A DNA stretch of 64,000 nucleotides from Gammaproteobacteria bacterium (GTDB lineage Bacteria > Pseudomonadota > Gammaproteobacteria > Ga0077536). The position numbers and the translations under genes were made by a program. Location: the NCBI GenBank assembly GCA_965216305.1, contig OZ244144.1, forward strand, positions 2,036,248 to 2,100,247, in the 5' to 3' direction. The notes under the pieces were generated by a model. The model was given only the letters and a program-made list of their open reading frames with translations, ran no database searches and had not been told where the DNA came from. Positions 1 through 64,000 of the stretch are shown piece by piece. The number at the start of each line of letters is the position of its first letter. Within the stretch, counting starts at the first letter, position 1.

Positions 1-74
1 AGACCTGATCCGGGGCCGTTCCCGGATCGTATGAATAAGCCTGAAAACAAGTTGAATTCAAGAGGACACCGATA

Positions 75-1511
<1,437 letters not shown>

Positions 1512-1628
1512 GCCTGCGGTTGTGGCCGCGCGGCCGGGGTCGTCGCGCTGTTATGCAGCGCGGCGCGCGGTCGCGGCAAGAATGTCCGCCGCGACGGTGA
1601 TTCGCGCGTCGTCAATGACGGTGCCGGC

Positions 1629-2174
1629 GTGAGATTCGCGAACTCGACCAGCCACTACGGGCTGATTTCCAAACTGTTGCACTGGACCATCGCGACGCTG
1701 ATGCTCGGCCTCGTGTGGCTGGGTGCGTACATGGTTGAGTTGTCGTATTTCGACAGGTGGTACAACCAGTCCCTGCAGCTGCATAAATCGTTCGGTTTAC
1801 TCGTGTTCGCGCTTGCGGGCATCTACTTCACCTGGAAAATGCTGTCGCCGTCTCCACGAGCGCTGACGACAGCGCCACGCTGGCAGCGGCTCAGTGCCGC
1901 CGGTGTACACGCGGGTCTGATGTTCCTGATGGTGGCTATCCCGCTAAGCGGCTACCTCATTTCCACCGCGGCCGGACAGGGGGTTGAATTCTTCGGCTGG
2001 TTTAACGTGCCCGCGCCGGCGCGCAACAACCGGGCGATCCGCGATCTCGCGATTCAGCTGCATTATTACTTCGCGTACGGGATCGTGTTGCTCGTGGTGG
2101 CTCACGCCGGCGCTGCGCTGAAGCATCAGCTGTTGGACAAGGACGGCACCTTGGCGCGGATGCTTTGGCGTTAG
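1629..2174 (+). CDS. Cytochrome b561 family membrane protein (CybB-like).
   Basis: 181 aa with four predicted TM helices. Has HW and H-rich motifs (LLHWTIATLM, HAGLMFLM, HYYFAYG) typical of the cytochrome b561/YceJ family. GTG start. Confidence 0.75.
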   Translation: MRFANSTSHYGLISKLLHWTIATLMLGLVWLGAYMVELSYFDRWYNQSLQLHKSFGLLVFALAGIYFTWKMLSPSPRALTTAPRWQRLSAAGVHAGLMFLMVAIPLSGYLISTAAGQGVEFFGWFNVPAPARNNRAIRDLAIQLHYYFAYGIVLLVVAHAGAALKHQLLDKDGTLARMLWR

Positions 2175-2218
2175 CTAACTGCCTTGGCAGGTCGTGATTG
2201 CCGGGGCCGTGCGCACCG

Positions 2219-2800
2219 CTACTGCCGGATCCCCTCGATGAACAGGTCGAAATGCATCGTGTTCGCGCTTGGTCCGAGGTCGTAGCTGATCCCGAAATCC
2301 GTGCGATCGATCGTTGTCTTCCCGGCGAAGCCTGCGCGGTAGCCACCCCACGGGTCGTCACCTTCGCCGACGGCATGCACCTCAAGGGTGACCGGTTTGC
2401 TGATGCCGTGCAGGGTAAGAACACCGTCGAGCGTGCCGCTTGTCGCATCGCCGGTGAATTTTGTGCTCCTGAATGAGGCCTCCGGAAACTGCTCGACGTC
2501 GAGAAAATCCTCGCCGCGGATATGCTTGTCGCGTTCGGCCCAGTTTGTATCAACGCTGGCGGTGTTAATCGTGACGGTAATCGCGGACGCAGCCGGATTG
2601 TCGCGGTCCCAGATAAACGAGCCGGCGAAATCATTGAAGCGGCCCGCGAGCACACTAAAACCCAGGTGAGAGATCCGGAACTGAATGAAGGCATGGCTCG
2701 GGTCGATCGTGTAGTCGGCCGCTTTGACGGCGCCACTGACCGCGGCCATGCAAAGAATGACGCCGAGCGATTTCAATCGGGTGAACAGGCGCGCAGACAT
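2219..2800 (-). CDS. YceI-like periplasmic polyisoprenoid-binding protein.
   Basis: Start was trimmed to ATG at 2800, which has an AAGGAG RBS. Signal peptide MSARLFTRLKSLGVILCMAAVSGAVKA. YceI-like motifs DPSHAFIQF and KPVTLEV. Confidence 0.8.
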   Translation of the reverse strand: MSARLFTRLKSLGVILCMAAVSGAVKAADYTIDPSHAFIQFRISHLGFSVLAGRFNDFAGSFIWDRDNPAASAITVTINTASVDTNWAERDKHIRGEDFLDVEQFPEASFRSTKFTGDATSGTLDGVLTLHGISKPVTLEVHAVGEGDDPWGGYRAGFAGKTTIDRTDFGISYDLGPSANTMHFDLFIEGIRQ

Positions 2801-3008
2801 GGGGTACTCCTTTGAGTGTGGATAGGGAGCGGCGTGCGCGGGGCAGCCGCATCCCATGGTAGCGCACAAGAACCGTCGCGCTGAACGTGCGCCGTGCCGA
2901 ATGCCCCATGGCCCGGCCGGACGGTACGTTGCAACGAGGTCGGCGTGCCCGCACCGGCGCTTGCGCATATAATCGCCACCTCCCGATTCAAGCCTTCATA
3001 TTCCGGTC

Positions 3009-4382
3009 ATGGCGCTGCAGCTTTACAATTCGATTTCCCGTCGCAAAACGCAATTCGAACCGCTGGATCCGCAGCGGGTAACGATGTATGCGTGTGGCCC
3101 GACGGTCTATAACCCGCCGCATATCGGCAATGCGCGCGCCGCTGTGGTTTACGATCTGCTGTATCGGGTATTGCGCCGTCACTATACGAATGTTGTGTAT
3201 GCCCGCAATATTACGGACGTCGATGACAAGATTAATGCGGCGGCCCGCGCCGAGGGTGTGCCGATCGAAGTAATTACGGCGCGCTATACCGAGGTTTATC
3301 ACTCGGACATGGCGCAATTGAACGTCCTGCCGCCGGTGATCGAACCTCGCGCAACGCATCACATCGATGCCATCATAGAAATGATCGAACGGCTCATTGA
3401 AGGTGATTTCGCTTACGCGGCCGAAGGGCACGTGTTATTTCACGTGCCGGCCTATGCCGGTTACGGCCGTCTTTCCGGTCGCAACCGCGATGACATGATC
3501 GCCGGCTCCCGGGTTGAGGTGGCACCCTACAAACGCGATCCCGCCGACTTCATCCTGTGGAAACCCTCGGATCCGGAAACCCCCGGCTGGGACAGCCCGT
3601 GGGGGCGCGGACGCCCGGGTTGGCATATCGAATGCTCCGCCATGGCCGAGCGCCACCTCGGGCAGACAATCGATATCCACGGGGGCGGTAACGATTTGAA
3701 GTTTCCGCATCACGAGAACGAGATCGCACAAAGTGTGTGTTCGCACGGGGGCGAAGAATTCGCACGCTATTGGGTGCACAACGGCTTTGTCGAGATCGAC
3801 AGCGAAAAAATGTCCAAATCGCTGGGCAATGTTTTGCTGGTTGAGAATCTGCTCCAGCGACATCCGGGCGAAGCGCTGCGCATGGCCTTGATCCGCACAC
3901 GCTACCGCGAACCTTTGAGCTGGGACGAAGCGCAGGTTGATCAGGCCAAGGCGCAACTCGACCGCTTGTACGGCGCCTTGCAACGCCTCGAGCACGTCCC
4001 GGTCGATCCCGCGGCGCGACCATCGGCGGCTTTTTGCGCGGCGATGGACGATGATCTGAATTCCGCCCTCGCAATCGCGACGCTGATGGAATCGGTGACG
4101 CGGGCGAATACCGCGGATGATCCGGCCGCGCAACAGCAGGCGAAAAACGAGTTGCTCGCCGGCGGTGCGGAACTCGGTATCCTGCAGCAATCGCCCCAGG
4201 ACTGGTTCGCCGGCGACCCGGGCGGTGACATCGATGTGGCGCGTGTCGATGCGCTCATCGCCGAGCGGAATCGCGCGCGTGGCGACCGCGACTGGGCGCG
4301 TGCCGACGCAATTCGCGATGAACTCGCAGCCATGGGCGTGCAAATTCAGGATGGACCGGACGGGACTGAATGGCGTACGTGA
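3009..4382 (+). CDS. cysS: Cysteinyl-tRNA synthetase.
   Basis: Class I aaRS with HIGH-like motif (PPHIGN) and KMSKS motif (KMSKSLGN). Zn-binding Cys residues present. 457 aa, typical for CysS. Confidence 0.95.
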   Translation: MALQLYNSISRRKTQFEPLDPQRVTMYACGPTVYNPPHIGNARAAVVYDLLYRVLRRHYTNVVYARNITDVDDKINAAARAEGVPIEVITARYTEVYHSDMAQLNVLPPVIEPRATHHIDAIIEMIERLIEGDFAYAAEGHVLFHVPAYAGYGRLSGRNRDDMIAGSRVEVAPYKRDPADFILWKPSDPETPGWDSPWGRGRPGWHIECSAMAERHLGQTIDIHGGGNDLKFPHHENEIAQSVCSHGGEEFARYWVHNGFVEIDSEKMSKSLGNVLLVENLLQRHPGEALRMALIRTRYREPLSWDEAQVDQAKAQLDRLYGALQRLEHVPVDPAARPSAAFCAAMDDDLNSALAIATLMESVTRANTADDPAAQQQAKNELLAGGAELGILQQSPQDWFAGDPGGDIDVARVDALIAERNRARGDRDWARADAIRDELAAMGVQIQDGPDGTEWRT

Positions 4383-4672
4383 AACCGGCTGCGGGCGCGT
4401 TCGATAGCCGCGCTTTGCGACGGCACCAGGACGACGTCGCGGTCGGAGTCGCTTGTCAGGCAGCTCGGCTTGCAGCGCCGCGTGGTAATCACGCTGCGTG
4501 ACTCCGCGGTCATTTCCGCTGCTGGCGGGGAGTGCGCCGGGACGGGCCGGGGAACTTTCTGCGCCGAGTCGCGTCAGCGAAGGATAATCCTGCGTCTCGG
4601 GCAGGGCACCGCGGACCTGCGCGCTGACCGACCATTTGCAGTACACTTTTTTGCATGAGGAATCGTTAAGCA

Positions 4673-5134
4673 ATGACGGCTACGTCCACACAACTCACTC
4701 CGGCGGCGGAAATTCTCGAAACGCAAAAGGAAATTGTCGAGACTTTCTCGTTCTTCGACGACTGGACGGACCGCTACCAGTACATCATCGATCTGGGCAA
4801 GGAACTGCCGGATCTCGCCGCCGATCAAAAAACCGAGGACAACCGCCTCAAGGGTTGTCAGTCGCAGGTCTGGATCGTTCCCGAAGCGAAGGATGAGCGG
4901 CTGTATTTTGCGGCCACAAGTGATTCCGCCATCGTGTGCGGGTTGATCGCGTTAATGCTTAAAGTCTATTCGGGGCGCCTGCCCGGCGACATCATCGCGA
5001 CCCCGCCGAATTTCATTCGGGAAATCGAGCTTGAATCCCATCTGTCACCCACGCGCAGTAACGGGCTGAGCGCGATGGTGCAGCAGATCCGCCAGTTCGC
5101 GGTAGAGGCGCTCGCGGCCGAGCGCGCGGAATGA
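4673..5134 (+). CDS. sufE: SufE-like cysteine desulfuration (sulfur acceptor) protein.
   Basis: 153 aa with conserved GCQSQVW active-site Cys motif of SufE/CsdE. Confidence 0.85.
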   Translation: MTATSTQLTPAAEILETQKEIVETFSFFDDWTDRYQYIIDLGKELPDLAADQKTEDNRLKGCQSQVWIVPEAKDERLYFAATSDSAIVCGLIALMLKVYSGRLPGDIIATPPNFIREIELESHLSPTRSNGLSAMVQQIRQFAVEALAAERAE

Positions 5135-5188
5135 GCCACGCGGTGCGGGTATTCGGGTAATCCGCGGCGCCGCGCGAACGACGACTGC

Positions 5189-6424
5189 TCAGTCGTCTTT
5201 GAGACGGATCCAGATTCGATCGAACTCCGCATGCTGGTCGCGGAAGAGATCGACGATCGTCGGATCGAAATGCCCGTGCGGATCGATGCGGTCGTCACCT
5301 ACGGTAAGGATGTTGACGGCTTTGTTGTGATCGAAGGCGGGTTTGTAAGGACGCTCGGAACGCAACGCATCATAGATGTCGGCGAGCTGCACAATGCGTG
5401 CCGACAGCGGGATATCGGTGCCCGAAAGTCCGTTCGGGTAGCCGGTGCCATCCCACTTCTCGTGATGATTGAGCGCGATTTCCGCGCCCATCTGCAAGCG
5501 CGGTGACGACGCGAGGATCTGGTATCCATACTCGGTGTGGCGGTTCATCTCCGCGCGTTCCGCATCGTCGAGACGGCCCTTCTTCTTCAGCACCGCGGCG
5601 TCGACGCTCATCTTGCCAACATCGTGCAACTGGGCGCTGTAGCGCACCTCATCACACCACTCGTCGGCCATGCCGAGTACTTTCGCGATGTAATAGCTGT
5701 ACTCGTTGACCCGCACGATGTGGTTGCCGGTTTCCTCATCGTGAATCTCCGCGGCGCGCGCGAGTAACTGGGTCGAAATCTGGAACGCGGCCTCGGTTTC
5801 TTCCTGCAGGGCTGCGATGTGCGTGCGCTGCTCGGCCAGCTGGCTGTTGCGGTCGCGCAAGGTTTTGTTCTTCGACTTGATCTGCTCGAGCATCTCGGCG
5901 CGTTCGATTGAATGGCCGACGACACGCGCGATCGGAACGACGAGCTTTTCGACACTCGGATCGAACGGGGTTGGCGCACGGTCCTTGCGCGGACGGCAAT
6001 TCAGCAGCTGTACGACGCCGATCACTTCGTCCTGGTAATTTTTCAGCGCGAAGCAGCACATGGAATGAGTCTTGTAGCTGCGGTGCTCGCGGGTGGGATC
6101 GAAGGAGTAGGGCGCGCGCTTCGGGATTTTATAGACGTCATCGATGAAAACAGTCTTGCCCTTATCGGCAACGTGTCCGGCGATAGAACCGGGGCCGATG
6201 GGCACGATGAAATCGCCTTTGCGCACCGTGATCGCGTCGTTCTGTACGCTCGCCGGCTCAAGCCAGCGCTTTTTACCGCCCTTGCGCGCGATGAAAATCG
6301 TCCCGGCTTCGGCCTTCGTCAGGAGCCGACTCTTGCGCAGAACACGATCGAGCAGGTCGCGGACAGACTGGTTTTTTTGTCCTTCGACGAATTGTAGAAA
6401 ATCGAGTACGGCGTCCGAATTCAC
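5189..6424 (-). CDS. GAF domain-containing HD-GYP phosphodiesterase (c-di-GMP hydrolase family).
   Basis: C-terminal HD...HHEKWDGTGYP motif defines HD-GYP. N-terminal GAF-like region and a coiled-coil linker. Start placed at GTG 6424, which has an AGGAGAAGG RBS. The longer ORF reaching 6451 is an alternative. Confidence 0.75.
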   Translation of the reverse strand: MNSDAVLDFLQFVEGQKNQSVRDLLDRVLRKSRLLTKAEAGTIFIARKGGKKRWLEPASVQNDAITVRKGDFIVPIGPGSIAGHVADKGKTVFIDDVYKIPKRAPYSFDPTREHRSYKTHSMCCFALKNYQDEVIGVVQLLNCRPRKDRAPTPFDPSVEKLVVPIARVVGHSIERAEMLEQIKSKNKTLRDRNSQLAEQRTHIAALQEETEAAFQISTQLLARAAEIHDEETGNHIVRVNEYSYYIAKVLGMADEWCDEVRYSAQLHDVGKMSVDAAVLKKKGRLDDAERAEMNRHTEYGYQILASSPRLQMGAEIALNHHEKWDGTGYPNGLSGTDIPLSARIVQLADIYDALRSERPYKPAFDHNKAVNILTVGDDRIDPHGHFDPTIVDLFRDQHAEFDRIWIRLKDD

Positions 6425-6690
6425 GCACCTTCTCCTGGCTCGGTCGGCCAACGGGGTCGACTAGCTTAACGATAGCACAATTGCCGGCGGCCGCAGGGGC
6501 AGCTTGCTGACTGTATTGACGGCCCGAACGTGACGATCGCTCAGGTTCATTGGGTTATAATCCGCGCGGGATTGGCTCCTTGAATGACGCTCCGGGGTCT
6601 ATCGAAGCGGAATTACCCGATCGACTGCAAAACCGGACCATAACCCAGCGCTGGCATGCCTGCCGCCGTGCCCGAACCCTGACGATAACG

Positions 6691-9600
6691 ATGAACAAAC
6701 GATTCCCTGAAACAAAGGGCCTTGATTTCGCCCGCATGGAGGACGAACTGCTGACCTGGTGGTCACAGGACGACATCTTCGAGCGCTGTATCGCGAACCG
6801 CAACGATGGTCCGCCATTCAGTTTTTACGAAGGCCCGCCGACGGCGAATGGCCGGCCCGGAATCCATCACGTTCTCGGACGGACGATTAAGGACACGTTC
6901 TGTCGCTACAAGACCCTGAAAGGCCACAAGGTAAATCGCAAGGCCGGCTGGGACACGCACGGGCTCCCGGTTGAGATCGAGGTCGAGAAGGAGCTTGGAC
7001 TCGACGGTCGCGAGCAGATCGAAGACTACGGCATCGATCGTTTCAACCAGGCGTGCAAATCGAGTATCGCGCGCTACAAGAAAGACTGGGACGACCTGAC
7101 CCGCAGAATCGGGTATTGGGTTGATCTCGATAACCCCTACATCACCTACGAGACGAACTACATCGAATCCGTCTGGTGGTTGATCAAGGAAATCCACAAA
7201 CGCGACTTGCTCTATCGGGGACACAAGATCCAGTGGTACAGCCCGGGTAGCGGAACCGTGCTTTCCTCGCACGAGGTGAGCCTCGGATACAAGGAAATCA
7301 CCGATCCCAGTGTCTATGTCCGCTTCGAGGCGACGGATGTCGACAACGAGAGCTTCCTCGCATGGACGACCACGCCGTGGACCCTGATTTCGAATGTTGC
7401 GCTCGCGGTGGGGCCGGATATCGAATACGCCCGTGTCCGCATTGACGAAGGCCCGCTCGCGGGTCAGACGCTGATCATCGCCGCCGCGAGGCTGGGTGTC
7501 ATCACCGAAGCGCATGAAGTGCTGGCGAAGATTCCCGGGCGGGATCTCGTGGGTCGCCGGTACCGTCCCGCATTTACGCTGCCGGACGTCGGCGATACGT
7601 CGACCGCGTGGCGCGTGGTTGCGGCTGATTACGTATCAACCGAAGACGGCACGGGAATTGTCCACCAGGCACCGGCCTTTGGTGCTGAGGACTACGAGGT
7701 GGCGCAGCGTGAAGGGCTGCCAATGTTCAATCCGATGCAAGCGGACGGTCATTTTGACGCTTCCACGCCGCTCGTGGGTGGCGAGTGGTTCAAGGACGCG
7801 AACCGGATCATCAACCGCGATCTGAAAGAACGTGGCTTGCTGTATCGCCAGGAATCCTACCTGCACAACTACCCGCACGACTGGCGTAAAGGTACGCCGT
7901 TGATGAGTTATCCGGTAGAAAGCTGGTTCGTGCGGACTACGGCAGTGAAGGATCGCCTCGTCGATCTGAATCGGACGGTCGACTGGCATCCGCAGGCGAT
8001 CCGCGATGGGCGCTTCGGCAACTGGCTTGAGAACAATATCGACTGGGCATTGAGCCGCAAACGCTACTGGGGGACGCCGTTGCCGGTGTGGATGTCGGAC
8101 CATCCGGGATCGGATTATTTCGAGGTGATCGGGTCTATCGCGGAATTGCGCGAGAAAGTTGGCGACGCGCTCCCCGCGGATGCGGCGCTCGATTTGCACC
8201 GCCCGTACGTTGACCAGTACACCTGGCCTGCACCGGACGGTGGCACCATGCGCCGCGTTTCCGATGTGATTGATGTCTGGTTCGACTCCGGGGCCATGCC
8301 GTTCGCGCAGTGGCATTACCCGTTCGAGAACAAGGCCGAGTTCGAGGAAAGCTTTCCCGCCGATTTCATTTGCGAAGGGCTCGATCAGACCCGCGGCTGG
8401 TTTTACACGCTGCACGCCATTGCAACGCTCGTGATGGACAGCGTCGCGTTCAAGAATTGCGTGGTGAACGGCCTGTTACTCGACGAGAACGGCGAGAAAA
8501 TGTCGAAATCGAAAGGCAATACGATAGACCCTTTCGAAACCGTGGCCACCTACGGGGCCGATGTCGTGCGCTGGTACATGCTGAGCAATTCGCCACCGTG
8601 GGACAACATGAAATTTTCGCTGCGCGGACTCACGGAAACGCGGAACAAGTTTTTCAGCACGCTGGAAAATGTCTACCGCTTCATGGCGAGCTACGCGAAC
8701 ATCGACGGCTTCGGCCACAGTGAAGCGGCGATCCCGCTCGGCGAGCGCTCGGAACTCGATCGCTGGATTCTGAGTCGGCTCAATTCGACGATACGACTCG
8801 TTGACGCCGCGTTCGATGGCTACGACGCCACGCGTGCTGCGCGAGCGATCGAAACGTTCGTCGATGAACTCTCAAACTGGTACATCCGGCGATCGCGGCC
8901 GCGTTTCTGGGCGGCGAAGAAGTCCGTTGACGAAACCGCCGGCGCCGGGGACAAGCTGGCTGCCTACCAGACAACGTATGAATGCCTGCTCGCGGTGGCG
9001 AAGATGATGAGCCCGATCGCGCCGTTTTTCTCGGAGTGGCTGTACCGCAGCCTGAATGAGACCACGGCGCTCGAGTCCGCCCCGTCGGTGCACATGACGG
9101 ACTTTCCGCGCGTCGATCCTGCGGCGACGCAGGCCGATCTCGAACACCGCATGCATACCGCGCGCACCATTGTCACGCTGGTGCTGTTATTGCGTAACAA
9201 GAGCCATCTGAATGTGCGCCAGCCTTTGTCGCGGGTACTGCTCGTTGTGGGCGGTGGTATCGACCAGCGTGTTGTGGAAAGCGTTAAGGACATTATTCTT
9301 GACGAGATCAACGTGCGCGCCATCGAGTACATCGAGGATTCCAGCGAGGTGGTGAAGCGTTCCGCAAAGGCGAATTTCAAACAACTGGGTTCGCGTCTCG
9401 GCAAGCGCATGAAGGGCGCGGCGGCAGCGATTGCGGCATTCGGCGAAGCCGATATTTCAGCACTGTTAACGAGCGGTTCATACACGATCGATGTCGACGG
9501 AGAAGCCATCTCCCTGGTACCGGATGATGTTGAAATCCTGAGCGAAGAGCTCGGCGACTGGAGTGTTGCACAGGAGGGGCGGGTAACGGTGGCGCTTGAT

Positions 9601-9891
9601 ACGCAGCTCACACCCGAGCTGTTGGCGCACGGCTTGTCGCGGGAGGTGGTGAATCGTATCCAGACGATGCGCAAGACAGCCGATCTCGACCTCGTCGATC
9701 GGATCCGCGTGCAATACCACGCTGAGGGAGAGTTGGCCGCCGCGATCGCGGAGCATGCGGACACGATTCGTCGTGAAACGCTGGCACTTTCACTGGAATA
9801 CTCGGACAATCCCCAAGGCGAGCATCGGGAAACTTTCGACATAAACGGCAGTCAACTTGTTGTGGCGCTCTCGGTGGACAAGACTGTATGA
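6691..9891 (+). CDS. ileS: Isoleucyl-tRNA synthetase, long type-2 (eukaryote-like) form.
   Basis: Start trimmed to ATG 6691 (MNKRFPETKGLDF...). HIGH region PPTANGRPGIHHVLGR and KMSKS region EKMSKSKGN. About 1066 aa with no C-terminal Zn-finger tail of the type-1 enzyme. No lspA downstream. Confidence 0.93.
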   Translation: MNKRFPETKGLDFARMEDELLTWWSQDDIFERCIANRNDGPPFSFYEGPPTANGRPGIHHVLGRTIKDTFCRYKTLKGHKVNRKAGWDTHGLPVEIEVEKELGLDGREQIEDYGIDRFNQACKSSIARYKKDWDDLTRRIGYWVDLDNPYITYETNYIESVWWLIKEIHKRDLLYRGHKIQWYSPGSGTVLSSHEVSLGYKEITDPSVYVRFEATDVDNESFLAWTTTPWTLISNVALAVGPDIEYARVRIDEGPLAGQTLIIAAARLGVITEAHEVLAKIPGRDLVGRRYRPAFTLPDVGDTSTAWRVVAADYVSTEDGTGIVHQAPAFGAEDYEVAQREGLPMFNPMQADGHFDASTPLVGGEWFKDANRIINRDLKERGLLYRQESYLHNYPHDWRKGTPLMSYPVESWFVRTTAVKDRLVDLNRTVDWHPQAIRDGRFGNWLENNIDWALSRKRYWGTPLPVWMSDHPGSDYFEVIGSIAELREKVGDALPADAALDLHRPYVDQYTWPAPDGGTMRRVSDVIDVWFDSGAMPFAQWHYPFENKAEFEESFPADFICEGLDQTRGWFYTLHAIATLVMDSVAFKNCVVNGLLLDENGEKMSKSKGNTIDPFETVATYGADVVRWYMLSNSPPWDNMKFSLRGLTETRNKFFSTLENVYRFMASYANIDGFGHSEAAIPLGERSELDRWILSRLNSTIRLVDAAFDGYDATRAARAIETFVDELSNWYIRRSRPRFWAAKKSVDETAGAGDKLAAYQTTYECLLAVAKMMSPIAPFFSEWLYRSLNETTALESAPSVHMTDFPRVDPAATQADLEHRMHTARTIVTLVLLLRNKSHLNVRQPLSRVLLVVGGGIDQRVVESVKDIILDEINVRAIEYIEDSSEVVKRSAKANFKQLGSRLGKRMKGAAAAIAAFGEADISALLTSGSYTIDVDGEAISLVPDDVEILSEELGDWSVAQEGRVTVALDTQLTPELLAHGLSREVVNRIQTMRKTADLDLVDRIRVQYHAEGELAAAIAEHADTIRRETLALSLEYSDNPQGEHRETFDINGSQLVVALSVDKTV

Positions 9892-9981
9892 CAGGGCGGC
9901 CGGTACTTCGGTAACGCGTACCGGAAACCGGCCGAACAGCGCCCAGAGAAAAATCTGAGTCTGAGATCGAACTGAACCACT

Positions 9982-10623
9982 ATGAAACCGATGTTGAAAC
10001 CGCTGCCTGTTATCCACGCGTACGTTTTTGCGCTGTTATTGTCCATTGTTCTATCCGCCGGTGCGTTCGCCGAAGGAATCGCAACGCCAACGGAACGCGT
10101 ACGCAGCGCGATTGGCGACATCATGAAGATTCTGAAGAACGACAATCTCGATCGCGATCAGAAGTGGTCCGAGGTCGGGCGTGTCGTTGACGCCGGTTTC
10201 GACTTCCGCAGCATGTCACAGAGCATTCTCGCGACAAACTGGCGCACCGCCACGGCGGAAGAGAAACGCCAGTTCGTGGAGTATTTCGCGCAGTATCTCG
10301 AAGCCACCTATCGCGACAAAATCGAGTCCTACACGAATCAGCGTGTGGAGTATATGAACGAATCGGTGCGCGGCGACCGGGCCGTCGTCGATACGATTAT
10401 CATGACTGACGCAACGCAGATCCCCGTCACCTACAAGCTGAAACTGAATGATGAAGGCTGGTTTGCCTACGACGTCGTCATCGAAGGTGTCAGCCTCGTC
10501 AATAATTACCGCAGCACGTTCTCGGCAATCATAAAATCCGAAGGGATGGAAGGATTGTTGACGGATTTGCAGGGTCGAATCGAACGTTACAAAGCACAAC
10601 ACGGCGGTTTACCGCCGCGATAG
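9982..10623 (+). CDS. mlaC: MlaC/Ttg2D-family periplasmic phospholipid-binding protein, standalone paralog.
   Basis: 213 aa with signal peptide. Clear similarity in family motifs (ATNW..A, EYxxESV...WxAYDVxIEGVSLVxNYRSxF) to the operon-encoded MlaC at 10766-11404. Confidence 0.8.
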   Translation: MKPMLKPLPVIHAYVFALLLSIVLSAGAFAEGIATPTERVRSAIGDIMKILKNDNLDRDQKWSEVGRVVDAGFDFRSMSQSILATNWRTATAEEKRQFVEYFAQYLEATYRDKIESYTNQRVEYMNESVRGDRAVVDTIIMTDATQIPVTYKLKLNDEGWFAYDVVIEGVSLVNNYRSTFSAIIKSEGMEGLLTDLQGRIERYKAQHGGLPPR

Positions 10624-10765
10624 CGTAGTCCGTTAACCCGCTGACGCAGCCACGCCAGGGGGCGCGAACCGGAAATCAGCGGGCCCGTGCGATATACCAA
10701 CGGCGGCCTGCGGTTCGCGCGTCACGCGCCAACGCACTGAGCCCGATACACGCCCTTTGGGATCG

Positions 10766-11404
10766 CTAGTGTTGCGCGGGCAACGAGGAGCGTGCGACTT
10801 TTGTTTCCAGTTGGGCAATCAACCCGTCGATGCCTGAATCCCTCACAAGCTGCTGAAAACTGCCGCGGTAATTGCGCACGAGACTGACCTGTTCGATGAC
10901 GACGTCGTACGCATACCACTTGCCGTCATCCTTGCGATACATTTTATAGTCGACCGGGATATCGACGCTATCCGTGTTGATCACGGTTTTTACGGTTGCC
11001 AGATTGTCAGTGCGTTTCGATTCGCCGACATACTCCACCGTTTCGTTCTTGTAGCCGGAAATCTTGAACCAGTAAGTGTTCGACAACAGCTCTTTGAACA
11101 GACTCGAAAAGCGGTTGCGCTGTTTCTTCGTCGCCTTCTTCCAGTTCGTGGCGAGCACGCGACTGGACATGGCGCGAAAATCGAAATGCGCGGAAATTAT
11201 GTTCTTCACCCGCCGCATCTTTGCCTCTTCACTGACCTCGCCGGCCTGCAGTGCATGGAGCACGGCATCCACGGTGGTGGTGACGGTTTCCATCGGTGTG
11301 TTGGCGATTGCTGATGCCGGGAGTAGCGTGAGCGCAAGCAGGAAGATCCATGTGCGGATCCCGTGCTGCGATGTACCAGGTGTTGTGTATTGTTCGGCTG
11401 TCAT
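10766..11404 (-). CDS. mlaC: MlaC, the ABC-transport auxiliary periplasmic component (lipid asymmetry).
   Basis: Directly downstream of mlaD. ATG at 11404 lies 4 nt after the mlaD stop. Signal peptide and Ttg2D family motifs present. Confidence 0.85.
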   Translation of the reverse strand: MTAEQYTTPGTSQHGIRTWIFLLALTLLPASAIANTPMETVTTTVDAVLHALQAGEVSEEAKMRRVKNIISAHFDFRAMSSRVLATNWKKATKKQRNRFSSLFKELLSNTYWFKISGYKNETVEYVGESKRTDNLATVKTVINTDSVDIPVDYKMYRKDDGKWYAYDVVIEQVSLVRNYRGSFQQLVRDSGIDGLIAQLETKVARSSLPAQH

Positions 11405-11409
11405 CGGGA

Positions 11410-11868
11410 TCAATCCTTGTCTCCGCTTTCGAAGATGTATTTGCTGATTAGCTCTTCGAGATTAATCGACGACTCGGTTTCATAGATTTCGCCGCCGGGT
11501 TCGATATAGGTATCCGAGCCGCCCGGTGAAATTTTGACGAACTTGTCGCCGATGATCCCCGATGTTCGAATCGATGCGATTGCGTCTTCCTGCAGTCTTA
11601 GGCGCGGGTCGAGCGCCATTGAGACAATGGATTCGTAACTGTCGAAATCGACTTCGATTTTCGACACCGTCCCGACGCGCACGCCGCCAACTTCAACGAG
11701 AGCGCCTTCATTGAGTCCCGAGGAGGAGACGAAGCGCGCCTCGATGGTGTACACGTCCTGCTTGAACAAACCGATATTGCCCAGGCGCAACGCGAGGTAG
11801 CTGAGTGCGAGCAAGCCGACCACCATAAAGAGGCCGACCGATAATTCGAGGGAGGATCGTTCCGTCAT
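11410..11868 (-). CDS. mlaD: MlaD, the MCE-domain periplasmic substrate-binding component.
   Basis: 152 aa with N-terminal TM anchor followed by an MCE domain. Position sits between mlaE and mlaC. Confidence 0.9.
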   Translation of the reverse strand: MTERSSLELSVGLFMVVGLLALSYLALRLGNIGLFKQDVYTIEARFVSSSGLNEGALVEVGGVRVGTVSKIEVDFDSYESIVSMALDPRLRLQEDAIASIRTSGIIGDKFVKISPGGSDTYIEPGGEIYETESSINLEELISKYIFESGDKD

Positions 11869-12030
11869 GATGGTCTAGCGGGGTGTCCCACGATAAACAG
11901 TCGTAATTCCTTGATGTTTTTTCCGCTTCTGTGTTGCTGCGATCACGCAGAGCGTGTGTCCATGTGTTCGGAACAGTGCTGTTGATGAAACAACGGGCAC
12001 GACAGTCTGCACTGGTCCTGGAGCCCCGTA

Positions 12031-12834
12031 CTAGAGCATCAATGCGCTGATAATGTAATCGGCGAACAACACTGAAATTGACGCCGCCACAACTGCGTCC
12101 GTTGTTACACGGCTGACGCCTTCGGCGCCAAATACCATACTCCGATTCAAATGCATGAGAAAGCTCTTGCCGGTGCAAATCCAGGCGATAACAAGCGCGA
12201 ACGCAACGGATTTAGCGCCACCCATGAGCAGATCCCGCCACAGCACACTATCGGCCATGCTCTGGAAATAGGTGCCCTGGTTGAGTCCGAAAATAACAAC
12301 GCCAACGAACCAGCCGCCGATGATGCCGACGACATTGAATATCGCCGTGAGCAGGGGAACCGTAACGAGAAACGCAAGCAATCGTGGCACGATCAGATAG
12401 CGATACGGATCGATCGCCATCGATTCGAGTGCATCGATTTGATTGTCGCTGCGCATGATTCCAATCTCGGCACACGTTGCCGAGCCGGCACGTCCGATGA
12501 TGATCAGCGCCGTGAGTACAGGGCCGAGCTCACGGATCAGGCTCAGACCCACGGCGGAACCGAGCAGGCTGACGGAGCCAAAGCGCACGAGCGTATCGTA
12601 GAACTGCAGCGCAACAACCATGCCGACGAACGCGCCGGCGACCGCGATCACGACGACGGAGCGTGCACCGACAAAGCGGATCTGCTGGAACAGGACACGG
12701 ATTTCAAACGGTCGCGCTGCGAGCTGTCGCACTACCAGCAGCAGATACAAACCCATCCGCCCCAACTCCTCGACCGCGGTCAGCGTGCGGCTGCCAAAAG
12801 CCCCAAGCCACGTTGTGACGGCTCCTGTCATCAT
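12031..12834 (-). CDS. mlaE: MlaE, the ABC transporter permease.
   Basis: 267 aa polytopic membrane protein with typical MlaE/Ttg2B sequence. Follows mlaF. Confidence 0.9.
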   Translation of the reverse strand: MMTGAVTTWLGAFGSRTLTAVEELGRMGLYLLLVVRQLAARPFEIRVLFQQIRFVGARSVVVIAVAGAFVGMVVALQFYDTLVRFGSVSLLGSAVGLSLIRELGPVLTALIIIGRAGSATCAEIGIMRSDNQIDALESMAIDPYRYLIVPRLLAFLVTVPLLTAIFNVVGIIGGWFVGVVIFGLNQGTYFQSMADSVLWRDLLMGGAKSVAFALVIAWICTGKSFLMHLNRSMVFGAEGVSRVTTDAVVAASISVLFADYIISALML

Positions 12835-12875
12835 TTCCTGCTCAGTAGTGGCGCATCTGCGCGTGGCGTTTCACG

Positions 12876-13697
12876 TCAGGACTCGTCATCGTGCGTCAGC
12901 TGTTCGAGATACTCGTCACCGGTGCGTTTCCGGTGCCGGGTACGGCGATGCAGCAGCGCCTGGATGGCTTCGTCCGGGGAACGCATGATTTCCTCGACCG
13001 TACCGAGGCCCGCGATGCGGCCGTCGGCGATGATGAGTATGCGATCGGCAATTTTCAGTGCACTCTCGAGCTCGTGCGTAACCACGACGACGGTCATGCG
13101 CAGAGCGTCGCGCATCTCAATGATGAGTTCGTCGAGCTCGGCCGATGTCACCGGGTCGAGGCCCGCCGAAGGCTCATCGAAAAACAGCACGTGCGGATCC
13201 ATGATGACGGCACGCGCCAGGCCGGCACGCTTGAGCATCCCCCCCGACAGTTGAGCCGGCATCAGGTCTTCGGCGTTGCCGAGCGACATCATGTCGAGCT
13301 TCATACGACTCATGATCCGGATCGTGCTGGGATCCAGCGACGTGTGCTGACGCAGGGGCAGCTCGACATTGTCGATGACGCTCATCGAATTAATCAGCGC
13401 ACCGCTTTGAAACGCAACCCCGATCCGCTTACGCAGCTCGTACATATCCTTTTTCGACAGCGTCGCGAGTGACTTACCGAGTAGTTCAACGCTGCCGATC
13501 GAGGATTTGTTGAGGCCGATCAGGTGACGCAACAATGTTGTCTTGCCGGACCCGCTTGCGCCCATGATGACGAATATTTCGCCTTTCCTTACCTGCAGGC
13601 TCACATCGCGCAATACCTGCCGATTACCGTAAGCAGTAGATAAACCCCGGACGCAAAGGACGCTGCTTGGACTGTTGGGGGCGGCGGATTCGGTCAC
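12876..13697 (-). CDS. mlaF: MlaF, the ABC transporter ATP-binding protein.
   Basis: Walker A GASGSGKTT, ABC signature LSGGM and Walker B LFFDEP. First gene of the mlaFEDC operon. No STAS-domain mlaB follows. Confidence 0.9.
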   Translation of the reverse strand: MTESAAPNSPSSVLCVRGLSTAYGNRQVLRDVSLQVRKGEIFVIMGASGSGKTTLLRHLIGLNKSSIGSVELLGKSLATLSKKDMYELRKRIGVAFQSGALINSMSVIDNVELPLRQHTSLDPSTIRIMSRMKLDMMSLGNAEDLMPAQLSGGMLKRAGLARAVIMDPHVLFFDEPSAGLDPVTSAELDELIIEMRDALRMTVVVVTHELESALKIADRILIIADGRIAGLGTVEEIMRSPDEAIQALLHRRTRHRKRTGDEYLEQLTHDDES

Positions 13698-13843
13698 GTT
13701 CGTGGCGGTGCCTGTGGGGACGCGGAAGCTGGATGGGTTCGTCGCCAGTATACCGTGCTCGGGAGCGGATCTTCGATGGCGCGAACAGAATCCGCGTGGT
13801 CGGTGGCCCGGCGGGATGGTACGCGGGTTCGTCGCCCGCGGGC

Positions 13844-13875
13844 AAAAAAAACCCCGGGCGAACCGGGGTTTTTTC
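13844..13875. terminator. Bidirectional rho-independent terminator.
   Basis: A8 tract, then stem CCCCGG with loop GCGAA and stem CCGGGG, then T6. On the minus strand it sits immediately 3' of the PEP-CTERM protein gene and upstream of mlaF. Confidence 0.8.
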
Positions 13876-13919
13876 GTTCGCCAACGATGATGAAATCGCT
13901 GGCGGGTTTCAAGCGGACA

Positions 13920-14582
13920 TCAGGAGGCTTGACCACCCCGACGACCAACAGTGACGAGCGCCGTGATTGCCGCACCCATCATCCAGATGGCGGGCGGAAT
14001 CGGAATCGCGGACAGACCTACCGTCAGCGTCGCTGAGGTCTTTTCGATCTGCGCCGTTTGCCCGGCACCGAAAGCGAACGCGAACAGGCTGTTCGTGATG
14101 TTTACGTCGATCGATTCCTTGTTGTCGATGGCAATCGGCAGCACCGAAATCGTCCACGCATTCGGCAGCGTGTTCGGCTGGAACACCTGGGTCAGGAAGT
14201 TAGATGGCGTGCCGTCCGCAACAATCGAGCCCGACGCCATGGCGACGCCGTTCGTCGTTTCGCCCTGACCCATTTCGGAGTAGCTGAGCGAGGTGATGCG
14301 GAATCCCGTAGGTGCCGTCAGCGTCATAAACAGTGTATCGACCGCCGACTGCGTCAGTCCGCTGGAACCGTCCGCCAGGAAGTTGTCGAGACCAAGCTGT
14401 ATTTCCACATCGCCGCCAACGTCCGACTGCGTGACCCCTGCGATGTCAAACAGTGACGAATTTCCGTTACCGTCTGCCAGATTCGAGATTGTGACCGACG
14501 CGGCGTTAGCCGTCGCGAACCCGGTCGTTAAGAGCAGCACTGCGACTGCCTTTCCAATTCCCTTTAAAAAGTTTCTGTCCAT
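13920..14582 (-). CDS. Secreted protein with C-terminal PEP-CTERM-like (VPLPA-type variant) exosortase sorting signal.
   Basis: Signal peptide MDRNFLKGIGKAVAVLLLTTGFATANA, followed by a Ser/Thr/Gly/Asn-rich domain. C-terminus is IPIPPAIWMMGAAITALVTVGRRGGQAS: a Pro motif, a hydrophobic helix and an Arg cluster. GGAGGG RBS. Strong terminator downstream. Confidence 0.6.
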   Translation of the reverse strand: MDRNFLKGIGKAVAVLLLTTGFATANAASVTISNLADGNGNSSLFDIAGVTQSDVGGDVEIQLGLDNFLADGSSGLTQSAVDTLFMTLTAPTGFRITSLSYSEMGQGETTNGVAMASGSIVADGTPSNFLTQVFQPNTLPNAWTISVLPIAIDNKESIDVNITNSLFAFAFGAGQTAQIEKTSATLTVGLSAIPIPPAIWMMGAAITALVTVGRRGGQAS

Positions 14583-14929
14583 TCTCTTTAACCCTCCAAT
14601 GGGTTGTGAAGTCCTTTGCCTTTAGTCCGGGAGCTCGTGTCACGCGCCCCGAGCGTGTTTTATGTTGTCGAACACAATATTGGACGATTGTTACGACATT
14701 GTGAACTGCGTTCGTTAAATTTGGTGAACTATTACGCAAAACGCTTGGCAATGTTTTGGTACGCGCCGGATGCGCAGGCAAATGCTGCCGGCGGAAAGGG
14801 ATTATAACAATAAAAACATAAATTTAATGTGGGTTTTCAGGGCGTTTGCGGCGGCCCGGGCAGGTTCTCTCACCAGGCGGCGAATGCGCGCGGGAGGCCT
14901 GAAACGCGCGCCTGGCGCCGGATCCGAGC

Positions 14930-17356
14930 TTACGCCGTCGCCTGCTCGGTTTCGAGTTTTTCCATCAAATCGCCGATTGCACGGTCGAAGATGGGGTCCG
15001 GCTTCGTATCAATCCGGCGTGCCACCCCGCGCGCAAACTGGTCCGCAAGGCCGGCCAGGGTCGTATCGAGAGCCTTCTCGCCCTGGCGCATCGTGAACAG
15101 ATAGCGCCCGGTCGAAGGGCTGATCCAGGTGAACCGCGCCCGCATGGTCGAGCCGTCGTCGTTGTCGAATTCCACCCAGTCGCCGAGATCGAGCGCCGTC
15201 ACCTGCTCGATGAACGCCATGATATCGGGACTCAGGTGTTCGGGCTCCGGTGCCGCGTCGGCCGCTTCGGGCTCGAACAGGGACAGGTCGAAGTCGAGTT
15301 CCTGCGTGTCGACGCCACGCTGGTCGAACAAGCGGGCCAGCCCCTGCTTCACGAAGTCTTCGTTATCGGTACGGTCGTTCTCCGCCACCAGCGGTTCGTC
15401 ATCTGCTTGCGAACTGAACAGGTGCCGCTCCGCGAGGCCGGCTTCCTCTGTGTGCTTTACTGCCACCACGTGAACGCTGGCGAGCATGCTGAGGAATTTG
15501 GAGCACGTCGGGGGATCCATTTCCAGCGCCGCCATGCCGCGGCGAATGTTCTTCAGGATCTGCGGCAGCTTTTTCGTCAGCGCCTGGCGTTCTTCCGGGC
15601 CGGACTTGGGCTGGATCGACCACACCAGGTCTTCGGCGGTGCGCAACTGGTCGTGCCAGATTTCGCTGTCCGGGCCGTGTTCGACGTGCGTGATGATCAT
15701 GAGCTGACGCCAGTAATCGAGCAGGAACTGGCGGATGAAGGTGCGCATTTCCTGTCCCCGAATACCCTCGTTAATCGCGTCGTCCACGGCCAGCTTCGCG
15801 AGTTCGATTTGCTCCCGCGCACGCAGTGATTGCGCGGAATCCGCCGCTCGCTGCTCCGCTTCAGCGGTTTCACGGGCGAGGAATGCCTCGAGATCGTCGA
15901 GGGCGCGTTCGAACACGCTGACATCGTCGTCAAATTCGTCAAGAATCGTGTGCACGATCCGATCGGCAGTGTGAAACAGACTGTCTTCGTCGCCCGCGGG
16001 TGCGCTCCAGCCCACCGCAGCTCCGGCCAGCGCATCGAGCAGACGTCGCGCCGGGTGCGATTTCTTCGAAAACAGGGCCTTGTCCAGCAAAGCGACTTTC
16101 AGCATCGGGATTTGCAGGCGCCCAATCAGCGCTTTCATTGCTGCGGGGATCGCCGGATCGTCGAGGATGTAGTCGAACAGGATGGACACGATATCCAGCG
16201 TCAGGCCGTCCGTTTGATTGACCTGACCGATGGCGCCCGTTTCCCGGATCGAGCGCAGCACGTTGACGTTGCCGGCCGTGAACTGCGCCGGATCGATCGG
16301 GGCGTCGCCAACGGCCTCGAGTGCGCTGAGATCGCCCTGTTGCAGCAGGGTCAGCGTGTCGACGAGGTTGGCAGTGCCAAACGTGTTCGTGCCGCTGGCG
16401 CCGTCGCCGCCTGCCGTACCGCCCGCGCCGAAGCCGGTGCCGGTATTCATGGCGACGCCATTGCCGCTGCTACCCGTCGCCGCCCCCGTGCCGCCGGCAG
16501 CACTGCCACCGAACCCGCCGCCACCGCCGCCGGAGAAATTCGCGATGGCGCGGCCACCCCCAAGCTGTCCGTTCGACATCATGGTCTGTAATGTCGAAAA
16601 CACATCCGGTCCGGTGGCTTCAACCTGCTCGTCGTCGCTCTCGATAATGACGCGTGTGCGGCGCGCGTTACTGCCTCCGGGCGTTGTCGAACCCGTGATC
16701 TTCGGCAGCACATCGCGTCTGATCAGGTGATCATTAACGTCGGTGTACATCTGGTGGATGCCGGCACCGGCAAATTTGTCGAACATTTTGAACAGGGTCA
16801 GTTTGACCTCGATATCCGATTCAAGCTGTTGGCAGGCGGTGCGAAACGCACTGCCGATGATCTGCGGGCCGAGCGGATTGTCGCGATCGCCGAGATCCGG
16901 CTGGCTCAGCAGATAACCCATGCGGCGGTCGAGGTGGAATAGCTGCTGCTTGCACTTCGTACGGACACTTTCGACGAAATTCGTCAGCGCAAGTGTTTCT
17001 TCAACCTCATCGGTTTCGACGAGCGAGAGTTCCAGTTCCGGCGCAAACGAGGCGGCGGGGCGCAGGGCTTTTTCAAGATCGATGCTGTCTTCAAATTCTT
17101 CGTTGAAACTGGCGATGAAGCTCGCCTCGAAGGAGTCACGTTTCAGTCGCAGTTCACGCATGGCGTCGAAGTACAAGTTCTGACGCTGCGAACTGTCGGC
17201 TTTGTTCGCGAGCTCGAACAGCGCGTCATCGACCTTGTCGAGCACTGTTTTGAGCGACGCGGGGAGGCGCTCGGATGCGAGGCGCTGACATTCCGTCAAC
17301 AGCTCCGCCGAGCGGGCCGGCACGAGCCGGGTCACGTTAGCCATGTTCAATTCCAT
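14930..17356 (-). CDS. Large uncharacterized protein resembling the DUF1631 family, with an internal Gly-rich low-complexity region.
   Basis: 808 aa single ORF. N-terminal region (ECQRLASERLPASLKTVLDKVDDALFELANKADSSQRQNLYFDAMRELRLKR) matches my recollection of DUF1631 proteins from gammaproteobacteria. About 70 aa G/A/S/T-rich insert at roughly 16366-16570. Confidence 0.55.
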   Translation of the reverse strand: MELNMANVTRLVPARSAELLTECQRLASERLPASLKTVLDKVDDALFELANKADSSQRQNLYFDAMRELRLKRDSFEASFIASFNEEFEDSIDLEKALRPAASFAPELELSLVETDEVEETLALTNFVESVRTKCKQQLFHLDRRMGYLLSQPDLGDRDNPLGPQIIGSAFRTACQQLESDIEVKLTLFKMFDKFAGAGIHQMYTDVNDHLIRRDVLPKITGSTTPGGSNARRTRVIIESDDEQVEATGPDVFSTLQTMMSNGQLGGGRAIANFSGGGGGGFGGSAAGGTGAATGSSGNGVAMNTGTGFGAGGTAGGDGASGTNTFGTANLVDTLTLLQQGDLSALEAVGDAPIDPAQFTAGNVNVLRSIRETGAIGQVNQTDGLTLDIVSILFDYILDDPAIPAAMKALIGRLQIPMLKVALLDKALFSKKSHPARRLLDALAGAAVGWSAPAGDEDSLFHTADRIVHTILDEFDDDVSVFERALDDLEAFLARETAEAEQRAADSAQSLRAREQIELAKLAVDDAINEGIRGQEMRTFIRQFLLDYWRQLMIITHVEHGPDSEIWHDQLRTAEDLVWSIQPKSGPEERQALTKKLPQILKNIRRGMAALEMDPPTCSKFLSMLASVHVVAVKHTEEAGLAERHLFSSQADDEPLVAENDRTDNEDFVKQGLARLFDQRGVDTQELDFDLSLFEPEAADAAPEPEHLSPDIMAFIEQVTALDLGDWVEFDNDDGSTMRARFTWISPSTGRYLFTMRQGEKALDTTLAGLADQFARGVARRIDTKPDPIFDRAIGDLMEKLETEQATA

Positions 17357-17602
17357 TTTATTCCGCTCGCAATACCTGATACTGCAATTTGTTTATCGTC
17401 CGTTCTTTGGCCGGACTTAATGCTTCATAATGAATTAGGAGAAGCGGCCCGGGCGGGCAATCCGAAATGCAAACGACTGTGAACTTCGTCACCGCGGCCC
17501 GGGTCCGTCTGTGACGTGTATCGCAGTCGCGTGCGGCAACGCAGCAGCCGCCGGCGACGCAAGCGGTAGCGGCCTGTTGCGCGCAAAGCACAATCTGGAG
17601 GC

Positions 17603-18598
17603 ATGACAACGGTGGAAAATGTCGATTTGGCGGTGCTGGAAACGGCCGTGAACTGGATCCGCGCAGACGGCGAGATCGTCCTCGCAACGGTCGCTAAAAC
17701 CTGGGGTTCGTCGCCGCGGCCGGCGGGCTCGATGATGGCCTGGCGGCGCGACGGGCAGTTTGAAGGCTCGCTTTCCGGTGGCTGCATCGAGCAGGAACTG
17801 CTCGAGCGATTCGCCGCTGAACCGCCACCAGCGCCGACCCGCGTCACCTTTGGCGTGACGAAGGAGCAGGCCGTTGCCCGCGGGCTCCCGTGCGGCGGCG
17901 AGGTGACGGTGGTGGTGGAGCGATGGCGCGCCGCGGACGAGGGCGAGGCCATCCTCGAGCGCCTCGGACGGCGGCAGCGGGTAGAGCGGGTGGTTGCTAT
18001 GAGCGGTCCCGATCTGTCATCGCTTACGACACCGGCGCCGGGGGCGCGAACCACGCTCGACGCGGAGCAGTTTCGCATTGTGTTCGAGCCGAAATGGCGC
18101 CTGCTCGTGATCGGCGCCGGCCAGCTGAGCGCTTACGTCGCGCGTTTCGCCGTCCCGCTTGGCTACGACGTGCGTGTTTGCGACCCGCGCGAGAACTATC
18201 GCGACTCGTGGATGGCCGACGGTCCCGAGGTGAATGGGGCGATGCCGGATGATTTCGTGCTCGCAGCCGGGTGCGATGCGCAAACGGCGGTCGTTGCGCT
18301 CACTCACGACCCTAAACTCGACGATCTGGCAATCATGGAAGCGCTGGATTCGCCCGCGTTCTACGTCGGCGCACTCGGCTCCAGCCGGACGAACCGGGCG
18401 CGGCGCGAGCGTCTCGCCGAACACTTCGACATACCCGCGGAACGCCTCGCGTTCATGAGCGGCCCCATCGGCGTCGATCTGAACACCCGCACGGCGGCGG
18501 AAATCGCGCTTGCGGTGATGGTCGAAATTACCGCCCGTCGTAACGGTGTGACGCTGACGAGCGAGCGGCAAGGCACGCACGAACACGCCGCCGCCTAG
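17603..18598 (+). CDS. xdhC: XdhC/CoxI-family molybdenum-cofactor insertion chaperone.
   Basis: 331 aa with N-terminal XdhC/CoxI domain and C-terminal Rossmann-like XdhC_C domain. GGAGG RBS. Confidence 0.8.
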   Translation: MTTVENVDLAVLETAVNWIRADGEIVLATVAKTWGSSPRPAGSMMAWRRDGQFEGSLSGGCIEQELLERFAAEPPPAPTRVTFGVTKEQAVARGLPCGGEVTVVVERWRAADEGEAILERLGRRQRVERVVAMSGPDLSSLTTPAPGARTTLDAEQFRIVFEPKWRLLVIGAGQLSAYVARFAVPLGYDVRVCDPRENYRDSWMADGPEVNGAMPDDFVLAAGCDAQTAVVALTHDPKLDDLAIMEALDSPAFYVGALGSSRTNRARRERLAEHFDIPAERLAFMSGPIGVDLNTRTAAEIALAVMVEITARRNGVTLTSERQGTHEHAAA

Positions 18599-18599
18599 A

Positions 18600-19178
18600 A
18601 TGCCGCGACTCGTCGGCCTCTTGCTGGCAGGTGGTGCGTCGTCGCGGTTCGGGGGCAACAAACTCGCCGCGCTGATCGACGGCGTGCCGATCGGACTGCG
18701 GTCGGCGCGTACGCTCGCGGCCGTTATGCAGGAAATCCTTGTCATCGTGCCGCCTGACAAAGCGTCGACACAGGCCCTGTTCGAGGGCGAATTTCCGGTT
18801 TCGGTGTGTCCCGACGCGCGCGTGGGGATCGGCTGTTCCATCGCTCACGGGGTGCGGCAAACATCAGCCGCGGACGGTTGGCTGATCGCCCTTGCAGACA
18901 TGCCATTGATTGAAAGCGGAACGATCGCGGCGGTGAAATCCGCGTTGTCGTCCCGTTCGGTGATCGTGCGGCCCTGTACCGGTGGTCGCGGTGGCCATCC
19001 GGTCGGATTCGGCGGGGATTTTGCGTCCGAGCTCGAACAATTGCGCGGTGACAGCGGCGCGGCGTCCGTTATCGCGCGCCATCCGGAGGCCGTTATCTCG
19101 CTGGATGTGGCCGATCCGGGCGTTCTTTTCGATGTCGACCGGCCGGCCGATATCGCCGCCGCTGACGCCTTGCGCTAA
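18600..19178 (+). CDS. MobA-like nucleotidyltransferase (molybdenum cofactor cytidylyl/guanylyl-transferase, MocA-like).
   Basis: 192 aa with N-terminal LLAGGASSRFGGNKL motif of the MobA/MocA NTP-transferase family. Starts 2 nt after xdhC, so translationally coupled. Confidence 0.75.
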   Translation: MPRLVGLLLAGGASSRFGGNKLAALIDGVPIGLRSARTLAAVMQEILVIVPPDKASTQALFEGEFPVSVCPDARVGIGCSIAHGVRQTSAADGWLIALADMPLIESGTIAAVKSALSSRSVIVRPCTGGRGGHPVGFGGDFASELEQLRGDSGAASVIARHPEAVISLDVADPGVLFDVDRPADIAAADALR

Positions 19179-21340
19179 AACTCGCTCAGCGGTTGCGGGC
19201 GCCCGATTTCGTAACCCTGAGCGTAGTCAACGCCAACCCGCTTGAGGATATCGAGCACCTTGCGATCCTCGACGAACTCGGCAATCGTGTGCTTGCCCAT
19301 CATGTGCCCGATTTCGTTGATCGACCGGACCATGGCGAGGTCAATTGAGTCGGTCGCGATATCACGAACGAAACTGCCGTCGATTTTCAGGAAGTCCACC
19401 GGCAGTTTCTTCAGATAGGAGAACGAAGAAAATCCACTGCCGAAATCGTCCAGCGCAAACTTGCAGCCGCGATCTTTCAGCAGGGTGATGAAATGATTCG
19501 CCTGCACGAGATCGCAAACCGCCGCCGTTTCCGTCACTTCAAAGCAAAGCTTTTCGCCTGGAATCCCGGTGTCATCGAGCTGTTCGAGGATAAAGCACAC
19601 GACATCCTCGTTGGACAGTGATTGCCCGGACAAATTGATACCGCACAGGTGCAGCCGGGCGGCGAGGGCCGGATTGCGGCGTAACCAGTCGAGCGCCGCG
19701 CCGATCACCCAGCGGTCGATTTTCGGTGAGAGGTCGTAGCGCTCGGCAGCCGGAAGAAACTCCGCCGGCATGACGATGTTGCCGAGCTCGTCGCGCATGC
19801 GCAGCAACAGCTCGTAGTGATCGCCGCGTGCACACGTATCCCCCACTGGTCTGATGCGCTGGAAGTTCAGTTCGAAGCGATTGTCGGCCAGGGCATCGTT
19901 GATGCGCGTGGCCCAGCGCATTTCGCCCTGGTGACGGCTCACCGCGGGGTGGTCTTTCTCGTAAACATGCACCCGGTTGCGACCGGAGTCCTTGGCCGCG
20001 AAGCAGGCCGTATCGGCCATGCTGAGCACCGAGTTCGCGTCGTCGCAGCGAGCGTTGACGATCACGAGGCCGATGCTGGCCGTCACGACGTGCTTGCGCC
20101 CCTGCCACACGAATTCGAACGCGTCGACCATCTGGCGCATCATCTCGACGGTCTCGCGCGCTTGCGCCGTATCGCAGTCTTCGATGAGCACCGCGAACTC
20201 ATCGCTGCTCAGACGCGCCAGCGTGTCGCGCTTGCGCACAATGGACTTGAGCAGTTTTGCCACCTGACGCAGAAGCTCGTCGCCCGCGTCATGGCCACTG
20301 CTGTCATTGACGAATTTGAACTGATCGAGGTTGACGATAGCGAGTGCGTGCTCGGTATTTTCGCTGTGCGCGGAGTCGAGCACCTGGGTAAGGCGTTCTC
20401 CCAGTGATTTGCGATTCGCCAGCCCGGTAAGTTCGTCGTGCGTCGACTGGAAAGTCAGCGATTCCGCCAGCACATGCGTATCGTTGATGTCTTCACTCGT
20501 CATCAAAATCATACCGTCGACGCCCTGCCGGATCGCGACCGCGGTTTCGCGCGCCCAGTAGATTGAACCATCCTTGCGCCGGCGCCGGATATCCCAGCGA
20601 CACGTTCTGCCAGGGGTCGCCGTGGTGGCGCCGAGTTGATCGGCCACGATCACCTGGTCGTCCGGCGCGTACAGCGAGTAGATCGATTTGTTGATCACTT
20701 CGTTGCGTTCATAGCCGAGGAACTGCAGCCCGAACTGGTTCGCGAACAGCACGTCACCGGCAAAGTTCAGCGTAAAGCACGTCATCGGGGTGTTGTCGTA
20801 CAACACGTGGTAGCGGAATTCGTCGGAGTTATCGAGATCGCCGAGCAGTTCTTCGTGCACCCGATGGTGGGCGAGGTTGTCGAGAGTGCGCTCGATGTCC
20901 TTGCGGTTGCGGTTGATGTTCGTGGTGGAGAATTCGGCGGCGCGTAGTTTTTCTGCTGTGCGCTTCAATGACAACTGGGTTTTGATCCGCGCGAGCAGCA
21001 TCGGCAGTTCGCCGGGCTTGGTGACGTAATCATTCGCGCCGAGCTCGAGTGAGCGGCGGATGTCGTTGCGGTCGGAACTCGCCGCCAGCATGATCACCGG
21101 GAGTTCGGTTTGCGAGAATTGCGTGCGAATTTCCTGCAGCACGTCCTCGCCGCGCATACCCGGCATCTGGAGATCAAGGAGGACGAGATCCACGTGCCGC
21201 CGTTTGACCACGTCGAGGGCACCCGGTCCATCGGCGGCGGTAATGACATCGTATCCACGGGACCCAAGACGCATGGAAATCGCCTTGCGGATAGTCGCAT
21301 TGTCGTCCACGGCAAGTACCGTAGCCGTACACTCGGCCAA
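19175..21340 (-). CDS. Response-regulator receiver-PAS-GGDEF-EAL protein (c-di-GMP turnover).
   Basis: REC domain with phospho-acceptor region (LAVDDN...LDLQMPGM). PAS region. GGDEF-like SSDEF motif. EAL domain (ELLLRMRD..., DDFGSG). TTG start with GGAGG RBS. Confidence 0.85.
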   Translation of the reverse strand: MAECTATVLAVDDNATIRKAISMRLGSRGYDVITAADGPGALDVVKRRHVDLVLLDLQMPGMRGEDVLQEIRTQFSQTELPVIMLAASSDRNDIRRSLELGANDYVTKPGELPMLLARIKTQLSLKRTAEKLRAAEFSTTNINRNRKDIERTLDNLAHHRVHEELLGDLDNSDEFRYHVLYDNTPMTCFTLNFAGDVLFANQFGLQFLGYERNEVINKSIYSLYAPDDQVIVADQLGATTATPGRTCRWDIRRRRKDGSIYWARETAVAIRQGVDGMILMTSEDINDTHVLAESLTFQSTHDELTGLANRKSLGERLTQVLDSAHSENTEHALAIVNLDQFKFVNDSSGHDAGDELLRQVAKLLKSIVRKRDTLARLSSDEFAVLIEDCDTAQARETVEMMRQMVDAFEFVWQGRKHVVTASIGLVIVNARCDDANSVLSMADTACFAAKDSGRNRVHVYEKDHPAVSRHQGEMRWATRINDALADNRFELNFQRIRPVGDTCARGDHYELLLRMRDELGNIVMPAEFLPAAERYDLSPKIDRWVIGAALDWLRRNPALAARLHLCGINLSGQSLSNEDVVCFILEQLDDTGIPGEKLCFEVTETAAVCDLVQANHFITLLKDRGCKFALDDFGSGFSSFSYLKKLPVDFLKIDGSFVRDIATDSIDLAMVRSINEIGHMMGKHTIAEFVEDRKVLDILKRVGVDYAQGYEIGRPQPLSEF

Positions 21341-21487
21341 AATGACGGACCTCCTGCACGGCTGGACTTGATAGTTAGATATTTTATTCCGTGCGCGCGT
21401 TGAGTGTAGACACGGAAAACCTGAAGTGGCAAGTACTTATTCGCAGCAAACCATTGTTAACAGTTGAATTCTGCCGCCGGGAGAGAG

Positions 21488-23200
21488 CTAGGAGCCGGAA
21501 ATTCGGTACAGATCGGGTAACGGCGCTTTTCCGCTCTCGTCCGCGGCCGCGCCCGCTTTCGGGGTTGCGCTGTGCTCGAACGCCTCGCGCAGCGCAAACG
21601 CATCCCACGTGGCGCCGCCCGCGCCGTACAGTGTCATGTCCAGCGCGCGGATCTCCTGGTCGAGCGGGGTTGCGGTGCGATCGGCGAGCGCGCCGAGCGT
21701 GCGCGGTGGGTCGTCGAATGCGACGCGCGCCCACTGCAGCAGCGCCTGTTTTGTCCCGCGTGCATCGTTCGCCTTGCACGCGCCGAGCACATCGCGGCGC
21801 GCTTTGGCGAGCGATTCGGTCTGCGCCGTGCCGGCGACCGACGGTTCGGACGGCACCGCGCGGCGCGATTGCCACCACCAGGCGGCGGCCGTCGCCATCC
21901 AGCCGAGTAAACATCCGAGCGCGATGAAGCGCATGCTCTGATCCGGCGCCGCGGCAGTAATCGTCGCCGCCGGCGGGCTCAATGGCGCGACAGTATCCGG
22001 TGTTGTCGGCGCCGCGGGCGCCGGGGAAGTGCTGGTAGCCGGTGGCGCATTCACGCGAAAACGCCGTTCCGCGATCCGCGCCAGCTCCATGCGGTCGGTT
22101 TCCGTATTCCACCAGGCCACCGTGATTTCCGGAAACACGATCTCACCGCCGTTAGCCGGAATGATTGCGTACTTCTGCTGGCGGATCGCGGTGTAGCCGT
22201 TCTCGGCCTGTTGCTCGCTCGTCTGCGCCTGGTCGGGGTAACTTTTCAGGCCATCCGGCAGCTTGATCGGCACCTCCGGCAACTGTCCGGCATTGAGACC
22301 GTCAGCCCACAGAAATACCGTACGCGTCAGCGGTTCGCCGGCCTCGATCGTGTCGCCGGCGGGTTCCCAGTCGTCGCGCAGACTCAGTCGTCGCGCGGGC
22401 AGCCACGTATCGCCGCGATAGTCCGGCGGGATGGGCTTAACCTCGAGCGTGATCGCGTTCGACTCGATCCGGCGTGTTTGCACCGGGCGGCGGAACGGGT
22501 CGAACAGCGACCGTGTCGCGGGGACGAGCTGGGTTGTCAGTACCATCGGTTCAATCGTCATCGGCCCGCTCGTCTGCGGGAAGATGCTGTAGCGCCGTTC
22601 GAACACCTCATAGCGCTTCTGATCGCGTTGCGTCTGGTAGGTTGAATCGTTCCCGAGTCGTTTGATGATGGCGTCCGCATCCGTGCCCGGATCGGTCATG
22701 TTGGCGTCGGATAATTCCACCCGGCGCAGCAAACGTGCGGTGAGGACGACTTCCTGCTGTACATAAGGGGTGCTTGTATCCACCTCGATTTCCAGCAGCA
22801 AACCGGGATCGTCCGTTGCGCCGCTACCGCTGCCGCTGCGTGATGCAAGCACTTCGACGGTTCGCGCCGCGCTGCGATCGCTGCCGAAGGCAATGGCCGG
22901 GATCGTCAGCGGGCCGGGCGCGCGCGCGAGCACGTCGAGCACCCATGTCGTGGTGCGGCTGTTGCGTCCGTTGATCCACTGGATTGAGGTTTGCCGGTTG
23001 CGACCGAGGACGTCGACGAGCGCCTCGAGTTCGCTGAAATCCGGTTCCGCATCCACCGGGCCATCGGCGCGAAAAATAATCCGGAACGATTCGTTCGCGA
23101 CGAGCTCCGGCGGCTCGATCGACACCGAGACGTCCGTTGCCGCGGCCGGCGCCATCACGGCCACCGCCAGCAGCAGCGCTGTTATCCATTTCATCACCAT
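21488..23200 (-). CDS. batD: BatD-like protein (oxygen-tolerance/Bat operon outer component).
   Basis: 570 aa with signal peptide, a C-terminal TM segment and a TPR-like tail. Last gene of the moxR-vWA operon. Its ATG overlaps the batBC stop. Confidence 0.7.
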   Translation of the reverse strand: MVMKWITALLLAVAVMAPAAATDVSVSIEPPELVANESFRIIFRADGPVDAEPDFSELEALVDVLGRNRQTSIQWINGRNSRTTTWVLDVLARAPGPLTIPAIAFGSDRSAARTVEVLASRSGSGSGATDDPGLLLEIEVDTSTPYVQQEVVLTARLLRRVELSDANMTDPGTDADAIIKRLGNDSTYQTQRDQKRYEVFERRYSIFPQTSGPMTIEPMVLTTQLVPATRSLFDPFRRPVQTRRIESNAITLEVKPIPPDYRGDTWLPARRLSLRDDWEPAGDTIEAGEPLTRTVFLWADGLNAGQLPEVPIKLPDGLKSYPDQAQTSEQQAENGYTAIRQQKYAIIPANGGEIVFPEITVAWWNTETDRMELARIAERRFRVNAPPATSTSPAPAAPTTPDTVAPLSPPAATITAAAPDQSMRFIALGCLLGWMATAAAWWWQSRRAVPSEPSVAGTAQTESLAKARRDVLGACKANDARGTKQALLQWARVAFDDPPRTLGALADRTATPLDQEIRALDMTLYGAGGATWDAFALREAFEHSATPKAGAAADESGKAPLPDLYRISGS

Positions 23201-25005
23201 GCGCGGAACCGCCTCTCTCCACCGTATTTCCGTTGATATTCCGCTTCGAACTTGCGCCGCAGCAGGCCGCCCGGGTCATCGGGGATCTGGCGCAACCACT
23301 GCTCCGTAGCCTGCTCGTTCTCGAGTTCCGAGTTCGCTGCCGCAAAGGCGTCCTCGGCTTGCTCGGCGGGGGCTTCCTCAGCCTGAGCCTGTTGTTCTTC
23401 GGCGGTTTGTTCCGCTTCCTGTGGCTCGGGTTCGCTCGCGGATTCCTCCTCTGAGGAAGTCGTCGATGCCGATTGCTCCTCGCTCCCGGGATCGGTTGGG
23501 GCCGAATCTTCCGCCTCGCTGTCGGACGGCTTCGCGTCGCTGCGCTGGTCGGACTGGTCGCCGCCGGATTCGCCGCTTTGATCCTCGCTGTCGTTGTCGT
23601 CTTTCGAATCCGATTCGCTTTGTTCCTGTTGTTGTTCTTCCAGCAGCTTCTCCAGCAGTTCCTTGTTGTGCCTGGCGTCCGCGTGGTCCGGCAGTGCCGC
23701 GAGCGCGTCTTCGTACGCCGCGATTGCATCCTCGAAGCGACCGAGGCGGGCCAGCGCATTGCCCTTGTTGTACAGCGTATCCGGTCCAGCGTCCTCACCG
23801 ATACTTTCGAGCGCGCCGGCGTAATCGTCGGCACGGTATTTCGCCGCGGCGCGCCAGCGCGGGTCGTCGAACTGCTCCGCCGCGGCGGCAAAGTTGCCAG
23901 CCTCGAACGCCGCCTGCGCGGCCTGATCGGGGGTCTGCCACCAACCGGCGGCCGCCGGTGTTGCTGGCCCGAAGCCGAGGCCAAGGGTGACAACGATGCC
24001 GGTAAACGTGAGGATCCCGCGGCGAAACGCGAGCGGTGCCAACGGCACTAAAGCGAGCAGCAGCCAGGGGCCGAATTCCCGCCAGCGATCGGCGAACAGA
24101 TCCGTCGCGCGGGCGTTGCGTTCATCGTGGTGCGCTGATAAATCGCCGAGCAGTCCGGCAACGTCGCCGTCGTCGGTGCGCAAGGTCGCATAGCGTCCGC
24201 CGCCCGCGGCCGCGAGTGATTCAAGTGCGGATGGGTCGAGTGCATTCACGACGATGGAGCCGGCGGCGTCGGTAACGAAGCCGCCGGACGTATCCGGGAT
24301 CGGTGCGCCATCGGGTGTGCCCACCCCCAGGATCGACAAGCGCGCGGCAGCGCCGCCGATCATCGCGCGCGAGCGCTGTTCGTCGTCGAGCCCGATGCCG
24401 TCGGTGATCAGCAGCAGATCGCCGCCGGCATTGCCGGCCTGCTGCAGCAGTTCAAGGCCTTTCGCGATCGCGGCCGCTGCGTCGCTGCCCTGGCTTGGCA
24501 TGATGTTCGTTTTCAATGCCGGCAGATGCGCCTCGATGGTGGCCACGTCTGTCGTCAGCGGCGCCACGACATAGGGTTCCGCGGCGTACACGACGAGCGC
24601 GGTCTGGCCGTCCCGGCGCAGGCGCAACATATCCGTGATCTTGAACTTCGCACGTTCGAGCCGGGTTGGACTGACATCCTCGGCATTCATCGAACGCGAC
24701 AAATCGAGCAGCAGGACAAGCGCGGACTCATCGCGAAATACCGGCGTTGGCAGACGCTCCCACGTGGGGCCGGCAAGGGCGACGATAGCGATAAAACCGC
24801 TGAGCAGGAACAACGCGGGATTCAGCCGGCTGCGCACGGCGGTGCGCGACACGAGCAAGTACGGCAACAGTGCATCGTCGCACACGGATTGCCATACGCC
24901 CGCTGCATCGCCGCGGCGGAATACGCGCCAGCACACGAAACCGAACGGCAGCAGCGCCAACAGGCACAACGGCCGCAGAAAATGAAAATCGGCCAGCGCG
25001 GTCAT
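23194..25005 (-). CDS. BatB-BatC fusion: vWA-domain membrane protein fused to a TPR domain and a long poly-acidic tail.
   Basis: N-terminal TM segments and a vWA domain (LLLDLSRSM...DGAAA). TPR segment (YNKGNALARLGRFEDAIAAYEDALAALPD). About 115 aa S/E/D/Q-rich region at roughly 23262-23601. ATG 25005 overlaps the batA stop (ATGA). Confidence 0.75.
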   Translation of the reverse strand: MTALADFHFLRPLCLLALLPFGFVCWRVFRRGDAAGVWQSVCDDALLPYLLVSRTAVRSRLNPALFLLSGFIAIVALAGPTWERLPTPVFRDESALVLLLDLSRSMNAEDVSPTRLERAKFKITDMLRLRRDGQTALVVYAAEPYVVAPLTTDVATIEAHLPALKTNIMPSQGSDAAAAIAKGLELLQQAGNAGGDLLLITDGIGLDDEQRSRAMIGGAAARLSILGVGTPDGAPIPDTSGGFVTDAAGSIVVNALDPSALESLAAAGGGRYATLRTDDGDVAGLLGDLSAHHDERNARATDLFADRWREFGPWLLLALVPLAPLAFRRGILTFTGIVVTLGLGFGPATPAAAGWWQTPDQAAQAAFEAGNFAAAAEQFDDPRWRAAAKYRADDYAGALESIGEDAGPDTLYNKGNALARLGRFEDAIAAYEDALAALPDHADARHNKELLEKLLEEQQQEQSESDSKDDNDSEDQSGESGGDQSDQRSDAKPSDSEAEDSAPTDPGSEEQSASTTSSEEESASEPEPQEAEQTAEEQQAQAEEAPAEQAEDAFAAANSELENEQATEQWLRQIPDDPGGLLRRKFEAEYQRKYGGERRFRAW

Positions 25006-25991
25006 GTTGTCATCCGCCGGCCGAGCAACCACGCGGCGCCGGCGCCGAGCAGCAGGGCAAGACCGAGTGGCCAGGGATACAGTGGGGTGGTGGGGCGAAA
25101 ATGCTCGCCGCCGCGTTCCACCGGTTCGAGGGCGTCGATTTCCGCGTAGATCTGTTCGAGTTCCTCGACATCACGCGCGCGGAAATAGCGTCCGTTCGTG
25201 TTCTCGGCAATCGCACGCAGGGTTTTTTCATCGAGGTCGCGCGAGGGATTGATCCGGAACGAGCCGAACAGGCGTCGCACCATGAGCTCGTCGGCACCGA
25301 TCCCGATGGTATGGATCGTGAGTCCCGCCTGGGCCGCGAGTTCCGCCGCGCGCACCGGGTCGATCACGCCGGCGGTGTTCGCGCCGTCAGTGATCAGGAT
25401 CAGGATTTTGTCGTCCGAATCGTTCGCGCGCAGCCGCTTCACGGCAAGACCAATCGCGTCGCCGATGGCGGTGCTGGGACCGGCGAGTCCGATCAGGGAC
25501 TCATTGAGTAACTGCTTCACTGTGGCGCGATCGAACGTGAGCGGTACGTGCAGATAGGCCTGGGTGCCGAACAGGACGAGCCCCACCCGATCGCCTACGC
25601 GCCGGTCGATAAAATCCCCCACCACGCGCTTCGTCGCGGTGAGTCGGTCCACCCGCTGTCCGTCGAGAATGAAATCCACTTCCTGCATGCTCTTCGACAG
25701 ATCCACGGCGAGCATCAGATCGCGACCGCTGATCGGAATTTCAATCGCGTCGCCGAGCCATTGCGGGCGCATTGCGGCGAGCAGCAGGCAAACCCAGGCA
25801 AGTATTGCGAGCCAGAACGCCGCGCGCGAACCGGCGTGGCCGCCAGCATCTGCGGCAATGACGGAGAAGTCCTGGATCGAGGGCACACGCAGGGCGGCGC
25901 TCGCGCCCGTCGCCTGCGGTGGCAGCAGGCGGCGGTACAGCCACGGCAACGGCAGCGCCAGCAAGACCCAGGGCCAGACGACTTCGATCAC
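25002..25991 (-). CDS. batA: BatA-like vWA-domain membrane protein.
   Basis: Start trimmed to GTG 25991, which overlaps the upstream stop (GTGA). N-terminal IEVVWPWVLLALPLPWL is typical of BatA. vWA MIDAS motif DLSKSM. Confidence 0.8.
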   Translation of the reverse strand: MIEVVWPWVLLALPLPWLYRRLLPPQATGASAALRVPSIQDFSVIAADAGGHAGSRAAFWLAILAWVCLLLAAMRPQWLGDAIEIPISGRDLMLAVDLSKSMQEVDFILDGQRVDRLTATKRVVGDFIDRRVGDRVGLVLFGTQAYLHVPLTFDRATVKQLLNESLIGLAGPSTAIGDAIGLAVKRLRANDSDDKILILITDGANTAGVIDPVRAAELAAQAGLTIHTIGIGADELMVRRLFGSFRINPSRDLDEKTLRAIAENTNGRYFRARDVEELEQIYAEIDALEPVERGGEHFRPTTPLYPWPLGLALLLGAGAAWLLGRRMTT

Positions 25992-26473
25992 GCCGCACGC
26001 TCCGGTTGCGGGCGCAGATCCTGAAGCCAGTGTTCGAACGCTTCGAGCAGGCGGGCGCCGTCGATATCGTTCGCGCGACGGTACGGCGCGGCAACGAGCG
26101 TGTCGCACAACCACGGCTCGATATCGCCGCTGCGGGTAAGCTGTGCGAGCACGGCTTGCCACTCCGTGCCGGTGGCCGCGGCAACGTGGCTATCCGGGGC
26201 CAGCGCGAGCGCACAGCGGCGCGCGAGTCGAGATAATTGCCGCACAAGCTCGGCCGTGTCCGCAGTTTGCGCATAGCGATCCGAGATCGCACGAAACTCC
26301 GTTCGCGCGGCCCGCACGATGCGTCCGCGCCGGCGTCGCCACCATGCGATTGCCGCCACCAGCGCCAGCAGCAGCACGCATCCCGCGAGCCACCACCAGC
26401 CGGGCGCCGGCGGCCACCAGGACACCGGCTCCGGCAGGTGGATGTCGCGTAGTGGAATTTCAGCCGGATCCAT
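25988..26473 (-). CDS. DUF4381-like small membrane protein of the Bat operon.
   Basis: Start trimmed to ATG 26473 (MDPAEIPLRDIHLPEPVSWWPPAPGWWWLAGCVLLLALVA). Single TM helix followed by a basic stretch. Conserved position between DUF58 and batA. Confidence 0.65.
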   Translation of the reverse strand: MDPAEIPLRDIHLPEPVSWWPPAPGWWWLAGCVLLLALVAAIAWWRRRRGRIVRAARTEFRAISDRYAQTADTAELVRQLSRLARRCALALAPDSHVAAATGTEWQAVLAQLTRSGDIEPWLCDTLVAAPYRRANDIDGARLLEAFEHWLQDLRPQPERAA

Positions 26474-26483
26474 CGCGCTACGC

Positions 26484-27452
26484 TCAGCGTCCGAGCACGC
26501 GCTGCAGCACGCCGAGCGGGTCGTCGTTGCTGGCGAGACGGGCAAACAGAAGCCGGTAGTCGCGGCACAACTTCGCGATTCGATCGGCGCGCGCGGTGAA
26601 ATTCTCGGCATAGCGGCGACTCGCGCGATCGCGGCCGAGCGTGATTTGCAGTTCGCCGTTGCCGTCGCTCACCCGGCCGGAGGCATGATCATTCGGCAAC
26701 GCGGCTTCGAACGGGTCGTAGACGAAAATCAGGGTGACATCGTTGTGCCGGGCGAGGTGGGCGATGTCGGATTCGCACGCCTCGGTCATGTCGCGGAAGT
26801 CGCTGATGATGAAGATCAGGCTGCCGGGTTTGGCCATGCGTTTCAGCCGTCCTATCGCACGCGGCAGCGAGTTTGCGGCCGCGTTTGGATCGCCGGCCTC
26901 CGGCAATTTTGCTGCGGCGACGAGTTTCTTCACCATGCGGATCACCGCGGGCTTACCGCCTTCCGGTGGCAGTTCTACGTGGGTGTCACGCGAGAACACG
27001 AGACCGCCCACCCGATCGCCGGACTGCTGTGCTTTCCAGGCCAGCAGCGCGGCGGCGCGCGCGGCCTGGACGCTCTTGAATACGCCGCGTGTTGCGAACA
27101 GCATTGACGGGGAGAAGTCCGCGCAGATGTACACCGGCCGTTCGCGTTCTTCGCGGAAGACTTTCGTATGTGGTTTGCCAGTGCGGGCGGTGACGCGCCA
27201 GTCGAGCGTGCGGAAATCGTCACCAGCCTGGTAGGGGCGCGATTCGTCGTACTCCATACCGCGACCTTTAAGCGCCGACAAATACCCACCGGCCTGATGC
27301 GCACGTATCGATCGCGCCCACGACGGCAACAGGCTGGCCGGGCGCGCGAGCGACATGAGATCCTTGGCCTGTGGTTCCACGCGTGCGAGCGCACCACCGT
27401 CGGCGCCGGTGCGAACCGGACGCGGCCAGATCGTTGCGGGGGCGGTGCTCAC
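26484..27452 (-). CDS. DUF58 family protein (vWA-like, MoxR-associated).
   Basis: 322 aa with conserved DUF58 core (GxxxSxxRGxGxEFxxxRxYxxGDDxRxIDWR-like: ALKGRGMEYDESRPYQAGDDFRTLDWR). Immediately downstream of moxR. Confidence 0.8.
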   Translation of the reverse strand: MSTAPATIWPRPVRTGADGGALARVEPQAKDLMSLARPASLLPSWARSIRAHQAGGYLSALKGRGMEYDESRPYQAGDDFRTLDWRVTARTGKPHTKVFREERERPVYICADFSPSMLFATRGVFKSVQAARAAALLAWKAQQSGDRVGGLVFSRDTHVELPPEGGKPAVIRMVKKLVAAAKLPEAGDPNAAANSLPRAIGRLKRMAKPGSLIFIISDFRDMTEACESDIAHLARHNDVTLIFVYDPFEAALPNDHASGRVSDGNGELQITLGRDRASRRYAENFTARADRIAKLCRDYRLLFARLASNDDPLGVLQRVLGR

Positions 27453-27477
27453 GTCGTTCCCTGGCTACGAACGGCGA

Positions 27478-28446
27478 TCAGGGCACCGCGATCCGGTTGA
27501 CCAGTTCGCCGATAAACTGATCAGGCGTGACGCCGTCGGCGACCGCTTCGTAATTGAGGATAATCCGGTGACGCAGGACGTCGGGCGCAATCGCCTGGAT
27601 ATCGTCCGGCCCCACGTAGTCGCGCCCGTCGAGCCAGGCATGCGCGCGGGCGCAGCGATCGAGCGCAATACTCGCGCGCGGGCTGGCACCGTATTCGATC
27701 CACTCGGCGAGGTCGTCGCCGTAGGCTTTCGGCGCGCGCGTGGCGAGGACGATTTCCAGCAGATACTGTTCCAGATCGTCGCTCAGATACATGTCGAGTA
27801 CGGCGCGGCGCGCGTCAAAGACTTCCTGCTGACCGATGATGTGCGGACTCTTCTCACCATTTGCCCCGGCCGCGCGGGCTTCGTCCCGCGCCAGGTGGAG
27901 GATCGATTTTTCTTCATCGTTGTTCGGGTAGGTAATGACCACGTGCATGAGAAAGCGGTCGAGCTGCGCTTCGGGCAGCGGATAAGTGCCTTCCTGTTCC
28001 AGCGGATTCTGTGTGGCCATGACGAGGAACAGTGCCGGCAGATCATAAGTGACCCGGCCGATCGTGATTTGCCGTTCCGCCATCGCCTCGAGCAGGGCGG
28101 ATTGCACTTTCGCCGGCGCACGGTTGATTTCGTCGGCGAGCACGAGGTTGTGGAACATTGGACCCTGCTGAAACTTGAACGTGCCGTCCTGGGGCCGGTA
28201 GACCTCGGTGCCCGTGAGATCCGCGGGCAGCAGATCGGGCGTGAACTGGATGCGGTGGAAGTCGCATTCGATGCCATCGCCGAGCACCTTGATGGCACGG
28301 GTTTTGGCGAGGCCGGGCGGCCCTTCAACAAGTAAATGCCCGTCGGCAAGCAAGGCGATCAGCAGTCGGTCGATCAGTTGCTTCTGTCCGACGATGTGCT
28401 GCTCGATATAGGTTTTCAGTTCAATGATGGCGGATTGCGTGGACAT
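27478..28446 (-). CDS. moxR: MoxR-family AAA+ ATPase.
   Basis: 322 aa with Walker A GPPGLAKT and Walker B LLADEINR. Typical MoxR N-terminus (IVGQ...LLIALLA.GHLLLEG). First gene of the 6-gene operon. Confidence 0.9.
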   Translation of the reverse strand: MSTQSAIIELKTYIEQHIVGQKQLIDRLLIALLADGHLLVEGPPGLAKTRAIKVLGDGIECDFHRIQFTPDLLPADLTGTEVYRPQDGTFKFQQGPMFHNLVLADEINRAPAKVQSALLEAMAERQITIGRVTYDLPALFLVMATQNPLEQEGTYPLPEAQLDRFLMHVVITYPNNDEEKSILHLARDEARAAGANGEKSPHIIGQQEVFDARRAVLDMYLSDDLEQYLLEIVLATRAPKAYGDDLAEWIEYGASPRASIALDRCARAHAWLDGRDYVGPDDIQAIAPDVLRHRIILNYEAVADGVTPDQFIGELVNRIAVP

Positions 28447-28716
28447 AGCGGATTAGGATGGCTTTCGGCGGAAATAGTTTCCAGGAAATAGGCGTCATCG
28501 CGACGTCGTTCATCGGCAGGTGGGTGTTCCAACCCGCATACTTGTGGCAATTTCAGCTGTGAGGTAGCGCGGCGAATTCTAAGTCATGCGCGCCAGCGCG
28601 AAAAGGCGCGGCACGCGTGTGCCAGTGCGCATCATGCCGCGGCGTAACGTGCAGGGCTTGCCGGGTGGGTGAGGCTTGCGCGCCGGATCGTTCAGACAAT
28701 CTTTATACTGCGCGCG

Positions 28717-29751
28717 ATGGTCGAATGGATTTGTTCAAGCTTGAACACGCGTGTATGCGTGACGCTGTGCCTGATCGTCTTTGCGGGCGGCTGCGAGGAT
28801 CCGCGCGCGAGTGTGCGCTTTTCCGGCGTGACCATGGCGACACAGTATGTGGTGACGATTGCGCGTGGGGGCGAACTCACGGCGCAATTTGTGAAACCGC
28901 AGGTTGATGCCTTGCTCGTGGGCGTTAATAAAAGCATGTCCACCTACGACCCGGCGTCGGAACTCTCGCGCTTGAATGCGAATCCGTCGACCGATTGGAT
29001 TGCCGTGTCCGCGCCGCTCTATCGCGTGATCGAGGTGGCTAAGCAGATCGGTGCGGCCTCCGATGGTGCGTTCGACGTGACCGTGGGCCCGCTCGTCAAC
29101 CTGTGGGGATTTGGACCGGATATGCGCGAGGATTTTCCGTCTGATTCCGCGATACGCGAGAGGCTCGAACGGGTGGGGCAGGAGCAGATTGAATTGCAGG
29201 CCGCGCCGCCGCGTCTGCGCAAGCGACGCGCGGATCTGGCCATTGATTTGTCCGGGATCGCGAAAGGTTACGCCGTGGACGCGGTGGCTGAATTGCTGGA
29301 GAGTCTCGGGGCGACGGATTATCTCGTCGAAATCGGCGGTGAAATACGCGCCCGTGGCCGCAATGCGGCGGGCGAGCCCTGGCGGATCGGGATCGAAAGC
29401 CCGGTGAGCGAGCGCCGCGAGATCGCGCAAACCGTGGCGCTGACGCGCTGGGGAATGGCAAGTTCCGGCACTTACCGCAACTATTTTGAGCGCGACGGTG
29501 TGCGTTACAGCCACATGCTCGACCCGACCACGGGCTATCCCGTCACCGGCGATCTCGCCGGGGTGACCGTGCTCCACGCTTCCGCGATGGTGGCGGACGC
29601 GTGGGCCACGGCACTGATGACACTCGGCGCGGACCGTGCACCGGCGCTAGCGGAAAAGGAAGGGATCGCAGCATTATTTTTCAGCGTCACTGCCGATAAG
29701 GTCGTGAGTGAACCGAACGCTGCGTTCAAAGCGGCACTTGGTCACGAATAA
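28717..29751 (+). CDS. apbE: ApbE-family FAD:protein FMN transferase, probable lipoprotein.
   Basis: ApbE family sequence throughout (…DVTVGPLVNLWGFGP…, …SGIAKGYAVD…). Lipobox-like LIVFAGGC if started at ATG 28717. The longer GTG-start ORF from 28669 is an alternative. Confidence 0.8.
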   Translation: MVEWICSSLNTRVCVTLCLIVFAGGCEDPRASVRFSGVTMATQYVVTIARGGELTAQFVKPQVDALLVGVNKSMSTYDPASELSRLNANPSTDWIAVSAPLYRVIEVAKQIGAASDGAFDVTVGPLVNLWGFGPDMREDFPSDSAIRERLERVGQEQIELQAAPPRLRKRRADLAIDLSGIAKGYAVDAVAELLESLGATDYLVEIGGEIRARGRNAAGEPWRIGIESPVSERREIAQTVALTRWGMASSGTYRNYFERDGVRYSHMLDPTTGYPVTGDLAGVTVLHASAMVADAWATALMTLGADRAPALAEKEGIAALFFSVTADKVVSEPNAAFKAALGHE

Positions 29752-29836
29752 ATAATGTGATTCGACTAACATACACCGCAGCGCAGCACGGACGGTTGTC
29801 GGTGCGGGACAATATTGAAACGTAATCGATAGCATC

Positions 29837-31294
29837 ATGAATCTACTACCCGTAATTCTCGCTGGTGGCGGCGGCACGCGCTTGTGGCCGCTCTCGCGCG
29901 GGCACTTTCCAAAACAGTTTCTGTCCGTGGTTGGCGATAAGACGCTGCTGCAGGACACGCTCATCCGCATGCCGCGCCTCGATGGGGCCAGCGAACAGCC
30001 ATTTACCGTGCAGGCGCCGATGGTGGTGTGTAATGAGGAACACCGCTTTATGGTTGGCGAGCAGGCACGCCAGATTGGCTGCGATCTCACCTCTATCGTG
30101 CTCGAACCGATCGGACGCAACACCGCCCCGGCGCTCACGTGCGCCGCGCTGCTGGCGCTGGCCGGCGGCGACGATCCCCTGCTGCTCATGATGCCGGCGG
30201 ATCAGCTTATCGCCGACCTCGACGGCTTTCGCCGTGCGGTGGCAGCCGGCGCCGCGGCGGCCGAGGCGGGCGCGCTCGTCACGTTTGGCGTGGTGCCGGA
30301 CAAACCGGAAACGGGTTACGGCTATATCCAGCTGGGTGATGCGATCGAAACCGGCGCGCTGCCGGCGAACGATATCGCGGCGTTCCGCGAGAAGCCCGAC
30401 CTGGACACCGCAACCGCCTACCTCGCCGACGGCGGCTACCGCTGGAACGCGGGGATATTTCTCATGCGTGCGAGCGTGTGGCTGCGCGCGATTGAAACGT
30501 TCAATGCCGACATCGCCGCCGCGAGCCGGCGTGCCGTGGACACGGCCACGGCGGACGGCGAATTCACCCGGCTCGGCAAAGACGCGTTCAGCGCGTGCCC
30601 GAGCGACTCGATCGATTATGCCGTGATGGAACCCGTGGTTGCCGCCGATGGCTTCACCGGTGCGGTGATATCACTCGACGTCGGCTGGTCTGATGTTGGC
30701 TCGTGGTCGAGCATGTGGGAAGTATCGGCACGGGACGGGGAGGGCAACGTCACCCGTGGCGATGTCCATCTTGAAGACTGCGCCGGCAATGTCGTCATCG
30801 CGGAACACCGGCTCGTGGCCGGGCTCGGTTGCGACGACCTCGTGATCGTGGAAACGCCCGATGCGGTGATGGTCGCAAAAAAGGATCGCGCCCAGGACGT
30901 AAAGAAAATCGTCGACTGGCTGAACGAACAGGGCCGCGAGGAACGCTTGTTCCATCGCCGCGTATATCGCCCTTGGGGCAGCTACGAAGGCGTGGACGCC
31001 GGTGCCCGGTTCCAGGTGAAACGGATCGTGGTGAATCCCGGCGCCTCACTGTCGCTGCAGATGCACCACCACCGCGCGGAGCACTGGATCGTGGTGAGCG
31101 GCACCGCAAAGGTCACGTGCGCGGAGCGGGAATTTCTGCTGTCGGAGAACGAATCCACCTACATCCCGATTGGCGCGACCCATCGCCTGGAAAATCCCGG
31201 CACCATTCCGTGCGAATTAATTGAAGTGCAATCAGGGAGTTATCTTGGCGAGGACGATATTGTGCGGTTTGAGGACAAGTACAATCGGGCGTAG
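29837..31294 (+). CDS. manC: Bifunctional mannose-1-phosphate guanylyltransferase / mannose-6-phosphate isomerase (type II PMI-GMP).
   Basis: N-terminal nucleotidyltransferase motif LAGGGGTRLWPLS. C-terminal cupin with HHHRAEHW...GATHRLENPG. 485 aa. Confidence 0.93.
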   Translation: MNLLPVILAGGGGTRLWPLSRGHFPKQFLSVVGDKTLLQDTLIRMPRLDGASEQPFTVQAPMVVCNEEHRFMVGEQARQIGCDLTSIVLEPIGRNTAPALTCAALLALAGGDDPLLLMMPADQLIADLDGFRRAVAAGAAAAEAGALVTFGVVPDKPETGYGYIQLGDAIETGALPANDIAAFREKPDLDTATAYLADGGYRWNAGIFLMRASVWLRAIETFNADIAAASRRAVDTATADGEFTRLGKDAFSACPSDSIDYAVMEPVVAADGFTGAVISLDVGWSDVGSWSSMWEVSARDGEGNVTRGDVHLEDCAGNVVIAEHRLVAGLGCDDLVIVETPDAVMVAKKDRAQDVKKIVDWLNEQGREERLFHRRVYRPWGSYEGVDAGARFQVKRIVVNPGASLSLQMHHHRAEHWIVVSGTAKVTCAEREFLLSENESTYIPIGATHRLENPGTIPCELIEVQSGSYLGEDDIVRFEDKYNRA

Positions 31295-31491
31295 GGATTG
31301 ATGGCCCGGGAGGCCAGATGTGCGGACCGTGCGAACATGATTGGGCGACATGCGCGTTCGAGAATGGAAAACTGTGTGCGGTGCCGCATTTATCTTCGTG
31401 GCGCTTACATCGGTGGGATGATAAACTTTTCAAATCATTAGCTTAGATAACTTTTGGAGAATCACTCCAAGGCTGCCGCCGAGGAAACAGC

Positions 31492-32385
31492 ATGTACGAA
31501 TCGTTCTTCGGTTTCACGGAAGCGCCGTTCAGTTTGAACCCTGATCCGGGGTTCCTGTACCTCGGGCGGGATCACAGCAAAGCCCTGAGCATGTTGGAAT
31601 TCGGCCTTGCGTCGGAATCCGGGATCACTGTCATTACTGGCGCAATTGGTTCAGGGAAAACTACGCTAGTACGTCAGTTGCTCAATGCCATGCCGTCCGA
31701 CCGCACCGTGGGACTCATCAGCAACACCCATAAGTCGTTCGGCGAGCTGATTCACTGGATTTCCCTTGCCTTTGATCTTGAGCATGAGGGCCGGGACAAG
31801 GTCTCGCTGTACAACCAGTTTGTGAAATTTATGATCGAGGAATACAGCCGTGGAAAACGCGTTGTCTTAATTGTCGATGAAGCGCAAAACCTCGACGCAG
31901 AAACAATTGAAGAACTGCGCGTGATTTCGAACATCAACGCTGACAAAGACCTCGTGCTACAGCTGGTCCTAGTAGGCCAGCCGGAGCTAAAGGAAATATT
32001 GAGCGGTGCGAACCTGGTCCAGTTCGTTCAGCGAATTTCCGCGTATTATCATTTGAAGCCGTTAACACGTGAAGAGACGCACAACTACATAAAACATCGC
32101 GTCGGTGTTGCGGGGCCCCGGCGTAATCCGTTTCGGAAAAAGGCTATGGACATGATCTTCGAGGCTGCCGGTGGCGTGCCGAGGTTGATCAACACTTTTT
32201 GTCATTTAGGACTGACATATTGTTTCGCCGAGGGGCGTAAGACTGTGAACGAAGACATCATGCGGGAGATTGTTAGCGATCGCGAAGAGCATAGCTTGTT
32301 CGAGAGCAAGGCGGCTTCGCAAACTGATGTCGACGAACGTGGGCTGCACCACTTGGCTGTAACACCATTAGAGAAAATACTATGA
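31492..32385 (+). CDS. PEP-CTERM/XrtA-locus secretion ATPase (GspA/ExeA-like AAA ATPase).
   Basis: 297 aa with Walker A GAIGSGKTT and Walker B VLIVDEAQNL. GspA-like architecture characteristic of the first gene of exosortase-A EPS loci. Confidence 0.75.
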   Translation: MYESFFGFTEAPFSLNPDPGFLYLGRDHSKALSMLEFGLASESGITVITGAIGSGKTTLVRQLLNAMPSDRTVGLISNTHKSFGELIHWISLAFDLEHEGRDKVSLYNQFVKFMIEEYSRGKRVVLIVDEAQNLDAETIEELRVISNINADKDLVLQLVLVGQPELKEILSGANLVQFVQRISAYYHLKPLTREETHNYIKHRVGVAGPRRNPFRKKAMDMIFEAAGGVPRLINTFCHLGLTYCFAEGRKTVNEDIMREIVSDREEHSLFESKAASQTDVDERGLHHLAVTPLEKIL

Positions 32386-32948
32386 ATCGACGCATTACAG
32401 TTTTGCCTATCTTCTTGTACGCGCTTTTGGGTGCAATGGCACCTCCAACCGCATACTCAGATTCATCCGACTACAAGATCAAGGCAGCGGATTTGTTGCT
32501 TGTTTCTGTGTGGAAGGAAGAAGACTTGCAACTCGAAACCATAGTGCGCCCAGACGGTAAATTCTCATTCCCCCTCGCCGGCGAAATTCGAGCTCAGGGA
32601 CGGACGATAAGTGAGGTCCAAGAATCCGTGACCGAAGCGATTAAACAATACATCCCCGATCCGGTTGTTACGGTGATATTACGCCAAAGTCTGGGTAATC
32701 GAGTTTTCGTGTTAGGGCAGGTAAATCGGCCGGGCGAATTTCCGCTAAGCCAAGACATGGATGTATTGCAGGCGCTTGCTCTTGGTGGCGGGCTTGCGAC
32801 ATTCGCCGATAGGAAAGACATCAAAATCCTAAGGCGAACCGAGAACGGGCAATCGTCAATCCCCTTTAACTATAAGAGTGCTATTAACGGCAGCGATCTT
32901 GGGCAGAATATTTTATTGGAACCAGGCGATATCGTCGTCGTGCCTTAG
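32382..32948 (+). CDS. Periplasmic polysaccharide export protein (Wza-like Poly_export/SLBB, PEP-CTERM-locus EpsE-like).
   Basis: 188 aa with signal peptide. Poly_export motif (Y.I..GD.L.V.V....L......V..DG.I..P..G.I...G.T..E) followed by one SLBB-like segment. ATGA overlap with the upstream gene. Confidence 0.8.
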   Translation: MNRRITVLPIFLYALLGAMAPPTAYSDSSDYKIKAADLLLVSVWKEEDLQLETIVRPDGKFSFPLAGEIRAQGRTISEVQESVTEAIKQYIPDPVVTVILRQSLGNRVFVLGQVNRPGEFPLSQDMDVLQALALGGGLATFADRKDIKILRRTENGQSSIPFNYKSAINGSDLGQNILLEPGDIVVVP

Positions 32949-32983
32949 CCGCTGAGCGATCGGATCGTCCAGATACGTTTCTA

Positions 32984-34201
32984 GTGAAAAACCCAGCGCT
33001 TATCGTCGTGATGATGCTTTCCGCGAGCATCCCAGCGCGTGCGGATTTTTCCGTTCGCCCGTTCGTGTCTGAGGAACTTTTAGTTAATGACAACAGGAGA
33101 GTTCGCGCAGCAGGCGGCCCTACAGTAATAGGATCTTTATCCACGGCCCAACTCGCGCTTAACTACTCCCGACCGACTTGGTTCGCGACGGCGATCCCGC
33201 GCGCGAAAATTTCAAGGTTTACTGAAGACTCTTCACTAAATAGCGAAGATTATCTTCTAATAGGAGCGACCGAAAAACGCTTTGAGTACCTAACAATCGC
33301 GCTGAATACACAGGCTAGCAGTGTGTCAGCTCTAACCACGGAATTGGCGGATATCGGTCTCGTCTTAGAAAACAAACAGCAGAATAGATTCAGTATTTCG
33401 CCTAGGGTGACGTATTTTGCAACTCCGACCTTGCAACTTGGTTTCTCGCTCAATTACGTAGATGTTGAGTTCCAAAACGCCGAAAATACCGCATTAATCG
33501 ACTATTCCAGCTATTCCTTCGGCCCTGACGTACAGTACCAATTTAGTGAGAATATCAGCTTCAATAGCAACTTCTCGGTTTCTGAATTCAAAACCCCGGA
33601 CACGCAAAGAAAGACGTTCAGTAAGTCCGTTAACGTAGGGGCTACGTATCGGTACTCCGAGAAGTTATTCGTGTCAGCGTCTCTCGGAGGGCGTTTTAAT
33701 AATATCGAGCAAGGGTTTCAAGCACTCGTCCCGAATCCTGATTTCCCAAACGGACCGGTTTTTGTCATTCAGGATCTCAAACAGGAAGACACGACGAAAG
33801 GGATCCTCGCGAACGTCCTGGTCGAAAGGACTATCGAGCGAGGTACCGTTTCCGCGTCGTATTCGCGCTTTGTATCGCCGGCGAGTATTGGTATTCAGCA
33901 GGTCAACGAAGAGTGGGGGCTGAATTTTGAATATGAGATGTCTCCTCGATGGACTAGCGAAATGGAATTTGAGTTCGCAAATCTCAAGGCCGATGGCGAC
34001 GATAGAACAGACCAGAATGAGCGAATACGGTTACGTCTAAAAACCGTCTACGCGTTCAGCCGTAACTGGTATTTTGACGCGGGATATACATTACGTCGGG
34101 TGAAATTTATGAGCGGCGGAACCCAGAGCAGCGGCAGCAAAGCAAAATCTAACGAAGTTTTCATTGCGCTTCGATATCAAGGCGATAATCTGCGCTTTTG
34201 A
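32984..34201 (+). CDS. Predicted outer-membrane beta-barrel protein of the EPS locus (EpsL-like).
   Basis: Signal peptide then alternating amphipathic beta-strand pattern. Aromatic-rich, with C-terminal ...NLRF (terminal Phe typical of OMPs). Conserved position between exporter and chain-length determinant. Confidence 0.55.
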   Translation: MKNPALIVVMMLSASIPARADFSVRPFVSEELLVNDNRRVRAAGGPTVIGSLSTAQLALNYSRPTWFATAIPRAKISRFTEDSSLNSEDYLLIGATEKRFEYLTIALNTQASSVSALTTELADIGLVLENKQQNRFSISPRVTYFATPTLQLGFSLNYVDVEFQNAENTALIDYSSYSFGPDVQYQFSENISFNSNFSVSEFKTPDTQRKTFSKSVNVGATYRYSEKLFVSASLGGRFNNIEQGFQALVPNPDFPNGPVFVIQDLKQEDTTKGILANVLVERTIERGTVSASYSRFVSPASIGIQQVNEEWGLNFEYEMSPRWTSEMEFEFANLKADGDDRTDQNERIRLRLKTVYAFSRNWYFDAGYTLRRVKFMSGGTQSSGSKAKSNEVFIALRYQGDNLRF

Positions 34202-35988
34202 GTTTTACGCCTGCGGAAAAACTTTCCCTTTACAAGAATATGAGTGATTTGGACCGGGTAATGGAAACGCTACAAACTGAAATGACCTTTCGAGATGCGG
34301 TAGACAAGCTCGGCCGTAGGTACCGGATGCTGGTTGCGGTAGTCATTTCGCTGATGCTGCTTACGTTCGCAATCGCCGTATTGCTACCTTCAATCTATCG
34401 AAGTCAGGCGACAATATTAATCGAACAGCAGGAAATTCCAGCTGAATTAGTTCGTTCAACGGTAACGAGTTTCGCAAGCCAGCGCATTCAAACTATCAGT
34501 CAACGCGTAATGACCTCGAGCAATCTTTCCGAAATAATCGAGAAATACGGTCTTTACGAAGAAGAACGCCGCCGAGATCCGCTCGAAGTTATCATCGATG
34601 GGATGCGTCGGAGTATCGTCCTTGAAATGATCAGTGCAGACGTCGTCGATCCACGAAGTGGTCGACCAACAGAGGCAACGATTGCATTCCAGTTGTCTTA
34701 CGATAGTGAATCTCCTGTCTTGGCGCAAAAAGTTACGAACGAACTAGTGTCTCTTTATCTCAATGAGAATCTTAAGTCGCGCCAGGCGTCTGCGACCGAA
34801 ACCTCCTCCTTTCTGGCCGATGAGTCATCTCGATTAGCGTCACGTCTCGCGGAACTAGAGCAGGAAATATCGACCTTCAAACAGGAGAACCTGGAAAAGC
34901 TACCCCAGTTGGAAGGCATTAATAGAGAGTTAATGAACCGAGCGGACCTTGAGATTACTGACATCGACCGGCGCCTCGACGTTGCCACCCAGCAAGAAAT
35001 TTACTTAAGTGCTCAGCTGTCAGAACTGCAACCTCATCAGGTGATTTTTGTCGGAGGAAGTATCAGTCCGGCAGAGCGGTTGCGTAGTATGGAAACGGAG
35101 TTGACCGCAGCAGAAGCTTCTTATGGTGACTCGCACCCGGACGTCCGTAAATTACGCGCCCAAGTCGAAGCAGTGCGAGCAGACGTCGAGCCGTCGGAAG
35201 CCCGCAATATCTACAGCGTGAAATTGGAAGCGGCGAAGCGGGAGCTTGCTGAATTATTGGAACGCTACAATCCAGATCATCCGGACGTCGCGAAAAGCCG
35301 GAAAAAGGTCGAAAATTTAGAATTGAAATATTTGTCGCTGGCCGGTAAAGAAGACGACAAACCGAATAATCCGGCCTACATAAACATACTCGCTCGTTTG
35401 GATGCAACGAAGGCGGAAATCAGAACGCTGCGTGCCCAGCGAGAAAAAATAAATAATAAGCGTGACGAAATGACGCAGCGCTTGATAGAAACTCCTCTGA
35501 TCGAACAACAATACAAAGGAATAATACGGGAATACGATAATACGCTGCTTAAGTACCAGGAAATTACAGCGAAACAAATGGAAGCTCAGTTGTCGGAGAA
35601 TCTTGAGACTGAACGCAAAGGCGAAAAATTCACGCTAATCGAACCGCCATTGCTCCCGGAAGCCCCCTCTGAACCAAATCGAATGGCGATACTTCTAATA
35701 GGATTAATCGTCTCAATCGGATCTGGCGTTGGATCGGTTTTTGCCGCAGAGGGACTTGACAATAAAGTCCGAGGAAGAAACGCCGTTCAAGAAATATTTT
35801 CGGTGCCCCCGCTGGCAATTATTCCCGATATGTCTCGGCTGGATCACCGTGCGAGGAACGGCAAGCTAGTTGTTAGTCTTGTTTTGACCGCAGTGGTGCT
35901 TGGCGCCATGACGCTTGCCGCCATTCATGTATTTATGATGCCGTTGGATGTGTTTTGGTACGTTTTAATGAGAAAGCTATCGCTCTAG
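34198..35988 (+). CDS. Polysaccharide chain-length determinant protein (Wzz/GumC-like, PEP-CTERM-locus subfamily).
   Basis: N-terminal TM (MLVAVVISLMLLTFAIAVLL). Long coiled-coil periplasmic domain. C-terminal TM (MAILLIGLIVSIGSGVG). Probable true start is ATG 34240; 34198 is a TTG overlapping the upstream stop. Confidence 0.8.
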   Translation: MSFTPAEKLSLYKNMSDLDRVMETLQTEMTFRDAVDKLGRRYRMLVAVVISLMLLTFAIAVLLPSIYRSQATILIEQQEIPAELVRSTVTSFASQRIQTISQRVMTSSNLSEIIEKYGLYEEERRRDPLEVIIDGMRRSIVLEMISADVVDPRSGRPTEATIAFQLSYDSESPVLAQKVTNELVSLYLNENLKSRQASATETSSFLADESSRLASRLAELEQEISTFKQENLEKLPQLEGINRELMNRADLEITDIDRRLDVATQQEIYLSAQLSELQPHQVIFVGGSISPAERLRSMETELTAAEASYGDSHPDVRKLRAQVEAVRADVEPSEARNIYSVKLEAAKRELAELLERYNPDHPDVAKSRKKVENLELKYLSLAGKEDDKPNNPAYINILARLDATKAEIRTLRAQREKINNKRDEMTQRLIETPLIEQQYKGIIREYDNTLLKYQEITAKQMEAQLSENLETERKGEKFTLIEPPLLPEAPSEPNRMAILLIGLIVSIGSGVGSVFAAEGLDNKVRGRNAVQEIFSVPPLAIIPDMSRLDHRARNGKLVVSLVLTAVVLGAMTLAAIHVFMMPLDVFWYVLMRKLSL

Positions 35989-36004
35989 AACAGTGGACAC
36001 TTAA

Positions 36005-36826
36005 ATGGAACGAATCAAACAAGCTTTGGAACGAGCTAAAAGCGAGAACAAGCAAAAGCCCAGTTTTCGCGGCCAGCAACCGGCGGCGAGTGATGCTAAT
36101 GCAGGCTCGGTCAGCGCGTTCAATGAGAAAGTGCAATATTCTGACACTGCGGTTATTGAAATTGACAAAAAGCTCCTAAAGAAAAACTATATTCTGCCCG
36201 AGACAAATGGAGATGAAGCAGCAACGGCATATAAAATCCTAAGGACGCAGATTGAACATCGCCTCACCGCTAATGGGTGGAATACCCTGGCAATTACAAG
36301 TCCGGGTTTAGATCAGGGCAAAACGCTGACAGCGATTAATTTGTCGATCGCGTTAGCACGGGAGGTCCACCGTACGGTTCTTTTGGTGGATCTGGATTTC
36401 CGCAACCCAAGTATTCATCGTCGACTTGGTCTCAACGTGACCCAAGGCGTTACTGACTATCTCCTTGACGATGTGCCATTGAGCGACCTTCTAATAAACC
36501 CTGGGATTGATCGACTCGTAATTCTACCGACTACTAGAACGATCGCGAACTCGTCTGAGTTGCTGTCGTCGCCGAGAATGATAAACCTCGTTGAGGAACT
36601 GAAATCCCGTTACCCCTCGAGAATAATCGTTTTTGACCTCCCGCCGATATTGATGGCAGACGATGCATTGGCATTTTGCCCTGCGGTGGACTCAACGTTA
36701 CTGGTGATTGAGGAAGGCGCCAATACTAAGGATCAGCTTGTCCGCTGCACCGAAATACTTGGTTCAATCAAACTGATCGGGACCGTACTTAACAAGGCGG
36801 AAGAACGTCAGCCAACATATTACTGA
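36005..36826 (+). CDS. BY-kinase-like ATPase (exopolysaccharide tyrosine autokinase, cytoplasmic partner of the chain-length determinant).
   Basis: MinD/ParA-type deviant Walker A ITSPGLDQGKTLTAINLS. Walker B VLLVDLDFR. C-terminal Tyr pair ...QPTYY. Confidence 0.75.
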   Translation: MERIKQALERAKSENKQKPSFRGQQPAASDANAGSVSAFNEKVQYSDTAVIEIDKKLLKKNYILPETNGDEAATAYKILRTQIEHRLTANGWNTLAITSPGLDQGKTLTAINLSIALAREVHRTVLLVDLDFRNPSIHRRLGLNVTQGVTDYLLDDVPLSDLLINPGIDRLVILPTTRTIANSSELLSSPRMINLVEELKSRYPSRIIVFDLPPILMADDALAFCPAVDSTLLVIEEGANTKDQLVRCTEILGSIKLIGTVLNKAEERQPTYY

Positions 36827-37113
36827 CGCGATCGAAATCGCAAACTTCGCGGATGGCGGCGCAGAAACCGCATTCGGTATTTAGCAGGAAGAAACGGCAG
36901 CTTACTTGAACATTCGACGGAATCCGGAGTGGCTTTGGTGTTGCTCTTGGCTACGAGCCCTGCCTGGTTACGCTCGATTCCACGTAACTTGCGCTTGTTC
37001 CAAGCGAATAACGTCTGTTGAGAAACCAAATGCATTCGCACCGTTGCGCTATCTACCGAAGAACAGTGCATGTGAAGCTATTCCATGACCGAGTGTAATT
37101 TGAGCGTTTATTT

Positions 37114-38244
37114 ATGAAATCCAAACGATCAGAGCTGCAAGGGAAAATCAAGCTTATGCTCGTTGCGGGCGCGCGGCCGAACTTCATGAAGATTGCACCT
37201 ATTATTAGGGCAATCGAAAAGAGTAAGGATTCATTCGATTATCAGCTAGTGCATACCGGGCAGCATTACGATGAAAAAATGAGCGGCGTGTTTTTCCGGG
37301 GGCTAGGTATACCGGAACCGGATCACAATTTAAACGTTGGCAGCGGAACACACGCTCAACAGACTGCCGCGATCATGATGGCGTTCGAGCCTGTACTTCA
37401 AGCTTACAATCCGGATTACGTACTTGTCGTCGGAGATGTGAACTCAACTCTTGCGTGTTCAATTGTGGCCAAAAAATTGGGCACGAAAGTGGCACATGTC
37501 GAGGCCGGCCTTCGAAGTGGCGACATGAATATGCCCGAGGAGATAAATCGTCTAGTAACTGATTCAATAAGCGATCAATTTTTTGTTACCGAAGAAAGCG
37601 GGATGGAGCATCTGCGCCGGGAGGGTAAATCCGAATCGGCTATTCACCACGTTGGCCATGTGATGATAGACAATCTGCTCTATGAGGTCGCTAAGCTGGA
37701 TAAGCGCGGTTACCAATCGATTCCGCTACTCGACCAGTTGCCGTCAAACGCCCAATACGGCGTAGTAACCCTGCATCGCCCGTCGAATGTTGATGATCAG
37801 AAGGTCCTGGCGCGTATTTTGGAAGCGTTGATTTCAATCAGCAAACGAATCCCGCTCATATTTCCGATTCATCCCCGTACCCGTGCAAATCTTGAGCAAT
37901 TCCAATTAGCCATTCCGCCTGAGATTGTTCTTACGGAACCGCTTCAATACGACGAGTTTTTGCAAGTCTGGCGTGGCGCGACGATCGTTTTAACGGACAG
38001 TGGTGGCTTGCAAGAAGAAACTACCGCTTTAGGCGTCCCGTGCCTCACACTTCGCGAAAACACTGAGCGACCTATAACGGTGGCTGAAGGTTCCAACAAG
38101 ATCGTTGGCACAGACCCTGAGGTGATTGTAAGAGCAGCACTCGCGATCATTGATGGGCCACCTGTTCGTGTACGAAAGCGACCAAAGCTCTGGGACGGCA
38201 AGTCCTCAGAACGAATTTTGCACCTTCTATCTGAGTCTTTGTAG
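37114..38244 (+). CDS. wecB: UDP-N-acetylglucosamine 2-epimerase (non-hydrolysing).
   Basis: Full-length WecB/MnaA-family sequence (…TGQHYD…, HVEAGLRS, …DSGGLQEE…). 376 aa. Confidence 0.9.
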   Translation: MKSKRSELQGKIKLMLVAGARPNFMKIAPIIRAIEKSKDSFDYQLVHTGQHYDEKMSGVFFRGLGIPEPDHNLNVGSGTHAQQTAAIMMAFEPVLQAYNPDYVLVVGDVNSTLACSIVAKKLGTKVAHVEAGLRSGDMNMPEEINRLVTDSISDQFFVTEESGMEHLRREGKSESAIHHVGHVMIDNLLYEVAKLDKRGYQSIPLLDQLPSNAQYGVVTLHRPSNVDDQKVLARILEALISISKRIPLIFPIHPRTRANLEQFQLAIPPEIVLTEPLQYDEFLQVWRGATIVLTDSGGLQEETTALGVPCLTLRENTERPITVAEGSNKIVGTDPEVIVRAALAIIDGPPVRVRKRPKLWDGKSSERILHLLSESL

Positions 38245-38248
38245 AGAA

Positions 38249-39544
38249 ATGCCCGCTGTTACGACCAAAGTAATTGTGGCAATCCTGTTCCTTGTTTTCG
38301 CAGGTGACGGCATAGCCTGGAGCGACATCCATCCTGAGGACTATGGTGCAATAGGTGACGGAATATCTGATGACAGCCGAGCGCTGCAGAGGGCACTCAA
38401 ATTATGCTCAAACAGAGGTGCGGTTTGTAGATTATCTCCCAACAAATCCTATCGAGTTACCCGGCCAATATTTATATGGGGGCAGGCCGACTTAATCGGC
38501 GAGGCTGGAAGTAGCACGCTGATTTTTGATGTTGATGAGGCTCCGTATCTGTTCAACGTAGGTATTAGCGGCAAGAACAATTTGAAACCTCCGTTTTCGG
38601 GATTGATACAAGGGGTAACCTTCAGGATTGTCAGCGGGAAGCGTGGGCGACTCATCTATTTTTGGAGGACTGACGGTGCTCGAGTTCTTGGAAACACATT
38701 TGATCTCGGCTCCTTTGAATATTCTGCAACGTCGTCCGGGAACAATAACAATTGGGTTCGAAACGGTTTTAAAGGATGCGTCCGTAAGAATATCGAGATT
38801 TCCCGCAATACGGTTATCGCATCAGCCGACGCCAAGGGTAACGAAGGAATTGGACTTTCAAACTTTGAGGGCGTATTGATTCGAGAGAACTCCATTCACG
38901 GTGTAGGAGATGACCCGATTGGGATCCATTTCTCTAAGGATGTGCTGATTACGAATAACGCACTAACTAGCGTCGATGGACGGATATTTGTAGGTAATTC
39001 GCGAAATGTTCGCGTTTCTGCCAATTCGCATTCGCGAATTGCGTCTCCGAAGGATCGAAAGTTTCGCAAGGGAATCGGTTTGATTTATATAGGATTCGAG
39101 AAATTTACTAAGCACGAGCACATGGCACCGACTGATATTGTGGTTTCAGAGAATCGCCTGACGTATCCGAAGGGGGCGATTGATGGAGGTGCAGCAATCT
39201 ATCTTTACGCCCCGCGCGGCGCGAAGATCACGGACAACGTAATTATCAATGATTCGCCTAAGGTGAAAGCATCAGCGGTGCACTTGCTGCCGATAGAATT
39301 CAAGCAGGGTTGGAATGATCCGGATCACATCGACTCCGGAAAGACTGCGAAAGTTGGCTCAGTAGAAATTAGCGGCAACTCTAGTCTTGGTAAATATCCA
39401 CTGCGATTTCTGATGACTGGGAATTGCGAGGATTATCGGGGGCCAGTTAGAGTCGCGAATAATGTGGCGCCGCGCTTTCAGTTCTATTGTGCCGGAGTGA
39501 CGCAACAAGATAATACGAGTACCGATCGCGGCGTTCTGCGTTAG
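38249..39544 (+). CDS. Secreted right-handed parallel beta-helix protein (pectate-lyase-superfamily fold; putative EPS glycanase or epimerase).
   Basis: Start trimmed to ATG 38249, just after the wecB stop. Signal peptide MPAVTTKVIVAILFLVFAGDGIAWS. N-terminal motif EDYGAIGDGISDDSRALQRAL typical of the Pectate_lyase_3/beta-helix family. Repeated Asn/Gly-rich beta-helix coils. Confidence 0.65.
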   Translation: MPAVTTKVIVAILFLVFAGDGIAWSDIHPEDYGAIGDGISDDSRALQRALKLCSNRGAVCRLSPNKSYRVTRPIFIWGQADLIGEAGSSTLIFDVDEAPYLFNVGISGKNNLKPPFSGLIQGVTFRIVSGKRGRLIYFWRTDGARVLGNTFDLGSFEYSATSSGNNNNWVRNGFKGCVRKNIEISRNTVIASADAKGNEGIGLSNFEGVLIRENSIHGVGDDPIGIHFSKDVLITNNALTSVDGRIFVGNSRNVRVSANSHSRIASPKDRKFRKGIGLIYIGFEKFTKHEHMAPTDIVVSENRLTYPKGAIDGGAAIYLYAPRGAKITDNVIINDSPKVKASAVHLLPIEFKQGWNDPDHIDSGKTAKVGSVEISGNSSLGKYPLRFLMTGNCEDYRGPVRVANNVAPRFQFYCAGVTQQDNTSTDRGVLR

Positions 39545-39568
39545 GTTTTCTGTTTCAAGATTACACCG

Positions 39569-40816
39569 GTGTTTTCGTTTAAAAAGCTGGTCCCGAATTT
39601 GTCGGTCAGTTACCTCTCAAGCGTGTTGGGTTTCGTAACGATCCTTTTTGTTGCAAGGTGTCTCGGCGCGGAAAATTTCGGTGTGTTTGCTTTTGGAATC
39701 GCTATCGGCGGTTTCCTGATGCCACTGTTGAATCTGGGCAGTGATCGCGCTTTTGTGAAGGATGCGGTTAATGCGCCATCGAAACAAGACGTATTCCGAC
39801 TTGCCAGGGTAAACCGGAATATTCGGACCTTCGCGGCATTGATAATCGCTTCACTCTTGCTACTTGGGTTGTCTGTATACGACCCATACCCGGGGGCGCT
39901 CTTATCCGTATTTTGCGTCGGCCTATGGGCCGCGCTCATGGGGCTCTATCCCGCTGCGTGGTATGACTACTCGGGACAAACGTACAAGCAAAATCTGATA
40001 GTGCTGGGCGAAAGGGTGACAGCGATAGTTGCCGTATTCATGCTGGCAGAACTGTATACTGGTCATCGACTCCAGGCTGCTATTTCTGCCGGACTTTTGT
40101 TTATTCGACTCGGGTTCATCTTAGCGCAGGTAGTACTCTGGCGCCGTATGGAGGGGGATCCCGGTTCCGCAGAAGGTAATATGTTTCCGCGCTTCCATTC
40201 CGAGGGAATCAACCTCCCTGTGACAGTCGCGATATTCTCAAACGCACTGTTAACGTACGGTAATCAATTGTTTCTAAACTCCCGGGGTGAAACTGAGATT
40301 GCTGCGTACGGGTTGGCGTTTCAGTTGCTGAGTCCGATATTTCTTTTTCACGGCCAAGCATTGCGCCTGTTCCAACGACAGATAGCGCATGCCTGCCAAT
40401 CCGGCACTGAGATTCTTGCGTCTGTGTTCAAATCAGCGGCAACCTTGGCCGGCGGCGCCCTGATGCTAGCCGTGCTAATTGCAGTTCTGATGCGCTTTAT
40501 TCCGAGCCTGTTAGCTGATGACAGATTTAGCGCGATGTCCGATTATTCACCAATACTAATGACGTGGTCCGTCTTTCTCGGAGTAGGAATCGTCGTAACG
40601 CAACATCTAATCGCCTTAGGAGAAGAGAAATTCTTCGTAACGGTCGCATTACTCGGAGGACTCGTCGCCATTCTGGCAGGCATGTGGTTTATTCCGCGGC
40701 ATGGCGGTATCGCGGTGGCGCTAATTCTTTTGTGTGTACATTTGGTGATGATTTCGACAAACGGCATTCGCCTCTATGTTGTTGCGTCATCGTCGGCCCG
40801 TTCACGTGTCTCCTAA
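39569..40816 (+). CDS. Wzx-like oligosaccharide flippase (polysaccharide biosynthesis protein, MOP superfamily).
   Basis: 415 aa with about 12 predicted TM helices and a GTG start. Typical polysaccharide-transporter hydropathy profile. Position in the EPS locus next to a Wzy-like gene. Confidence 0.65.
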   Translation: MFSFKKLVPNLSVSYLSSVLGFVTILFVARCLGAENFGVFAFGIAIGGFLMPLLNLGSDRAFVKDAVNAPSKQDVFRLARVNRNIRTFAALIIASLLLLGLSVYDPYPGALLSVFCVGLWAALMGLYPAAWYDYSGQTYKQNLIVLGERVTAIVAVFMLAELYTGHRLQAAISAGLLFIRLGFILAQVVLWRRMEGDPGSAEGNMFPRFHSEGINLPVTVAIFSNALLTYGNQLFLNSRGETEIAAYGLAFQLLSPIFLFHGQALRLFQRQIAHACQSGTEILASVFKSAATLAGGALMLAVLIAVLMRFIPSLLADDRFSAMSDYSPILMTWSVFLGVGIVVTQHLIALGEEKFFVTVALLGGLVAILAGMWFIPRHGGIAVALILLCVHLVMISTNGIRLYVVASSSARSRVS

Positions 40817-40861
40817 CTGCACCCTCGAGGGGCCTTGAGACCGTAATTACCAAGAGCGAAG

Positions 40862-42244
40862 TTGAAGGCGACTGTACAAATGCGCATTGACTATCACCAA
40901 ATCTCAAGGAACTTGAGTCTTATCTGCTGGGCAGGGTGGTCGCTGTATTCAATTTATTTACTATCTGCCGCAAATTCGAGATCCGACTTATTTTTGACCT
41001 ACTTGCTTTATCTGATGTTGAGCGGGTTCATGGTGTGGATTTCTAGGAAGGATCTGCTTTCCCCCATAGGATTGTTTACGCTAGCCGGGTTCATGGCGTT
41101 CGGATCTAACATTCCCTTCATAAATGCCGATAGTTATTTCGGATTTGGCATCAGCGAGAAAACCCTTACTAAAGTACTTGTTCTATTTTTAGTAGCGTAC
41201 AGTGCGTTCATATTGGGTACGGTTAGCCGGGTAAATCGCATTTTTCCATTCAAGCGCTTGATTGGGTCAGATCATGGCAGCTTGTCTGCCTCGATTCCCA
41301 TTTATGGTCTCTTGCTAGGAATGGTTTTGGTGGCGGGCTTCATCAGGGCTAAATATCACCTTGGCGAGGCAGGTATTCAGCCAGCCATCAGGTATGCCGG
41401 TTATTTTCAGTACTTACTCTATGATGGCTTGTTAGTATTTTGCGGGTGGTTTCTGGCCTCATCCATTAGGCGCGGAACGGTTTTTATCCTTCTTGCTTTA
41501 TCGCTTCTTGTTAGCTTGGCGATTGTGCAAGCGTATCTCGGTTGGCGAGGAGGGATCTTCCAAGTATTTATATTGGCAGTAGGTATATTTTGGTATCAAA
41601 GCTCCAACAGCCGGACCGTCTCGAGCGCTTCTATGAATTGGGTGCTGATATTAGTCGTGCTCGCAGGAACAATTACAAACTTGGGTAATCAGGTGAGGTC
41701 TGAGCGCTTGGGCGGGCAGCGTACGTTTGCGGAGAATAGGGTTGAGTTCGCCGAGAAGGTCGTAGTGAGGACGCAAGGAACCTCTCGGTTGGCCGCGGTT
41801 GTGAATCATTTCGGAGATTTGACGTGGGTGAACAATTACAAAATTGTTGAACTCTACAAGTCCGGTACCACGTCAACTGTTTACGTTGATAGAGCTATTC
41901 ATGGCGTCGGTAAGAACCAGTCTCACAGTGTCGGTGCGTCAGGACCTGGAGGGCCCTATGTGGCACTTGGGATGCTTGGGATTTTCGGCGCGTACTACTT
42001 CCTCGGCGTGTTTTATCGGGGTTGTTACGAGACGATATTGGCATCGCGTAATAAGGTGTTCGCCACAGTTCTTTACTCCTATTTAATGTACGTTCTGTTC
42101 CAGCTGTTGTCTGGAAATTTTGGCTTGAATTCTGTTAAAAAAATTGGTGCGGTACTCGCACTCACCGTCGTCCTCAAACTGATTGTGAGTCGGCTCGGGG
42201 TTAGCGACGCACCGCAATCCCTGAGGTTGTTCAGAAAGCCATGA
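40862..42244 (+). CDS. Wzy-like polysaccharide polymerase (O-antigen ligase/polymerase-type membrane protein).
   Basis: 460 aa polytopic membrane protein with a large hydrophilic loop (residues ~270-340) between TM blocks. Low sequence conservation is expected for Wzy. Confidence 0.5.
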   Translation: MKATVQMRIDYHQISRNLSLICWAGWSLYSIYLLSAANSRSDLFLTYLLYLMLSGFMVWISRKDLLSPIGLFTLAGFMAFGSNIPFINADSYFGFGISEKTLTKVLVLFLVAYSAFILGTVSRVNRIFPFKRLIGSDHGSLSASIPIYGLLLGMVLVAGFIRAKYHLGEAGIQPAIRYAGYFQYLLYDGLLVFCGWFLASSIRRGTVFILLALSLLVSLAIVQAYLGWRGGIFQVFILAVGIFWYQSSNSRTVSSASMNWVLILVVLAGTITNLGNQVRSERLGGQRTFAENRVEFAEKVVVRTQGTSRLAAVVNHFGDLTWVNNYKIVELYKSGTTSTVYVDRAIHGVGKNQSHSVGASGPGGPYVALGMLGIFGAYYFLGVFYRGCYETILASRNKVFATVLYSYLMYVLFQLLSGNFGLNSVKKIGAVLALTVVLKLIVSRLGVSDAPQSLRLFRKP

Positions 42245-42298
42245 ACCGGATCACTCAAGCAAATACCAAAGCCGAATTCCCTTCTTTTGGCTAGCACA

Positions 42299-42826
42299 AT
42301 GCGTAAATTGATATTTAGAGCTCGGCGCTTGTGGAAGATTCGCAATAACAGCTACCCGTCGTACGTACCAGCAACATCGTTTGTGCAAACGTCGTCATCG
42401 TTTGTCGAACCGGCAAAACTGTCCTTAGGCGAGCACGTTTACATTGGCGCCGAATGTTTTATTAATTGCAAAGGTGGCGTCGCAATTGGTGACGGTTGCA
42501 TGGTATCGGCGTACGTCGTGATCCTTTCTGAGGATCATGATTTTCGTGAGGTGGTCCGCATGCCCTTCAACCGCGGTATGCGGTTTGATCCTGTAACGAT
42601 CGAAGCTGGTGTCTGGCTTGGGATTCGATCGATGATTCTGCCTGGAACTATTATCGGGCAAGGTGCAATCGTCGCCGCAGGTTCGGTGGTAACAAAGAAC
42701 GTAGAGCAGGGCACCATCGTTGCAGGAAATCCCGCGAGGGTCGTAGGCAAGCGGATCGATGGCTGGCGTTCAGTCCTCGATGCCAAACAGTACTACCTCG
42801 CCGGGCATGCGTTAATTGGCGGATAG
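42299..42826 (+). CDS. Hexapeptide-repeat (left-handed beta-helix) acyl/acetyltransferase, probable polysaccharide O-acetyltransferase.
   Basis: LbH repeats (IGAECFINCKGGVAIGDGCMVSAYVVI...VWLGIRSMILPGTIIGQGAIVAAGSVV). Trimmed to ATG 42299. Similar to the WcaF/maltose-O-acetyltransferase type. Confidence 0.8.
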   Translation: MRKLIFRARRLWKIRNNSYPSYVPATSFVQTSSSFVEPAKLSLGEHVYIGAECFINCKGGVAIGDGCMVSAYVVILSEDHDFREVVRMPFNRGMRFDPVTIEAGVWLGIRSMILPGTIIGQGAIVAAGSVVTKNVEQGTIVAGNPARVVGKRIDGWRSVLDAKQYYLAGHALIGG

Positions 42827-42862
42827 CCGTATAGCCCGCAGATAGACCGGATGAATTGAGAA

Positions 42863-43825
42863 GTGGAGAAAGGACCGATATTTGTCGTTGGGCCGCCTCG
42901 TAGCGGCACGCACCTGATGCGTTATTGCTTGAGTCAGCATCCAAATGTCTATATTGGCCCAGAGTCTAACTTTTTCCAGGCGATCTATGGCAGCCGCACC
43001 GTCGTCCCAGATTCTCTAATTAAATCAAACAGCGGATTGATTCTGGAGATGCTGTTCGCCAGCGGCGACCCAAGCATGTCTGAATTTGAACCGAACAAAG
43101 ATGCGATCGAGAAATCGATCAAGATGCAGGCCAATAATTATCGAGAACTCTCCCGGATAATTTTTAGTAGTTTCGCAATTTACAAGCAGAAGCCACGATG
43201 GGGCGAGAAAACGCCGCTGCATCTATATTATCTGGATAAGCTGTTCGATTACTTCCCGAACGCAAGAGTCATTTGTATGCGGCGTGATCCGAAAAACATA
43301 ATCGCGTCCTACATAAAAAGTAGTCACATGCCTAATAGATTGTCATTCGCTATGGCTGAAGTCAGGCATTGCTGGAAAATTATGCAGCGTATTACTGACA
43401 AAAGATTACAAATCGTCGAGTACGAAGATCTGCTGGCAAACCCGTCCGCTACATTGCGAATGGTTTGTGATTTTTTGGATGAGGAATTTAAGGAGGCCAT
43501 GCTCAACCCAAAAATGCGGGATTCTTCATACAGTGGCGGGATCATGGAGTTCGACGAATCGATAAAAATCGAACAGGAACCCGGTGCAAACGAGAAATGG
43601 AAACGCGTATTGAGCGAAGAAGAGGCTCGCAGCGTCATGACATGGGTGAACGTGGGCGCGATATCGCTGTTTTCTCCCGAAGTTAGTTGGCTGCTAATTG
43701 GGCGCGCGATTATTGCGTCGTGGGTCTATCGTATGCGATTAATGAAGTCAAGAATGGGGCTTTTCCACTGGAAGCGCGTCGTGCAAGTAAGTCGGCGGCG
43801 CGCCGACTATCCGCAAGCGGATTAG
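42863..43825 (+). CDS. Sulfotransferase family protein (PAPS-dependent).
   Basis: 5'-PSB loop VVGPPRSGTHLM and 3'-PB motif RDPKNIIASY. About 320 aa, typical of the Sulfotransfer_3-like family. Hydrophobic C-terminal tail. Confidence 0.75.
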   Translation: MEKGPIFVVGPPRSGTHLMRYCLSQHPNVYIGPESNFFQAIYGSRTVVPDSLIKSNSGLILEMLFASGDPSMSEFEPNKDAIEKSIKMQANNYRELSRIIFSSFAIYKQKPRWGEKTPLHLYYLDKLFDYFPNARVICMRRDPKNIIASYIKSSHMPNRLSFAMAEVRHCWKIMQRITDKRLQIVEYEDLLANPSATLRMVCDFLDEEFKEAMLNPKMRDSSYSGGIMEFDESIKIEQEPGANEKWKRVLSEEEARSVMTWVNVGAISLFSPEVSWLLIGRAIIASWVYRMRLMKSRMGLFHWKRVVQVSRRRADYPQAD

Positions 43826-43858
43826 CAACCCCAGCACGATGAGGTGTAATTAACACAA

Positions 43859-45106
43859 GTGAATATCTTATTCGTTGTGAACGAGGTGCCCTATCCGCCG
43901 GATAACGGTGTAAAGATCGTCTCCTATAACGCCATGCGAATGATGAGCGAAGCTGGGCACAACGTTAGTATTTGTGTTCTGTGCGAAAAGAGCCCTTCAT
44001 CGATTTCGGATTACGAATCGCTGTGTTCGGAGTTTGGAATCGAAAACAGGTGTATCGAATTCACCGACGAAAGTAAGAAACTGAGAAATATCGTGCGTAC
44101 CGCGTTATGCGGCAAGCTATATTTCATTGAGCGGTTCCGATCACTGTCGTTTCGGGTTGCGCTGGAGGTCTTGGTTGCGAAGTTTGAACCCGATGTTATT
44201 CATTTTGATCTGATCACCTTGTGTCAATACTATGATGTAGCCCCGCTCGGCATCGGAACTGTTGCGTCAATAAACGATTGCTATTCGCTCAAACTTGAGA
44301 ACTCGCTGGCTGCCGGGAATTACTCCGGAGTTGAAGTGCCGTATCGAGTTTGGCAACTTCGGCGGTCCAGAAAGTACGAATCGCAGATGTATCCAAATTT
44401 CGACTTCGTTCATGTGATGAGCGAAGTCGACAGCGGGTACCTCGAAAAGCTAAACCCGAAGATCGAAACGAGAGTTATTCCGAATGGTGTCAGTGCCGAG
44501 TTGTTCAATTTGCCACAGGTGAATAGCGCAAATGTCACAGTACTATTCATTGCTCATCTGGCTGGTGATAATTTGGTGTACTTGGCGAACCTTCTAGACA
44601 AATGTTGGCCGGTTGTCGCTCGTGAATTTCCCCAAAGCGTGTTGCGAATCGTAGGCAAGATTCCAGAGTCTTCACGTCCGCTACAAACGAAATACGAAAA
44701 CGTTGAGGGTGTGCGATTCGCTGGCTACGCCGAGAATCTTGTGGACGCCTACGAAGGATGTGATATCGCAGTTGTTCCCATTAATAAGAGCGGCGGCATT
44801 CTGAATAAGGCTATTGAGGCCATGGCGGCAGGCCTTGCGGTCGTTGGCTTCGACAAATCCTTCGCCGGAATCGCCGGTGCGCGTAGTGGACAACATTACC
44901 TAACCGCTAAAGATTATGAGGGAATAGGAGAGGTCTTGATTGCACTGATTCGAGACCAGAATCGTCGGGACGAGATACGAGCGCAGGCGCGTAAATTTGC
45001 TCGCGATAATTTTTCCTGGAACCAGCGTGTTGAGGCTTACGAGTCGATGTATTGGCAAGCTGCACGACTGTCGATCGAGAAGCGCAGCGGACATGGATCA
45101 ACGTAG
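43859..45106 (+). CDS. Glycosyltransferase family 4 (GT-B, Glycos_transf_1).
   Basis: C-terminal GT4 signature (…EGCDIAVVPINKSGGILNKAIEAMAAGLAVVG…). GTG start. Confidence 0.8.
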   Translation: MNILFVVNEVPYPPDNGVKIVSYNAMRMMSEAGHNVSICVLCEKSPSSISDYESLCSEFGIENRCIEFTDESKKLRNIVRTALCGKLYFIERFRSLSFRVALEVLVAKFEPDVIHFDLITLCQYYDVAPLGIGTVASINDCYSLKLENSLAAGNYSGVEVPYRVWQLRRSRKYESQMYPNFDFVHVMSEVDSGYLEKLNPKIETRVIPNGVSAELFNLPQVNSANVTVLFIAHLAGDNLVYLANLLDKCWPVVAREFPQSVLRIVGKIPESSRPLQTKYENVEGVRFAGYAENLVDAYEGCDIAVVPINKSGGILNKAIEAMAAGLAVVGFDKSFAGIAGARSGQHYLTAKDYEGIGEVLIALIRDQNRRDEIRAQARKFARDNFSWNQRVEAYESMYWQAARLSIEKRSGHGST

Positions 45107-45896
45107 TCAATTTCGAATTCACCTTGAAGCCGCTAAGCGGTTATTCATGGTCAATGCCCTTTCTGGTGTACTACCGCTTTACATCGTTACGGAATATCCG
45201 AAATCTGGCGGAACCTGGATATCTCAGGTTCTTTCGGAATGTTTGGGTATCCCCTTTCCTCGAAACAGGCCACCAAAACTTGAATCCTGCCTAATGCACG
45301 GCCACATGACTTTTTCGCCACTTATGAAAAACGTTGTCGTTGTACAACGCGACGGCAGAGACGTGATGATATCGTGGTATTACCATATGTTGTTTCAGCA
45401 TGATCGAAATACGCAACATCTCGTAGAAAAGACGAGGCAACGCCTAGCATTCCCTGATTTTGAGGATATTGAGGAGAACTTACCGAAGTTTATTGAGTAT
45501 GTTTTCGAGTCGGAGCAGCGATCTCGAAGTCCATTTCATTTCACGTGGAGCCAGTTCGTTGACAGCTGGCACGACAAAGATGTCCCGAAAGTAAGTTATG
45601 AGGAAATGATTGAGGGGCCTGTCCGTGCTGTACAGAACGTGATAGGGCGACTGGGGGTAGATGAAGTTGACGCCGAAACCGTAGCGACGATAGTTGATAA
45701 GTATAGCTTTCAGGCGCAATCACAGCGTGCGCCAGGTCAGGAGGATAAATCTAGTTTTCTCCGGCGTGGAAAGCCCGGTGATTGGAAGAACAAGTTTAAC
45801 CGACGTGCGGCAGAAGTTTTCGATCAACTGGCAGGAACTCAATTGGTCCAACTTGGGTACGAGCCAGATACAAGTTGGGTTAGGAAGCTCCTGTGA
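45093..45896 (+). CDS. Sulfotransferase (Sulfotransfer_1-like, PAPS-dependent).
   Basis: Trimmed to ATG 45093, which overlaps the GT4 end by 14 nt. 5'-PSB motif EYPKSGGTWISQVL. C-terminal RRGKPGDWKNKF matches the canonical RKGxxGDWKNxF sulfotransferase motif. Confidence 0.8.
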   Translation: MDQRSQFRIHLEAAKRLFMVNALSGVLPLYIVTEYPKSGGTWISQVLSECLGIPFPRNRPPKLESCLMHGHMTFSPLMKNVVVVQRDGRDVMISWYYHMLFQHDRNTQHLVEKTRQRLAFPDFEDIEENLPKFIEYVFESEQRSRSPFHFTWSQFVDSWHDKDVPKVSYEEMIEGPVRAVQNVIGRLGVDEVDAETVATIVDKYSFQAQSQRAPGQEDKSSFLRRGKPGDWKNKFNRRAAEVFDQLAGTQLVQLGYEPDTSWVRKLL

Positions 45897-47059
45897 CGTC
45901 TGACGCGAACGGGTACGATTTCTTGCTTAATGGCGCGTCGATAGTCGTCGGTGGCGGCATTCAATCGTGCTCTGCATTCGTTAGATATTTGATCGCCCGC
46001 GGGATTAGTGAACGCTGCTTCTTCGTCGTTTCGGATGAAATACATCAGGAACTATTGAAGTTTGGTGTGGATATTGCCTCGATGGGCGGGGTAGTTACGA
46101 TTGATGCGCCCTCGAAGCATCTCGCGACGAGACGTTTGCTCGCGGACGTAGAGCGAAAGTGTAAACCTGCGGTGGTGTTCACGTTCTTCGGTCCGTCTTA
46201 TGTCAAGTTTCGAGCTAAGCATATATGCGGTGTGGCTGACGGGTGGGTGACGCACTCCACTCCTTTGGCGTTTAAAACACTCCGAGGTTGGTCAGCGAAA
46301 TTGCGTATGCTTGCCGCGCTAATCTACAAAGCATTCCATTTTCGAAGAGCGGACTACTGGATAGTAGAGCACGACTGTGCGAAGCAAGGCCTTATCCGTC
46401 GGCTGAGGCTGGCGCCTGGTAAAATATCGGTCGTGCCAAATAATTGTGCACCCCATTACGTCGCCTCGACTGAACGGACTGTGCTCTTGGAGGAAACAGC
46501 CAAGTGCCGAATTCTGGTATTCGGGGCTTACTATCCGAATAAGCGGTTAGAAATCATTCCCCTGGTTGCAAAGGCCTTAAGATCGCTCGATCAAGAATTC
46601 TCGTTTGAATTCATCATCACTGTTAAACCTGGTCTGCCTATTTGCGATGAACTTGCTACGAGCTTGAAAAGGATCGGACTGAATCACAGCTTCAAAAATA
46701 TCGGACCGATTCCATTACGAGACGGGCCGGCGCTATACAGGTCGTGCGACGTCGTGTTTCACCCTTCGGTATTGGAAACGTTTTCGGCGGTATACCCGGA
46801 AGCAATGGCGATGGCTGTACCGATCGTTACCAGTGATCTAGATTTCGCTCGATCGATTTGCGGAGAAGGGGCACTTTATTTCAATCCAAACGATCCTGGC
46901 GATGCGGCAAAGAAGATTCACGAAGTTCACACAAATGTGAATGCTCGAAAGCGACTAATCGAGCGAGCGAGAAAGCGCCAATCTGATATGCCTACCATTG
47001 ATCAGAACCACAAGTCACTCGTAGACATCATTAGCGGTATCGTGGACCGTCACTCCTAA
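45893..47059 (+). CDS. Glycosyltransferase family 4.
   Basis: 388 aa. GT4 E-x7-E region (ETFSAVYPEAMAMAVPIVTSD). Overlaps neighbours by 4 and 1 nt, suggesting translational coupling. Confidence 0.75.
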   Translation: MTSDANGYDFLLNGASIVVGGGIQSCSAFVRYLIARGISERCFFVVSDEIHQELLKFGVDIASMGGVVTIDAPSKHLATRRLLADVERKCKPAVVFTFFGPSYVKFRAKHICGVADGWVTHSTPLAFKTLRGWSAKLRMLAALIYKAFHFRRADYWIVEHDCAKQGLIRRLRLAPGKISVVPNNCAPHYVASTERTVLLEETAKCRILVFGAYYPNKRLEIIPLVAKALRSLDQEFSFEFIITVKPGLPICDELATSLKRIGLNHSFKNIGPIPLRDGPALYRSCDVVFHPSVLETFSAVYPEAMAMAVPIVTSDLDFARSICGEGALYFNPNDPGDAAKKIHEVHTNVNARKRLIERARKRQSDMPTIDQNHKSLVDIISGIVDRHS

Positions 47060-48621
47060 TGAATACGCAAGATCTGCCAAACGTTCCCTTACCGGGCATT
47101 GATTATTACCGTGGCCAAGGTGATTTACGGATTAAGGTTGCCGTTTTTCTCAATGTATCGCGAATTGAAGGTCTATATTTCGAACGCGAGAAAAGTCTTA
47201 GGCTACTCTGGAACTATTGGCGCGAAATTGGCTTTAAGGCAGTTCTGACGAAGATCCGTTCGAGACACGCGGAGCGAGCGCGGAATGTCAAGTTTCTTTC
47301 GGTGGGAGTCGGCTACGTCGAGGAAGCGGATAGTGGCAGTCAGTTCGCGCGTGAACTGGTGATGTTCGTAGCACCTCAGCACCCGCGGTTATTGGATTCG
47401 ATTGTATTGTGCGAGGCGTTGGTGCATCGCATTACAAACGATCACGATCTCCCAGAAAAAGCCGGTGTGCTGATTCACGACGAGATTGATTCGAGTGTGT
47501 CGTCTGCGCTGGAACCTTTGTGTGGTTGGGACAAAATTTCCCAAACGCCGATTCCAGCCATCGATTGGTCGTTGATTTCGCGAATGTTACATGACCACAA
47601 TTATTCGGCCGCAAAAAGATATCGGAATAACGCTCGGGATTACCACGATATCTTACCCGCCAGCTTCCAACGGAAGACTTCGGGGAATGTAAAATACGCG
47701 ACTCTGTTCGGGTACGGAAATTACGCGAAGTCCGTTATTCTCGCAAACCTGCCTGACAGCTTAGTAGTGACACGCATACACGAACTGGATCCGATTCAGA
47801 TACCTCACCGGGAACGGCATGTAACATGGGATACGAGTCCAGGCCCGCGCACTAATGACGCTAATCGCGTATTTTTTACTGCCGGTTACCATCACACGCA
47901 CACGGATCAGGCGGTTATCTGCTTACGCTCGGGAGGCGACGCAGTAATCGAGAAACCGCTTGTGGTCAATGAACAGCAACTCTCCGACCTACTAGATGGC
48001 TTGCAGGCGTCCCGGGGACGCGCATTTGCGTGCTTCCAAAAGCGTTACAGTATATTTAACCAGCACGCGCGAGAGGATTTGGAGGTAGCCGAGGGCGAGC
48101 CGGTTTCGTACCACTGTATTGTTTACGAAGTTCCATTGCCGCCGTTGCACTGGTATCGGTGGCCCTCTTCGAGATCCAGACTCATATCCAATGGCTGCCA
48201 TTGGATTGATCACGCGCTGTATCTAAATGGATTCCCCGCGTTCGAAACCATTAGTGTTTTTCAGAGTTCTTCCTCAGAGATAAATGTGTCTGTTGAGTTT
48301 TCTAATGGAGCGTTCTTTACGATGATTCTTACAGACAAAGGGAGTTCGCGGATTGGTATGCAGGACTATGTTGAATTAAGGGCGAACGGAAAGACAGTCA
48401 AAATTGCGAATAGCACTAGCTATCAGAGCGAAAGCTCTGATCGAATTATCAGGAAATGTCGTGCTAATAAAATGAAAAGTTACGCAAATATGTATCGAAC
48501 GATTGGCCAAAGAATTTTAGGCGATGGCCCAGGAGACTCGCTTGAATCCGTCGTTAGTAGTTGCAAACTGACCGTTGAGTTGGATAAAAAAGCCGGCGGG
48601 ACTCAAGGGGTGCCCTCGTGA
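47059..48621 (+). CDS. Two-domain protein: uncharacterized N-terminal domain (~200 aa) fused to a Gfo/Idh/MocA-family NAD(P)-dependent oxidoreductase.
   Basis: C-terminal half has Rossmann GxGxxA (LFGYGNYAKS), the EKP motif (AVIEKPL) and a GCHWIDHALYL-type C-terminal-domain motif of the Gfo/Idh/MocA family. N-terminal 200 aa has no motif I recognise. Confidence 0.65.
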   Translation: MNTQDLPNVPLPGIDYYRGQGDLRIKVAVFLNVSRIEGLYFEREKSLRLLWNYWREIGFKAVLTKIRSRHAERARNVKFLSVGVGYVEEADSGSQFARELVMFVAPQHPRLLDSIVLCEALVHRITNDHDLPEKAGVLIHDEIDSSVSSALEPLCGWDKISQTPIPAIDWSLISRMLHDHNYSAAKRYRNNARDYHDILPASFQRKTSGNVKYATLFGYGNYAKSVILANLPDSLVVTRIHELDPIQIPHRERHVTWDTSPGPRTNDANRVFFTAGYHHTHTDQAVICLRSGGDAVIEKPLVVNEQQLSDLLDGLQASRGRAFACFQKRYSIFNQHAREDLEVAEGEPVSYHCIVYEVPLPPLHWYRWPSSRSRLISNGCHWIDHALYLNGFPAFETISVFQSSSSEINVSVEFSNGAFFTMILTDKGSSRIGMQDYVELRANGKTVKIANSTSYQSESSDRIIRKCRANKMKSYANMYRTIGQRILGDGPGDSLESVVSSCKLTVELDKKAGGTQGVPS

Positions 48622-48624
48622 AAA

Positions 48625-48866
48625 AACTCTTAACGGTCTACGCACTGGGACCACGATCGTTGAGTATTTACCGCCGCTAATGCCGTTGCTCGGGCAATTA
48701 TAAAGTCGCATGAGCGTTACGGTTATCTCTGCGGGGTCGAAGCGAATGTTAATGGGTTTTGGGAAAGGCAACCGTATCGCAAAAGCACGGCAACAACCCG
48801 ACAAGGGGAGGCAGGTGATAACAAAGCTGCGCACCGACGGTATTGTTCCCGCGGTCGATCTGGTTC
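48625..48866 (+). pseudogene. Decayed duplicate of the first ~80 codons of the downstream bi-domain oxidoreductase gene (gene remnant / recombination scar).
   Basis: Translating 48625-48866 gives K T L N G L R T G T T I V E Y L P P L M P L L G Q L * S R M S V T V I S A G S K R M L M G F G K G N R I A K A R Q Q P D K G R Q V I T K L R T D G I V P A V D L V R F G *. This aligns colinearly with MKQVLQDLSSGQTIVEDVPEPMPAPGALLIRTSRTLISAGTEKMLIDFGKGNLISKAMQQPDKVKQVLDKVRTDGLGPTLQTVRSKLG of the gene starting at 48959. The remnant has internal stop codons. Confidence 0.75.
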
Positions 48867-48958
48867 GGTTCGGCTAAGGTGCCCTTGCACGTAAACCGAT
48901 TGCTCGGACTGGCGGGTCCGATTTTCGCTATTCTAATTGAACCGTAAGATTTTCATAA

Positions 48959-51100
48959 ATGAAACAAGTACTTCAGGATTTGTCGTCAGGACAAACTATC
49001 GTTGAGGACGTCCCGGAACCAATGCCCGCGCCGGGCGCGTTACTGATCAGAACTTCCAGGACCTTAATTTCCGCGGGGACCGAGAAGATGCTTATAGATT
49101 TCGGGAAAGGGAACCTGATTTCGAAGGCGATGCAGCAACCCGATAAAGTGAAACAGGTTCTGGATAAGGTTAGAACGGATGGGCTCGGGCCCACGCTCCA
49201 AACCGTGCGTAGCAAGCTTGGTCAGCCGTTACCAACTGGCTACTGCAATGTCGGAGTTGCCGAATCCATTGGTGCTGGCGTGGCGGGTTTCGATGTAGGC
49301 GACCGAATTGCTTCAAATGGAAAGCACGCCGGTGTGGTCTCGGTTCCCCAAAACCTGTGCGCCAGGATCCCCGATTCAGTTCCCGATGACGAAGCGGCAT
49401 TTACAGTGGTGGGAGCCATAAGTCTCCAGGGCGTCCGCCTCGTTGCGCCTGCTTTAGGCGAATGTGTCGTCGTGATTGGCCTGGGGTTGATAGGTCTCAT
49501 CACCGTCCAACTCCTGCGGGCACATGGATGTCGGGTTCTCGGCATCGACTACGATTCGCGGAAGGTCGACATGGCCAAGGAGTTCGGTGCAACGGCAATC
49601 AATCTCGCGAGCGGTGATGACCCCATTGCTGCCGCAATGACCTTCTCGCGAAAGCGGGGTGTTGACGCAGTAATTATTACCGCTTCAACAAAGAGTAACG
49701 AACCGGTGCATCAGGCCGCGACGATGTGCCGGAAAAGGGGACGCATCGTTCTCGTCGGTGTGGTTGGTCTCGAACTATCGCGCGCCGACTTTTTCGAGAA
49801 GGAACTCACGTTCCAGGTCTCCTGCTCGTATGGCCCGGGTCGGTACGATCCGCGCTATGAGGAGGGCGGGCAGGATTACCCGGTGGGCTATGTCCGGTGG
49901 ACGGAACAGCGAAATTTCGAAGCGTTTCTGGACATGATTGCGGAGCGTCGTTTGGACATGCGGCCGCTAATTTCCCATCATTTCGATATTGAACGCGCAA
50001 CTGAAGCATACGACCTAATCAGCGGCGATTCGCCGTCGCTCGGCGTGCTCCTCCGCTATCCGAAGTCGGACGAAAACCCGCGACACGCAAATACAGTTGA
50101 ACTCGCAACCCGAGATCCGAAAGAACGGCCGGGCAATGCTACAGTTGGGTTCATCGGTGCAGGAAACTACGCGTCGCAAGTTCTGATTCCCGCGTTCGCG
50201 AAAACCGAGGCGCAGCTGCGTGCGGTTGTATCTGCGTCCGGAGTGAGCGCGGTACACATAGGCAAAACTTTCGCTATCTCACAAGCCTCGACCGACACGG
50301 ACGGGGTAATAAGCGACGAAGAGACGAACACCGTCGTAATAACAACACGGCATGATTCGCATGCGCGGCTGGTCTGCGCAGCATTGTCTGCAGCTAAAAG
50401 CGTGTTCGTCGAGAAACCGCTCGCTCTGAATAATGCGCAATTGGATCAGATCGCAGAGGCCTACGAGAGCGTCTCCGCTGACAAGGGCGTAAGACCGAAT
50501 TTGATGGTTGGGTTCAATCGACGTTTCTCCCCGCAAATTGTTGAGCTAAAACGTCTGCTGGATTCCACGAGCCAACCAAAGAGTTTTATTGTTACGGTAA
50601 ATGCTGGTGAAATTCCTCCTGAACATTGGACTCAGGACAAACACATCGGCGGCGGTAGAATTATCGGCGAGGCATGCCACTTCATTGACTTACTTCGTCA
50701 CCTCGCGGGCGTGCCGATTGCCGAGGTTCAGGCAGTCCGCATGGGTTCGAAACCCGGCGTGTCTACCCCGGATGACAAAGCAACGTTCACCCTGGCATTC
50801 GAAGACGGATCTTTTGGAACCGTGCATTATTTTGCTAACGGCAGCAAATCGTTTCCGAAAGAACGCATCGAGGTGTTCTCTGGTGGCGGTATTATCCAAC
50901 TCGACAATTTCCGCAAGATGAAAGGCTATGGCTGGCCTGGTTTCAAATCGATGAACCTCAGGCGTCAGGACAAGGGCAACGGTGCGTGCGTACAGGCGTT
51001 TGTGGACAGTGTCACCACCGGCGCCGAGTCTCCGATCCCATATAACGAATTAATGGAAGTCCATCGACGCACATTCCAAATCGCAGATCTGCTCGGCTGA
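48959..51100 (+). CDS. Bi-domain oxidoreductase: N-terminal Zn-dependent alcohol dehydrogenase (MDR) domain fused to a C-terminal Gfo/Idh/MocA oxidoreductase domain.
   Basis: 713 aa. Residues ~1-340 have MDR features (GroES-like fold, Rossmann VVIGLGLIGL). Residues ~380-713 have Gfo/Idh/MocA motifs (VGFIGAGNYAS, VFVEKPLA, GGRIIGEACHFIDLLRHL). Confidence 0.8.
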   Translation: MKQVLQDLSSGQTIVEDVPEPMPAPGALLIRTSRTLISAGTEKMLIDFGKGNLISKAMQQPDKVKQVLDKVRTDGLGPTLQTVRSKLGQPLPTGYCNVGVAESIGAGVAGFDVGDRIASNGKHAGVVSVPQNLCARIPDSVPDDEAAFTVVGAISLQGVRLVAPALGECVVVIGLGLIGLITVQLLRAHGCRVLGIDYDSRKVDMAKEFGATAINLASGDDPIAAAMTFSRKRGVDAVIITASTKSNEPVHQAATMCRKRGRIVLVGVVGLELSRADFFEKELTFQVSCSYGPGRYDPRYEEGGQDYPVGYVRWTEQRNFEAFLDMIAERRLDMRPLISHHFDIERATEAYDLISGDSPSLGVLLRYPKSDENPRHANTVELATRDPKERPGNATVGFIGAGNYASQVLIPAFAKTEAQLRAVVSASGVSAVHIGKTFAISQASTDTDGVISDEETNTVVITTRHDSHARLVCAALSAAKSVFVEKPLALNNAQLDQIAEAYESVSADKGVRPNLMVGFNRRFSPQIVELKRLLDSTSQPKSFIVTVNAGEIPPEHWTQDKHIGGGRIIGEACHFIDLLRHLAGVPIAEVQAVRMGSKPGVSTPDDKATFTLAFEDGSFGTVHYFANGSKSFPKERIEVFSGGGIIQLDNFRKMKGYGWPGFKSMNLRRQDKGNGACVQAFVDSVTTGAESPIPYNELMEVHRRTFQIADLLG

Positions 51101-52770
51101 TGAGTTTCAACAAGCTGTGCCGTTACTGGCGCACGGTTAAGTATTTAAAGGCAAGCCAGATACTCTTCTACGGCATTCGGCGGGGGCTGAAATTTCCCCG
51201 CCGATTATCGCCGCCGCGTTCTCCCTCTATAAGGCGCGGTTTTGCGTTGCAACCGCCGTTGCCCGCAAAGACCACATACAGTCCGAAGGCTTGTTTCGTG
51301 TTCCTTCGCCGGGAACTCGATTTCGGCGAATTCATCGACTGGAACTGCTCTGAAATGCCCGCGCTGTGGCGATATAACCTGCATTATTTCGACTACCTGC
51401 GCCAGGAGCAGATGCCGCTCGAGCAAGGTCTTGCGTTAATTAATGACTGGATTCTGCGTCACAGCCACATTGACGGCATCGGCTGGCACCCCTACCCGAC
51501 GTCATTGCGACTCGTTAACTGGATTTACTTTCTTTCCTCAGAACCGGGCGATTCGGTGCTTGAGCGGCAAATCGTGGACAGCATCGCAACGCAGGCCGAG
51601 TGGCTACACAAGAACGTTGAGTACCACATTCTCGCCAATCACTTGTTCGAAAACGCGAAGGGGCTGCTATTCGCCGGTGCATTTCTGGGCGGTGCTATTG
51701 GAAATAAACACATCAAAAGAGGGCTCGGGATCTTACGGACCGAGCTCGACGAGCAATTCCTTGACGACGGGGGGCATTATGAGCGTACCCCGATGTATCA
51801 CGCCATACTGACTCAAGATCTACTCGATTTGAGTAATCTGTTTTCAAGTAACCCGGGAATATTCACACAGGGCGACCTCGATGCCGTGAATGGCCGCGCC
51901 CGCCTGGCGCTCGATTTTCTCGATGCGCTGGATCCGCCGGACAGTTCAACGCTCTTCTTTAATGATTCGACGAATGCGATCGCGCCGGAGCCGCCGCAAC
52001 TGATGCAATTCGCCCGTCGGCTCATGGATTATCCTGATCCGGGCAGGCCGCGAGACCTGGGTGTTATGCCGTTTGCTAGCTCGGGTTACTACATCGTACG
52101 GGAACCCGGCAATCTTCTGGTGTTCGATTGCGGCGAAATTGGCCCGGATTACCAGCCGGGTCATGCTCACTGTGACACACTGAGCTATGAGTACTTTTTA
52201 AATGGCCGTAAAGTCATCACGAATTGTGGAAACTTTGATTACGAAACGAGCGATGAGCGACAGTTCGCGCGCAGCACGGCAGCACACAACACAGTTGTCG
52301 TCGATGGGGAAGAGCAATCAGAGGTTTGGGGCGCATTCAGGGTCGCACGGCGAGCGCGGCCAGTTTATGCGACGTTAACCCGCATTGACCCCGCTCATGC
52401 CAGGTTCAGCGGTGCGCACAACGGCTATCAACGCTTGCGTCCGGGGGCGATTCACGAGCGCACGATGGACTACTTCCGCGGCGGTGCATTCAGGGTTGAA
52501 GATACAATAGCGGCAGAAAGTACACATAGCGTCGAGAGCTACGTACATTTCGTAGCTGGTATGCGAATTGTGCCGACAGAAGAGGGGTTCCTGATCTTCG
52601 ATGAGTATGAAGAACTCGTTTTGAAACTCACTCCATTTGGTGCCGACGCCGTGGAAGTTGTTGCTTCAATACGATTTCCCGAATTCGGTGTGAAGGAAGA
52701 CGCAATGTCGATCAGGATCCGAAAATCCGGCGCCGCTCCTTTCAGCTTCGGATATGAAGTAACGCCATAA
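51100..52770 (+). CDS. Heparinase II/III-like family protein, cytoplasmic (no signal peptide); candidate polymer/sugar-modifying lyase or uronyl epimerase.
   Basis: 556 aa. Central region with the conserved W/H/Y-rich alpha-toroid (WHPYPTSLRLVNWIY..., HILANHLFENAKGL, GGHYERTPMYH) and a C-terminal beta-sandwich (GHAHCDTLSYEYF...AAHNTVVVDG) typical of the Hepar_II_III family. ATGA overlap with the upstream gene. Confidence 0.7.
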   Translation: MSFNKLCRYWRTVKYLKASQILFYGIRRGLKFPRRLSPPRSPSIRRGFALQPPLPAKTTYSPKACFVFLRRELDFGEFIDWNCSEMPALWRYNLHYFDYLRQEQMPLEQGLALINDWILRHSHIDGIGWHPYPTSLRLVNWIYFLSSEPGDSVLERQIVDSIATQAEWLHKNVEYHILANHLFENAKGLLFAGAFLGGAIGNKHIKRGLGILRTELDEQFLDDGGHYERTPMYHAILTQDLLDLSNLFSSNPGIFTQGDLDAVNGRARLALDFLDALDPPDSSTLFFNDSTNAIAPEPPQLMQFARRLMDYPDPGRPRDLGVMPFASSGYYIVREPGNLLVFDCGEIGPDYQPGHAHCDTLSYEYFLNGRKVITNCGNFDYETSDERQFARSTAAHNTVVVDGEEQSEVWGAFRVARRARPVYATLTRIDPAHARFSGAHNGYQRLRPGAIHERTMDYFRGGAFRVEDTIAAESTHSVESYVHFVAGMRIVPTEEGFLIFDEYEELVLKLTPFGADAVEVVASIRFPEFGVKEDAMSIRIRKSGAAPFSFGYEVTP

Positions 52771-52904
52771 AGAGTGCGAACTACGTTCTAATACCCTTAT
52801 TTTTCATGCATTTGACATAGAAACTAAACTATACTCGGCCGCTCGAAATTTCATCGGCCGCATCATTTGAGTGCGGGTACGTAACGGCAATTGGCGCGGC
52901 ATTC

Positions 52905-54161
52905 ATGCGGATCCTGTTTCTCTCCCACTATTTTCCTCCGGAAGTTAACGCCCCGGCATCGCGGACGTTTGAGCACTGCCGCGAATGGGTTCGCCTCGGC
53001 CATGAGGTTACCGTCGTAACTTGCGCGCCGAATCATCCGCGAGGCCAGGTCTACGACGGCTACCGTAATCGCTTGTTTCAACGTGAAGAAATCGAAGGCA
53101 TAAACGTAATCAGGGTTTGGACCTATCTTTCCGCGAACGAGGGTTTTATCAAGCGCACCATGAATTACGTCTCGTTCATGCTGGCCTGCATTTTCACGGT
53201 GCCGGGCATGCCGAAGTGCGATATCGTGATCTCGACGTCTCCGCAGTTCTTTAATGGATTAGCCGGTTTTTTCGTCAGTCGTCTGAAATCGGCGCCCTGG
53301 CTACTCGAAATCAGAGACCTTTGGCCGGAGTCCATTCTGGCAGTAGGCGCCATAACAAATACCACCTTGATTCGCAGCCTGCGCTGGCTCGAATCGTTCG
53401 CTTACCGAAAGTGCAACCACATAGTGCCGGTAACGGATGCTTTCAGGCGACATATGCTCGACATGGGAATTGCCGCGGACAAGATTACAGTAATCAAGAA
53501 TGGCGCTTCCCTGGATTTCTACGACGACACTAACTCGGACGGTGGTTTGCGAACTCAGTTGGGGTTACAGGACAAGTTCATTGCGGCGTATTTTGGTACC
53601 CACGGAATGGCGCACCATCTCGAAACAGTCCTGGAAGCTGCAGCAGAACTCCAAGACAATGAACACGTCGTATTCTTGCTCGTTGGTGATGGTGCGGAAC
53701 GAGTCAGGCTCGAACAGCAACTGGCATCCATGAAGCTAGATAACGTAATGATGCTTGGTCAACAGCCGAAAGAAAAAATGCCAGCATTGTGGGCGATGAG
53801 CGACGCAAGTTTAGTGCTGCTGCGACGGACCGACCTGTTCAAAACGGTCATTCCATCGAAAATATTCGAAGCGATGGCGATGGCAAAGCCGATTATCCTT
53901 GGTGTCGAAGGTGAGTCGAAAGAAATCGTTGAAACTGCCGGAGCAGGGATTGCGATACCCCCCGAAGACGCCAAGGCGCTTGCGTCGGCTGTCTCGACAC
54001 TCGCCGAAGACGCCGGCGCCTGTGAGTCTTATGGCCGCAATGGCAAGTCCTATGTGCACGAATATTTTGACCGTAAGGTGCTTGCGAAACGATACGAGGG
54101 CTTACTTGCGGAAGTGGCGAAATCGCGTAACGCACAAGGAATGAAGAGGAAAGCAAATTGA
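52905..54161 (+). CDS. Glycosyltransferase family 4 (WbuB/WcaI-like).
   Basis: 418 aa. N-terminal MRILFLSHYFPPEVNAPASR is typical of WbuB-like GT4. C-terminal E-x7-E (EAMAMAKPIILGVEGESKE). Confidence 0.85.
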   Translation: MRILFLSHYFPPEVNAPASRTFEHCREWVRLGHEVTVVTCAPNHPRGQVYDGYRNRLFQREEIEGINVIRVWTYLSANEGFIKRTMNYVSFMLACIFTVPGMPKCDIVISTSPQFFNGLAGFFVSRLKSAPWLLEIRDLWPESILAVGAITNTTLIRSLRWLESFAYRKCNHIVPVTDAFRRHMLDMGIAADKITVIKNGASLDFYDDTNSDGGLRTQLGLQDKFIAAYFGTHGMAHHLETVLEAAAELQDNEHVVFLLVGDGAERVRLEQQLASMKLDNVMMLGQQPKEKMPALWAMSDASLVLLRRTDLFKTVIPSKIFEAMAMAKPIILGVEGESKEIVETAGAGIAIPPEDAKALASAVSTLAEDAGACESYGRNGKSYVHEYFDRKVLAKRYEGLLAEVAKSRNAQGMKRKAN

Positions 54162-55732
54162 ACACAGCCGCCACGCAGTATTGGAAGAATTCGACGCTCG
54201 GCTGGCTTTTAGTCATTGTCGCTGCGTCGGCCGGTGCGTATATCTTCTACGAAAGCGTCGAATTAATGGTGAGTTGGTGGTCGAATCGCGAAGAATACAG
54301 CCACGGTTTCCTTATTCCGCTGATCACCGTCTACCTTATTTGGCAGCGCAGCGACCAATTGCGCAAGATTGAGTTCTCGGGGTCGTGGCTCGGTGTTCTG
54401 GTCGTCTTATTTGGCCTGTTTCTGTATTTTCTGGGTGAACTCAGCACAATCTACACGGTTGTGCAGTACGGTTTTGTGCTGGTGATTTACGGTGTTGTCT
54501 GGGCATACATCGGCACGAAGGCTTTCAAGGTAGTAGCCATCCCCCTGCTGCTGCTCTTCTTCATGATCCCGTTCCCCAACTTCATCTACAACAACCTCTC
54601 CTCCCAGCTCCAACTGCTTTCTTCCGAAATCGGCGTTGCCGTAATCCGCCTGTTCGGCATCAGCGTATTCCTCGAAGGCAATGTCATCGATCTCGGAACG
54701 TACAAGCTCCAGGTCGTCGAAGCGTGCAACGGCTTGCGCTATCTGTTTCCGCTGATGACGCTTGGCCTGATCGTGGCCTATCTCTATCACGCAGCGTTAT
54801 GGAAGCGCGCGATTATTTTCTTCTCGACAATTCCTATCACGATCCTGATGAACAGTTTCCGGATCGGCGTGATCGGTGTGATGGTGGAGTACTGGGGGCA
54901 GTCGATGGCGGAGGGGTTCCTCCACGACTTCGAGGGCTGGGTAATCTTTATGGCGTGTTTCGGGATCTTGTTCCTGGAAATGTGGCTATTGATGCGCATT
55001 ACGAAGGATAAACGGCCGCTCAACGAGGTGTTCGGTATCGATCCGCCCGAGCCTGTTGATGAGAACGCCCAATGGCGTACCCGCCCGTTGCCGGTGACGA
55101 TGATAGTAGCCACCGTGCTGATCGTGGGCGCCCTGGTGCCGGCTACGGCGATTCCTAACCGGGTTGAATCCGTTCCCGAGCGCGAATCATTCGCGACGTT
55201 CCCGTTGTCGTTCGATGGTTGGACGGGACGGTCGGAAACGCTGGAACAAATCTACCTCGACGCGCTCAAGCTCACGGACTACGCGCTCATTAACTATACG
55301 AACGACACGGACAACGTCGTGAATTTCTATGCAGCGTACTACGCGTCGCAGCGTAAGGGTCAGTCCGCTCATTCGCCGCGCTCGTGCATACCGGGTGGCG
55401 GCTGGCGCATCGAGTCGCTCACACAGGTTTCGGTGCCGGAAGGCGCACCGGGGGGCGGGGATTTGCCGGTGAACCGGGTACTGATTACGAACGGCAATCA
55501 CAAACAACTCGTCTACTACTGGTTTCAGCAGCGGGGTCGGATCATCACGAATGAATACCTCGTGAAGTGGTTCGTGTTCTGGGATGCGATGACGAAGAAC
55601 CGCACGGATGGATCCTTGATCCGGTTGACGATACCGATTGCTCCGGGCAAGGACGTCGATGAACTTGAGAAGTTGTTGCGCAAGTTCGCCCGCGATGCCC
55701 GCGACATCCTGCCGGCCTACGTGCCTGGGTAG
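54158..55732 (+). CDS. xrtA: Exosortase A (XrtA) fused to a C-terminal EpsI-family domain.
   Basis: N-terminal ~300 aa with 8 TM helices and exosortase active-site Cys motif (VVEACNGLRYLFP) plus conserved Arg/Asn positions. C-terminal ~200 aa periplasmic domain resembling EpsI. TTG start with AAGAGGAAAG RBS, overlapping the upstream stop. Confidence 0.8.
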   Translation: MNTAATQYWKNSTLGWLLVIVAASAGAYIFYESVELMVSWWSNREEYSHGFLIPLITVYLIWQRSDQLRKIEFSGSWLGVLVVLFGLFLYFLGELSTIYTVVQYGFVLVIYGVVWAYIGTKAFKVVAIPLLLLFFMIPFPNFIYNNLSSQLQLLSSEIGVAVIRLFGISVFLEGNVIDLGTYKLQVVEACNGLRYLFPLMTLGLIVAYLYHAALWKRAIIFFSTIPITILMNSFRIGVIGVMVEYWGQSMAEGFLHDFEGWVIFMACFGILFLEMWLLMRITKDKRPLNEVFGIDPPEPVDENAQWRTRPLPVTMIVATVLIVGALVPATAIPNRVESVPERESFATFPLSFDGWTGRSETLEQIYLDALKLTDYALINYTNDTDNVVNFYAAYYASQRKGQSAHSPRSCIPGGGWRIESLTQVSVPEGAPGGGDLPVNRVLITNGNHKQLVYYWFQQRGRIITNEYLVKWFVFWDAMTKNRTDGSLIRLTIPIAPGKDVDELEKLLRKFARDARDILPAYVPG

Positions 55733-55738
55733 ACATCC

Positions 55739-57391
55739 ATGCTGTCGTTCTTCACCTTCATCATCGCGATGTTCATTACGATGGTGTTGATTCCGCCGTT
55801 GATGCGCTCGGCCGAAAAATTATCGTTCATCGATGCGCCCGGCGAGCGCAAGGTTCACGAAATCCCGATCCCGCGCATTGGCGGCGTCGCGATGGTGGCC
55901 GGTGCGGTAACGCCGATACTCATGTGGGTAGAGCGTCCGCCGCTTGTGCTCGCGTTTCTCGTGGGGATTGGGATTATTCTGGTTTTCGGCGTTTGGGACG
56001 ATCGCAAGGCGCTCGATTTCAGGTTGAAATTCCTCGGGCAATTTCTCGCGATCAGCGTGGTCGTGATTTATGGCGGTGTCGAGATCCGCTATTTGCCATT
56101 TCACAGTATCGATCCCGTGCCGGCCTACGTGTCGATCCCGTTTACGTATTTTGCCTTGCTCGGGGTGACGAATGCGATCAATCTCGCGGACGGCCTCGAC
56201 GGCCTGGCGGGCGGTACGATGCTCCTCAGCATTGCGGCCATCGGACTGCTCGCGTTCCTGGCCGGTGACGATCTGCTCGTGATCTTTTGCCTCGCCGTGA
56301 TGGGCAGCATCATCGGCTTTCTGCGCTACAACACGTATCCCGCGCAGGTTTTCATGGGCGACTGCGGCAGCCAGTTTCTTGGTTTTTCGGTGGGTGTGCT
56401 TGTGATCATTCTCACCCAAACCAGCAATCCGGCGCTGAGCCCGTCCATGACGTTACTAATACTCGGGCTACCGATCGTCGACACCTTCATCGTGATGGGG
56501 CAGCGAGTATACGAGGGACGCTCGCCGTTCAAGCCCGATCGCAATCACGTGCATCATCGTCTGCTCGAATTCGGCTTCGATCACTATGAAGCCGTGCTTA
56601 TCATTTATATCGCGCAGGCCGCGCTAGTAACCAGCGCATTCGTCTTCCGCTTCGAAACGGATCTGTTCAATTTGCTTGTGTTTGCCGCGGCGATGGTTGG
56701 CATTCTTTTCGCGTTCAACACCGCGGAAAGACTTGGCTGGTCGGCACATGGCAGCCTTGGCGCGGGGTCGCGCACGCAGTTGGGTACGTTCGTGCGCAGG
56801 CTGCGGGCGAGCGGCGTGTTGTCAGACTACCCGGTGGTATTCGTCGCGGTAGCCGTGCCGTGCTATCTGCTGTACGCAATTATGCATTCAGGTCAGATCC
56901 CGCTGGATGGCACCGTCTCATCGCTCGTGCTGTTCATCATTGCCGCGGCAGCGCTGGCGTTGTTTCGGCAATCCGAGGGGATTCATCTGATCGAGCGCGT
57001 GGTGGTTTACGTCGCGGCAACGATGGCCGTGTATTACTGGCATACCACCACCATGCGCTACCAGGGTCCGTACAGCTTCGAAAACGTGTTCTTCCTGCTG
57101 CTCACAACCGCGATTGTCGTGAGCTATCGCTTTGCTCAACCGCGCAAGTTCACCGTCACCCCAACGGATTTTCTCGTGATCTTCCTCGCCGTTGTCGCGC
57201 CGGGGCTGCTCGGATCGCTGGTGACACAAAGCAATATCATGGCGATCGGCGCGAAAACCGTCATTTTGTTCTATGCGATCGAAATGCTCATCGCCCGCTC
57301 GCTCGGGCGCGAACTCGTGTATCGCAGTGCCGTTGCCGGGATTCTTGCGCTGATGACGCTGAAGTGTGGAATCAATCCCGCGTTGTTCTGA
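55739..57391 (+). CDS. Polyprenyl-phosphate N-acetylhexosamine-1-phosphate transferase (WecA/WbpL/MraY-family initiating enzyme) with extended C-terminal membrane domain.
   Basis: PNPT signature motifs (GVWDD, NAINLADGLDGLAGG, VFMGDCGSQFLGF, DRNHVHHRLL). 550 aa versus about 350 aa for canonical WecA; the extra ~200 aa form additional TM helices. Confidence 0.8.
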   Translation: MLSFFTFIIAMFITMVLIPPLMRSAEKLSFIDAPGERKVHEIPIPRIGGVAMVAGAVTPILMWVERPPLVLAFLVGIGIILVFGVWDDRKALDFRLKFLGQFLAISVVVIYGGVEIRYLPFHSIDPVPAYVSIPFTYFALLGVTNAINLADGLDGLAGGTMLLSIAAIGLLAFLAGDDLLVIFCLAVMGSIIGFLRYNTYPAQVFMGDCGSQFLGFSVGVLVIILTQTSNPALSPSMTLLILGLPIVDTFIVMGQRVYEGRSPFKPDRNHVHHRLLEFGFDHYEAVLIIYIAQAALVTSAFVFRFETDLFNLLVFAAAMVGILFAFNTAERLGWSAHGSLGAGSRTQLGTFVRRLRASGVLSDYPVVFVAVAVPCYLLYAIMHSGQIPLDGTVSSLVLFIIAAAALALFRQSEGIHLIERVVVYVAATMAVYYWHTTTMRYQGPYSFENVFFLLLTTAIVVSYRFAQPRKFTVTPTDFLVIFLAVVAPGLLGSLVTQSNIMAIGAKTVILFYAIEMLIARSLGRELVYRSAVAGILALMTLKCGINPALF

Positions 57392-57517
57392 TCGTTCGCC
57401 ACGGCGCAGGCCCATATTAGAACGCTCGTTCGACAGCGAAACCCCGGTGTTTTTTTAGCAGCCACGCATCGCATCGAGTAGAATCCGCGCGTCCACATTC
57501 CAATCGGCAACAGGTTC

Positions 57518-58609
57518 ATGACGAAGAAAATCGCACTCATCACCGGAGTCACCGGCCAGGACGGCGCCTACCTGTCGGAGTTTCTGATCAAAAAAGGTTA
57601 CGAGGTGCACGGTATCAAGCGCCGCTCATCAAGCTTTAATACAAATCGAATCGACCATCTCTACCAGGATCCGCACACCGCGAATGCGAATTTCGTGCTC
57701 CATTACGGTGATCTCACCGACGCGACGAATCTGATCCGGATTGTGCAGGAAGTGCAACCGGACGAAATTTACAACCTCGCGGCCCAGAGTCACGTGGCGG
57801 TCTCGTTCGAAACACCGGAATACACCGCGAACGCCGATGCGCTCGGCACGCTGCGATTGCTCGAGGCGATCCGGATCCTCGGGCGCGAAGAACAAACCCG
57901 TTTTTACCAGGCGTCCACGAGCGAAATGTACGGTGCCGTACGCGAAGTGCCGCAAACGGAATCCACGCCGTTCTATCCGCGCAGCCCGTATGGCGCAGCG
58001 AAGGTTTATGCCTACTGGATTTGCGTGAACTACCGCGAGGCCTACAACATGTTTTGCTGTAACGGGATCCTGTTCAATCATGAATCCCCGATCCGGGGTG
58101 AGACGTTCGTTACCCGTAAAATCACGCGGGCCGCGGCGCGGATCAGCCTTGGACTGCAGGACATTCTGTATCTCGGCAACATGGATTCGCTGCGCGACTG
58201 GGGCCATGCCCGCGATTACGTCGAAGCGATGTGGCTGATGCTGCAACAGGACGAGCCGGACGACTACGTCGTGGCCACCGGCAAACAGGTTTCCGTGCGC
58301 GATTTTGCGGAAATGGCGTTTGCGGAAGTGGGGATCCGGATCGAATGGCGCGGCGAAGGGGTGAAAGAAGAGGGCGTTGATGCCAAGACCGGGATCGTCC
58401 GGATAGCGGTCGACCCGCGCTATTTTCGCCCGACGGAAGTTGAAACGCTGCTGGGGGATCCGAGTAAGGCGCAGGAAAAACTCGGCTGGCGCGCGCGGAC
58501 GTCGCTGTCGGTGATGGTGAAGGAAATGATGGCCGACGACGTGAATGGCGCGGAGAAAGACGAGATGCTCCGCCGTGAAGGCTTCCAGACGTTCGACTAT
58601 TTCGAGTAA
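57518..58609 (+). CDS. gmd: GDP-mannose 4,6-dehydratase.
   Basis: N-terminal [28 protein letters not shown] and active-site STSEMYG plus Yxxx K region. 363 aa. Confidence 0.95.
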
Positions 58610-58616
58610 GCATACG

Positions 58617-59564
58617 ATGAAAAAATCGGATCCCGTTCTTATCGCCGGCGCCGGCGGCATGGTGGGTGCGGCAATTAAGCGCAAACTCGAAGCCGACGGG
58701 TTCACGAACCTGCTCACGCCGCGTCACGCCGAGCTCGACCTCTGCGACACGCGCGCGGTTGATGCCTACCTGCGCGAACACCGTCCGCGCGGAGTCTATG
58801 TGGCCGCGGCGAAAGTCGGCGGCATCCACGCCAATAACACGTACGCGGCAGACTTCATCTACGACAACCTGATGATTGAAGCGAACCTGATCAAGGGCGC
58901 GCATGATGTTGGCGTGGAGAAACTGCTGTTCCTCGGCAGCACTTGTATCTATCCGAAAATGAGCTCGCAGCCGATCAGGGAAGACTATTTGCTCACCGGC
59001 CCGCTCGAACCCACGAACGAGTGGTATGCCGTGGCGAAGATCGCCGGCATCAAATTGTGCCAGGCATTCCGGCGGCAGCACGGCGACCGGTTTATTTGCG
59101 CCATGCCCACGAATCTTTACGGACAAAACGACAGCTTCGATCTCGAGAACTCGCACGTACTGCCGGCGCTGATGCGGAAATTCCACGAAGCGAGGGAAGC
59201 GGGCGCGCCATCGGTCACGGTGTGGGGCAGTGGCGCGCCGCTGCGCGAATTCCTGCACGTCGACGACTGCGCCGCCGCGTGCACGTTTTTGATGCAAAAC
59301 TACGATGAACCTGAAATCGTGAACATCGGGGTGGGCCACGACATTTCCATTCTCGACCTCGCCCACCTCATCCGCGAGATCGTCGGTTTTGAAGGGGAAT
59401 TGCATTTCGATGCTTCAAAGCCCGACGGTACCCCGCGCAAGCTCGTCGATGTTACGAAAATCACGGAACTTGGCTGGCGCGCGAACATCGAACTTCGCGA
59501 CGGCATAGCGGCAACGTATGCCTGGTACCGCGAGGCCCTGCGCGACGGCAGCGTGCGGCAGTAG
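58617..59564 (+). CDS. fcl: GDP-L-fucose synthase (GDP-4-keto-6-deoxymannose 3,5-epimerase/4-reductase).
   Basis: Trimmed to ATG 58617 (MKKSDPVLIAGAGGMVGAAI). SDR-extended fold with STCIYP and YAVAK motifs. Directly follows gmd. Confidence 0.92.
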   Translation: MKKSDPVLIAGAGGMVGAAIKRKLEADGFTNLLTPRHAELDLCDTRAVDAYLREHRPRGVYVAAAKVGGIHANNTYAADFIYDNLMIEANLIKGAHDVGVEKLLFLGSTCIYPKMSSQPIREDYLLTGPLEPTNEWYAVAKIAGIKLCQAFRRQHGDRFICAMPTNLYGQNDSFDLENSHVLPALMRKFHEAREAGAPSVTVWGSGAPLREFLHVDDCAAACTFLMQNYDEPEIVNIGVGHDISILDLAHLIREIVGFEGELHFDASKPDGTPRKLVDVTKITELGWRANIELRDGIAATYAWYREALRDGSVRQ

Positions 59565-59756
59565 CCCACGCGCTGATCCGCGCATCCGGCTCAGGTCGGG
59601 CGCGCGGGGAACGCCATACCCTGGCAAGACCAATGTCAGCGGCTGTTCCCGATTCCACGGGCTGCAGGCGGTGATTGCGAACATTGTTACAGTTTTTTCA
59701 TCTGTGCCGCGTTAAAATCGCGCGCAATTTGCAGCGTTTACACAACGGAATTCCCT

Positions 59757-62147
59757 ATGAGATACATTCGTACAGTCCTGACCCTCGGCGTACTCGCATT
59801 GCTCGTCGCCTGTGGTGGAGCCGAGGATCGCAAAGCGGCACACATGGAGAAAGGTCAGGAAATGTTCGATGCGGGTAACTACGAGAAAGCCCGCCTCGAG
59901 TTCAAGAACGTCCTGCAGATCGACCCGAAAGACATTCCCGCCCGTTACGCCCTCGCCCAGACGCTCGAGAAAACCCAGAACTGGCGCGGCGCGGCCGGAC
60001 ACTATCTCGCCGTCCTCGAGGCAGACCCCACTCATCGCGACGCCCTGTCGCGCATGGGGCAGATTTACCTGCTCGGGCGCAACCTTGAAAAGGCCACAGA
60101 GCACGCGGAAAAGCTGCTGGGCCAGGATCCGAACGACGCCGACGGCCTCACCCTGCGCGCCGGCGTGCGCGCGGTTGAGAAAAATCTGGACGGGGCAAAA
60201 ACCGACGTCCTGCAGGCGCTGGAACACACGCCTGGTCACGGTAACGCCTCGGCGCTGCTCGCCTCCCTGTATCTGCGCGAAGGCGATTCGGCGAAGAGTA
60301 TCGAAACGCTCGAGACGGCGCTGGCAACGGATCCGGGTAATGCGACGATCCGCACCTTGCTCGCCCGGGTGCACACCCAGCTCGGTAATAACGATGAGGC
60401 GGCAACACTTTACGCCGACATCATCGCGCAGGAACCGGACGTGCTCGCGCATCGGCTCAGACTCGCGAATTTCCATGTCGCCGTGGAGCAACTCGACGAA
60501 GCCGAGACCGTGCTGAAACAGGCGATTGCCGAAGTCGAGGATGTGAATGCGAAGCTTGCCTACGCGGAATTCCTCGCCAAAAACCGCAGTGCGCAGCGGG
60601 CTGCCGACGAACTGAACGCGATGATCGAGGCCGAACCGGCTGAATACCGTCTGCGCTTCGCGCTCGGCAAGCTGTACGAAGTGGCGAACGATATGAACGA
60701 AGCGAAGCGGATTTACACGGACATCCTCGAGCGTACGCAAAGCGAGGACGAAAATCCGAATGCACTGGTCGCGAAAACCCGCCTCGCCGTCGTCGAAACC
60801 CGCCTTGGTGATCGCGATACCGCGCGCACCCTGGTTGAGGAGGTGCTGGCGGAAAACCCGCGCGATCAGGAGGCTCTGAAGTTGCGCGGCACCCTGTCGC
60901 TGGCTAACGGGGATGCCACGGCCGCCATCGCGGATTACCGCGCGGCGCTGCGTGACGATGCGAACAATGTAGAACTCTTGCGTCTGCTCGCGCGCGCCCA
61001 TCTCGCGAACGAGGAAATCGAACTCGCGAAAGACACCTTGCTCAAGGGCATCGAGGCCGATCAGACCGCCATCGCGCTGCGCGCCGACCTCGTCAATATC
61101 TACTCCCGGCAGCAGGAGCTCGACAACGCACTCGCGCAGCTCGAAGCCATTGCGAAATTGCAACCGACGAATGCGCAGTCCTATGAAGGCATTTTCCGTA
61201 TCCACACGCATCGCAAGGAGTGGGACAAGGCGCTGGCGGTGACGGAACGTATCAAGGCAACGTTTCCGGATCAGCCCACGGGCTTCTACCTTGCCGGTCT
61301 CGTCTACCAGGCGCAGCAGAAATTACCCGAGAGTATCGAGCAGTTCGAATCCGCGCTCGCGGTATCGCCCGATGCCGTGCAACCGCTGTCGCAGTTGATC
61401 AAGAGTCATCTTGCGCTCGACCAGCGTGACGTGGCGGAGCAGCGCTTGCTCGATGTGGTGGAGCGTAACGAAAAGAACTTCGTCGCCTACAACCTGTTCG
61501 GTGAGCTGAAGCTCGCGGCAAAGCAGCTGGAGGAGGCGAAAACCGCATTCAACAAGGCGATCGAGCTGAATCCGAAATGGGCGATCCCGTATCGTAATCT
61601 GGCCAGCGTACAGATCTCGGAAGAGCAGACCGACGCCGCGATCGAGACGATGGAAAAAGGCATCGAGGCGACGGACGGATCGGCGTTGCTCGTCACGGGA
61701 CTCGCCGCCTACCTCGAACGCACGGGCAAGCTTGATTCTGCGATCGAGCAATACCGCAAGCTGCTGGTCGACAGCCCGGATTCGACGCTGGCGGTGAACA
61801 ATCTTGCGATGCTGCTCATCGAATACAAGGACGATGAGGCAAGCCGCGACGAAGCGCGTGAGCTCGCCCGGACGCTGGAGACTTCCACGAACGCGGCGTA
61901 TCTCGATACGTTCGGTTGGGTAGAGTACAAGTTTGGCGAATACGGCCGCGCCATCGAGGCGCTGGAGAAAGCAGTGGCCGTAGCGCCGAATGCCGCGATC
62001 ATGCGCTACCACCTCGGCATGGCTTACATGGCGCAGGGTAACGAAGTGCTCGCGAAGGACAATCTCACCCAGGCGATCGAAGCGAACGTGGAATTTCGTG
62101 GCCTCGACGAAGCGAAATCCACGCTCGCGGAAATCGACGCGGGCTAA
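59757..62147 (+). CDS. prsT: PEP-CTERM system TPR-repeat lipoprotein (PrsT-like).
   Basis: Lipoprotein signal MRYIRTVLTLGVLALLVACGG, then about 20 TPR repeats over 796 aa. Located at the end of an XrtA locus, as is typical for PrsT. Confidence 0.8.
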   Translation: MRYIRTVLTLGVLALLVACGGAEDRKAAHMEKGQEMFDAGNYEKARLEFKNVLQIDPKDIPARYALAQTLEKTQNWRGAAGHYLAVLEADPTHRDALSRMGQIYLLGRNLEKATEHAEKLLGQDPNDADGLTLRAGVRAVEKNLDGAKTDVLQALEHTPGHGNASALLASLYLREGDSAKSIETLETALATDPGNATIRTLLARVHTQLGNNDEAATLYADIIAQEPDVLAHRLRLANFHVAVEQLDEAETVLKQAIAEVEDVNAKLAYAEFLAKNRSAQRAADELNAMIEAEPAEYRLRFALGKLYEVANDMNEAKRIYTDILERTQSEDENPNALVAKTRLAVVETRLGDRDTARTLVEEVLAENPRDQEALKLRGTLSLANGDATAAIADYRAALRDDANNVELLRLLARAHLANEEIELAKDTLLKGIEADQTAIALRADLVNIYSRQQELDNALAQLEAIAKLQPTNAQSYEGIFRIHTHRKEWDKALAVTERIKATFPDQPTGFYLAGLVYQAQQKLPESIEQFESALAVSPDAVQPLSQLIKSHLALDQRDVAEQRLLDVVERNEKNFVAYNLFGELKLAAKQLEEAKTAFNKAIELNPKWAIPYRNLASVQISEEQTDAAIETMEKGIEATDGSALLVTGLAAYLERTGKLDSAIEQYRKLLVDSPDSTLAVNNLAMLLIEYKDDEASRDEARELARTLETSTNAAYLDTFGWVEYKFGEYGRAIEALEKAVAVAPNAAIMRYHLGMAYMAQGNEVLAKDNLTQAIEANVEFRGLDEAKSTLAEIDAG

Positions 62148-62159
62148 GCGCGAGCGCCG

Positions 62160-63764
62160 CTAACTGTCGCGAACCCCGGCCCCCGCTGGCGGGCTGGCCG
62201 GGGGCGAGACGGATCCCACGTAACGCCAGACCACACCCGCACCGGCCAGCGCAAGCAGGCCCGCGATCAGCATCACGAGCCGTGCGCCGCGCAGAAACGC
62301 CGTGTTGATAACATCGGCAACCGCCGTTCGTGTCGCCGGATCGACGTTCTCCGGGATCTCGATCGCGGCCATATTGATCAACTCCCGCTGCAAGTAGGCC
62401 GCGAGGCCGGGTTCGAGTTCCAGCGTGGCGAACCGCGCGGCGGCGGCTCGCTCGAAGACGCCGTAGTGGATCGCACCCAGCACGGCCACGGACAACAGGA
62501 TCGCACTGCGTGCAACGGCGCTGTTAACCCCCGATGCAATTCCCGAATGTTTCACATCGACCGCGCCCATTACCACGGTCGTTACCGGCCCCACGATCAG
62601 CGCAATGCCGAGCGCGGTCGCCAGTACGCCCGGTAGATAGCCAAGCCAGAACGACGTGCCGATTGCCGGCAAGGTCCAGCTGAAAAAACCGCCGGCGAGC
62701 AACAGCATGCCGGCCGTCAGCGGAATGCGCGGCCCCACCCGGGCAACGAGGTTGCCCACCGCATGCGCGAGCCCGGCGGTGAAAAACATGAACGGCAAGG
62801 TGATCGCACCGGCTGCCAGCGGCGCGTAGCCCTGGATCTGGATCCATGTGAGCATCATCACGTAGAACCCACCGCCGATCGTGCAGTAGGCGAGAAACGT
62901 GGCGATATTGACCGCGCTGAAATCACGCGAATGGAACATGCTCAGTGGCAACAACGGCGCCGGCGTGCGCGATTGCGTGCGAATAAACATCCAGGCGCCG
63001 ACGCCGGCAAGGCAAAAGCCGGTGACGATGAGGGGGTGCGAGAGGCCGAATACCGAGGTTTCGATCGCCGCGAACGTGAATATGCCGAGCGTGGCTATCG
63101 AGCACGCGGCACCGGTCCAGTCGAACGGATGATCGCGATGGGGGATGTCCTTAACCGCGTACGAGGTGGTTAGCATCCACCATGCGGCGAGCGCGATGGG
63201 AACGTTCATCCAGAACATGTAGCGCCACGACGCGTAGTCGACCATGAATCCGCCGATCAAGGGACCGAGACCGGCGCCCACCGCACTGAAACTGGACCAC
63301 AGGCCAACGGCCCGGCCGCGGCTGGCGGCAGGATAGGCCGAGTTGACGAGCCCGAGACTCGATGGCACCAGCAGGGCGGCCGCGAAACCCTGCAGCACGC
63401 GCGCCACAATCATGAGTTGCGGATCCGTGGCCGCGCCGCAGAGAACCGACGCCACGGTGTAGCACCACAAACCGAGGCAGAATGTTCTGCGATGACCGAA
63501 GCGATCGGAGAATGCGCCGGCGCCGAGCAGGAGCGAGGCGATCGCAAGGTTATAGCCGGAAACGATCCATTGAATGTCGGTGGCGTCCGCGCCGAGTTGT
63601 CGTTGAAACGTCGGCAGCGCAACGTTGACCACGCTCGCACCGATAAAGCCGAGGCTCGCGCCGCTTACCGCAGCGACAAGGACCCGTCCCGTGCGCGGTG
63701 TGTGCTCATGCCCGGGCATTTGTTCGGCCTGCGCACGCCGGGACGATGAGCTGGGGCGCAGCAC
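62160..63764 (-). CDS. MFS transporter, DHA2 (EmrB/QacA) 14-TM drug/H+ antiporter family.
   Basis: 14 predicted TM helices. MFS motif A-like GxLaDRxGrR (GAFSDRFGHRR). Alternative start at ATG 63719 (MPGHEH...). Confidence 0.8.
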   Translation of the reverse strand: MLRPSSSSRRAQAEQMPGHEHTPRTGRVLVAAVSGASLGFIGASVVNVALPTFQRQLGADATDIQWIVSGYNLAIASLLLGAGAFSDRFGHRRTFCLGLWCYTVASVLCGAATDPQLMIVARVLQGFAAALLVPSSLGLVNSAYPAASRGRAVGLWSSFSAVGAGLGPLIGGFMVDYASWRYMFWMNVPIALAAWWMLTTSYAVKDIPHRDHPFDWTGAACSIATLGIFTFAAIETSVFGLSHPLIVTGFCLAGVGAWMFIRTQSRTPAPLLPLSMFHSRDFSAVNIATFLAYCTIGGGFYVMMLTWIQIQGYAPLAAGAITLPFMFFTAGLAHAVGNLVARVGPRIPLTAGMLLLAGGFFSWTLPAIGTSFWLGYLPGVLATALGIALIVGPVTTVVMGAVDVKHSGIASGVNSAVARSAILLSVAVLGAIHYGVFERAAAARFATLELEPGLAAYLQRELINMAAIEIPENVDPATRTAVADVINTAFLRGARLVMLIAGLLALAGAGVVWRYVGSVSPPASPPAGAGVRDS

Positions 63765-63846
63765 TACGGGGCCGCGCTCAGCGGATCCTGGGATAAAAAA
63801 TTAATAGCGGGGAGGGGAAGATTACGGGGTGACGGGAAGTGAGCAG

Positions 63847-63868
63847 GCCCGCGCCGTGCGGCGCGGGC
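63847..63868. terminator. GC-rich perfect hairpin (9-bp stem, 4-nt loop) between the partial gene and the MFS transporter gene.
   Basis: GCCCGCGCC-GTGC-GGCGCGGGC. No adjacent U-tract on the minus strand, so terminator function is uncertain. Confidence 0.3.
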
Positions 63869-63884
63869 CCGGGCCGGATGCGCC

Positions 63885-64000
63885 TTACGCGGCGTCCTTC
63901 GTGATCACTTTGGCGGTTTCGTTGTCCACCACGATCGGGCAGTCGAGGTATTCAAGCAGCGGCGGTTCGCCCCAGGCTTCGGTCATGTATTTTTCCCAGT
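63885..64000 (-). CDS. 3' end of an unidentified gene (C-terminal ~38 codons only).
   Basis: Open frame running off the window edge and ending ...WEKYMTEAWGEPPLLEYLDCPIVVDNETAKVITKDAA*. No family assignment attempted. Confidence 0.3.
   Translation of the reverse strand, partial: WEKYMTEAWGEPPLLEYLDCPIVVDNETAKVITKDAA

Follow-up and report, generated by a model that had tools for sequence, protein, structure and literature searches.

The locus at positions 13920-14582 of the window, the 64,000-nucleotide stretch of gammaproteobacterial DNA analyzed here, raises the question of whether the small secreted protein that it encodes is the cargo of an exosortase and, if so, of which one. A sequence-only reading had described the protein as a putative exosortase substrate with a non-canonical sorting tail, and had assigned an exosortase gene 40 kb away to the XrtA type. 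To address the question, we combined protein family models, structure prediction and comparison with related loci, and we refer to the gene as the cargo gene throughout.

Gene anatomy and the class of the sorting tail

Translation of the minus-strand ORF, which starts with ATG, yields a 220-aa product ending in ...SAIPIPPAIWMMGAAITALVTVGRRGGQAS, identical at its end to the C-terminus quoted in the sequence-only reading for a secreted protein of this length. The features of the gene and its surroundings are as follows.

13920..14582, minus strand: cargo gene (ORF and translation) for a secreted 220-aa protein that ends in a VPLPA-CTERM-type tail and whose family is unnamed
14502..14582, minus strand: Sec-type signal peptide (residues 1-27), predicted to be cleaved after A-N-A, with an AF2 helix at 3-24
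14007..14501, minus strand: mature beta-sandwich domain, residues 28-192
13923..14006, minus strand: sorting tail, residues 193-220, with the IPIPPA motif, the TM helix IWMMGAAITALVTVG, an RR pair and then GGQAS
14592..14597, minus strand: Shine-Dalgarno sequence GGAGGG, 9 nt upstream of the ATG and conserved in the relatives L121 and L123
14676..14730, minus strand: conserved upstream block, from a promoter scan and a three-way alignment with L123 and L121
13844..13875, minus strand: intrinsic terminator hairpin and U-run between the cargo gene and mlaF

On inspection of the sequence, the N-terminus, MDRNFLKGIGKAVAVLLLTTGFATANA followed by AS, displays a basic n-region, a hydrophobic core and the A-N-A cleavage site, and as the protein contains no Cys residue it is not a lipoprotein. 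The AF2 model, built from 21 sequences with a mean pLDDT of 84, places an all-beta domain (31-192) between two helices (3-24 and 197-219). This mature domain is acidic, with 15 D+E versus 3 K+R, and Ser and Thr together account for 23% of it.

The conserved upstream block carries AGTTCAC direct repeats at 14730-14724 and 14707-14701 of the minus strand, spaced 23 bp apart, the second of which overlaps a sigma-70-like promoter, TTCACA-18-AATATT, at 14705-14676. The block is conserved in both L123 and L121, the distal intergenic DNA is not alignable, and the repeats could mark a putative regulator-binding site; a third CTTCACA lies at 14611-14605, immediately upstream of the ribosome binding site. 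No match to the sigma-54 consensus was found upstream of the cargo gene, and an Rfam search for a riboswitch or leader there returned sub-threshold matches alone, overlapping the terminator. Downstream, the terminator at 13875-13844 reads AAAAAACCCCGG-TTCGC-CCGGGGTTTTTTTT (also written AAAAAACCCCGG-TTCGC-CCGGGGUUUUUUUU) and folds at -28 kcal/mol (z = -3.6), with none of 200 shuffles folding equally well; a consensus terminator scan made no call at this site because the T-run is absorbed into an A/U-extended stem. The monocistronic look of the gene, its good ribosome binding site and its strong terminator, all remarked on earlier, are borne out. The start of the neighboring mlaF is ambiguous, with a GTG at 13697 giving 273 aa and the public gene call on an identical Logan contig giving 229 aa, which puts 222-355 bp between mlaF and the cargo gene.

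The C-terminal tail, IPIPPAIWMMGAAITALVTVGRRGGQAS, has the three-part exosortase-type layout that had been proposed for it, with IPIPPA abutting the TM helix (AF2 helix 197-219), followed by an RR pair 5 residues from the stop. Its class is indicated by the family models. TIGR03370 (VPLPA-CTERM) matches residues 193-215 at 14.4 bits (E 0.029), which is below the curated cutoff of 25.35, and is the sole sorting-signal model matched by the cargo protein in the NCBIfam scan; TIGR02595 (PEP-CTERM) gives no match even at E<=10, and a Pfam scan places the protein in no family, PF07589 included. The tail therefore lies nearer to VPLPA-CTERM than to PEP-CTERM, as had been suggested.

Homologs place this weak score in context. 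The 20 close homologs of the cargo protein, none of them named, come from metagenomes and MAGs, and the tail is the best-conserved region of their alignment. The orthologs P0014, P0015 and P0020 pass the TIGR03370 cutoff (25.9, 30.6 and 26.0 bits), P0008 and P0010 score 25.1 bits each against the cutoff of 25.35, and the model is matched at E<=1 by 19 of the 21 family members; TIGR02595 is matched by one of the 21, at E 0.24. The canonical VPLPAAAW occupies the homologous position in P0008, P0010 and P0012, and P194 and P196 are invariant in 55 family members with a mean identity of 34%. At E<=1e-3, a profile search of 1.84 billion cluster representatives recovered relatives in at least 862 50%-identity clusters, of which almost all are 200-230 aa long, and 195 were recovered at E<=1e-10. 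A further profile search, aimed at named relatives, gave 'hypothetical protein' entries alone. Tails of the [VI]P.P[PAS] type occur in 138 of the 163 relatives inspected (~85%), VPLPPA being very common, and PEP tails in two of the 163; GGQAS after the RR pair is likewise conserved in the clade of the cargo protein. As [VI]P.P[PAS] tails are usual in the family, IPIPPA is an ordinary VPLPA-CTERM family variant and not a new signal. The description of the tail as non-canonical consequently does not hold, given that [VI]P[LI]PPA is common in the family and that an XrtD is encoded 40 kb away, for which such a tail is the expected cognate signal. Judged by its sequence, the tail is a divergent, sub-threshold variant of the already catalogued VPLPA-CTERM signal, an assignment made because orthologs pass the cutoff, the tail is conserved, and XrtD co-occurs with it. 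Neither Pfam nor NCBIfam has a model dedicated to the family, and such a model would improve annotation in many marine and sediment Gammaproteobacteria.

The tail also occurs well beyond this family. A degenerate DNA pattern encoding [IV]P[IL]P[PA]A.W[ML][MLF]G.A, run against reference genomes, matched at least 119 stretches with at least 120 matches. All 120 matches listed are protein C-termini in which a hydrophobic stretch and then a basic cluster come after the motif, the mature domain of the cargo is present in three of the matches listed, and the exact IPIPPAIWMMGAA variant is found in none of the 120 listed. Hosts among the matches listed are mostly Gammaproteobacteria (Halieaceae, Porticoccaceae, Chromatiaceae, Sedimenticolaceae and methanotrophs), and several genomes, such as Ca. 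Litorirhabdus singularis and a Sedimenticolaceae chromosome, have at least 2-4 tail matches. We regard the tail as a modular signal carried by otherwise unrelated proteins.

Several individual loci merit description. In a Pseudomonadales MAG (L125, 3802-6492; GCA_028039795.1), three consecutive genes bear sorting tails and encode a VPEP (PEP-CTERM) protein, P0012, in which VPLPAAAW is paired with a degenerate SKSR basic cluster, and a protein of 250 aa bearing VPIPTAAWLFGSAL...RRK; the trio is adjoined by two GH17 genes. VPLPA-type tails were also found in three MAGs labeled Klebsiella pneumoniae or Klebsiella sp. (L002, L060 and L061), of which L061 has a homolog of the cargo family; these are probably mislabeled or contaminated bins. 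Within the 64-kb window, six-frame ORFs of at least 60 aa were searched over their last 40 residues with a VPLPA/PEP tripartite pattern, and the cargo ORF alone fitted. The ORF at 25002-26189(-), the C-terminus of which (...PWPLGLALLLGAGAAWLLGRRMTT) combines a TM helix with RR and matched a looser tail expression, was considered as a second cargo and rejected, as its PWPLG...GRR end lacks a VPLPA or PEP motif and failed the stricter pattern. It falls where orthologous loci have BatD/VWA genes, and its tail is probably a plain anchor.

XrtD, its EPS locus and linkage to the cargo gene

If the tail is a sorting signal, the identity of the exosortase encoded in the same window becomes central. 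The relevant features are the following.

54158..55732, plus strand: XrtD exosortase with a fused EpsI domain, proposed here as the processing enzyme
31492..59564, plus strand: EPS biosynthesis locus around xrtD, from NCBIfam and Pfam scans

The enzyme at 54158-55732 scores 599.1 bits with TIGR04152, the model for the VPLPA-CTERM-specific exosortase XrtD (cutoff 400), and 206.4 bits with the XrtA model TIGR03109, just under its cutoff of 208. On these scores it is XrtD and not the XrtA that the sequence-only reading had named, the gene distance of 39.6 kb agreeing with the 40 kb given there. With XrtD as the nearby exosortase, the cargo tail becomes a cognate signal and not one mismatched to XrtA. 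The exosortase signature (TIGR04178) spans residues 184-278 and the EpsI domain (TIGR02914) residues 346-521, and C190, R235 and H256, within the signature region, are candidate catalytic residues; a Cys/Arg/His triad of exosortases is described in Haft's preprint. The literature that could be searched yielded no experiments on XrtD or VPLPA-CTERM.

The locus around xrtD encodes an ExeA-like ATPase, a Wza-like exporter, a chain-length determinant, a Tyr kinase, WecB and a flippase, together with an acetyltransferase, a sulfotransferase, GT4 glycosyltransferases, a heparinase-like protein, a WecA-like transferase and Gmd/Fcl. The ExeA-like ATPase, chain-length determinant and Tyr kinase match accessory models of the XrtA system at scores below the cutoffs. 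The upstream half of the locus (32000-48000) has a GC content of 0.48-0.50 versus 0.59-0.65 elsewhere in the window, which suggests that this half is a horizontally exchanged, possibly sulfated-polysaccharide island; the sulfotransferase gene lies within the low-GC part and the heparinase-like gene directly downstream, at 51100-52770.

Linkage of XrtD and cargo is observed in other lineages. A metagenome scan yielded 28 XrtD relatives, two of which, 88% and 84% identical, share contigs with the cargo orthologs P0017 and P0007, at distances of 37-43 kb.

MRWG01000107.1: XrtD at ~63.8-65.4 kb, cargo P0017 at ~26.3-26.9 kb
Ga0315336_1000101: XrtD at ~128.2-129.7 kb, cargo P0007 at ~171.9-172.6 kb

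Two further lineages with both genes on one contig indicate that the ~40-kb arrangement is conserved in the clade. At none of the 28 XrtD loci was a tail-bearing ORF found within 10 kb of XrtD, and no XrtD was found inside the tail loci among the 119 listed; as cargo and sortase are not adjacent, gene neighborhood lends no direct support beyond the 40-kb linkage in the clade. Exosortase systems usually have several cargo proteins, and here one tail is seen in 64 kb of a 5.85-Mb contig.

The immediate surroundings of the cargo gene are likewise conserved, as the order DUF1631/PacR-like - cargo - mlaFEDC is kept in seven other assemblies. The DUF1631 protein is a weak match to the PacR family (234 bits versus a cutoff of 1200). 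The wider block, on the 14930-21340 side of the window, comprises BatD/VWA genes, a response-regulator-PAS-GGDEF-EAL protein, XdhC, DUF1631, the cargo, mlaFEDC and IleRS, and is syntenic in all relatives (L121, L123 and L126-L130). The c-di-GMP enzyme two genes from the cargo could be relevant to matrix regulation.

A hypervariable mature domain between conserved ends

Comparison of the window with its relatives reveals an uneven distribution of divergence across the cargo gene. In the closest comparison, with L129, flanking proteins are 98-100% identical at the amino acid level (IleRS 99.7%, MlaE 100%), and the cargo is 82% identical overall, 78% in its mature domain and 90% in its tail. Relative to L123 and L126, flanking proteins are ~82-94% identical and the cargo 45%, the mature domain falling to 39% and the tail retaining 93% (28/30). 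A sliding DNA comparison with L129 gives ~99% identity except in two blocks, of which 13980-14460 covers the mature domain at 67-83% identity; the promoter-proximal region, signal peptide and tail remain at >=92%, the signal peptide at 93-97%. The second block, 14762-14940, is 62-77% identical with indels and lies in distal intergenic DNA just past the 3' end of DUF1631, where L121 has a 128-aa opposite-strand ORF.

Nei-Gojobori estimates of synonymous (dS) and nonsynonymous (dN) divergence from the window follow the same partition.

L129, mature domain: dS 0.876, dN 0.136
L129, signal peptide: dS 0.048, dN 0.016
L129, MlaE (flank): dS 0.045, dN 0
L123, mature domain: dS 2.476, dN 0.647
L123, tail: dS 1.080, dN 0.040
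L123, MlaE (flank): dS 0.778, dN 0.036

The dN of the tail, at 0.03-0.04, is close to that of MlaE (0.036), and that of the mature domain is 0.65; over all comparisons the tail dN is 0.00-0.05 in six of seven and reaches 0.19 against L121, the most distant lineage. Positive selection in situ was considered as the cause of this hypervariability and rejected, as omega for the mature domain is 0.07-0.35 across comparisons and never exceeds 1, and dS is hugely raised. The ~20-fold excess of dS relative to L129, coupled with an omega of 0.16, indicates that a divergent allele was imported by recombination and did not evolve rapidly in place. The mature center of the cargo is thus swapped by recombination between otherwise near-identical strains, in an allele replacement at the population level. 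Conserved termini around a recombining variable center are also the arrangement of flagellins and type IV pilins, and the conservation of export and sorting ends around a swapped center argues that the mature domain is exposed. Such strain-level swapping suggests an exposed and ecologically important protein, perhaps one that serves as a phage receptor or takes part in matrix interactions.

Proposed pathway, alternatives and known systems

We consider it likely, with a probability of about 0.72, that the cargo is a Sec-exported beta-sandwich protein processed by XrtD at IPIPPA, and an exposed component with a swapped center; cleavage, final location and selective agent are the parts that we infer. 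The acidic, Ser/Thr-rich protein would be exported via Sec and retained in the inner membrane by its C-terminal helix, where IPIPPA, abutting the helix, would be recognized by the XrtD of the EPS locus 40 kb away. If exosortase and archaeosortase systems are a guide, XrtD would then remove the helix and RR anchor, and the mature domain may be handed to the cell surface or the EPS matrix. The central part of the exposed domain would be exchanged between strains by homologous recombination, and we propose that the need to go on fitting Sec and XrtD keeps the signal peptide and sorting tail constant.

The C-terminal helix might instead be a permanent anchor, leaving an unprocessed, periplasm-facing, tail-anchored inner-membrane protein in which the Pro-rich stretch is a linker. 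Such a protein would be compatible with a cargo score under the TIGR03370 cutoff and with the lack of cargo-sortase adjacency at the 28 XrtD loci or among the 119 tail loci listed, and a role in the envelope could be suggested by the mlaFEDC lipid-transport operon, which adjoins the gene in conserved synteny. We nonetheless judge it improbable, since the P-x-P abutting the helix is invariant in a family of 34% mean identity, the same motif, helix and RR form the extreme C-terminus in every one of at least 117 unrelated proteins, orthologs pass TIGR03370 in a setting where the genome encodes a matching XrtD, and a terminator separates the cargo gene from mlaF. About equally small is the chance that the cargo belongs to another exosortase, XrtA or some other subtype, elsewhere in the 5.85-Mb genome. 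With the XrtD exception model, designated VPLPA-CTERM-specific in NCBIfam, the in-window enzyme reaches 599 bits, the tail has no TIGR02595 match, and XrtD is co-conserved on the cargo contig in two other lineages; on the other side, the sequence examined is 64 kb of the genome, the in-window enzyme is 1.6 bits below the XrtA cutoff, and two PEP-tailed family members and one relative beside a VPEP protein indicate that tail types and sortases can mix.

A more specific alternative is that the cargo is an ortholog of the flocculation protein PepA with the same role in floc formation, a small, signal-peptide-bearing PEP-CTERM protein that is required for flocs and the gene of which is RpoN-dependent (PMC9850573). 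The floc_PepA model (NF033554) is indeed the top NCBIfam match of the cargo, at 24.1 bits (E 2.7e-5), and is matched by 20 of the 21 family members. This score is far under the cutoff of 80, however, and the match disappears in all four family members for which mature-only sequences, with the tail removed, were searched, and is therefore driven by the tail and TM region. As the tail is of the VPLPA and not the VPEP type, and no sigma-54 promoter lies upstream of the cargo gene, homology to PepA was rejected and orthology appears very unlikely, more so than either of the preceding alternatives.

Under the preferred reading of an exposed, XrtD-processed protein, the locus offers a clean pairing of one XrtD in an EPS locus with one cargo that looks well expressed, in conserved linkage, and the pairing is suited to a direct test of cleavage and surface anchoring. 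A bolder and more doubtful extension is that, in a marine gammaproteobacterial clade, the DUF1631 - cargo - mlaF locus encodes the dominant surface protein anchored by XrtD and is at the same time a population-level antigenic-variation cassette driven by phages or grazers, in which the signal peptide and tail, besides being recognized by the machinery, may double as homology arms for exchange of the exposed beta-sandwich. If true, balancing or diversifying selection would have been shown for an exosortase cargo for the first time, and the locus would provide a natural handle on XrtD function.

Comparison with known systems clarifies which parts of the locus are shared. Flagellins and type IV pilins resemble the cargo in their conserved export and assembly ends around a variable center, which in the cargo has a ~20-fold higher dS than its neighbors. 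In contrast, the cargo fold and secretion route are unrelated to theirs, and at the cargo population-level allele replacement alone is seen, with no evidence of silent cassettes or programmed variation. In structural terms, Bd1399 of Bdellovibrio bacteriovorus (PDB 8OKH) is a DUF4360-like elongated beta-sandwich with 10% identity to the cargo, but has two conserved disulfides where the cargo has no Cys, and lacks a sorting tail. The other structural matches are to jelly rolls of a generic kind (lectin, CBM, TNF and capsid folds), and the cargo fold therefore gives no specific function.

The PEP-CTERM/XrtA systems, including PepA of Zoogloea and Aquincola (NF033554; PMC9850573), share with this locus a small secreted protein with a C-terminal sorting signal, an exosortase within an EPS locus with an ExeA-like ATPase, a chain-length determinant and a Tyr kinase, and a presumed matrix or surface role. 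They differ in that the cargo has neither a PEP motif nor a TIGR02595 match and that the exosortase and accessory genes fall below the XrtA-system cutoffs; for PepA itself, homology of the mature domain to the cargo is unsupported and its sigma-54 promoter has no counterpart at the cargo gene. The VPLPA-CTERM/XrtD system (TIGR03370/TIGR04152) provides the comparison with an extreme C-terminal [VI]P[LI]P[AP]A motif abutting a TM helix and an Arg pair, an N-terminal signal peptide, an XrtD in an EPS locus of the same genome, and orthologs that pass the model. The cargo departs from it in the details of the signal, IPIPPA...WMMGAA versus the canonical VPLPAAAWLL (14.4 bits, cutoff 25.35), and its clade conserves GGQAS after the RR pair as well.

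Follow-up and report, generated by a model that had tools for sequence, protein, structure and literature searches.

We wanted to establish what kind of protein is encoded at positions 14930..17356 (minus strand) of the window, the 64-kb stretch of DNA from an uncultured gammaproteobacterium that was analysed here, and what the glycine-rich stretch in the middle of this protein is for. The coding sequence is complete, begins with ATG and encodes 808 amino acids (ORF list and translation). Taken by itself the answer is ordinary, namely a member of a catalogued family whose function is not understood, carrying a clade-typical linker. Its value lies in the DUF1631 family, which is very widespread in Gamma- and Betaproteobacteria, with 7091 clusters at 50% identity, and of which the only member studied is a determinant of virulence and lifestyle in Xanthomonas.

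Family assignment and flanking genes

The original prediction had named DUF1631 from an N-terminal motif, and this was correct. PF07793 matched the window protein end to end with 636.2 bits (E=1.1e-190, gathering threshold 33.7 bits), over residues 13-801 and profile positions 3-741 of 741. Newer Pfam releases split off PF26671 (DUF1631_2nd), PF26672 (DUF1631_3rd) and PF26670 (DUF1631_C). All four parts (PF07793, PF26671, PF26672 and PF26670) are present in the precomputed annotation of an identical protein, P0001, and the Pfam domain boundaries concur with the AlphaFold2 model of the window protein. The protein is a genuine DUF1631 (PacR-type) member, and its closest species representative is 69% identical.

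The protein is predicted to be cytoplasmic and soluble, judging from its sequence: no TM-like segment was found in it (maximal Kyte-Doolittle mean over 19 residues, 1.27). We saw no signal sequence at its N-terminus by eye. A secreted or surface glycine-rich protein (RTX- or PGRS-like) was considered and rejected, given the lack of a TM-like segment, the all-helical family and the lack of such a Pfam match.

We observed that the flanks agreed with the earlier placement of the gene between a PEP-CTERM-type gene and an xdhC pair, with a weak PepA match on the former. Downstream, after an AT-richer gap of 347 bp, lies a gene (13920-14582) whose product of 220 aa ends in an IPIPPA-TM-RR tail; this protein scored 24 bits against the PepA PEP-CTERM model (cutoff 80) and had no Pfam match. 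On the upstream side xdhC (17603-18598) is divergent, as is a gene for a MocA/MobA-like NTP transferase (18600-19178) beside it. This pair separates the DUF1631 gene from a gene for a REC-PAS-GGDEF-EAL c-di-GMP turnover protein (19175..21340, minus strand; Pfam), located 1.8 kb upstream. The 246 bp common to the DUF1631 gene and xdhC (17357..17602, read on the minus strand) are presumed to hold the promoter and leader of a monocistronic DUF1631 gene; no sigma-70 consensus site was found within them. A riboswitch or other RNA element near the gene was rejected, since there was no Rfam match around it at E up to 1, with the c-di-GMP riboswitch covered, and the fold of the leader was of only marginal stability (z-score = -2.06).

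Two disordered linkers between folded domains

The protein begins with an all-helical domain (aa 13-213; 16718..17320, minus strand), followed by a conserved motif, RTRVIIES...DVFSTLQTMM (aa 231-260; 16577..16666, minus strand). In 66 sequences D251 of this motif was invariant and F253, T255, L256 and L259 were at least 90% conserved. DSSP assigned a strand element to residues 235-248 and a helix to 253-261 (a hairpin and a short helix), but with pLDDT <50. The middle helical region (aa 331-648; 15413..16366, minus strand; pLDDT 85-96) holds a long helix at aa 480-532 and the most conserved motif of DUF1631, GRLQIPxLKVA...F..K.HPARRLL (aa 412-440), with columns L414, Q415, P417, L419, K420, F429, H434, A436 and R437 invariant in the same 66 sequences. 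No structural relative of the helical domains was found in the PDB, and their fold therefore gives no indication of a binding site or an activity.

Between these two regions lies linker 1 (aa 261-330; 16367..16576, minus strand), with bounds set by the conserved flanks on either side. It is the stretch of about 70 residues that had been placed at about 16366-16570, and the peptide quoted for it, GGGRAIANFSGG...TANLV, is located at aa 266-332. Linker 1 consists of 40% G, 16% A, 11% T, 9% S and 9% N, altogether 86% G/A/S/T/N/Q/P, with 2 charged residues and 4 Phe in the contexts NFSG, GFGG, GFGA and TFGT. Glycine accounts for 28 of 70 residues as compared with 4.7% of the remaining protein (binomial P ~3e-19). 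When all six-frame ORFs of the window with 100 aa or more were compared, this was the 70-aa segment richest in Gly, and the runner-up had 18. In-frame GC3 (0.786 in linker 1 vs 0.759 elsewhere in the gene) and the use of GGC among Gly codons (19/28 vs 22/35) are like those of the remaining gene, and thus linker 1 is ordinary coding sequence. We rejected the idea that the Gly runs of the window copy stem from a tandem repeat in the DNA, as the stretch contained only a trivial 11-nt, two-copy match.

The AlphaFold2 model gave pLDDT of 32-44 across aa 222-322, amid domains with pLDDT >90. Together with the uncharged composition, this bears out the flexible linker that had been proposed. Residues 261-330 combine low pLDDT, biased composition and a fixed position with free sequence and length, and so form a disordered low-complexity linker.

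Further, we examined the same site in homologues. A low-complexity segment of 22-122 aa was present in 111/111 full-length homologues (37-100% identity), usually Gly-rich (11-55% Gly). It evolves fast, with an unconserved sequence and rapid gain and loss of residues. Among 140 wider family representatives the site was occupied in every one (14-89 aa, median 32) by an uncharged segment, with a median charged fraction of 0.07 vs 0.28 in the folded parts. The family median for Gly was 20%, and 27/140 representatives reached at least 30%. With 70 aa and 40% Gly (medians 32 aa and 20%), the window protein falls towards the upper end in both length and Gly content. Since a variable linker occupies the site in every member examined, the stretch is typical for the family, and a strain-specific expansion was rejected. 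The segment had been described as an insert; it is real, but it is not peculiar to the window protein, being a clade-level expansion of a variable family linker. The original prediction had named two outcomes that would speak against it, a missing DUF1631 hit and orthologues uniformly without the segment. Neither was found, because PF07793 matches and the orthologues have the segment.

The second linker (aa 649-711; 15224..15412, minus strand; about 63-64 aa) is also disordered, with pLDDT of 42-62, and contains 30% D+E. Linker 2 was consistently acidic across the family (net charge per residue -0.17) while linker 1 was uncharged, and thus each disordered region retains a chemistry of its own.

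The origin of the extra length can be read in more than one way. It is possible, on the whole rather unlikely, that the Gly-rich expansion is neutral: any flexible spacer would be tolerated, GGC slippage in a high-GC genome would lengthen it, and it would merely connect domains. Such a reading agrees with the behaviour of linker 1 among close relatives, where its length ranged over 43-116 aa at 76-94% identity outside the linker and its sequence was not conserved; in relatives 86-94% identical outside it, linkers of 43-100 aa were at most 62% alignable. It also agrees with the fresh, perfect repeats seen in some relatives, of GGVPGGGMA in P0010 (about 9 copies) and of GAGVG in P0093 (about 10 copies), which are a signature of recent slippage, and with Pseudomonas and Xanthomonadales, which cope with short linkers of about 24-32 aa that are not Gly-rich. 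From the latter it follows that the Gly-rich segment is not required for family function. Neutrality sits less well with a composition kept family-wide, linker 1 always uncharged and linker 2 always acidic, with a segment that was lost in no homologue (minimum 14 aa), and with Gly-richness that held down to ~37-40% identity. Kept composition and presence argue for some constraint on the physical properties of linker 1, yet fall short of proving that its extra length is adaptive. In the reading that we prefer, selection keeps the position and composition of linker 1 (uncharged, G/A/S/T/P-rich) and not its sequence or length. In the lineage of the window it has grown to ~40-120 residues, probably via slippage of GGC-rich codons; we infer slippage, because the window copy has no surviving DNA repeat.

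Genomic neighbours and the proposed role

We compared the neighbourhoods of DUF1631 genes in 75 loci. No neighbour was universally conserved among them, and the best was an HDOD-domain gene, which directly adjoined DUF1631 in 22/75. At least four arrangements were observed: divergent, co-directional, an EAL-like plus HDOD gene directly downstream, and HDOD between two paralogues. Four loci had a divergent operon encoding HDOD, HDOD-PP2C, an RsbW-like kinase and STAS, that is, a full partner-switching set. A fifth partner-switching locus (L036) reached the contig edge after the kinase. The 64-kb window itself contained no HDOD gene.

A GGDEF gene was near DUF1631 in 11/75 loci, which is close to the expectation from chance and shared ancestry. 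The REC-PAS-GGDEF-EAL cluster lay within 4 kb of DUF1631 in 8/75 loci, and in L004 and L009 this gene was directly upstream with a gap of 171-192 bp. The linkage was absent in relatives P0020 and P0099; it is lineage-local synteny.

In approximately 1/8 of family representatives, and in 18 of the 38 long ones, a PP2C phosphatase domain was inserted at linker 2. These proteins have 1000-1190 aa (e.g. P0123, P0136, P0144 and P0168) and the inserted PP2C is circularly permuted, the segment order having been obtained from Pfam scans of both halves. They share with the window protein the N-terminal, middle and C-terminal domains and both linker positions, whereas their linker 1 is mostly short (14-33 aa). 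No PP2C/SpoIIE domain was found in the window protein, in which DUF1631 was the sole Pfam match and linker 2 is acidic.

The only DUF1631 member with phenotypes is PacR (XC_3388; NCBIfam NF058594) of Xanthomonas campestris pv. campestris 8004 (Luneau et al. 2022, PMC9543026). The Xanthomonas deletion mutant of pacR is hypermotile and less virulent, makes little exopolysaccharide, forms an altered biofilm and has its GGDEF genes upregulated; the link of PacR to c-di-GMP is transcriptomic and hence indirect (PMC9543026). The window protein resembles PacR in family, in length and in the same four-part layout, but the two are only distantly related. It is ~31% identical to Xanthomonadales members, whose linker 1 (24-32 aa, not Gly-rich) differs from its own (70 aa, 40% Gly). 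The NF058594 model gave it 234.5 bits in three stretches, below the cutoff of 1200, and gave 256 bits to a Pseudomonas, 259 to a betaproteobacterial and 421 to a Xanthomonadales member. Working like PacR would be only a phenotype-level analogy. PA4523 of Pseudomonas aeruginosa, a probable family member judging by synteny only, is a reported biofilm-dispersal marker.

With moderate confidence, we suggest that the window protein is a modular cytoplasmic DUF1631 adaptor or scaffold in motile-vs-sessile signalling, in which the Gly-rich segment would act as a flexible tether. It would be non-enzymatic and stand among c-di-GMP enzymes, HDOD proteins and PP2C partner-switching modules, and two tethers, linkers 1 and 2, would let the terminal domains reach partners. 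The phenotypes of PacR, the HDOD adjacency, the partner-switching operons, the PP2C fusions and the upstream REC-PAS-GGDEF-EAL gene count for a link to signalling. The window without an HDOD gene, the loss of GGDEF-EAL synteny in P0020 and P0099 and the indirect c-di-GMP evidence for PacR count against the adaptor. What the analysis shows is the family membership, the layout of the domains, the disorder, how conservation is distributed and, among relatives, the HDOD adjacency and the PP2C fusions; that the protein acts as an adaptor, which partners it has and whether it affects c-di-GMP are inferred. The comparison names candidate partners, concrete enough to be tested, in a family left unexplained by earlier structure prediction. 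Useful leads are the HDOD adjacency, the partner-switching operons, PP2C in linker 2, a C-terminus modelled as Tudor-like and not PilZ, and two tethers of opposite chemistry.

A more specific version, which we consider doubtful, holds that DUF1631 proteins are the missing non-catalytic partner of HDOD proteins and PP2C partner-switching phosphatases and constitute a new hub, widespread in proteobacteria, with input into c-di-GMP and motility control; the clade-specific, uncharged Gly-rich region would tune its assembly, possibly in a condensate-like manner. If so, the circularly permuted PP2C insert would be a 'Rosetta stone' fusion that reveals the pathway.

The original prediction had also considered a phase-separating segment. 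It seems improbable that linker 1, as its composition might hint, drives self-association or condensates through sparse Phe, Tyr or Met stickers set apart by uncharged G/S/N/T spacers, and that the protein would thereby act as a concentration-dependent hub. With its 40% Gly, 2 charged residues and the four Phe, linker 1 looks the part, and relatives have scattered F, Y and M within Gly runs. There is also a bacterial precedent in E. coli SSB, whose Gly-rich linker supports condensates. The SSB linker is disordered, Gly/Gln/Pro-rich and ends in an acidic tip. Like linker 1 it is Gly-rich and low in charge, varies in length, shows little sequence conservation and joins a folded domain to an interaction module. 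The two are not homologous, however, and linker 1 is internal and G/A/T/S/N-rich with sparse Phe. Family-wide the aromatic content of linker 1 was low (mean 2.6% vs 5.8% in the folded parts), and as the Gly-rich trait is missing in large parts of the family, condensates cannot be its core mechanism. A putative P. stutzeri homologue is among the highly expressed genes picked for promoter cloning, in keeping with a concentration-dependent hub; such high expression would fit an abundant or structural protein no less well than it fits an adaptor in signalling.

The C-terminal barrel and the opposite strand

The C-terminal part (aa 712-808; 14933..15223, minus strand) comprises a helix, a five-stranded small beta-barrel and a terminal helix. 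In the AlphaFold2 model its barrel appears to be of the Tudor/SH3-like class, and its fold is not that of PilZ. Neither the full-length nor the C-terminal DUF1631 profile found sequence relatives with solved structures. The barrel resembled the TraI translocation-signal domain (4l0j/9f0x), the Tudor domains of PHF1/PHF19 and Spindlin, and the N-terminal domain of CarD at 9-18% identity; it has no sequence-level relationship to Tudor/SH3-like barrels, and this likeness is one of fold class, not of family or function. CarD, Mfd-RID and the C-terminal domains of UvrD/PcrA dock on RNA polymerase; it is very unlikely that this Tudor-like domain does likewise and that the protein acts as a global transcription factor.

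A PilZ-type c-di-GMP receptor, with the protein as a direct effector, is hardly credible and was largely refuted on sequence and fold: PacR is tied to c-di-GMP-related phenotypes and the domain is a small beta-barrel, but profile scans of 21 C-terminal domains (E up to 10) returned nothing beyond DUF1631 and a scatter of chance matches, and the RxxxR and (D/N)xSxxG motifs were missing from the alignment.

On the opposite strand, two plus-strand ORFs (15830-16591 and 16230-16730) overlap the Gly-rich stretch. They would most simply be antisense shadows of its GGN codons.

A DUF1631 family protein and its glycine-rich segment

The ORF at 14930-17356 (minus strand, 808 codons, ATG start) encodes a member of the DUF1631 family. 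The Pfam DUF1631 profile aligned with the product along virtually its whole length (positions 3-741 of 741; 636 bits, E=1.1e-190), which upheld the family assignment made in the original prediction. In newer Pfam releases the family is divided among four entries (DUF1631, DUF1631_2nd, DUF1631_3rd and DUF1631_C), each of which is listed for the exact window sequence. The protein reached 234.5 bits with the NCBIfam PacR model, whose cutoff is 1200, and relatives from other orders scored 421 (a Xanthomonadales member), 256 (Pseudomonas) and 259 (betaproteobacterial). Therefore, it shares the Pfam family of PacR (XC_3388 of Xanthomonas campestris pv. campestris 8004) but is not a PacR equivalog. 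Clustered at 50% identity, the family comprises 7091 clusters at an E threshold of 1e-3, or 2347 if 1e-30 is required. It is spread over Gamma- and Betaproteobacteria, including Pseudomonas, Stutzerimonas, Xanthomonadales, Thiobacillus, Ectothiorhodospira and Chitinimonas. The host of the window protein is an uncultured gammaproteobacterium; among full-length species representatives the nearest shows 69% identity, and one partial match reached 93%.

The translation contained the glycine-rich peptide quoted in the original prediction. We set the limits of this low-complexity segment, here linker 1, by the conserved anchors DVFSTLQTMM and LVDTLTLLQ, which placed it at aa 261-330 (16367-16576, minus strand) between conserved flanks. 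Glycine accounts for 28 of its 70 residues versus 4.7% across the remaining protein (binomial P ~3e-19). It also contains two charged residues and four phenylalanines (in NFSG, GFGG, GFGA and TFGT contexts). Among all 70-residue windows in six-frame ORFs of at least 100 aa over the 64 kb it ranked first, and the runner-up had 18 glycines. Codon use was similar to that of the rest of the gene, in terms of both in-frame GC3 (0.786 versus 0.759) and preference for GGC (19 of 28 glycine codons versus 22 of 35). A DNA tandem repeat search over linker 1 of the window left no meaningful repeat. Plus-strand ORFs overlapping the segment would be explained most simply by GGN codons read in antisense.

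Judged from the sequence, the gene looks monocistronic. The 246-bp region on its 5' side is common to the divergent xdhC, and the 347-bp gap on its 3' side is AT-richer. An Rfam search in and around the gene returned no element. The 246-nt leader region (17357-17602, minus strand) folded slightly better than its shuffles (z -2.06; 6 of 200 were as good).

Variation and predicted structure of linker 1

The original prediction had treated the segment as an insert and proposed looking for it in orthologs. The segment is real, but it is not peculiar to the window protein, as a counterpart lies between the same anchors in 111 of 111 full-length homologues (37-100% identity). In these proteins it is 22-122 aa long, with 11-55% glycine and 59-90% G/A/S/T/N/Q/P, and no sequence is conserved within it. 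Relatives 86-94% identical outside linker 1 had linkers of 43-100 aa, of which at most 62% was alignable, an upper bound inflated by composition. In some homologues linker 1 consists of near-perfect tandem peptide repeats, as in P0010 (GGVPGGGMA, about nine copies; elastin-like) and P0093 (GAGVG, about ten copies). This indicates probable very recent slippage expansions, and fresh repeats of this kind suggest that slippage drives the change.

Further, linker 1 was found in all 140 representatives of the wider family (14-89 aa, median 32). Its median glycine fraction was 0.20, compared with 0.054 for the folded parts, charged residues had a median share of 0.07 and net charge was about zero; glycine reached at least 30% in 27 of the 140. 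In Pseudomonas and Stutzerimonas linker 1 is a conserved 24-mer, SELRGSALPARNLPSDAIPISSND, with 4% glycine, and in Xanthomonadales it is 24-32 aa long. Since the linker varies family-wide, the window protein stands at the long, glycine-rich end of the range, a trait common to and typical of its clade. The family is known, and the linker would not surprise a specialist.

We built an AlphaFold2 model of the window protein on a 66-sequence alignment (mean pLDDT 76.6). The N-terminal domain (aa 13-213) and the middle region (aa 328-648) were helical and modelled with confidence, and the latter holds the most conserved motif of the family, GRLQIPxLKVA...HPARRLL. A conserved hairpin and helix of low confidence (aa 231-260) precede the glycine-rich segment. 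The stretch at aa 222-322, containing the glycine-rich segment, was predicted to be disordered (pLDDT 32-44), in agreement with the flexible linker proposed originally. A second disordered linker (linker 2, aa 649-711) is acidic, with 30% D+E, and the C-terminus (aa 712-808) forms a small barrel flanked by helices. Neither the whole-protein profile nor the C-terminal-domain profile found solved relatives by sequence, and Foldseek gave local Tudor matches (probability >0.9). The protein showed no TM-like segment. Across the family, linker 1 stays uncharged and linker 2 stays acidic (net charge per residue -0.17). The retention of these distinct chemistries suggests constraint on physical properties, with the sequence left free.

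We propose that linker 1 would be an intrinsically disordered, uncharged tether joining the N-terminal domain to the conserved core, and that its length would drift fast via slippage while its composition is retained. Glycine-rich uncharged chains are compact and their end-to-end distance depends weakly on length, which would explain why 22-122 residues are tolerated. The window protein itself would most likely be a non-enzymatic adaptor in lifestyle signalling, with the conserved core and the Tudor-like barrel as interaction surfaces. Family membership, disorder and the pattern of conservation are shown by the data, and we infer this role and its partners. We hold the proposal as a whole with moderate confidence. 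A purely neutral expansion of linker 1 would also produce slippage repeats, but it is rather unlikely given the retained chemistry. It is improbable that linker 1 serves as a condensate-forming low-complexity domain, and very doubtful that the protein is an RNA-polymerase-docking regulator. A PilZ-type c-di-GMP receptor is essentially refuted, as PilZ chains were absent from the best 60 fold matches of the barrel and the PilZ profile matched none of 21 diverse C-terminal domains at E up to 10.

HDOD and PP2C associations in the family

We compared 75 genomic loci using our own ORF calling and clustering. No neighbour of the DUF1631 gene was universal among them. An HDOD-domain gene directly adjoined it in 22 loci: it was divergent upstream in 15 (separated by about 50-450 bp, apart from one predicted pair of ORFs that overlaps), co-directional in one, and flanked by two DUF1631 paralogues in one, while in five betaproteobacteria an EAL-like+HDOD gene lay directly downstream (gaps -10 to 154 bp). 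Most genomes seem to carry a single DUF1631 copy. In a Hydrogenophilales MAG (locus L055) paralogues at 7875-10223 and 12388-14850 lie on the same strand with EAL-like/HDOD genes between them.

In four loci (L021, L022, L023 and L029) a divergent operon encodes HDOD, HDOD-PP2C(SpoIIE), HATPase_c_2 (RsbW-like) and STAS proteins, a complete partner-switching set, followed by Mla-like ABC genes (MlaE, MlaF, MlaD and an ABC auxiliary lipoprotein). The gene content of this operon predicts a partner-switching module coupled with a transporter of the Mla type. L036 has the same order up to the kinase, at a contig end, and L028 has a related divergent operon upstream of DUF1631; STAS was detected in neither.

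PP2C profiles also matched 18 of 38 long DUF1631 representatives (1000-1190 aa), in which the domain is inserted in linker 2. The insertion site corresponds to 15224-15412 in the window; P0136, P0168, P0144 and P0123 are relatives carrying the domain. When three long members were scanned in halves, the first piece matched PP2C profile positions ~64-255 and the next 7-73, with catalytic motifs in both. From this order the inserted domain appears to be circularly permuted. Taken together, the domain fusion and the independent neighbourhoods are reasonable grounds for believing that DUF1631 acts together with PP2C/HDOD signalling. This applies to the family and not to the window protein, which has neither feature nearby; no HDOD gene was found in the 64-kb window. 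These associations and the permuted insertion are useful leads on the family. A GGDEF gene lay within 4 kb of DUF1631 in 11 of 75 loci, near the expectation from abundance and shared ancestry; we treat that link as weak.

In Pseudomonas loci the DUF1631 gene stands in nadC-X-ampD synteny. From this synteny and PAO1 gene numbers, PA4523 is presumably the P. aeruginosa member. Transcription of PA4523 is reported to mark biofilm dispersal (PMC13128677), and the P. stutzeri DSM4166 DUF1631 gene PSTAA_3729 was among the highly expressed genes picked for promoter cloning (PMC10155442). The sole experimental data on the family concern PacR, whose deletion gave hypermotility, low exopolysaccharide, altered biofilm, reduced virulence and upregulation of many GGDEF genes; its authors found no mechanism, and structure prediction was of no help (PMC9543026).

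Neighbourhood of the gene in the window

The minus-strand order is Bat operon, REC-PAS-GGDEF-EAL gene, DUF1631, CTERM-anchored protein and mlaFEDC, with a plus-strand xdhC/mocA pair ahead of DUF1631; the gene thus lies between the PEP-CTERM-type gene and the xdhC pair, as originally described. The Bat operon (BatA-BatD-type: VWA, VWA-TPR, BatD, DUF58, DUF4381) covers ~21488-26162 and beyond (minus), and the REC-PAS-GGDEF-EAL gene 19175-21340 (minus). The xdhC and MocA/MobA-like pair (17603-19178, plus) is divergent from DUF1631 and is also found between GGDEF-EAL and DUF1631 in L002, L003 and L082. L004 and L009 lack the pair, and there DUF1631 directly follows the GGDEF-EAL gene, which suggests that the window lineage gained the pair as a two-gene insertion. 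Within ~10 kb on each side of the pair we noticed no structural genes for a xanthine dehydrogenase or an aldehyde oxidoreductase. The Bat operon is syntenic with DUF1631 in L004, L009, L082 and L084, with BatD directly upstream in L084. Layouts varied among homologues: the P0017 locus has that of the window, in the P0099 locus BatD directly precedes DUF1631 and the GGDEF-EAL gene is missing, and the P0020 locus has unrelated neighbours.

The CTERM-anchored protein (13920-14582, minus, 220 aa) begins with a signal-like sequence and carries an IPIPPA-TM-RRGG tail at its C-terminus. It had no Pfam match and resembled the flocculation PEP-CTERM protein PepA weakly (24 bits, cutoff 80), and its cluster is kept beside DUF1631 in the closest relatives. 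In the window, too, an Mla operon lies next to DUF1631, at 10766-13697. At its end are convergent MlaC-family genes at 9982-10623 (plus) and 10766-11413 (minus), both of which scored 88-92 bits with HpnM (hopanoid-associated), above their MlaC score and below the HpnM cutoff of 160. About 8.5 kb from DUF1631, at ~5189-6424 (minus), a GAF + HD/HD_5 (HD-GYP-type) protein is encoded, which is a possible c-di-GMP phosphodiesterase.

Follow-up and report, generated by a model that had tools for sequence, protein, structure and literature searches.

Which type of exosortase system is encoded at positions 29837-62147 (32 kb) of the 64,000-nucleotide stretch analysed here (the window, part of a 5.85 Mb contig from an uncultured gammaproteobacterium), and how does its sorting enzyme relate to the polysaccharide genes around it? 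The first-pass annotation had described an exosortase-A (XrtA)/PEP-CTERM locus. Its general reading, an exosortase-associated exopolysaccharide locus of the Wzx/Wzy type, is upheld here and only the subtype changes: we consider it probable that an XrtD/VPLPA-CTERM-type exosortase system is built into a Wzx/Wzy-dependent exopolysaccharide locus.

An exosortase of the XrtD type

The exosortase gene (54158..55732, plus strand) encodes a protein that scores 599.1 bits on the model for XrtD, the EpsI-fused exosortase specific for VPLPA-CTERM (TIGR04152, cutoff 400), with a match that covers model positions 2-486 of 486. Both the exosortase signature domain (TIGR04178, 74.4 bits, cutoff 23) and the EpsI domain (TIGR02914, 144.5 bits, cutoff 42.8) were recovered. 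The same protein reaches 206.4 bits on the XrtA model TIGR03109 (cutoff 208) and 325.9 on the XrtW model (cutoff 425). The EpsI fusion noted in the first-pass annotation thus stands, but the XrtA identity given to it does not, and by its profile matches the exosortase is of the XrtD rather than the XrtA type. Residues Cys190, Arg235 and His256 are invariant across 10 orthologs.

For the ATPase, outer-membrane export (OPX) protein, chain-length determinant, tyrosine kinase and tetratricopeptide (TPR) lipoprotein, the best model is in each case that of the XrtA system, and all five fall below cutoff. The signature set that had been listed for an XrtA locus is therefore present as homologs that score under the XrtA-system thresholds, and a strict XrtA reading fails at the trusted cutoffs of the exosortase itself, the ATPase (TIGR03015, 288.9 against 324.5 bits) and the TPR lipoprotein (TIGR02917, 310.4 against 312.2 bits).

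Gene organization

The locus holds 24 long ORFs, 24/24 on the plus strand, which bears out the earlier description of a roughly 30-kb single-strand run from manC to prsT. Each minus-strand ORF of at least 100 aa is nested within a plus-strand ORF, the longest of them at the high-GC 57-62 kb end; most of the enclosing plus-strand ORFs have strong family matches, including those at that end. Six junctions overlap. As noted before, these include ATGA (32382) and TTGA (34198 and 54158, the latter joining a GT4 glycosyltransferase gene to xrtD) overlaps; there is also a GTGA overlap (45893), and one-base overlaps occur at 47059 and 51100. Six intergenic gaps exceed 120 nt (197, 287, 337, 134, 126 and 192 nt). 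Inside the 337-nt gap, a terminator-like hairpin with a T run after it (48904-48921, plus strand) is a possible operon boundary, with the count of terminator-like sites at chance level; promoter-like and terminator-like sites showed no excess over shuffled controls. Given this hairpin and the six gaps, transcription of the whole cluster as one operon stays putative.

Export and chain-length machinery

Downstream of manC lies a GspA-like AAA ATPase (31492..32385), a paralog resembling the XrtA-system ATPase, with an 88-bit PF13401 match; its sequence contains both Walker motifs, A (GSGKT) and B (VDEAQ). A short, Wza-like periplasmic OPX protein follows (32382..32948; TIGR03027 143.7 bits, cutoff 180; EpsY 102.9), which carries a signal peptide and comprises only Poly_export and SLBB domains (PF02563 77.9, PF22461 45.4 bits). 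The adjacent outer-membrane β-barrel (32984..34201; PF10082 23.8 bits, cutoff 23.7; weak PF13505 and PF13609 matches) has a signal peptide and ends in NLRF, and putatively partners the short OPX. ATG 33011 is an alternative start, equivalent to the start called in the related locus L020.

The split chain-length determinant and BY-kinase of the earlier annotation are indeed two separate genes. The polysaccharide co-polymerase (34198..35988; TIGR03007 232.9 bits, cutoff 278.85, E 4.8e-69) has hydrophobic segments near both ends (residues 45-63, 497-515 and 558-576). Its partner, a tyrosine autokinase (36005..36826; TIGR03018 169.2 bits, cutoff 230.65; TIGR01007 98.4), has Walker A, A' and B motifs and a C-terminal PTYY.

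Conserved arms and a strain-variable cassette

Comparison with a sister strain divides the locus into two conserved arms (at least 97% identical) around a low-GC cassette, about 21.5 kb long, whose content is exchanged from strain to strain. Left-arm nucleotide identity stays at or above 97% up to about 31240, and identity climbs to 99-100% from about 52750; between roughly 31.25 and 52.75 kb the sister genes are either unrelated or share just 25-81% identity. The cassette core (32.3-51.3 kb) has a GC of 0.50, compared with 0.63 to its left and 0.58 to its right, and GC3 is 0.48-0.61 in the cassette against 0.73-0.76 outside. The ATPase is 81% identical to its sister allele and a heparinase-like protein 78%, the stop codon of the latter marking the right edge of the variable zone, whereas the XrtD and ManC proteins are identical in the two strains. 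Since the cassette is exchanged while XrtD stays constant, XrtD may function regardless of which glycan is made.

The left arm ends with manC (29837..31294; TIGR01479 653.8 bits, cutoff 372.95), a mannose-1-phosphate guanylyltransferase/mannose-6-phosphate isomerase. The right arm runs GT4c-xrtD-PNPT-gmd-fcl-TPR. It opens with a WcaI-family GT4 (GT4c, 52905..54161; NF007640 205.8 bits, cutoff 276; stp3 133.4), which is 99.5% identical in the sister strain and lies upstream of xrtD in eight relatives. After xrtD comes a WecA/MraY-family polyprenyl-phosphate HexNAc-1-phosphate transferase (PNPT, 55739..57391; PF00953 131.6 bits; TIGR02380 167.1, cutoff 326). Its MraY match is limited to residues 3-297; the conserved membrane extension at its C-terminus (about 230 aa, without a known domain) recurs in the same place in proteins about 545 aa long from 319 representative clusters, and D390, R420 and D477 are invariant. 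Next are gmd, a GDP-mannose 4,6-dehydratase (57518..58609; TIGR01472 605.4 bits, cutoff 415), and fcl, a GDP-L-fucose synthase (58617..59564; NF047922 483.9 bits, just under 500), whose maximal ORF begins at 58545 and whose start at 58617 corresponds to the call in locus L018. The arm closes with the PrsT-like TPR lipoprotein (59757..62147, 796 aa, lipobox LLVAC|GG), which occupies the position of true PrsT in locus L012 and is 28.6% identical to it.

A PNPT gene lies directly 3' of xrtD in 14/14 related loci that extend past xrtD (L001-L006, L008, L009 and L011-L016), and a PrsT-like gene follows xrtD-PNPT in 13 related loci. L008 and L015 lack one; both end within the PNPT gene or shortly beyond it.

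Predicted genes for the repeat unit

Within the cassette, wecB (37114..38244; TIGR00236 313.5 bits, cutoff 210.15) encodes a UDP-GlcNAc 2-epimerase. The Wzx-type flippase (39569..40816; PF01943 32.6 bits, cutoff 28.2) has about 12 hydrophobic segments. The adjacent product (40862..42244), with at least eight transmembrane segments, had no direct match in Pfam or NCBIfam, including TIGR04370; this model matched 10 of 16 aligned proteins (the window protein and 15 homologs 33-45% identical to it; best E 1.5e-12). By transitive homology it is a candidate Wzy-like polymerase, so that the Wzy claimed earlier is retained through its homologs and not through a direct profile match. A gene call elsewhere places its start at ATG 41030. 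The Wzx, three GT4 enzymes and WecA-type initiating enzyme of the first-pass annotation are all present as homologs, the two cassette GT4s being an stp1-like enzyme (43859..45106; TIGR03087 113.4 bits, cutoff 316.65) and a second one at 45893..47059 (PF00534 61.6, PF13692 56.1 bits).

Several genes extend the original list, among them those for the β-barrel, WecB, Gmd and Fcl. Two encode sulfotransferases. One (42863..43825; PF13469 115.3 bits, cutoff 27) has a 5'-PSB-like GPPRSGTH and an RRDPKNIIAS motif; the other (45093..45896, maximal ORF from 44997; PF00685 73 bits, cutoff 22) has YPKSGGTW and RDGRDVMIS and a 53% identical homolog in locus L003. A WcaF/WbbJ-like hexapeptide-repeat O-acetyltransferase (42287..42826) scores below cutoffs (NF007797 81.5, NF007240 78.8 bits). 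Together with gmd/fcl and wecB, these genes predict a sulfated, acetylated, fucose-containing heteropolysaccharide; the surface polysaccharide is probably both sulfated and fucose-containing, with sulfation deduced solely from the presence of two sulfotransferase genes. The window holds no genes for PAPS synthesis.

A secreted right-handed β-helix protein (38249..39544; PF13229 36.9, PF12708 31.7 bits) has a signal-peptide-like N-terminus from ATG 38249, its maximal ORF starting at 38150. Its nearest solved sequence is polygalacturonase 7b8b (4.9e-7) and an AlgE6 match is weak; it is a candidate for acting on the polymer as a glycanase, lyase or epimerase. A soluble 520-aa protein (47059..48621) with a degenerate Gfo/Idh/MocA-like core (PF01408 E 0.072; PDB 9m37 E 0.0024) had no family match at normal thresholds and no homolog among related loci. 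The hairpin-containing gap separates it from a bi-domain oxidoreductase, zinc-ADH-like and Gfo/Idh/MocA (48959..51100; PF00107 69.3, PF01408 60.6 bits), which is absent from the sister strain and in six related loci adjoins a gene for the heparinase II/III-like protein (51100..52770; PF07940 165.5, PF16889 46.7 bits; PDB heparinase III 5jmd 1e-9).

A candidate XrtD substrate

A motif scan and the sequence itself point to a 220-aa protein (13920-14582, minus strand) as a candidate XrtD substrate. It comprises a signal peptide, a β-sandwich body and an IPIPPA sorting tail (AIPIPPAIWMMGAAITALVTVGRRGGQAS), with an AF2 model at pLDDT 80.6. The gene is monocistronic, with a strong hairpin terminator downstream. 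The protein itself reaches 14.4 bits on the VPLPA-CTERM model TIGR03370 (cutoff 25.35), aligned at residues 193-215; 11/12 members of its family match that model and 12/12 match PepA weakly. Conservation is far stronger in the tail than in the body: in proteins with only 44-46% overall identity, the tail differs from that of the window protein at one residue (A-I-P versus A-V-P). Against the pairing stand the window protein's own sub-cutoff score on TIGR03370 and the 40 kb between its gene and xrtD. A homolog in L003 (35% identity, E 8e-22) passes TIGR03370 (30.1 bits against 25.35) and sits inside the XrtD locus, between the PNPT and TPR genes, resembling Aquincola, where pepA adjoins prsT (PMC9850573).

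Alternative readings

That the best model for every accessory protein is an XrtA-system one, and that XrtA and PrsT miss their cutoffs marginally, would suit a canonical XrtA/PEP-CTERM locus with its PEP-CTERM substrates and PrsK/PrsR encoded elsewhere in the genome. We regard this as highly improbable: the XrtD score is nearly three times the XrtA score and exceeds its cutoff across the full fused architecture, and the sole protein with a sorting tail in the window is of the VPLPA-like and not the PEP kind. Moreover, no scanned protein matches the deacetylase, FemAB-like, acyl-CoA ligase, asparagine-synthase-like or TIGR03013-type sugar transferase families, the usual markers of XrtA systems. 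Equally small is the chance that this is a WecA-primed locus for LPS O-antigen or an ECA-like polymer, with the exosortase unrelated to it. O-antigen clusters commonly carry a WecA-family primer, Wzx/Wzy, gmd/fcl/manC and wecB, but the OPX, co-polymerase with separate BY-kinase and β-barrel are capsule/EPS export machinery, a WaaL-like ligase had no match, and the xrtD-PNPT-TPR synteny is kept across 13 related loci.

Two independent modules could also lie side by side, a strain-variable capsule/EPS serotype cassette and a constant XrtD protein-anchoring module comprising the WcaI-like GT4, XrtD, extended PNPT, gmd, fcl and TPR lipoprotein. The constant module would then work whatever polysaccharide is made, and would either act solely on proteins or produce a small lipid-linked glycan of its own that contains fucose. 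In keeping with this, the right arm remains 98-100% identical where the cassette is replaced, matches the genome in GC3 as the cassette does not, and forms a self-sufficient mini-set of primer, one glycosyltransferase and GDP-fucose supply; the genes upstream of xrtD in L001 lie on the opposite strand, and the hairpin at 48904 falls within the locus. Yet no priming transferase could be recognised within the cassette of either the window strain or the sister strain, which makes the conserved-arm PNPT the obvious initiator of the cassette repeat unit, and the GT4c/xrtD overlap and shared direction bind arm to cassette in the window strain. We therefore judge separate modules unlikely, and favour an XrtD system integrated with the polysaccharide locus.

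Proposed pathway

From family memberships, synteny, sorting-tail conservation and cassette exchange, we infer a pathway whose biochemical steps, product sulfation and pairing of XrtD with its substrate are all predictions. ManC would supply GDP-mannose, Gmd and Fcl GDP-L-fucose, and WecB UDP-ManNAc. The extended WecA/MraY-family enzyme beside xrtD would prime undecaprenyl phosphate with HexNAc-1-phosphate, on which the conserved WcaI-like GT4 and the two cassette GT4s could build a repeat unit that is O-acetylated, and sulfated by the two PAPS-type sulfotransferases, in the cytoplasm. Wzx would flip the unit and the Wzy-like polymerase link units, with chain length set by the split co-polymerase/BY-kinase pair; the polymer may then cross the outer membrane via the short OPX and adjacent β-barrel. 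In parallel, XrtD, through Cys190/Arg235/His256, would cut Sec-exported proteins, for example the 220-aa β-sandwich protein, at their C-terminal IPIPPA/VPLPA-TM-RR tail, and the fused EpsI domain and PrsT-like lipoprotein would presumably assist. Once matured, the protein would join or tether the polysaccharide matrix, like PepA in floc-forming bacteria.

Relation to known systems

As the first-pass annotation had observed, no PrsK/PrsR and no asparagine-synthetase-like gene occur across the 64 kb. A Thiogranum XrtD locus, in contrast, has true PrsT-PrsK-PrsR directly downstream. Being of XrtD rather than XrtA type therefore does not simply account for the missing PrsK/PrsR, and their absence beside this locus is a difference between lineages. 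The literature searched contained no experiments on any XrtD system. The short OPX and β-barrel fit the composite translocon class as outlined in PMC9601211 and PMC9603273, and the locus as a whole represents a little-studied form of an already known kind of system rather than a new one.

Gene organization of the locus

An ORF scan found 24 long open reading frames between positions 29837 and 62147, all on the plus strand, in agreement with the single-strand locus described in the first-pass annotation. By NCBIfam and Pfam scans, the gene order begins with manC (654 bits), followed by genes for a GspA-like AAA ATPase, an OPX protein, a β-barrel, a chain-length determinant, a BY-kinase, WecB, a secreted β-helix protein, Wzx, a 460-residue polytopic protein, a hexapeptide acetyltransferase, a PF13469 sulfotransferase, a GT4 enzyme, a PF00685 sulfotransferase, a further GT4 enzyme, a 520-residue protein, a bi-domain oxidoreductase, a heparinase II/III-like protein and a WcaI-like GT4. 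The exosortase-EpsI fusion comes next, and the locus ends with a 550-residue WecA/MraY-family transferase, gmd, fcl and a 796-residue TPR lipoprotein. The tight and overlapping junctions noted earlier, with ATGA and TTGA among them, were confirmed as four 4-base overlaps (ATGA at 32382, TTGA at 34198 and 54158, GTGA at 45893) and two 1-base overlaps (47059 and 51100).

Minus-strand ORFs of at least 100 residues within 29837-62147 are each nested in a plus-strand ORF, and most of the covering ORFs are strong family matches. The longest of them lie in the high-GC right part, where gmd (605 bits), fcl (484 bits) and the TPR gene (310 bits) cover them, which makes shadow ORFs the most likely explanation. 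Intergenic gaps longer than 120 nt measure 197, 287, 337, 134, 126 and 192 nt, with a hairpin and T run at 48904-48921 inside the 337-nt gap. Sigma-70 promoter and terminator scans returned no more promoter-like and terminator-like sites than shuffled controls, and the sole RfaH ops/JUMPstart match, GGCGGTAG, is no more than expected by chance and falls within coding sequence. The genes are co-directional and closely packed, and may be transcribed together or in several units.

The exosortase is of the XrtD subtype

The exosortase scored 599.1 bits against TIGR04152, the VPLPA-CTERM-specific XrtD model (cutoff 400), with residues 38-523 aligned to model positions 2-486 of 486, the full fused architecture. 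It also matches the exosortase/archaeosortase signature TIGR04178 (74.4 versus 23), and its fused C-terminal EpsI-like domain, residues 346-521, matches TIGR02914 (144.5 versus 42.8). Residues Cys190, Arg235 and His256 are invariant among 10 orthologs.

The first-pass annotation had assigned the enzyme to the XrtA subtype. Against the XrtA model TIGR03109 it scored 206.4, just under the cutoff of 208, and this was exceeded by the scores for both XrtD and XrtW, the latter itself short of its cutoff (325.9, cutoff 425). A score below cutoff for TIGR03109 and a far higher one for the XrtD model argue against a strict XrtA identity. The accessory proteins tell a similar story: each has an XrtA-system model as its best match, yet all fall below the curated cutoffs, namely the AAA ATPase (TIGR03015, 288.9, cutoff 324.5), the OPX protein (export protein TIGR03027, 143.7, cutoff 180), the chain-length determinant (TIGR03007, 232.9, cutoff 278.85; E 4.8e-69), the BY-kinase (TIGR03018, 169.2, cutoff 230.65; E 7e-50) and, marginally, the TPR lipoprotein (PrsT TIGR02917, 310.4, cutoff 312.2; 796 residues versus 899 in the model). 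The XrtA, ATPase and PrsT candidates all being below trusted cutoffs, the strict XrtA reading is refuted; what survives is the wider interpretation, that of an EPS locus linked to an exosortase. No PEP-CTERM (TIGR02595-type) tails turned up in the window in a six-frame tail search with a PEP pattern among its motifs. Deacetylase, FemAB-like, acyl-CoA ligase and asparagine-synthase-like families are markers of XrtA systems, and none was matched among the scanned window proteins; the asparagine-synthetase-like gene had already been listed as missing. An easy misreading is thereby corrected: the accessory genes are XrtA-like and the sortase is XrtD.

XrtD and VPLPA-CTERM are existing curated families, the definition of XrtD used here being that of the NCBIfam model names alone, and exosortase-linked EPS loci are already well known; none of our findings overturns current understanding. 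The literature searched contained no published locus description or experiment for XrtD, and the architecture described here is therefore without a reference.

Export machinery

The OPX and PCP/BY-kinase export set of a Wzx/Wzy-type pathway is present. The kinase is separate from the co-polymerase and carries Walker A, A' and B motifs. The OPX protein, of only 188 residues, consists of Poly_export and SLBB domains (PF02563, 77.9 versus 28), and the adjacent putative β-barrel protein starts with a signal peptide and ends in Phe. By analogy with composite OPX/β-barrel translocons, a class described previously (PMC9601211, PMC9603273), the polymer may be exported through a composite route of this kind. 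The TPR lipoprotein carries a lipobox, LVAC.

A glycan cassette flanked by conserved arms is exchanged between strains

A Logan contig from another sample (L018/L019) represents a sister strain whose XrtD and ManC proteins are identical to those of the window. Up to ~31240, where manC ends, nucleotide identity is at least 97%; from ~52750, where the heparinase-like gene ends, it is 99-100%. For the genes between, amino-acid identity is 81% for the ATPase, 66% for the OPX protein, 25.5% for the barrel, 46% for the co-polymerase, 55% for the kinase, 62% for WecB and 78% for the heparinase-like protein, and the glycan-specific genes are unrelated. The sister cassette holds a pyruvyl transferase, Wzy_C, GT2 and GT4, and lacks both sulfotransferases and the bi-domain oxidoreductase. 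Base composition changes at the same region, with a GC fraction of 0.50 in the cassette core (32306-51333) versus 0.63 on the left side (19837-32305) and 0.58 on the right side (51334-64000), and GC3 of 0.48-0.61 inside the cassette versus 0.73-0.76 outside. Across the left junction, the window shares 99.4% identity with L020, a third contig, an indication that the window's cassette type recurs. In L001, a locus with 88% XrtD identity, two GT genes lie upstream of xrtD on the opposite strand, and nucleotide similarity to the window starts ~100 nt inside xrtD, at 54262.

Thus, a low-GC cassette of ~21 kb has been exchanged between strains that are 97-98% identical, with the sorting module fixed. 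In this respect the locus resembles a capsule serotype locus, one whose sorting module belongs to the constant arm.

An extended priming transferase accompanies xrtD

The priming transferase, encoded at 55739-57391 (+), scored 131.6 against PF00953 (cutoff 27) and 167.1 against the WecA equivalog, below 326. Homology to MraY/WecA stops near residue 300 and is followed by a polytopic C-terminal extension of ~230 residues (321-550; window 56699-57391) with no Pfam match. The extension contains invariant D390, R420 and D477 and a VTPTDFL motif, and is found at the same position in ~545-residue proteins from 319 representative clusters. The gene lies directly 3' of xrtD in 14 of the 14 related loci that reach past xrtD (L001-L006, L008, L009, L011-L016). 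In L002 (11581-13206), the reading frame of the xrtD-adjacent copy is cut off by a stop after 74 codons, so that this copy is either a pseudogene or misassembled. Neither the window cassette nor the sister cassette contains a recognisable priming transferase, which argues that the primer of the constant arm initiates whichever repeat unit the cassette specifies.

Conserved synteny and the Prs module

XrtD orthologs (55-88% identity) are encoded by 17 gammaproteobacterial MAGs, Thiogranum and Chromatiales among them. A PrsT-like gene lies downstream in 13 of the loci that reach past xrtD; the two in which none was seen, L008 and L015, break off within the primer gene or shortly beyond it. The genes for XrtD, the extended WecA-like primer and the TPR lipoprotein form a gene set that is kept together across gammaproteobacterial MAGs. 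Genes gmd and fcl lie between the primer and TPR genes in five loci (L001, L002, L005, L012, L013); in L004 they precede xrtD. In a further set of five loci (L002, L005, L006, L009, L017), the genes ahead of xrtD are those for the bi-domain oxidoreductase, the heparinase-like protein and the WcaI-like GT4. In place of gmd and fcl, L004 has three tandem paralogs of ~210-235 residues between primer and TPR genes, at 13260-15254 (-), which by sequence inspection resemble Uma2/DUF820-type putative endonucleases.

The absence of PrsK and PrsR reported earlier holds across the entire 64-kb window in family scans, and none of the best 120 of 3882 PrsK relatives falls on the source contig (5,845,834 bp). 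The Thiogranum-type locus L012 is organized as xrtD (608 bits), primer, gmd, fcl, true PrsT, PrsK and PrsR, an order shared by L013; at L012:15341-21558 the three Prs proteins scored 379.5 (cutoff 312.2), 763 (cutoff 300) and 601 (cutoff 502.6), respectively. The window shares the order xrtD, extended PNPT, gmd, fcl and TPR protein with these loci. Unlike Thiogranum PrsT, the TPR protein of the window clade is shorter, is 28.6% identical to it and has a convergent MFS gene downstream. With true PrsT, PrsK and PrsR beside the Thiogranum XrtD, the Prs module is not exclusive to XrtA, and its absence beside the window locus and all closer relatives is a real lineage difference. As regards regulation, a module named for XrtA thus also goes with XrtD in Thiogranum and is missing at the window locus.

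A candidate XrtD substrate

When the window was scanned in six frames for C-terminal sorting tails, a single gene stood out as convincing. It lies at 13920-14582 (-) and encodes a protein of 220 residues with a signal peptide and the tail AIPIPPAIWMMGAAITALVTVGRRGGQAS. The gene has a good ribosome-binding site, a 347-nt intergenic region upstream and, immediately after it, a very strong intrinsic terminator (13845-13875 (-)) with a GC-rich hairpin and T8. The window gene is monocistronic and has a long region upstream, the layout that Haft et al. described for PEP-CTERM genes (PMC1569441).

Conservation across 20 homologs is far higher in the tail than in the body: in those 44-46% identical overall, the tail differs from that of the window protein at a single residue (A-I-P versus A-V-P). 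Members of the substrate family matched TIGR03370 in 11 of 12 cases (best E 6.8e-6), and all 12 weakly matched the floc protein PepA. The window protein aligned to TIGR03370 over its tail, residues 193-215, at 14.4 bits (cutoff 25.35), its tail being a divergent, sub-cutoff IPIPPA variant unlike the TIGR03370 norm. A homolog in L003 (35% identity, E 8e-22) scored 30.1 against the same model, above 25.35, and lies between the primer and TPR genes of an XrtD locus, a position beside the TPR gene that mirrors the pepA-prsT adjacency reported in Aquincola (PMC9850573). As in the XrtD/VPLPA-CTERM family, a putative VPLPA-type tail protein family goes with the window exosortase, and the 220-residue protein would be processed by XrtD. 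The small β-sandwich protein with its ultra-conserved IPIPPA tail and XrtD make a concrete, testable pair.

An AF2 model of the protein (pLDDT 80.6) comprises a signal helix, a β-sandwich and a C-terminal TM helix. The best Foldseek matches of the body in the PDB are carbohydrate-binding modules, with TM-scores of 0.2-0.4. We rejected assignment to that fold, these scores denoting a generic β-sandwich resemblance; the model gives a weak suggestion of a glycan-binding role.

A sigma-54 promoter at the substrate gene or the locus was considered and rejected: a scan for the -24/-12 consensus returned 37 matches versus 28 expected by chance, with none in the 347 nt upstream of 14582. A c-di-GMP riboswitch has been reported upstream of a VPLPA-CTERM gene in Methylophaga (PMC12530212). 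None was found upstream of the window substrate gene, and no Rfam family matched at the gathering threshold anywhere in the window; E-value mode gave terminator-shaped noise only, the weak hits near the substrate gene being explained by the terminator at 13845-13875 (-).

Flanking genes

Outside the locus, the window also encodes ahcY, cysS, sufE, ileS, an mla operon, a DUF1631 protein, a MoxR/Bat operon, ApbE, an MFS pump and two regulators, a response-regulator-PAS-GGDEF-EAL protein (19175-21340 (-)) and an HD-GYP-type response regulator (5189-6451 (-)). Control of the EPS or sorting-tail genes by c-di-GMP is plausible. The DUF1631 protein, of 808 residues (14930-17356 (-); PF07793, 636 bits), is the substrate gene's immediate upstream neighbour, in the same orientation, and scored 234 bits as PacR-like, far under the cutoff. 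An aerotolerance-like MoxR-DUF58-BatA-BatB/TPR-BatD operon (21384-28446 (-)), bordered by the diguanylate cyclase gene and ApbE, is kept in the sister strain (L019). In the mla region, 9982-10623 (+) and 10766-13697 (-), the mlaFEDC-like operon is flanked by a second, divergent MlaC/HpnM-like gene, so that two paralogous lipid-binding proteins are encoded.

Predicted glycan product

The Wzx flippase matched PF01943 (32.6 versus 28.2) and has ~12 TM segments. The 460-residue polytopic protein had no direct profile match. When it was aligned with 15 homologs (33-45% identity to the window protein), TIGR04370, the oligosaccharide repeat unit polymerase model, was matched by 10 of these 16 sequences (best E 1.5e-12). 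The 10 do not include the window protein, and its assignment as a candidate Wzy is accordingly indirect. The two sulfotransferases exceed the Pfam gathering scores (PF13469, 115.3 versus 27; PF00685, 73 versus 22), with 5'-PSB- and 3'-PB-like PAPS-binding motifs visible in their sequences. The sugar composition, sulfation and acetylation of the polymer can be predicted from gene content, and two sulfotransferases in a proteobacterial Wzx/Wzy cluster predict a sulfated EPS, of possible interest for marine polymer work. Sulfated EPS from marine heterotrophs has already been reported. The soluble 520-residue protein (47059-48621 (+)) is unique to the window's cassette, with no homolog in the related loci retrieved, and has a degenerate Gfo/Idh/MocA-like core with an EKP motif.

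Could the constant arm conjugate proteins to glycans?

The analysis itself shows the family memberships, the conservation of catalytic residues and of the sorting tail, the synteny and the cassette exchange. We also speculate, and regard it as quite unlikely, that the constant right arm is a dedicated protein-glycan conjugation device made up of the WcaI-like GT4, XrtD-EpsI, the extended primer, gmd/fcl and the TPR lipoprotein. The extended primer would then provide an acceptor that is lipid-linked and contains fucose, and XrtD would transpeptidate proteins with VPLPA/IPIPPA tails onto this acceptor or onto nascent polysaccharide, independently of the serotype cassette present. If true, the constant arm would supply the long-missing acceptor for exosortase transpeptidation.

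Comparison with known systems

The XrtA/PEP-CTERM floc systems, with the loci of Haft 2006 (PMC1569441) and the pepA-prsT-prsK-prsR genes of Zoogloea and Aquincola (PMC9850573) as references, resemble the window in setting the exosortase in an EPS locus with a GspA-like ATPase, a short OPX protein, a PCP, a BY-kinase, stp-like GT4s and a TPR lipoprotein, and in having a monocistronic substrate gene. Unlike these systems, the window has an exosortase of the XrtD subtype, accessory proteins that all score below XrtA-system cutoffs and a WecA/MraY-type primer with a C-terminal extension, and lacks PrsK/PrsR near the locus and a -24/-12 site upstream of the substrate gene. The short OPX protein matches EpsY of Myxococcus xanthus (102.9 bits) and, as in the EpsY/EpsX system, a β-barrel gene is next to it; unlike in M. 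xanthus, the putative barrel partner is barely detectable by profile (PF10082, 23.8 versus 23.7).

Lastly, the presence of two sulfotransferases of different Pfam families within a Wzx/Wzy cluster is shared with xss, the Wzx/Wzy EPS cluster of Synechocystis that makes synechan and includes two sulfotransferases (PMC8205485). The window locus differs from xss in being proteobacterial and exosortase-linked, with its OPX gene in the cluster. The view in PMC8205485 that sulfotransferase-bearing clusters of the xss type are unique to cyanobacteria does not hold, as the window locus contradicts it.

Follow-up and report, generated by a model that had tools for sequence, protein, structure and literature searches.

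Evidence for a hypervariable low-GC cassette at an XrtD-associated exopolysaccharide locus of a gammaproteobacterium

We have studied an exopolysaccharide locus contained in a stretch of 64,000 nucleotides (the window) from an uncultured, probably sulfur-oxidising, marine gammaproteobacterium. The features of the locus are collected in Table 1. The original prediction described its core in terms of glycosyltransferases and sulfotransferases. These are indeed present, but so are a polysaccharide exporter, an outer-membrane barrel, a chain-length determinant, a tyrosine kinase and wecB, together with a flippase, a putative polymerase and further tailoring enzymes. The genes read as a single-strand operon downstream of a promoter/operator-like element at ~31369-31441 that includes ATGAT-N11-ATCAT. 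Two motifs, AAACTGTGTGCGGTGCCGCATT and GATGATAAACTTTTCAAATCATT, are conserved across eight loci from at least four species.

Table 1. Genes and other features of the exopolysaccharide locus, in window coordinates
Feature	Position	Strand	Assignment or composition
manC (GDP-mannose pyrophosphorylase/PMI)	29837..31294	+	Pfam NTP_transferase + MannoseP_isomer
Intergenic region, holds left breakpoint 31298	31295..31491	+	
PEP-CTERM-system-type AAA ATPase (ExeA/GspA-like), junction gene	31492..32385	+	TIGR03015
Wza-like polysaccharide export protein	32382..32948	+	Pfam Poly_export + SLBB
Outer-membrane beta-barrel protein	32984..34201	+	Weak porin/beta-barrel Pfam matches
Polysaccharide chain-length determinant (Wzc N-terminal-like)	34198..35988	+	TIGR03007
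Tyrosine autokinase (Wzc C-terminal-like)	36005..36826	+	TIGR03018
wecB, non-hydrolysing UDP-GlcNAc 2-epimerase	37114..38244	+	TIGR00236, 313.5 bits, over cut-off
Secreted right-handed beta-helix protein (pectate-lyase fold)	38150..39544	+	Pfam Beta_helix, Pect-lyase_RHGA_epim
Wzx-type flippase	39569..40816	+	Pfam Polysacc_synt; ~10 hydrophobic segments
Polytopic membrane protein, putative Wzy-type polymerase	40862..42244	+	At least 8 hydrophobic segments; adjoins wzx
Hexapeptide-repeat O-acetyltransferase (WcaF/WbbJ-like)	42287..42826	+	
Sulfotransferase 1	42863..43825	+	Pfam Sulfotransfer_3, E=6e-33
GT4 glycosyltransferase a	43859..45106	+	TIGR03087-like, below cut-off
Sulfotransferase 2	44997..45896	+	Pfam Sulfotransfer_1, E=3e-20
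GT4 glycosyltransferase b	45893..47059	+	
520-aa protein, divergent Gfo/Idh/MocA-like oxidoreductase domain (EKP motif)	47059..48621	+	
Intergenic gap, 337 bp	48622..48958		GC ~0.49 to ~0.54
Bi-domain oxidoreductase (Zn-ADH + Gfo/Idh/MocA)	48959..51100	+	GC3 0.59
Heparinase II/III-like protein, holds right breakpoint 52704	51100..52770	+	Pfam Hepar_II_III_C, Hepar_II_III_N
WcaI-like GT4 glycosyltransferase c	52905..54161	+	GC3 0.59
XrtD exosortase fused to EpsI	54158..55732	+	TIGR04152, 599 bits vs cut-off 400
Conserved right-hand genes: WecA-like initiating transferase, gmd, fcl, PrsT-like TPR lipoprotein	55739..62147	+	

The polytopic membrane protein matched no family in our family searches; we infer that it is the Wzy-type polymerase. 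The beta-helix protein is possibly a polymer-modifying or depolymerising enzyme. Its translation has a signal-peptide-like segment after an internal methionine, and the true start is probably the ATG near 38249; that of sulfotransferase 2 probably lies 3' of the overlap with glycosyltransferase a. At another locus (L006) a homolog of sulfotransferase 2 (53% identity) adjoins one of glycosyltransferase b (46%), and the two therefore travel as a shared two-gene module. The 520-aa protein, which ends the block of lowest GC, had no match in Pfam or NCBIfam; its translation contains a VIEKPL motif, and among PDB sequences it weakly matched a Gfo/Idh/MocA protein (E=0.0024). A terminator-like hairpin lies at 48904-48921, in the gap that follows. 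The product of the window allele would be an acetylated, sulfated heteropolysaccharide with HexNAc.

The core had been predicted to be poorer in GC than its flanks, and sliding GC, GC3 and a CAI-like index all bear this out. In 1-kb steps, GC falls from 0.59-0.67 at 15-31 kb to 0.47-0.51 at 32-49 kb, is 0.52-0.57 at 49-55 kb, and then 0.57-0.64. The core genes between 31492 and 48621 (n = 15) have GC of 0.474-0.520 and GC3 of 0.477-0.611 (mean 0.528), compared with a flank GC3 of 0.678-0.797 (n = 30, mean 0.740, sd 0.031). The two GC3 ranges are fully separate (Mann-Whitney U = 0, p = 6.5e-8), with the core averaging 6.8 flank standard deviations less than the flanks. Four-fold degenerate sites have a GC of 0.80-0.83 in flank genes but 0.55 in core genes, and within the core the soluble enzymes are as low as the membrane proteins. 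The difference is therefore not an effect of amino-acid composition. With the flank genes as reference, the CAI-like index drops from 0.684 in the flanks to 0.469 in the core (U = 0); the two also differ in synonymous codon usage (chi2 = 1392, df 41). The flanks are 27-34 apart in dinucleotide signature distance (x1000), whereas core and flank are separated by 72-102.

A least-squares analysis puts the change points at ~31.2 kb and ~49.0 kb. The native composition of manC (GC3 0.76) gives way abruptly on the left; on the right the recovery is stepwise, as had been suggested, with two steps in GC3. The first, from 0.53 to 0.59, occurs at 48.6-48.96 kb and leads into three genes (48959-54161) of intermediate GC3 (0.59). 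The second, from 0.59 to 0.74, coincides with the start of xrtD at 54158, where native GC3 resumes, so that the recovery does not extend to 57.4 kb as originally proposed. The total GC of xrtD and wecA (to 57.4 kb) is 0.55-0.57, yet their GC3 is native at 0.74; the low total arises from codon positions 1 and 2 of membrane proteins.

The locus was compared with others, all from metagenome assemblies. One contig, SRR23272297_3932, carries an alternative allele: its ManC and XrtD proteins are identical to those of the window and its flanks match at 98-100% DNA identity, but between 31298 and 52704 its gene content is different, with a pyruvyl transferase, Wzy_C and a GT2 among others. This agrees with the prediction of a variable core replaced between conserved genes. 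Such homologous genes as exist inside the tract are just 65-84% identical in nucleotide sequence; neither the beta-helix protein nor the Wzx-type flippase of the window was found in the alternative allele. In the two alleles of the window's species, the exporter (67% amino acid identity), barrel, chain-length determinant, tyrosine kinase and wecB share 28-67% identity. The core of SRR23272297_3932 has GC as low as that of the window.

The edges of the differing tract are sharp. On the left, manC DNA matches the alternative allele perfectly up to and including the stop codon, and identity collapses 3 nt further on, at 31298. The window's left junction is also spanned by an independent contig (L002, 99.4% identity), relative to which the final flank-side difference lies at 31297. 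On the right, identity within the heparinase-like gene is 80-90% as far as 52704, 66 nt ahead of the stop codon, and ~99.9% beyond it, with just 11 mismatches in 52705-62957. The tract thus exceeds the segment 31492-48621 that had been proposed, because it includes the bi-domain oxidoreductase, which is missing from the alternative allele, and nearly all of the heparinase-like gene. From these comparisons manC serves as the left homology arm; on the right this role falls to the block of glycosyltransferase c and xrtD instead of gmd and fcl as first suggested. Despite its intermediate GC, glycosyltransferase c has 99% identity in the two strains, and it lies outside the differing tract. Composition and current polymorphism are therefore not exactly coincident.

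The junction ATPase of the window has GC3 of 0.61 and 78-82% amino acid identity to every other allele, while that of the alternative allele is 94% identical to the copy of a sister species and has GC3 of 0.72. ATPase GC3 follows the recombination history (0.61 in the imported copy, 0.72-0.76 in host-like ones), and the ATPase of the window strain would have come in together with the cassette.

The same polymorphism was found in two sister species, in keeping with the serotype-like switching that had been proposed. In species B (L027, L028 and L031 versus L029) and species C (L021 versus L023) the flanks are alike (96.6-97.4% identity) and the cores unrelated. Identity within species reaches 99-100% for MoxR and ManC but is 24-28% for the barrel, 43-59% for the chain-length determinant and 58-62% for wecB. 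Across seven alleles the export and chain-length proteins are 23-81% identical. No gene of the cassette is as allele-specific as that for the barrel, the window's copy having 23-30% identity to the other six alleles; the corresponding values are 44-52% for the chain-length determinant, 50-61% for the tyrosine kinase and 54-64% for wecB. One allele family (L027, L021 and L026) has members from three species. The alleles appear to be old, and their groupings extend over species boundaries.

Among strains with a common allele, divergence is 0.93% in the flanks and 0.19% in the core in one case, and 1.46% and 0.06% in a second, the switch falling at the same junctions in both (p = 4e-5 and p = 2.5e-36 for the two). 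The core is thus 5-25 times less diverged than the flanks, which indicates recent spread of the cassette. A search of 5.8e9 proteins gave a best non-self match of 30% for the barrel; for wecB the best was 68%, and neither a donor nor a near-identical cassette was found in other species. Transfer between species is therefore suggested by incongruent similarity.

We conclude with considerable confidence that this Wzx/Wzy-type exopolysaccharide locus, associated with XrtD, has a hypervariable cassette at its centre, of which the low-GC segment is one allele. Whole cassettes of ~19-21 kb are swapped between strains by homologous recombination. For the window's pair the crossovers lie in conserved DNA on both sides, at the manC stop and in the heparinase-like gene close to its 3' end; for the pairs of species B and C the left crossover falls within the ATPase gene, at its 3' end. 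The cassettes would form an old pool common to several species and may pass from one related host to another more quickly than amelioration proceeds. We assume that selection acting on the cell surface, diversifying or frequency-dependent and presumably exerted by phages or grazers, for example, maintains the diversity.

Low GC is a property of all the alleles. Almost every core gene of the seven alleles has GC3 of 0.47-0.58 (the exception is the L026 exporter at 0.62), in hosts whose own GC3 ranges from 0.57 to 0.84. Since it is common to every allele and host examined, low GC marks the whole pool and not a single recent arrival from an identifiable low-GC donor. Codon-position GC in the core fits the equilibrium of a 49% GC genome (GC3 52.5 observed, 50.6 expected from Lawrence-Ochman regressions), and the pool would retain this composition regardless of host GC. 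Function does not seem to demand it. Orthologs of the bi-domain oxidoreductase (60-63% identity) lie upstream of xrtD in L005, L008, L009 and L012; in the last three that region has native GC, the orthologs of the oxidoreductase, the heparinase-like protein and glycosyltransferase c being at 0.64-0.69.

These orthologs weaken the proposal that AT-rich or rare codons are selected for function, whatever their origin, through slow membrane-protein translation, low expression or a xenogeneic silencer. Polysaccharide loci commonly have their lowest GC in wzx and wzy (PMC3715488), and the cassette does lie as one operon behind a conserved element. Yet GC3 in wecB, the kinase, the sulfotransferases and the GT4 enzymes (0.48-0.56) is equal to or below that of wzx and wzy (0.54-0.55), and the ATPase exists in host-like and low-GC versions; we give this explanation little credence. 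It is also unlikely, if less so, that hypervariability lowers GC in place, without foreign origin. Non-homologous alleles cannot recombine, and would escape GC-biased gene conversion or efficient codon-usage selection and drift to an AT-biased mutational equilibrium. Low GC in every allele and host, the gradual rise of GC3 through the recombining junction genes (ATPase 0.61-0.76, intermediate module 0.59) and the failure to find a donor in the database comparison are all as this would have it, and for wzx and wzy Reeves et al. remark that low GC 'needs explanation'. However, a host-specific process should scale with host GC3, and core GC3 stays at ~0.50 with no visible relation to it. Moreover the dinucleotide signature differs too, codon positions 1 and 2 are shifted besides 3, as expected of an origin in a ~49% GC genome, and identical cassettes on diverged backgrounds indicate that cassettes do move.

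Atypical composition, codon usage and dinucleotide signature, with sharp edges, are equally the marks of a classical genomic island brought by a mobile element in one recent acquisition from a distant low-GC donor. Such islands are tRNA-linked and integrase-borne, whereas no tRNA, Rfam match, IS element, transposase, integrase, or flanking or direct repeat was found at this locus, as the absence of mobile-element genes in the original prediction had implied. The breakpoints lie within or at the ends of conserved genes, and the segment replaces an allelic one at a fixed chromosomal position instead of inserting. At least four species share this position and architecture, each with low-GC alleles, and the relatives of the cassette proteins are other gammaproteobacterial exosortase-locus proteins. 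An island is thus very improbable, and exchange proceeds by homologous recombination. The abrupt shift in composition in an uncultured genome might also suggest a foreign contig joined during assembly or binning. This is scarcely credible given the independent contig across the left junction, and the same architecture of manC, ATPase, cassette and xrtD in at least eight independent assemblies (ENA, JGI, NCBI, Logan and Tara).

Exchange of the cassette by recombination follows a known pattern, that of O-antigen (rfb), group-1 capsule and K-locus replacement in Enterobacterales and Pseudomonas aeruginosa. There too a non-homologous centre of GC below that of the genome, with wzx, wzy, glycosyltransferases and tailoring genes, lies between near-identical flanks, junction genes are graded in GC and divergence, alleles are much older than species, and flank recombination operates without mobile elements (PMC3715488; PMC7305143). 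Salmonella O-antigen clusters show the same gradient in their junction genes (PMC3715488). The present locus differs in its uncultured marine gammaproteobacterial host and its tie to an XrtD exosortase. The JUMPStart/ops element was not found in the window, GGCGGTAG occurring once, within a gene, at chance level. The wza/wzb/wzc genes of K loci are a conserved block. Here the export and chain-length machinery belongs to the variable part and diverges to an extreme degree (barrel 23-53%, chain-length determinant 43-63%), and it is unusual that the swapped unit takes in the entire export machinery.

Gene repertoire and order match those of XrtA/PEP-CTERM exopolysaccharide loci (the TIGR03015/03027/03007/03018 set and PrsT), with an ExeA-like ATPase, Wza-like exporter, chain-length determinant, tyrosine kinase, exosortase-EpsI fusion and PrsT-like lipoprotein in common. 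No account of cassette polymorphism within a species at loci of this type was found in the literature searched. Unlike those loci, the exosortase here is XrtD (VPLPA-CTERM type), and all four machinery proteins and the PrsT-like lipoprotein score below the curated XrtA-system cut-offs: 288.9 bits against 324.5 for the ATPase, 143.7 against 180 for the exporter, 232.9 against 278.85 for the chain-length determinant, 169.2 against 230.65 for the kinase, and 310.4 against 312.2 (TIGR02917) for the lipoprotein.

The core of the exopolysaccharide (EPS) locus is clearly distinct from its surroundings in base composition. In 1 kb bins the GC content is 0.59-0.67 between 15 and 31 kb, and 0.47-0.51 between 32 and 49 kb. 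The core comprises 15 co-directional genes (31492-48621), with per-gene GC of 0.474-0.520 and third-position GC (GC3) of 0.477-0.611. Their mean GC3 is 0.528 ± 0.032, compared with 0.740 ± 0.031 for 30 flank genes, with zero overlap between the two sets (Mann-Whitney U = 0, p = 6.5e-8). GC at four-fold sites is 0.80-0.83 in the flanks, 0.63 in three genes of intermediate composition that follow the core, and 0.55 in the core itself. A CAI-like index gives 0.469 for the core and 0.684 for the flanks, synonymous codon usage differs between the two (χ2 = 1392, 41 df), and the dinucleotide-signature distance (×1000) is 72-102 between core and flank, compared with 27-34 between flanks. Sliding GC, GC3 and codon adaptation thus all separate core from flanks, as expected from the original prediction that the EPS core has a lower GC content than its flanks. 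Amino acid or membrane-protein composition was considered as a cause and rejected; GC is low at four-fold sites too, and the third-position AT-richness of the core is the same in soluble enzymes as in membrane proteins. Since the GC3, four-fold, codon, dinucleotide and soluble-enzyme data agree, the low GC is real and large, and is no by-product of amino acid composition.

Beyond the core the GC content climbs stepwise, to 0.52-0.57 over 49-55 kb and then to 0.57-0.64. A stepwise recovery between 48.9 and 57.4 kb had been predicted. The steps are indeed present, but the slow tail to 57.4 kb is a property of codon positions 1 and 2. The three intermediate genes have GC3 of 0.587-0.601, and from xrtD (54158) onward GC3 is 0.73-0.78, equal to the left flank. 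The recovery appears slow because the membrane proteins XrtD and WecA are low at positions 1 and 2, while their GC3 is native. A mild dip elsewhere in the window (GC 0.54; GC3 0.68-0.70), much weaker than the EPS trough, covers two MlaC paralogs and MlaD, adjoining the MlaE and MlaF genes. Long minus-strand open reading frames at 17425-18841 (-), with GC2 of up to 0.70 and no family assignment, were rejected as spurious; two real genes lie at this site.

Features of the EPS locus and of other parts of the window, in order of position
Feature	Position	Strand	Remark
Two MlaC paralogs and MlaD	9982-11868		mild GC dip
Candidate XrtD substrate	13920-14582	-	220 aa
XdhC-like gene	17603-18598	+	real gene at site of spurious minus-strand ORFs
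MocA-like cytidylyltransferase gene	18600-19178	+	real gene at site of spurious minus-strand ORFs
Left flank: bat/MoxR operon, apbE, manC			native composition
Conserved upstream element	31369-31441		upstream of ATPase gene
Core 1: ExeA-like ATPase	31492-32385
Core 2: Wza-like exporter
Core 3: outer-membrane beta-barrel
Core 4: chain-length determinant
Core 5: tyrosine autokinase
Core 6: wecB
Core 7: secreted beta-helix protein
Core 8: Wzx flippase (Polysacc_synt)
Core 9: polytopic putative Wzy			assigned by topology and position alone
Core 10: hexapeptide acetyltransferase
Core 11-14: two sulfotransferases interleaved with two GT4 glycosyltransferases
Core 15: 520-aa protein			divergent Gfo/Idh/MocA domain
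Intermediate-GC genes: bi-domain Zn-ADH/Gfo oxidoreductase; heparinase II/III-like protein; WcaI-like GT4 (GT4c)	48959-54161
Right flank: xrtD-epsI, WecA-like initiating transferase, gmd, fcl, PrsT-like TPR lipoprotein			native GC3

Judged by its gene content, the EPS locus is of the Wzx/Wzy type and centres on a fusion of an XrtD (VPLPA-CTERM) exosortase with EpsI. The variable region contains Wzx, two GT4s, two sulfotransferases, an acetyltransferase and the putative Wzy, a content of O-antigen or capsule type. As mechanically called, the beta-helix gene and the second sulfotransferase gene begin ~95-110 nt inside the genes before them (38150-38248 and 44997-45106, respectively). For both, an internal Met is the more likely true start; in the beta-helix gene the one near 38249 is followed by a signal peptide.

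Is the core a segment that has been replaced? Exact-protein look-up identified a metagenome contig of 92.5 kb, SRR23272297_3932, that has ManC and XrtD identical to those of the window, and differing genes between them. The flanks are ~98-100% identical in nucleotide sequence, on the left from at least 19.8 kb and patchily (95-100%). Identity to the contig collapses at 31298, 3 nt past the manC stop codon. At the other end dense mismatches cease at 52704, 66 nt before the stop codon of the heparinase-like gene, and only 11 mismatches are found across the next 10.25 kb (52705-62957). Between these breakpoints the homologous genes are 65-84% identical at the nucleotide level and the middle is non-homologous. 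In the contig, a pyruvyl transferase and GT2 take the place of the sulfotransferases and acetyltransferase of the window; the contig's core also encodes a 598-aa protein, a Pfam Wzy_C protein and GT1, and it lacks the bi-domain oxidoreductase. The alternative core is equally AT-rich (GC 0.47-0.50). This synteny comparison, with another core lying between identical ManC and XrtD, upholds the proposal that the variable core was replaced between conserved genes. Replacement of the segment predicted, 31492-48621, stands; its boundaries and content are refined to 31298-52704 against this contig.

An independent contig (L002) with the allele of the window spans the left junction at 99.4% identity, and a mis-join there is therefore ruled out. 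Both alleles are represented in the neighbouring run accessions SRR23272282 and SRR23272297. An exact look-up of the heparinase-like protein, made to confirm the right junction, returned no match, probably due to a differently called gene start. The flank divergence from the alternative contig is asymmetric, patchy on the left over the bat operon (19837-31294) and nearly absent on the right (52705-62957), which suggests extra recombination tracts on the left.

Further related loci (given L-numbers here) were reached via homologs of the ATPase and via the 90% cluster of ManC. They share an architecture in which bat-apbE-manC is followed by ATPase-exporter-barrel-chain-length determinant-kinase-wecB, and in all of them GC steps at the ATPase gene. 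Two sister species repeat the pattern of same flanks and different cores, in agreement with the serotype-like switching mosaic originally suggested. The flanks of species B (L027, L028 and L031 sharing one allele, compared with L029) are ~83% identical to the window in nucleotide sequence, and those of species C (L021 compared with L023) ~73-75%. Within each of these species the flanks of the strains are 96.6-97.4% identical and the cores unrelated, with the left crossover within the last 100-300 nt of the ATPase gene. A GC trough upstream of xrtD is also seen in distant relatives found through XrtD (L004 and L006-L009); in L012 there is no trough within 10 kb of xrtD. The relatives include Thiogranum and Chromatiales MAGs, and the contigs originate from marine, Tara and other metagenomes.

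We compared seven alleles from four species by means of identity matrices. For MoxR and ManC, identity is 99-100% within a species and 76-98% from one species to another. Identity within species falls to 59-67% for the exporter, 24-28% for the barrel, 43-59% for the chain-length determinant, 51-65% for the kinase and 58-62% for wecB, a divergence at least as great as that between species. One allele family (L027, L021 and L026) spans three species, the closest pair of barrels is that of the alternative contig and L023, and the alleles of the window and L029 are singletons. On these identities the alleles appear older than the species, and incongruent with the species phylogeny.

The window ATPase shares 78-82% identity with each of the other copies and has GC3 of 0.61, whereas that of the alternative contig is 94% identical to the species B copy with GC3 of 0.72. 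The uniform identity and low GC3 of the former, together with the species B-like nature of the latter, indicate that the window ATPase gene was imported with its cassette, in keeping with a crossover placed, unusually, at the manC stop codon. Strains that share an allele provide evidence of movement. The window and L002 differ by 0.19% in the core and 0.93% in the flank (p = 4e-5), the last flank-type difference being at 31297; L027 and L031 differ by 0.06% and 1.46%, respectively (p = 2.5e-36), with the last flank difference at 12363, in the 3′ part of the ATPase gene. With core divergence so far below that of the flanks, these are identical cassettes on diverged backgrounds, indicating recent transfer within species through the same junctions.

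Why are the cassettes AT-rich? Across all seven alleles nearly all core genes have GC3 of 0.47-0.58 (the L026 exporter, at 0.62, is the exception), in hosts with GC3 ranging from 0.57 to 0.84. Because the composition of the pool is constant over this range, the alleles constitute a clean natural data set on cassette AT-richness. GC at the three codon positions of the core is 54.3 / 40.1 / 52.5, compared with 57.0 / 39.9 / 50.6 expected at 49% genome GC; this equilibrium expectation is the one reportedly given by the regressions of Lawrence and Ochman 1997. Values near the 49% equilibrium point to little amelioration. The reading we prefer, with somewhat better than even confidence, is that low GC is the mark of a trans-species cassette pool that would circulate faster than it ameliorates. 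XrtD-bearing relatives with genome-wide GC of ~0.45-0.53 (L015-L019) could be the reservoir; their proteins are 39-51% identical to those of the window where comparable. A donor search of 5.8 billion proteins found none, the highest identities being 68% for wecB and 30% for the barrel. An origin in place, whereby non-recombining alleles escape GC-biased gene conversion, we regard as unlikely.

The oxidoreductase, heparinase-like and GT4c genes have orthologs at native GC (0.64-0.69) in L008, L009 and L012, and the ATPase occurs as host-like and as low-GC versions, so that AT-richness is not needed for these functions. Selection for AT-rich codons is disfavoured, and we consider it very improbable. 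That function does not demand low GC was likewise argued by Reeves et al. (PMC3715488) from the rml genes in O-antigen clusters of Salmonella. A classical mobile island is disfavoured to the point that it can scarcely be credited. No transposase, integrase or phage genes were found in the window (Pfam domains, ORFs ≥150 aa), in line with the earlier statement that mobile-element genes are absent; a tRNA scan of the window found none, and direct and inverted repeats over 30.8-53.3 kb gave merely chance-level matches of 16-32 nt. No intergenic gap within the island exceeds 337 bp. Lacking an integrase, a transposase, a tRNA/att target and flanking direct repeats, the region was rejected as an integrative genomic island. 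A further reading, distinctly unlikely in our judgement, is that ~49% GC is no foreign leftover, but a stable, self-maintained state of a trans-species 'supergene' pool. This might come about if alleles with no homology to one another had no access to GC-biased gene conversion, or if AT-richness were itself selected, for example through silencer-based regulation. If true, the composition of a hypervariable cassette would be set by its recombination regime, and by no donor genome.

A stretch of ~70-100 bp upstream of the ATPase gene is kept in all alleles, in at least four species, and the intergenic DNA around it is unalignable. It contains the conserved motifs AAACTGTGTGCGGTGCCGCATT and GATGATAAACTTTTCAAATCATT, the latter with an inverted repeat ATGAT-N11-ATCAT, and is probably the promoter or operator of the locus. 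Consensus scans for promoters and terminators gave counts at or below shuffle expectation, and an Rfam gathering scan found no family. The ops/JUMPStart core GGCGGTAG has one match, inside a gene and at chance level.

In O-antigen and capsule loci a variable centre of low GC lies between conserved flanks, the junction genes are graded, and the alleles far predate the species (PMC3715488, PMC7305143). The present locus shares with them near-identical flanks around a divergent centre, lower GC and distinct codon usage, and graded junction genes. It differs in its uncultured environmental host, in its linkage to an XrtD exosortase, and in that no ops/JUMPStart element was found. In K loci the export and chain-length genes are a conserved block, whereas here the whole export and chain-length apparatus appears to co-vary with the polymer. 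The architecture of cassette switching is itself already known, and specialists in the genetics of surface polysaccharides would not be surprised by it. For exosortase loci, the literature searched contained no account of such polymorphism, which is weak evidence of absence. The results extend serotype-switching architecture beyond cultured pathogens to an XrtD-exosortase locus in an uncultured environmental gammaproteobacterial clade, where natural populations contain numerous surface-polymer alleles (at least seven compared in full) that are deeply divergent and actively exchanged. The exact junctions and the conserved upstream element are possible anchors for allele typing, or for recovery of alleles from metagenomes.

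A metagenome scan with a conserved 21-mer gave 7 contigs, of which L032, L033, L036 and L038 are AT-rich and match no reference locus. Two short contigs, L034 (1-1109) and L037, contain the upstream element and ATPase gene, and are unlike all seven alleles from the 3′ end of the ATPase gene onward; the L034 ATPase gene is 98% identical to that of L027. They hint at alleles beyond the seven.

Sulfotransferase genes occur in four of the seven alleles (window, 42863-45896; from 20242 in L023, 21238 in L027 and 19939 in L029), which suggests that sulfated EPS may be common across the clade. In the window they accompany the heparinase II/III-like protein and Gfo/Idh/MocA oxidoreductases. Taken together with wecB, this combination raises the secondary possibility of a sulfated, glycosaminoglycan-like polymer.

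The exosortase passes the XrtD-specific model TIGR04152 (599.1 bits, cut-off 400). Curated XrtA/PEP-CTERM cut-offs are missed by the ATPase (288.9/324.5), exporter (143.7/180), chain-length determinant (232.9/278.85), tyrosine kinase (169.2/230.65) and PrsT (310.4/312.2). By these scores the machinery proteins are homologs of the XrtA/PEP-CTERM set, yet not equivalogs of the XrtA system. The candidate XrtD substrate, of native GC and encoded 17 kb away from the EPS locus, combines a signal peptide with a VPLPA-CTERM-like C-terminus (IPIPPA, a hydrophobic transmembrane helix and RR). Its sole family match is a weak one, to the flocculation PEP-CTERM protein PepA (24 bits, cut-off 80).

Within the group of strains that have one allele in common, L027 has a fragmented wecB (17496-18443, a 107-aa remnant) and an indel divides the chain-length determinant of L028 in two (14625-16368, 490 + 97 aa), which could be cassette pseudogenisation in some strains or assembly error. 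In L025 (8900-16100; ENA ERZ21829562 ctg258009l) the locus is collapsed, with few genes left before xrtD; manC is separated from the ATPase gene by a PhdYeFM/PIN toxin-antitoxin pair, and an IS21 IstB gene comes directly after the ATPase gene.
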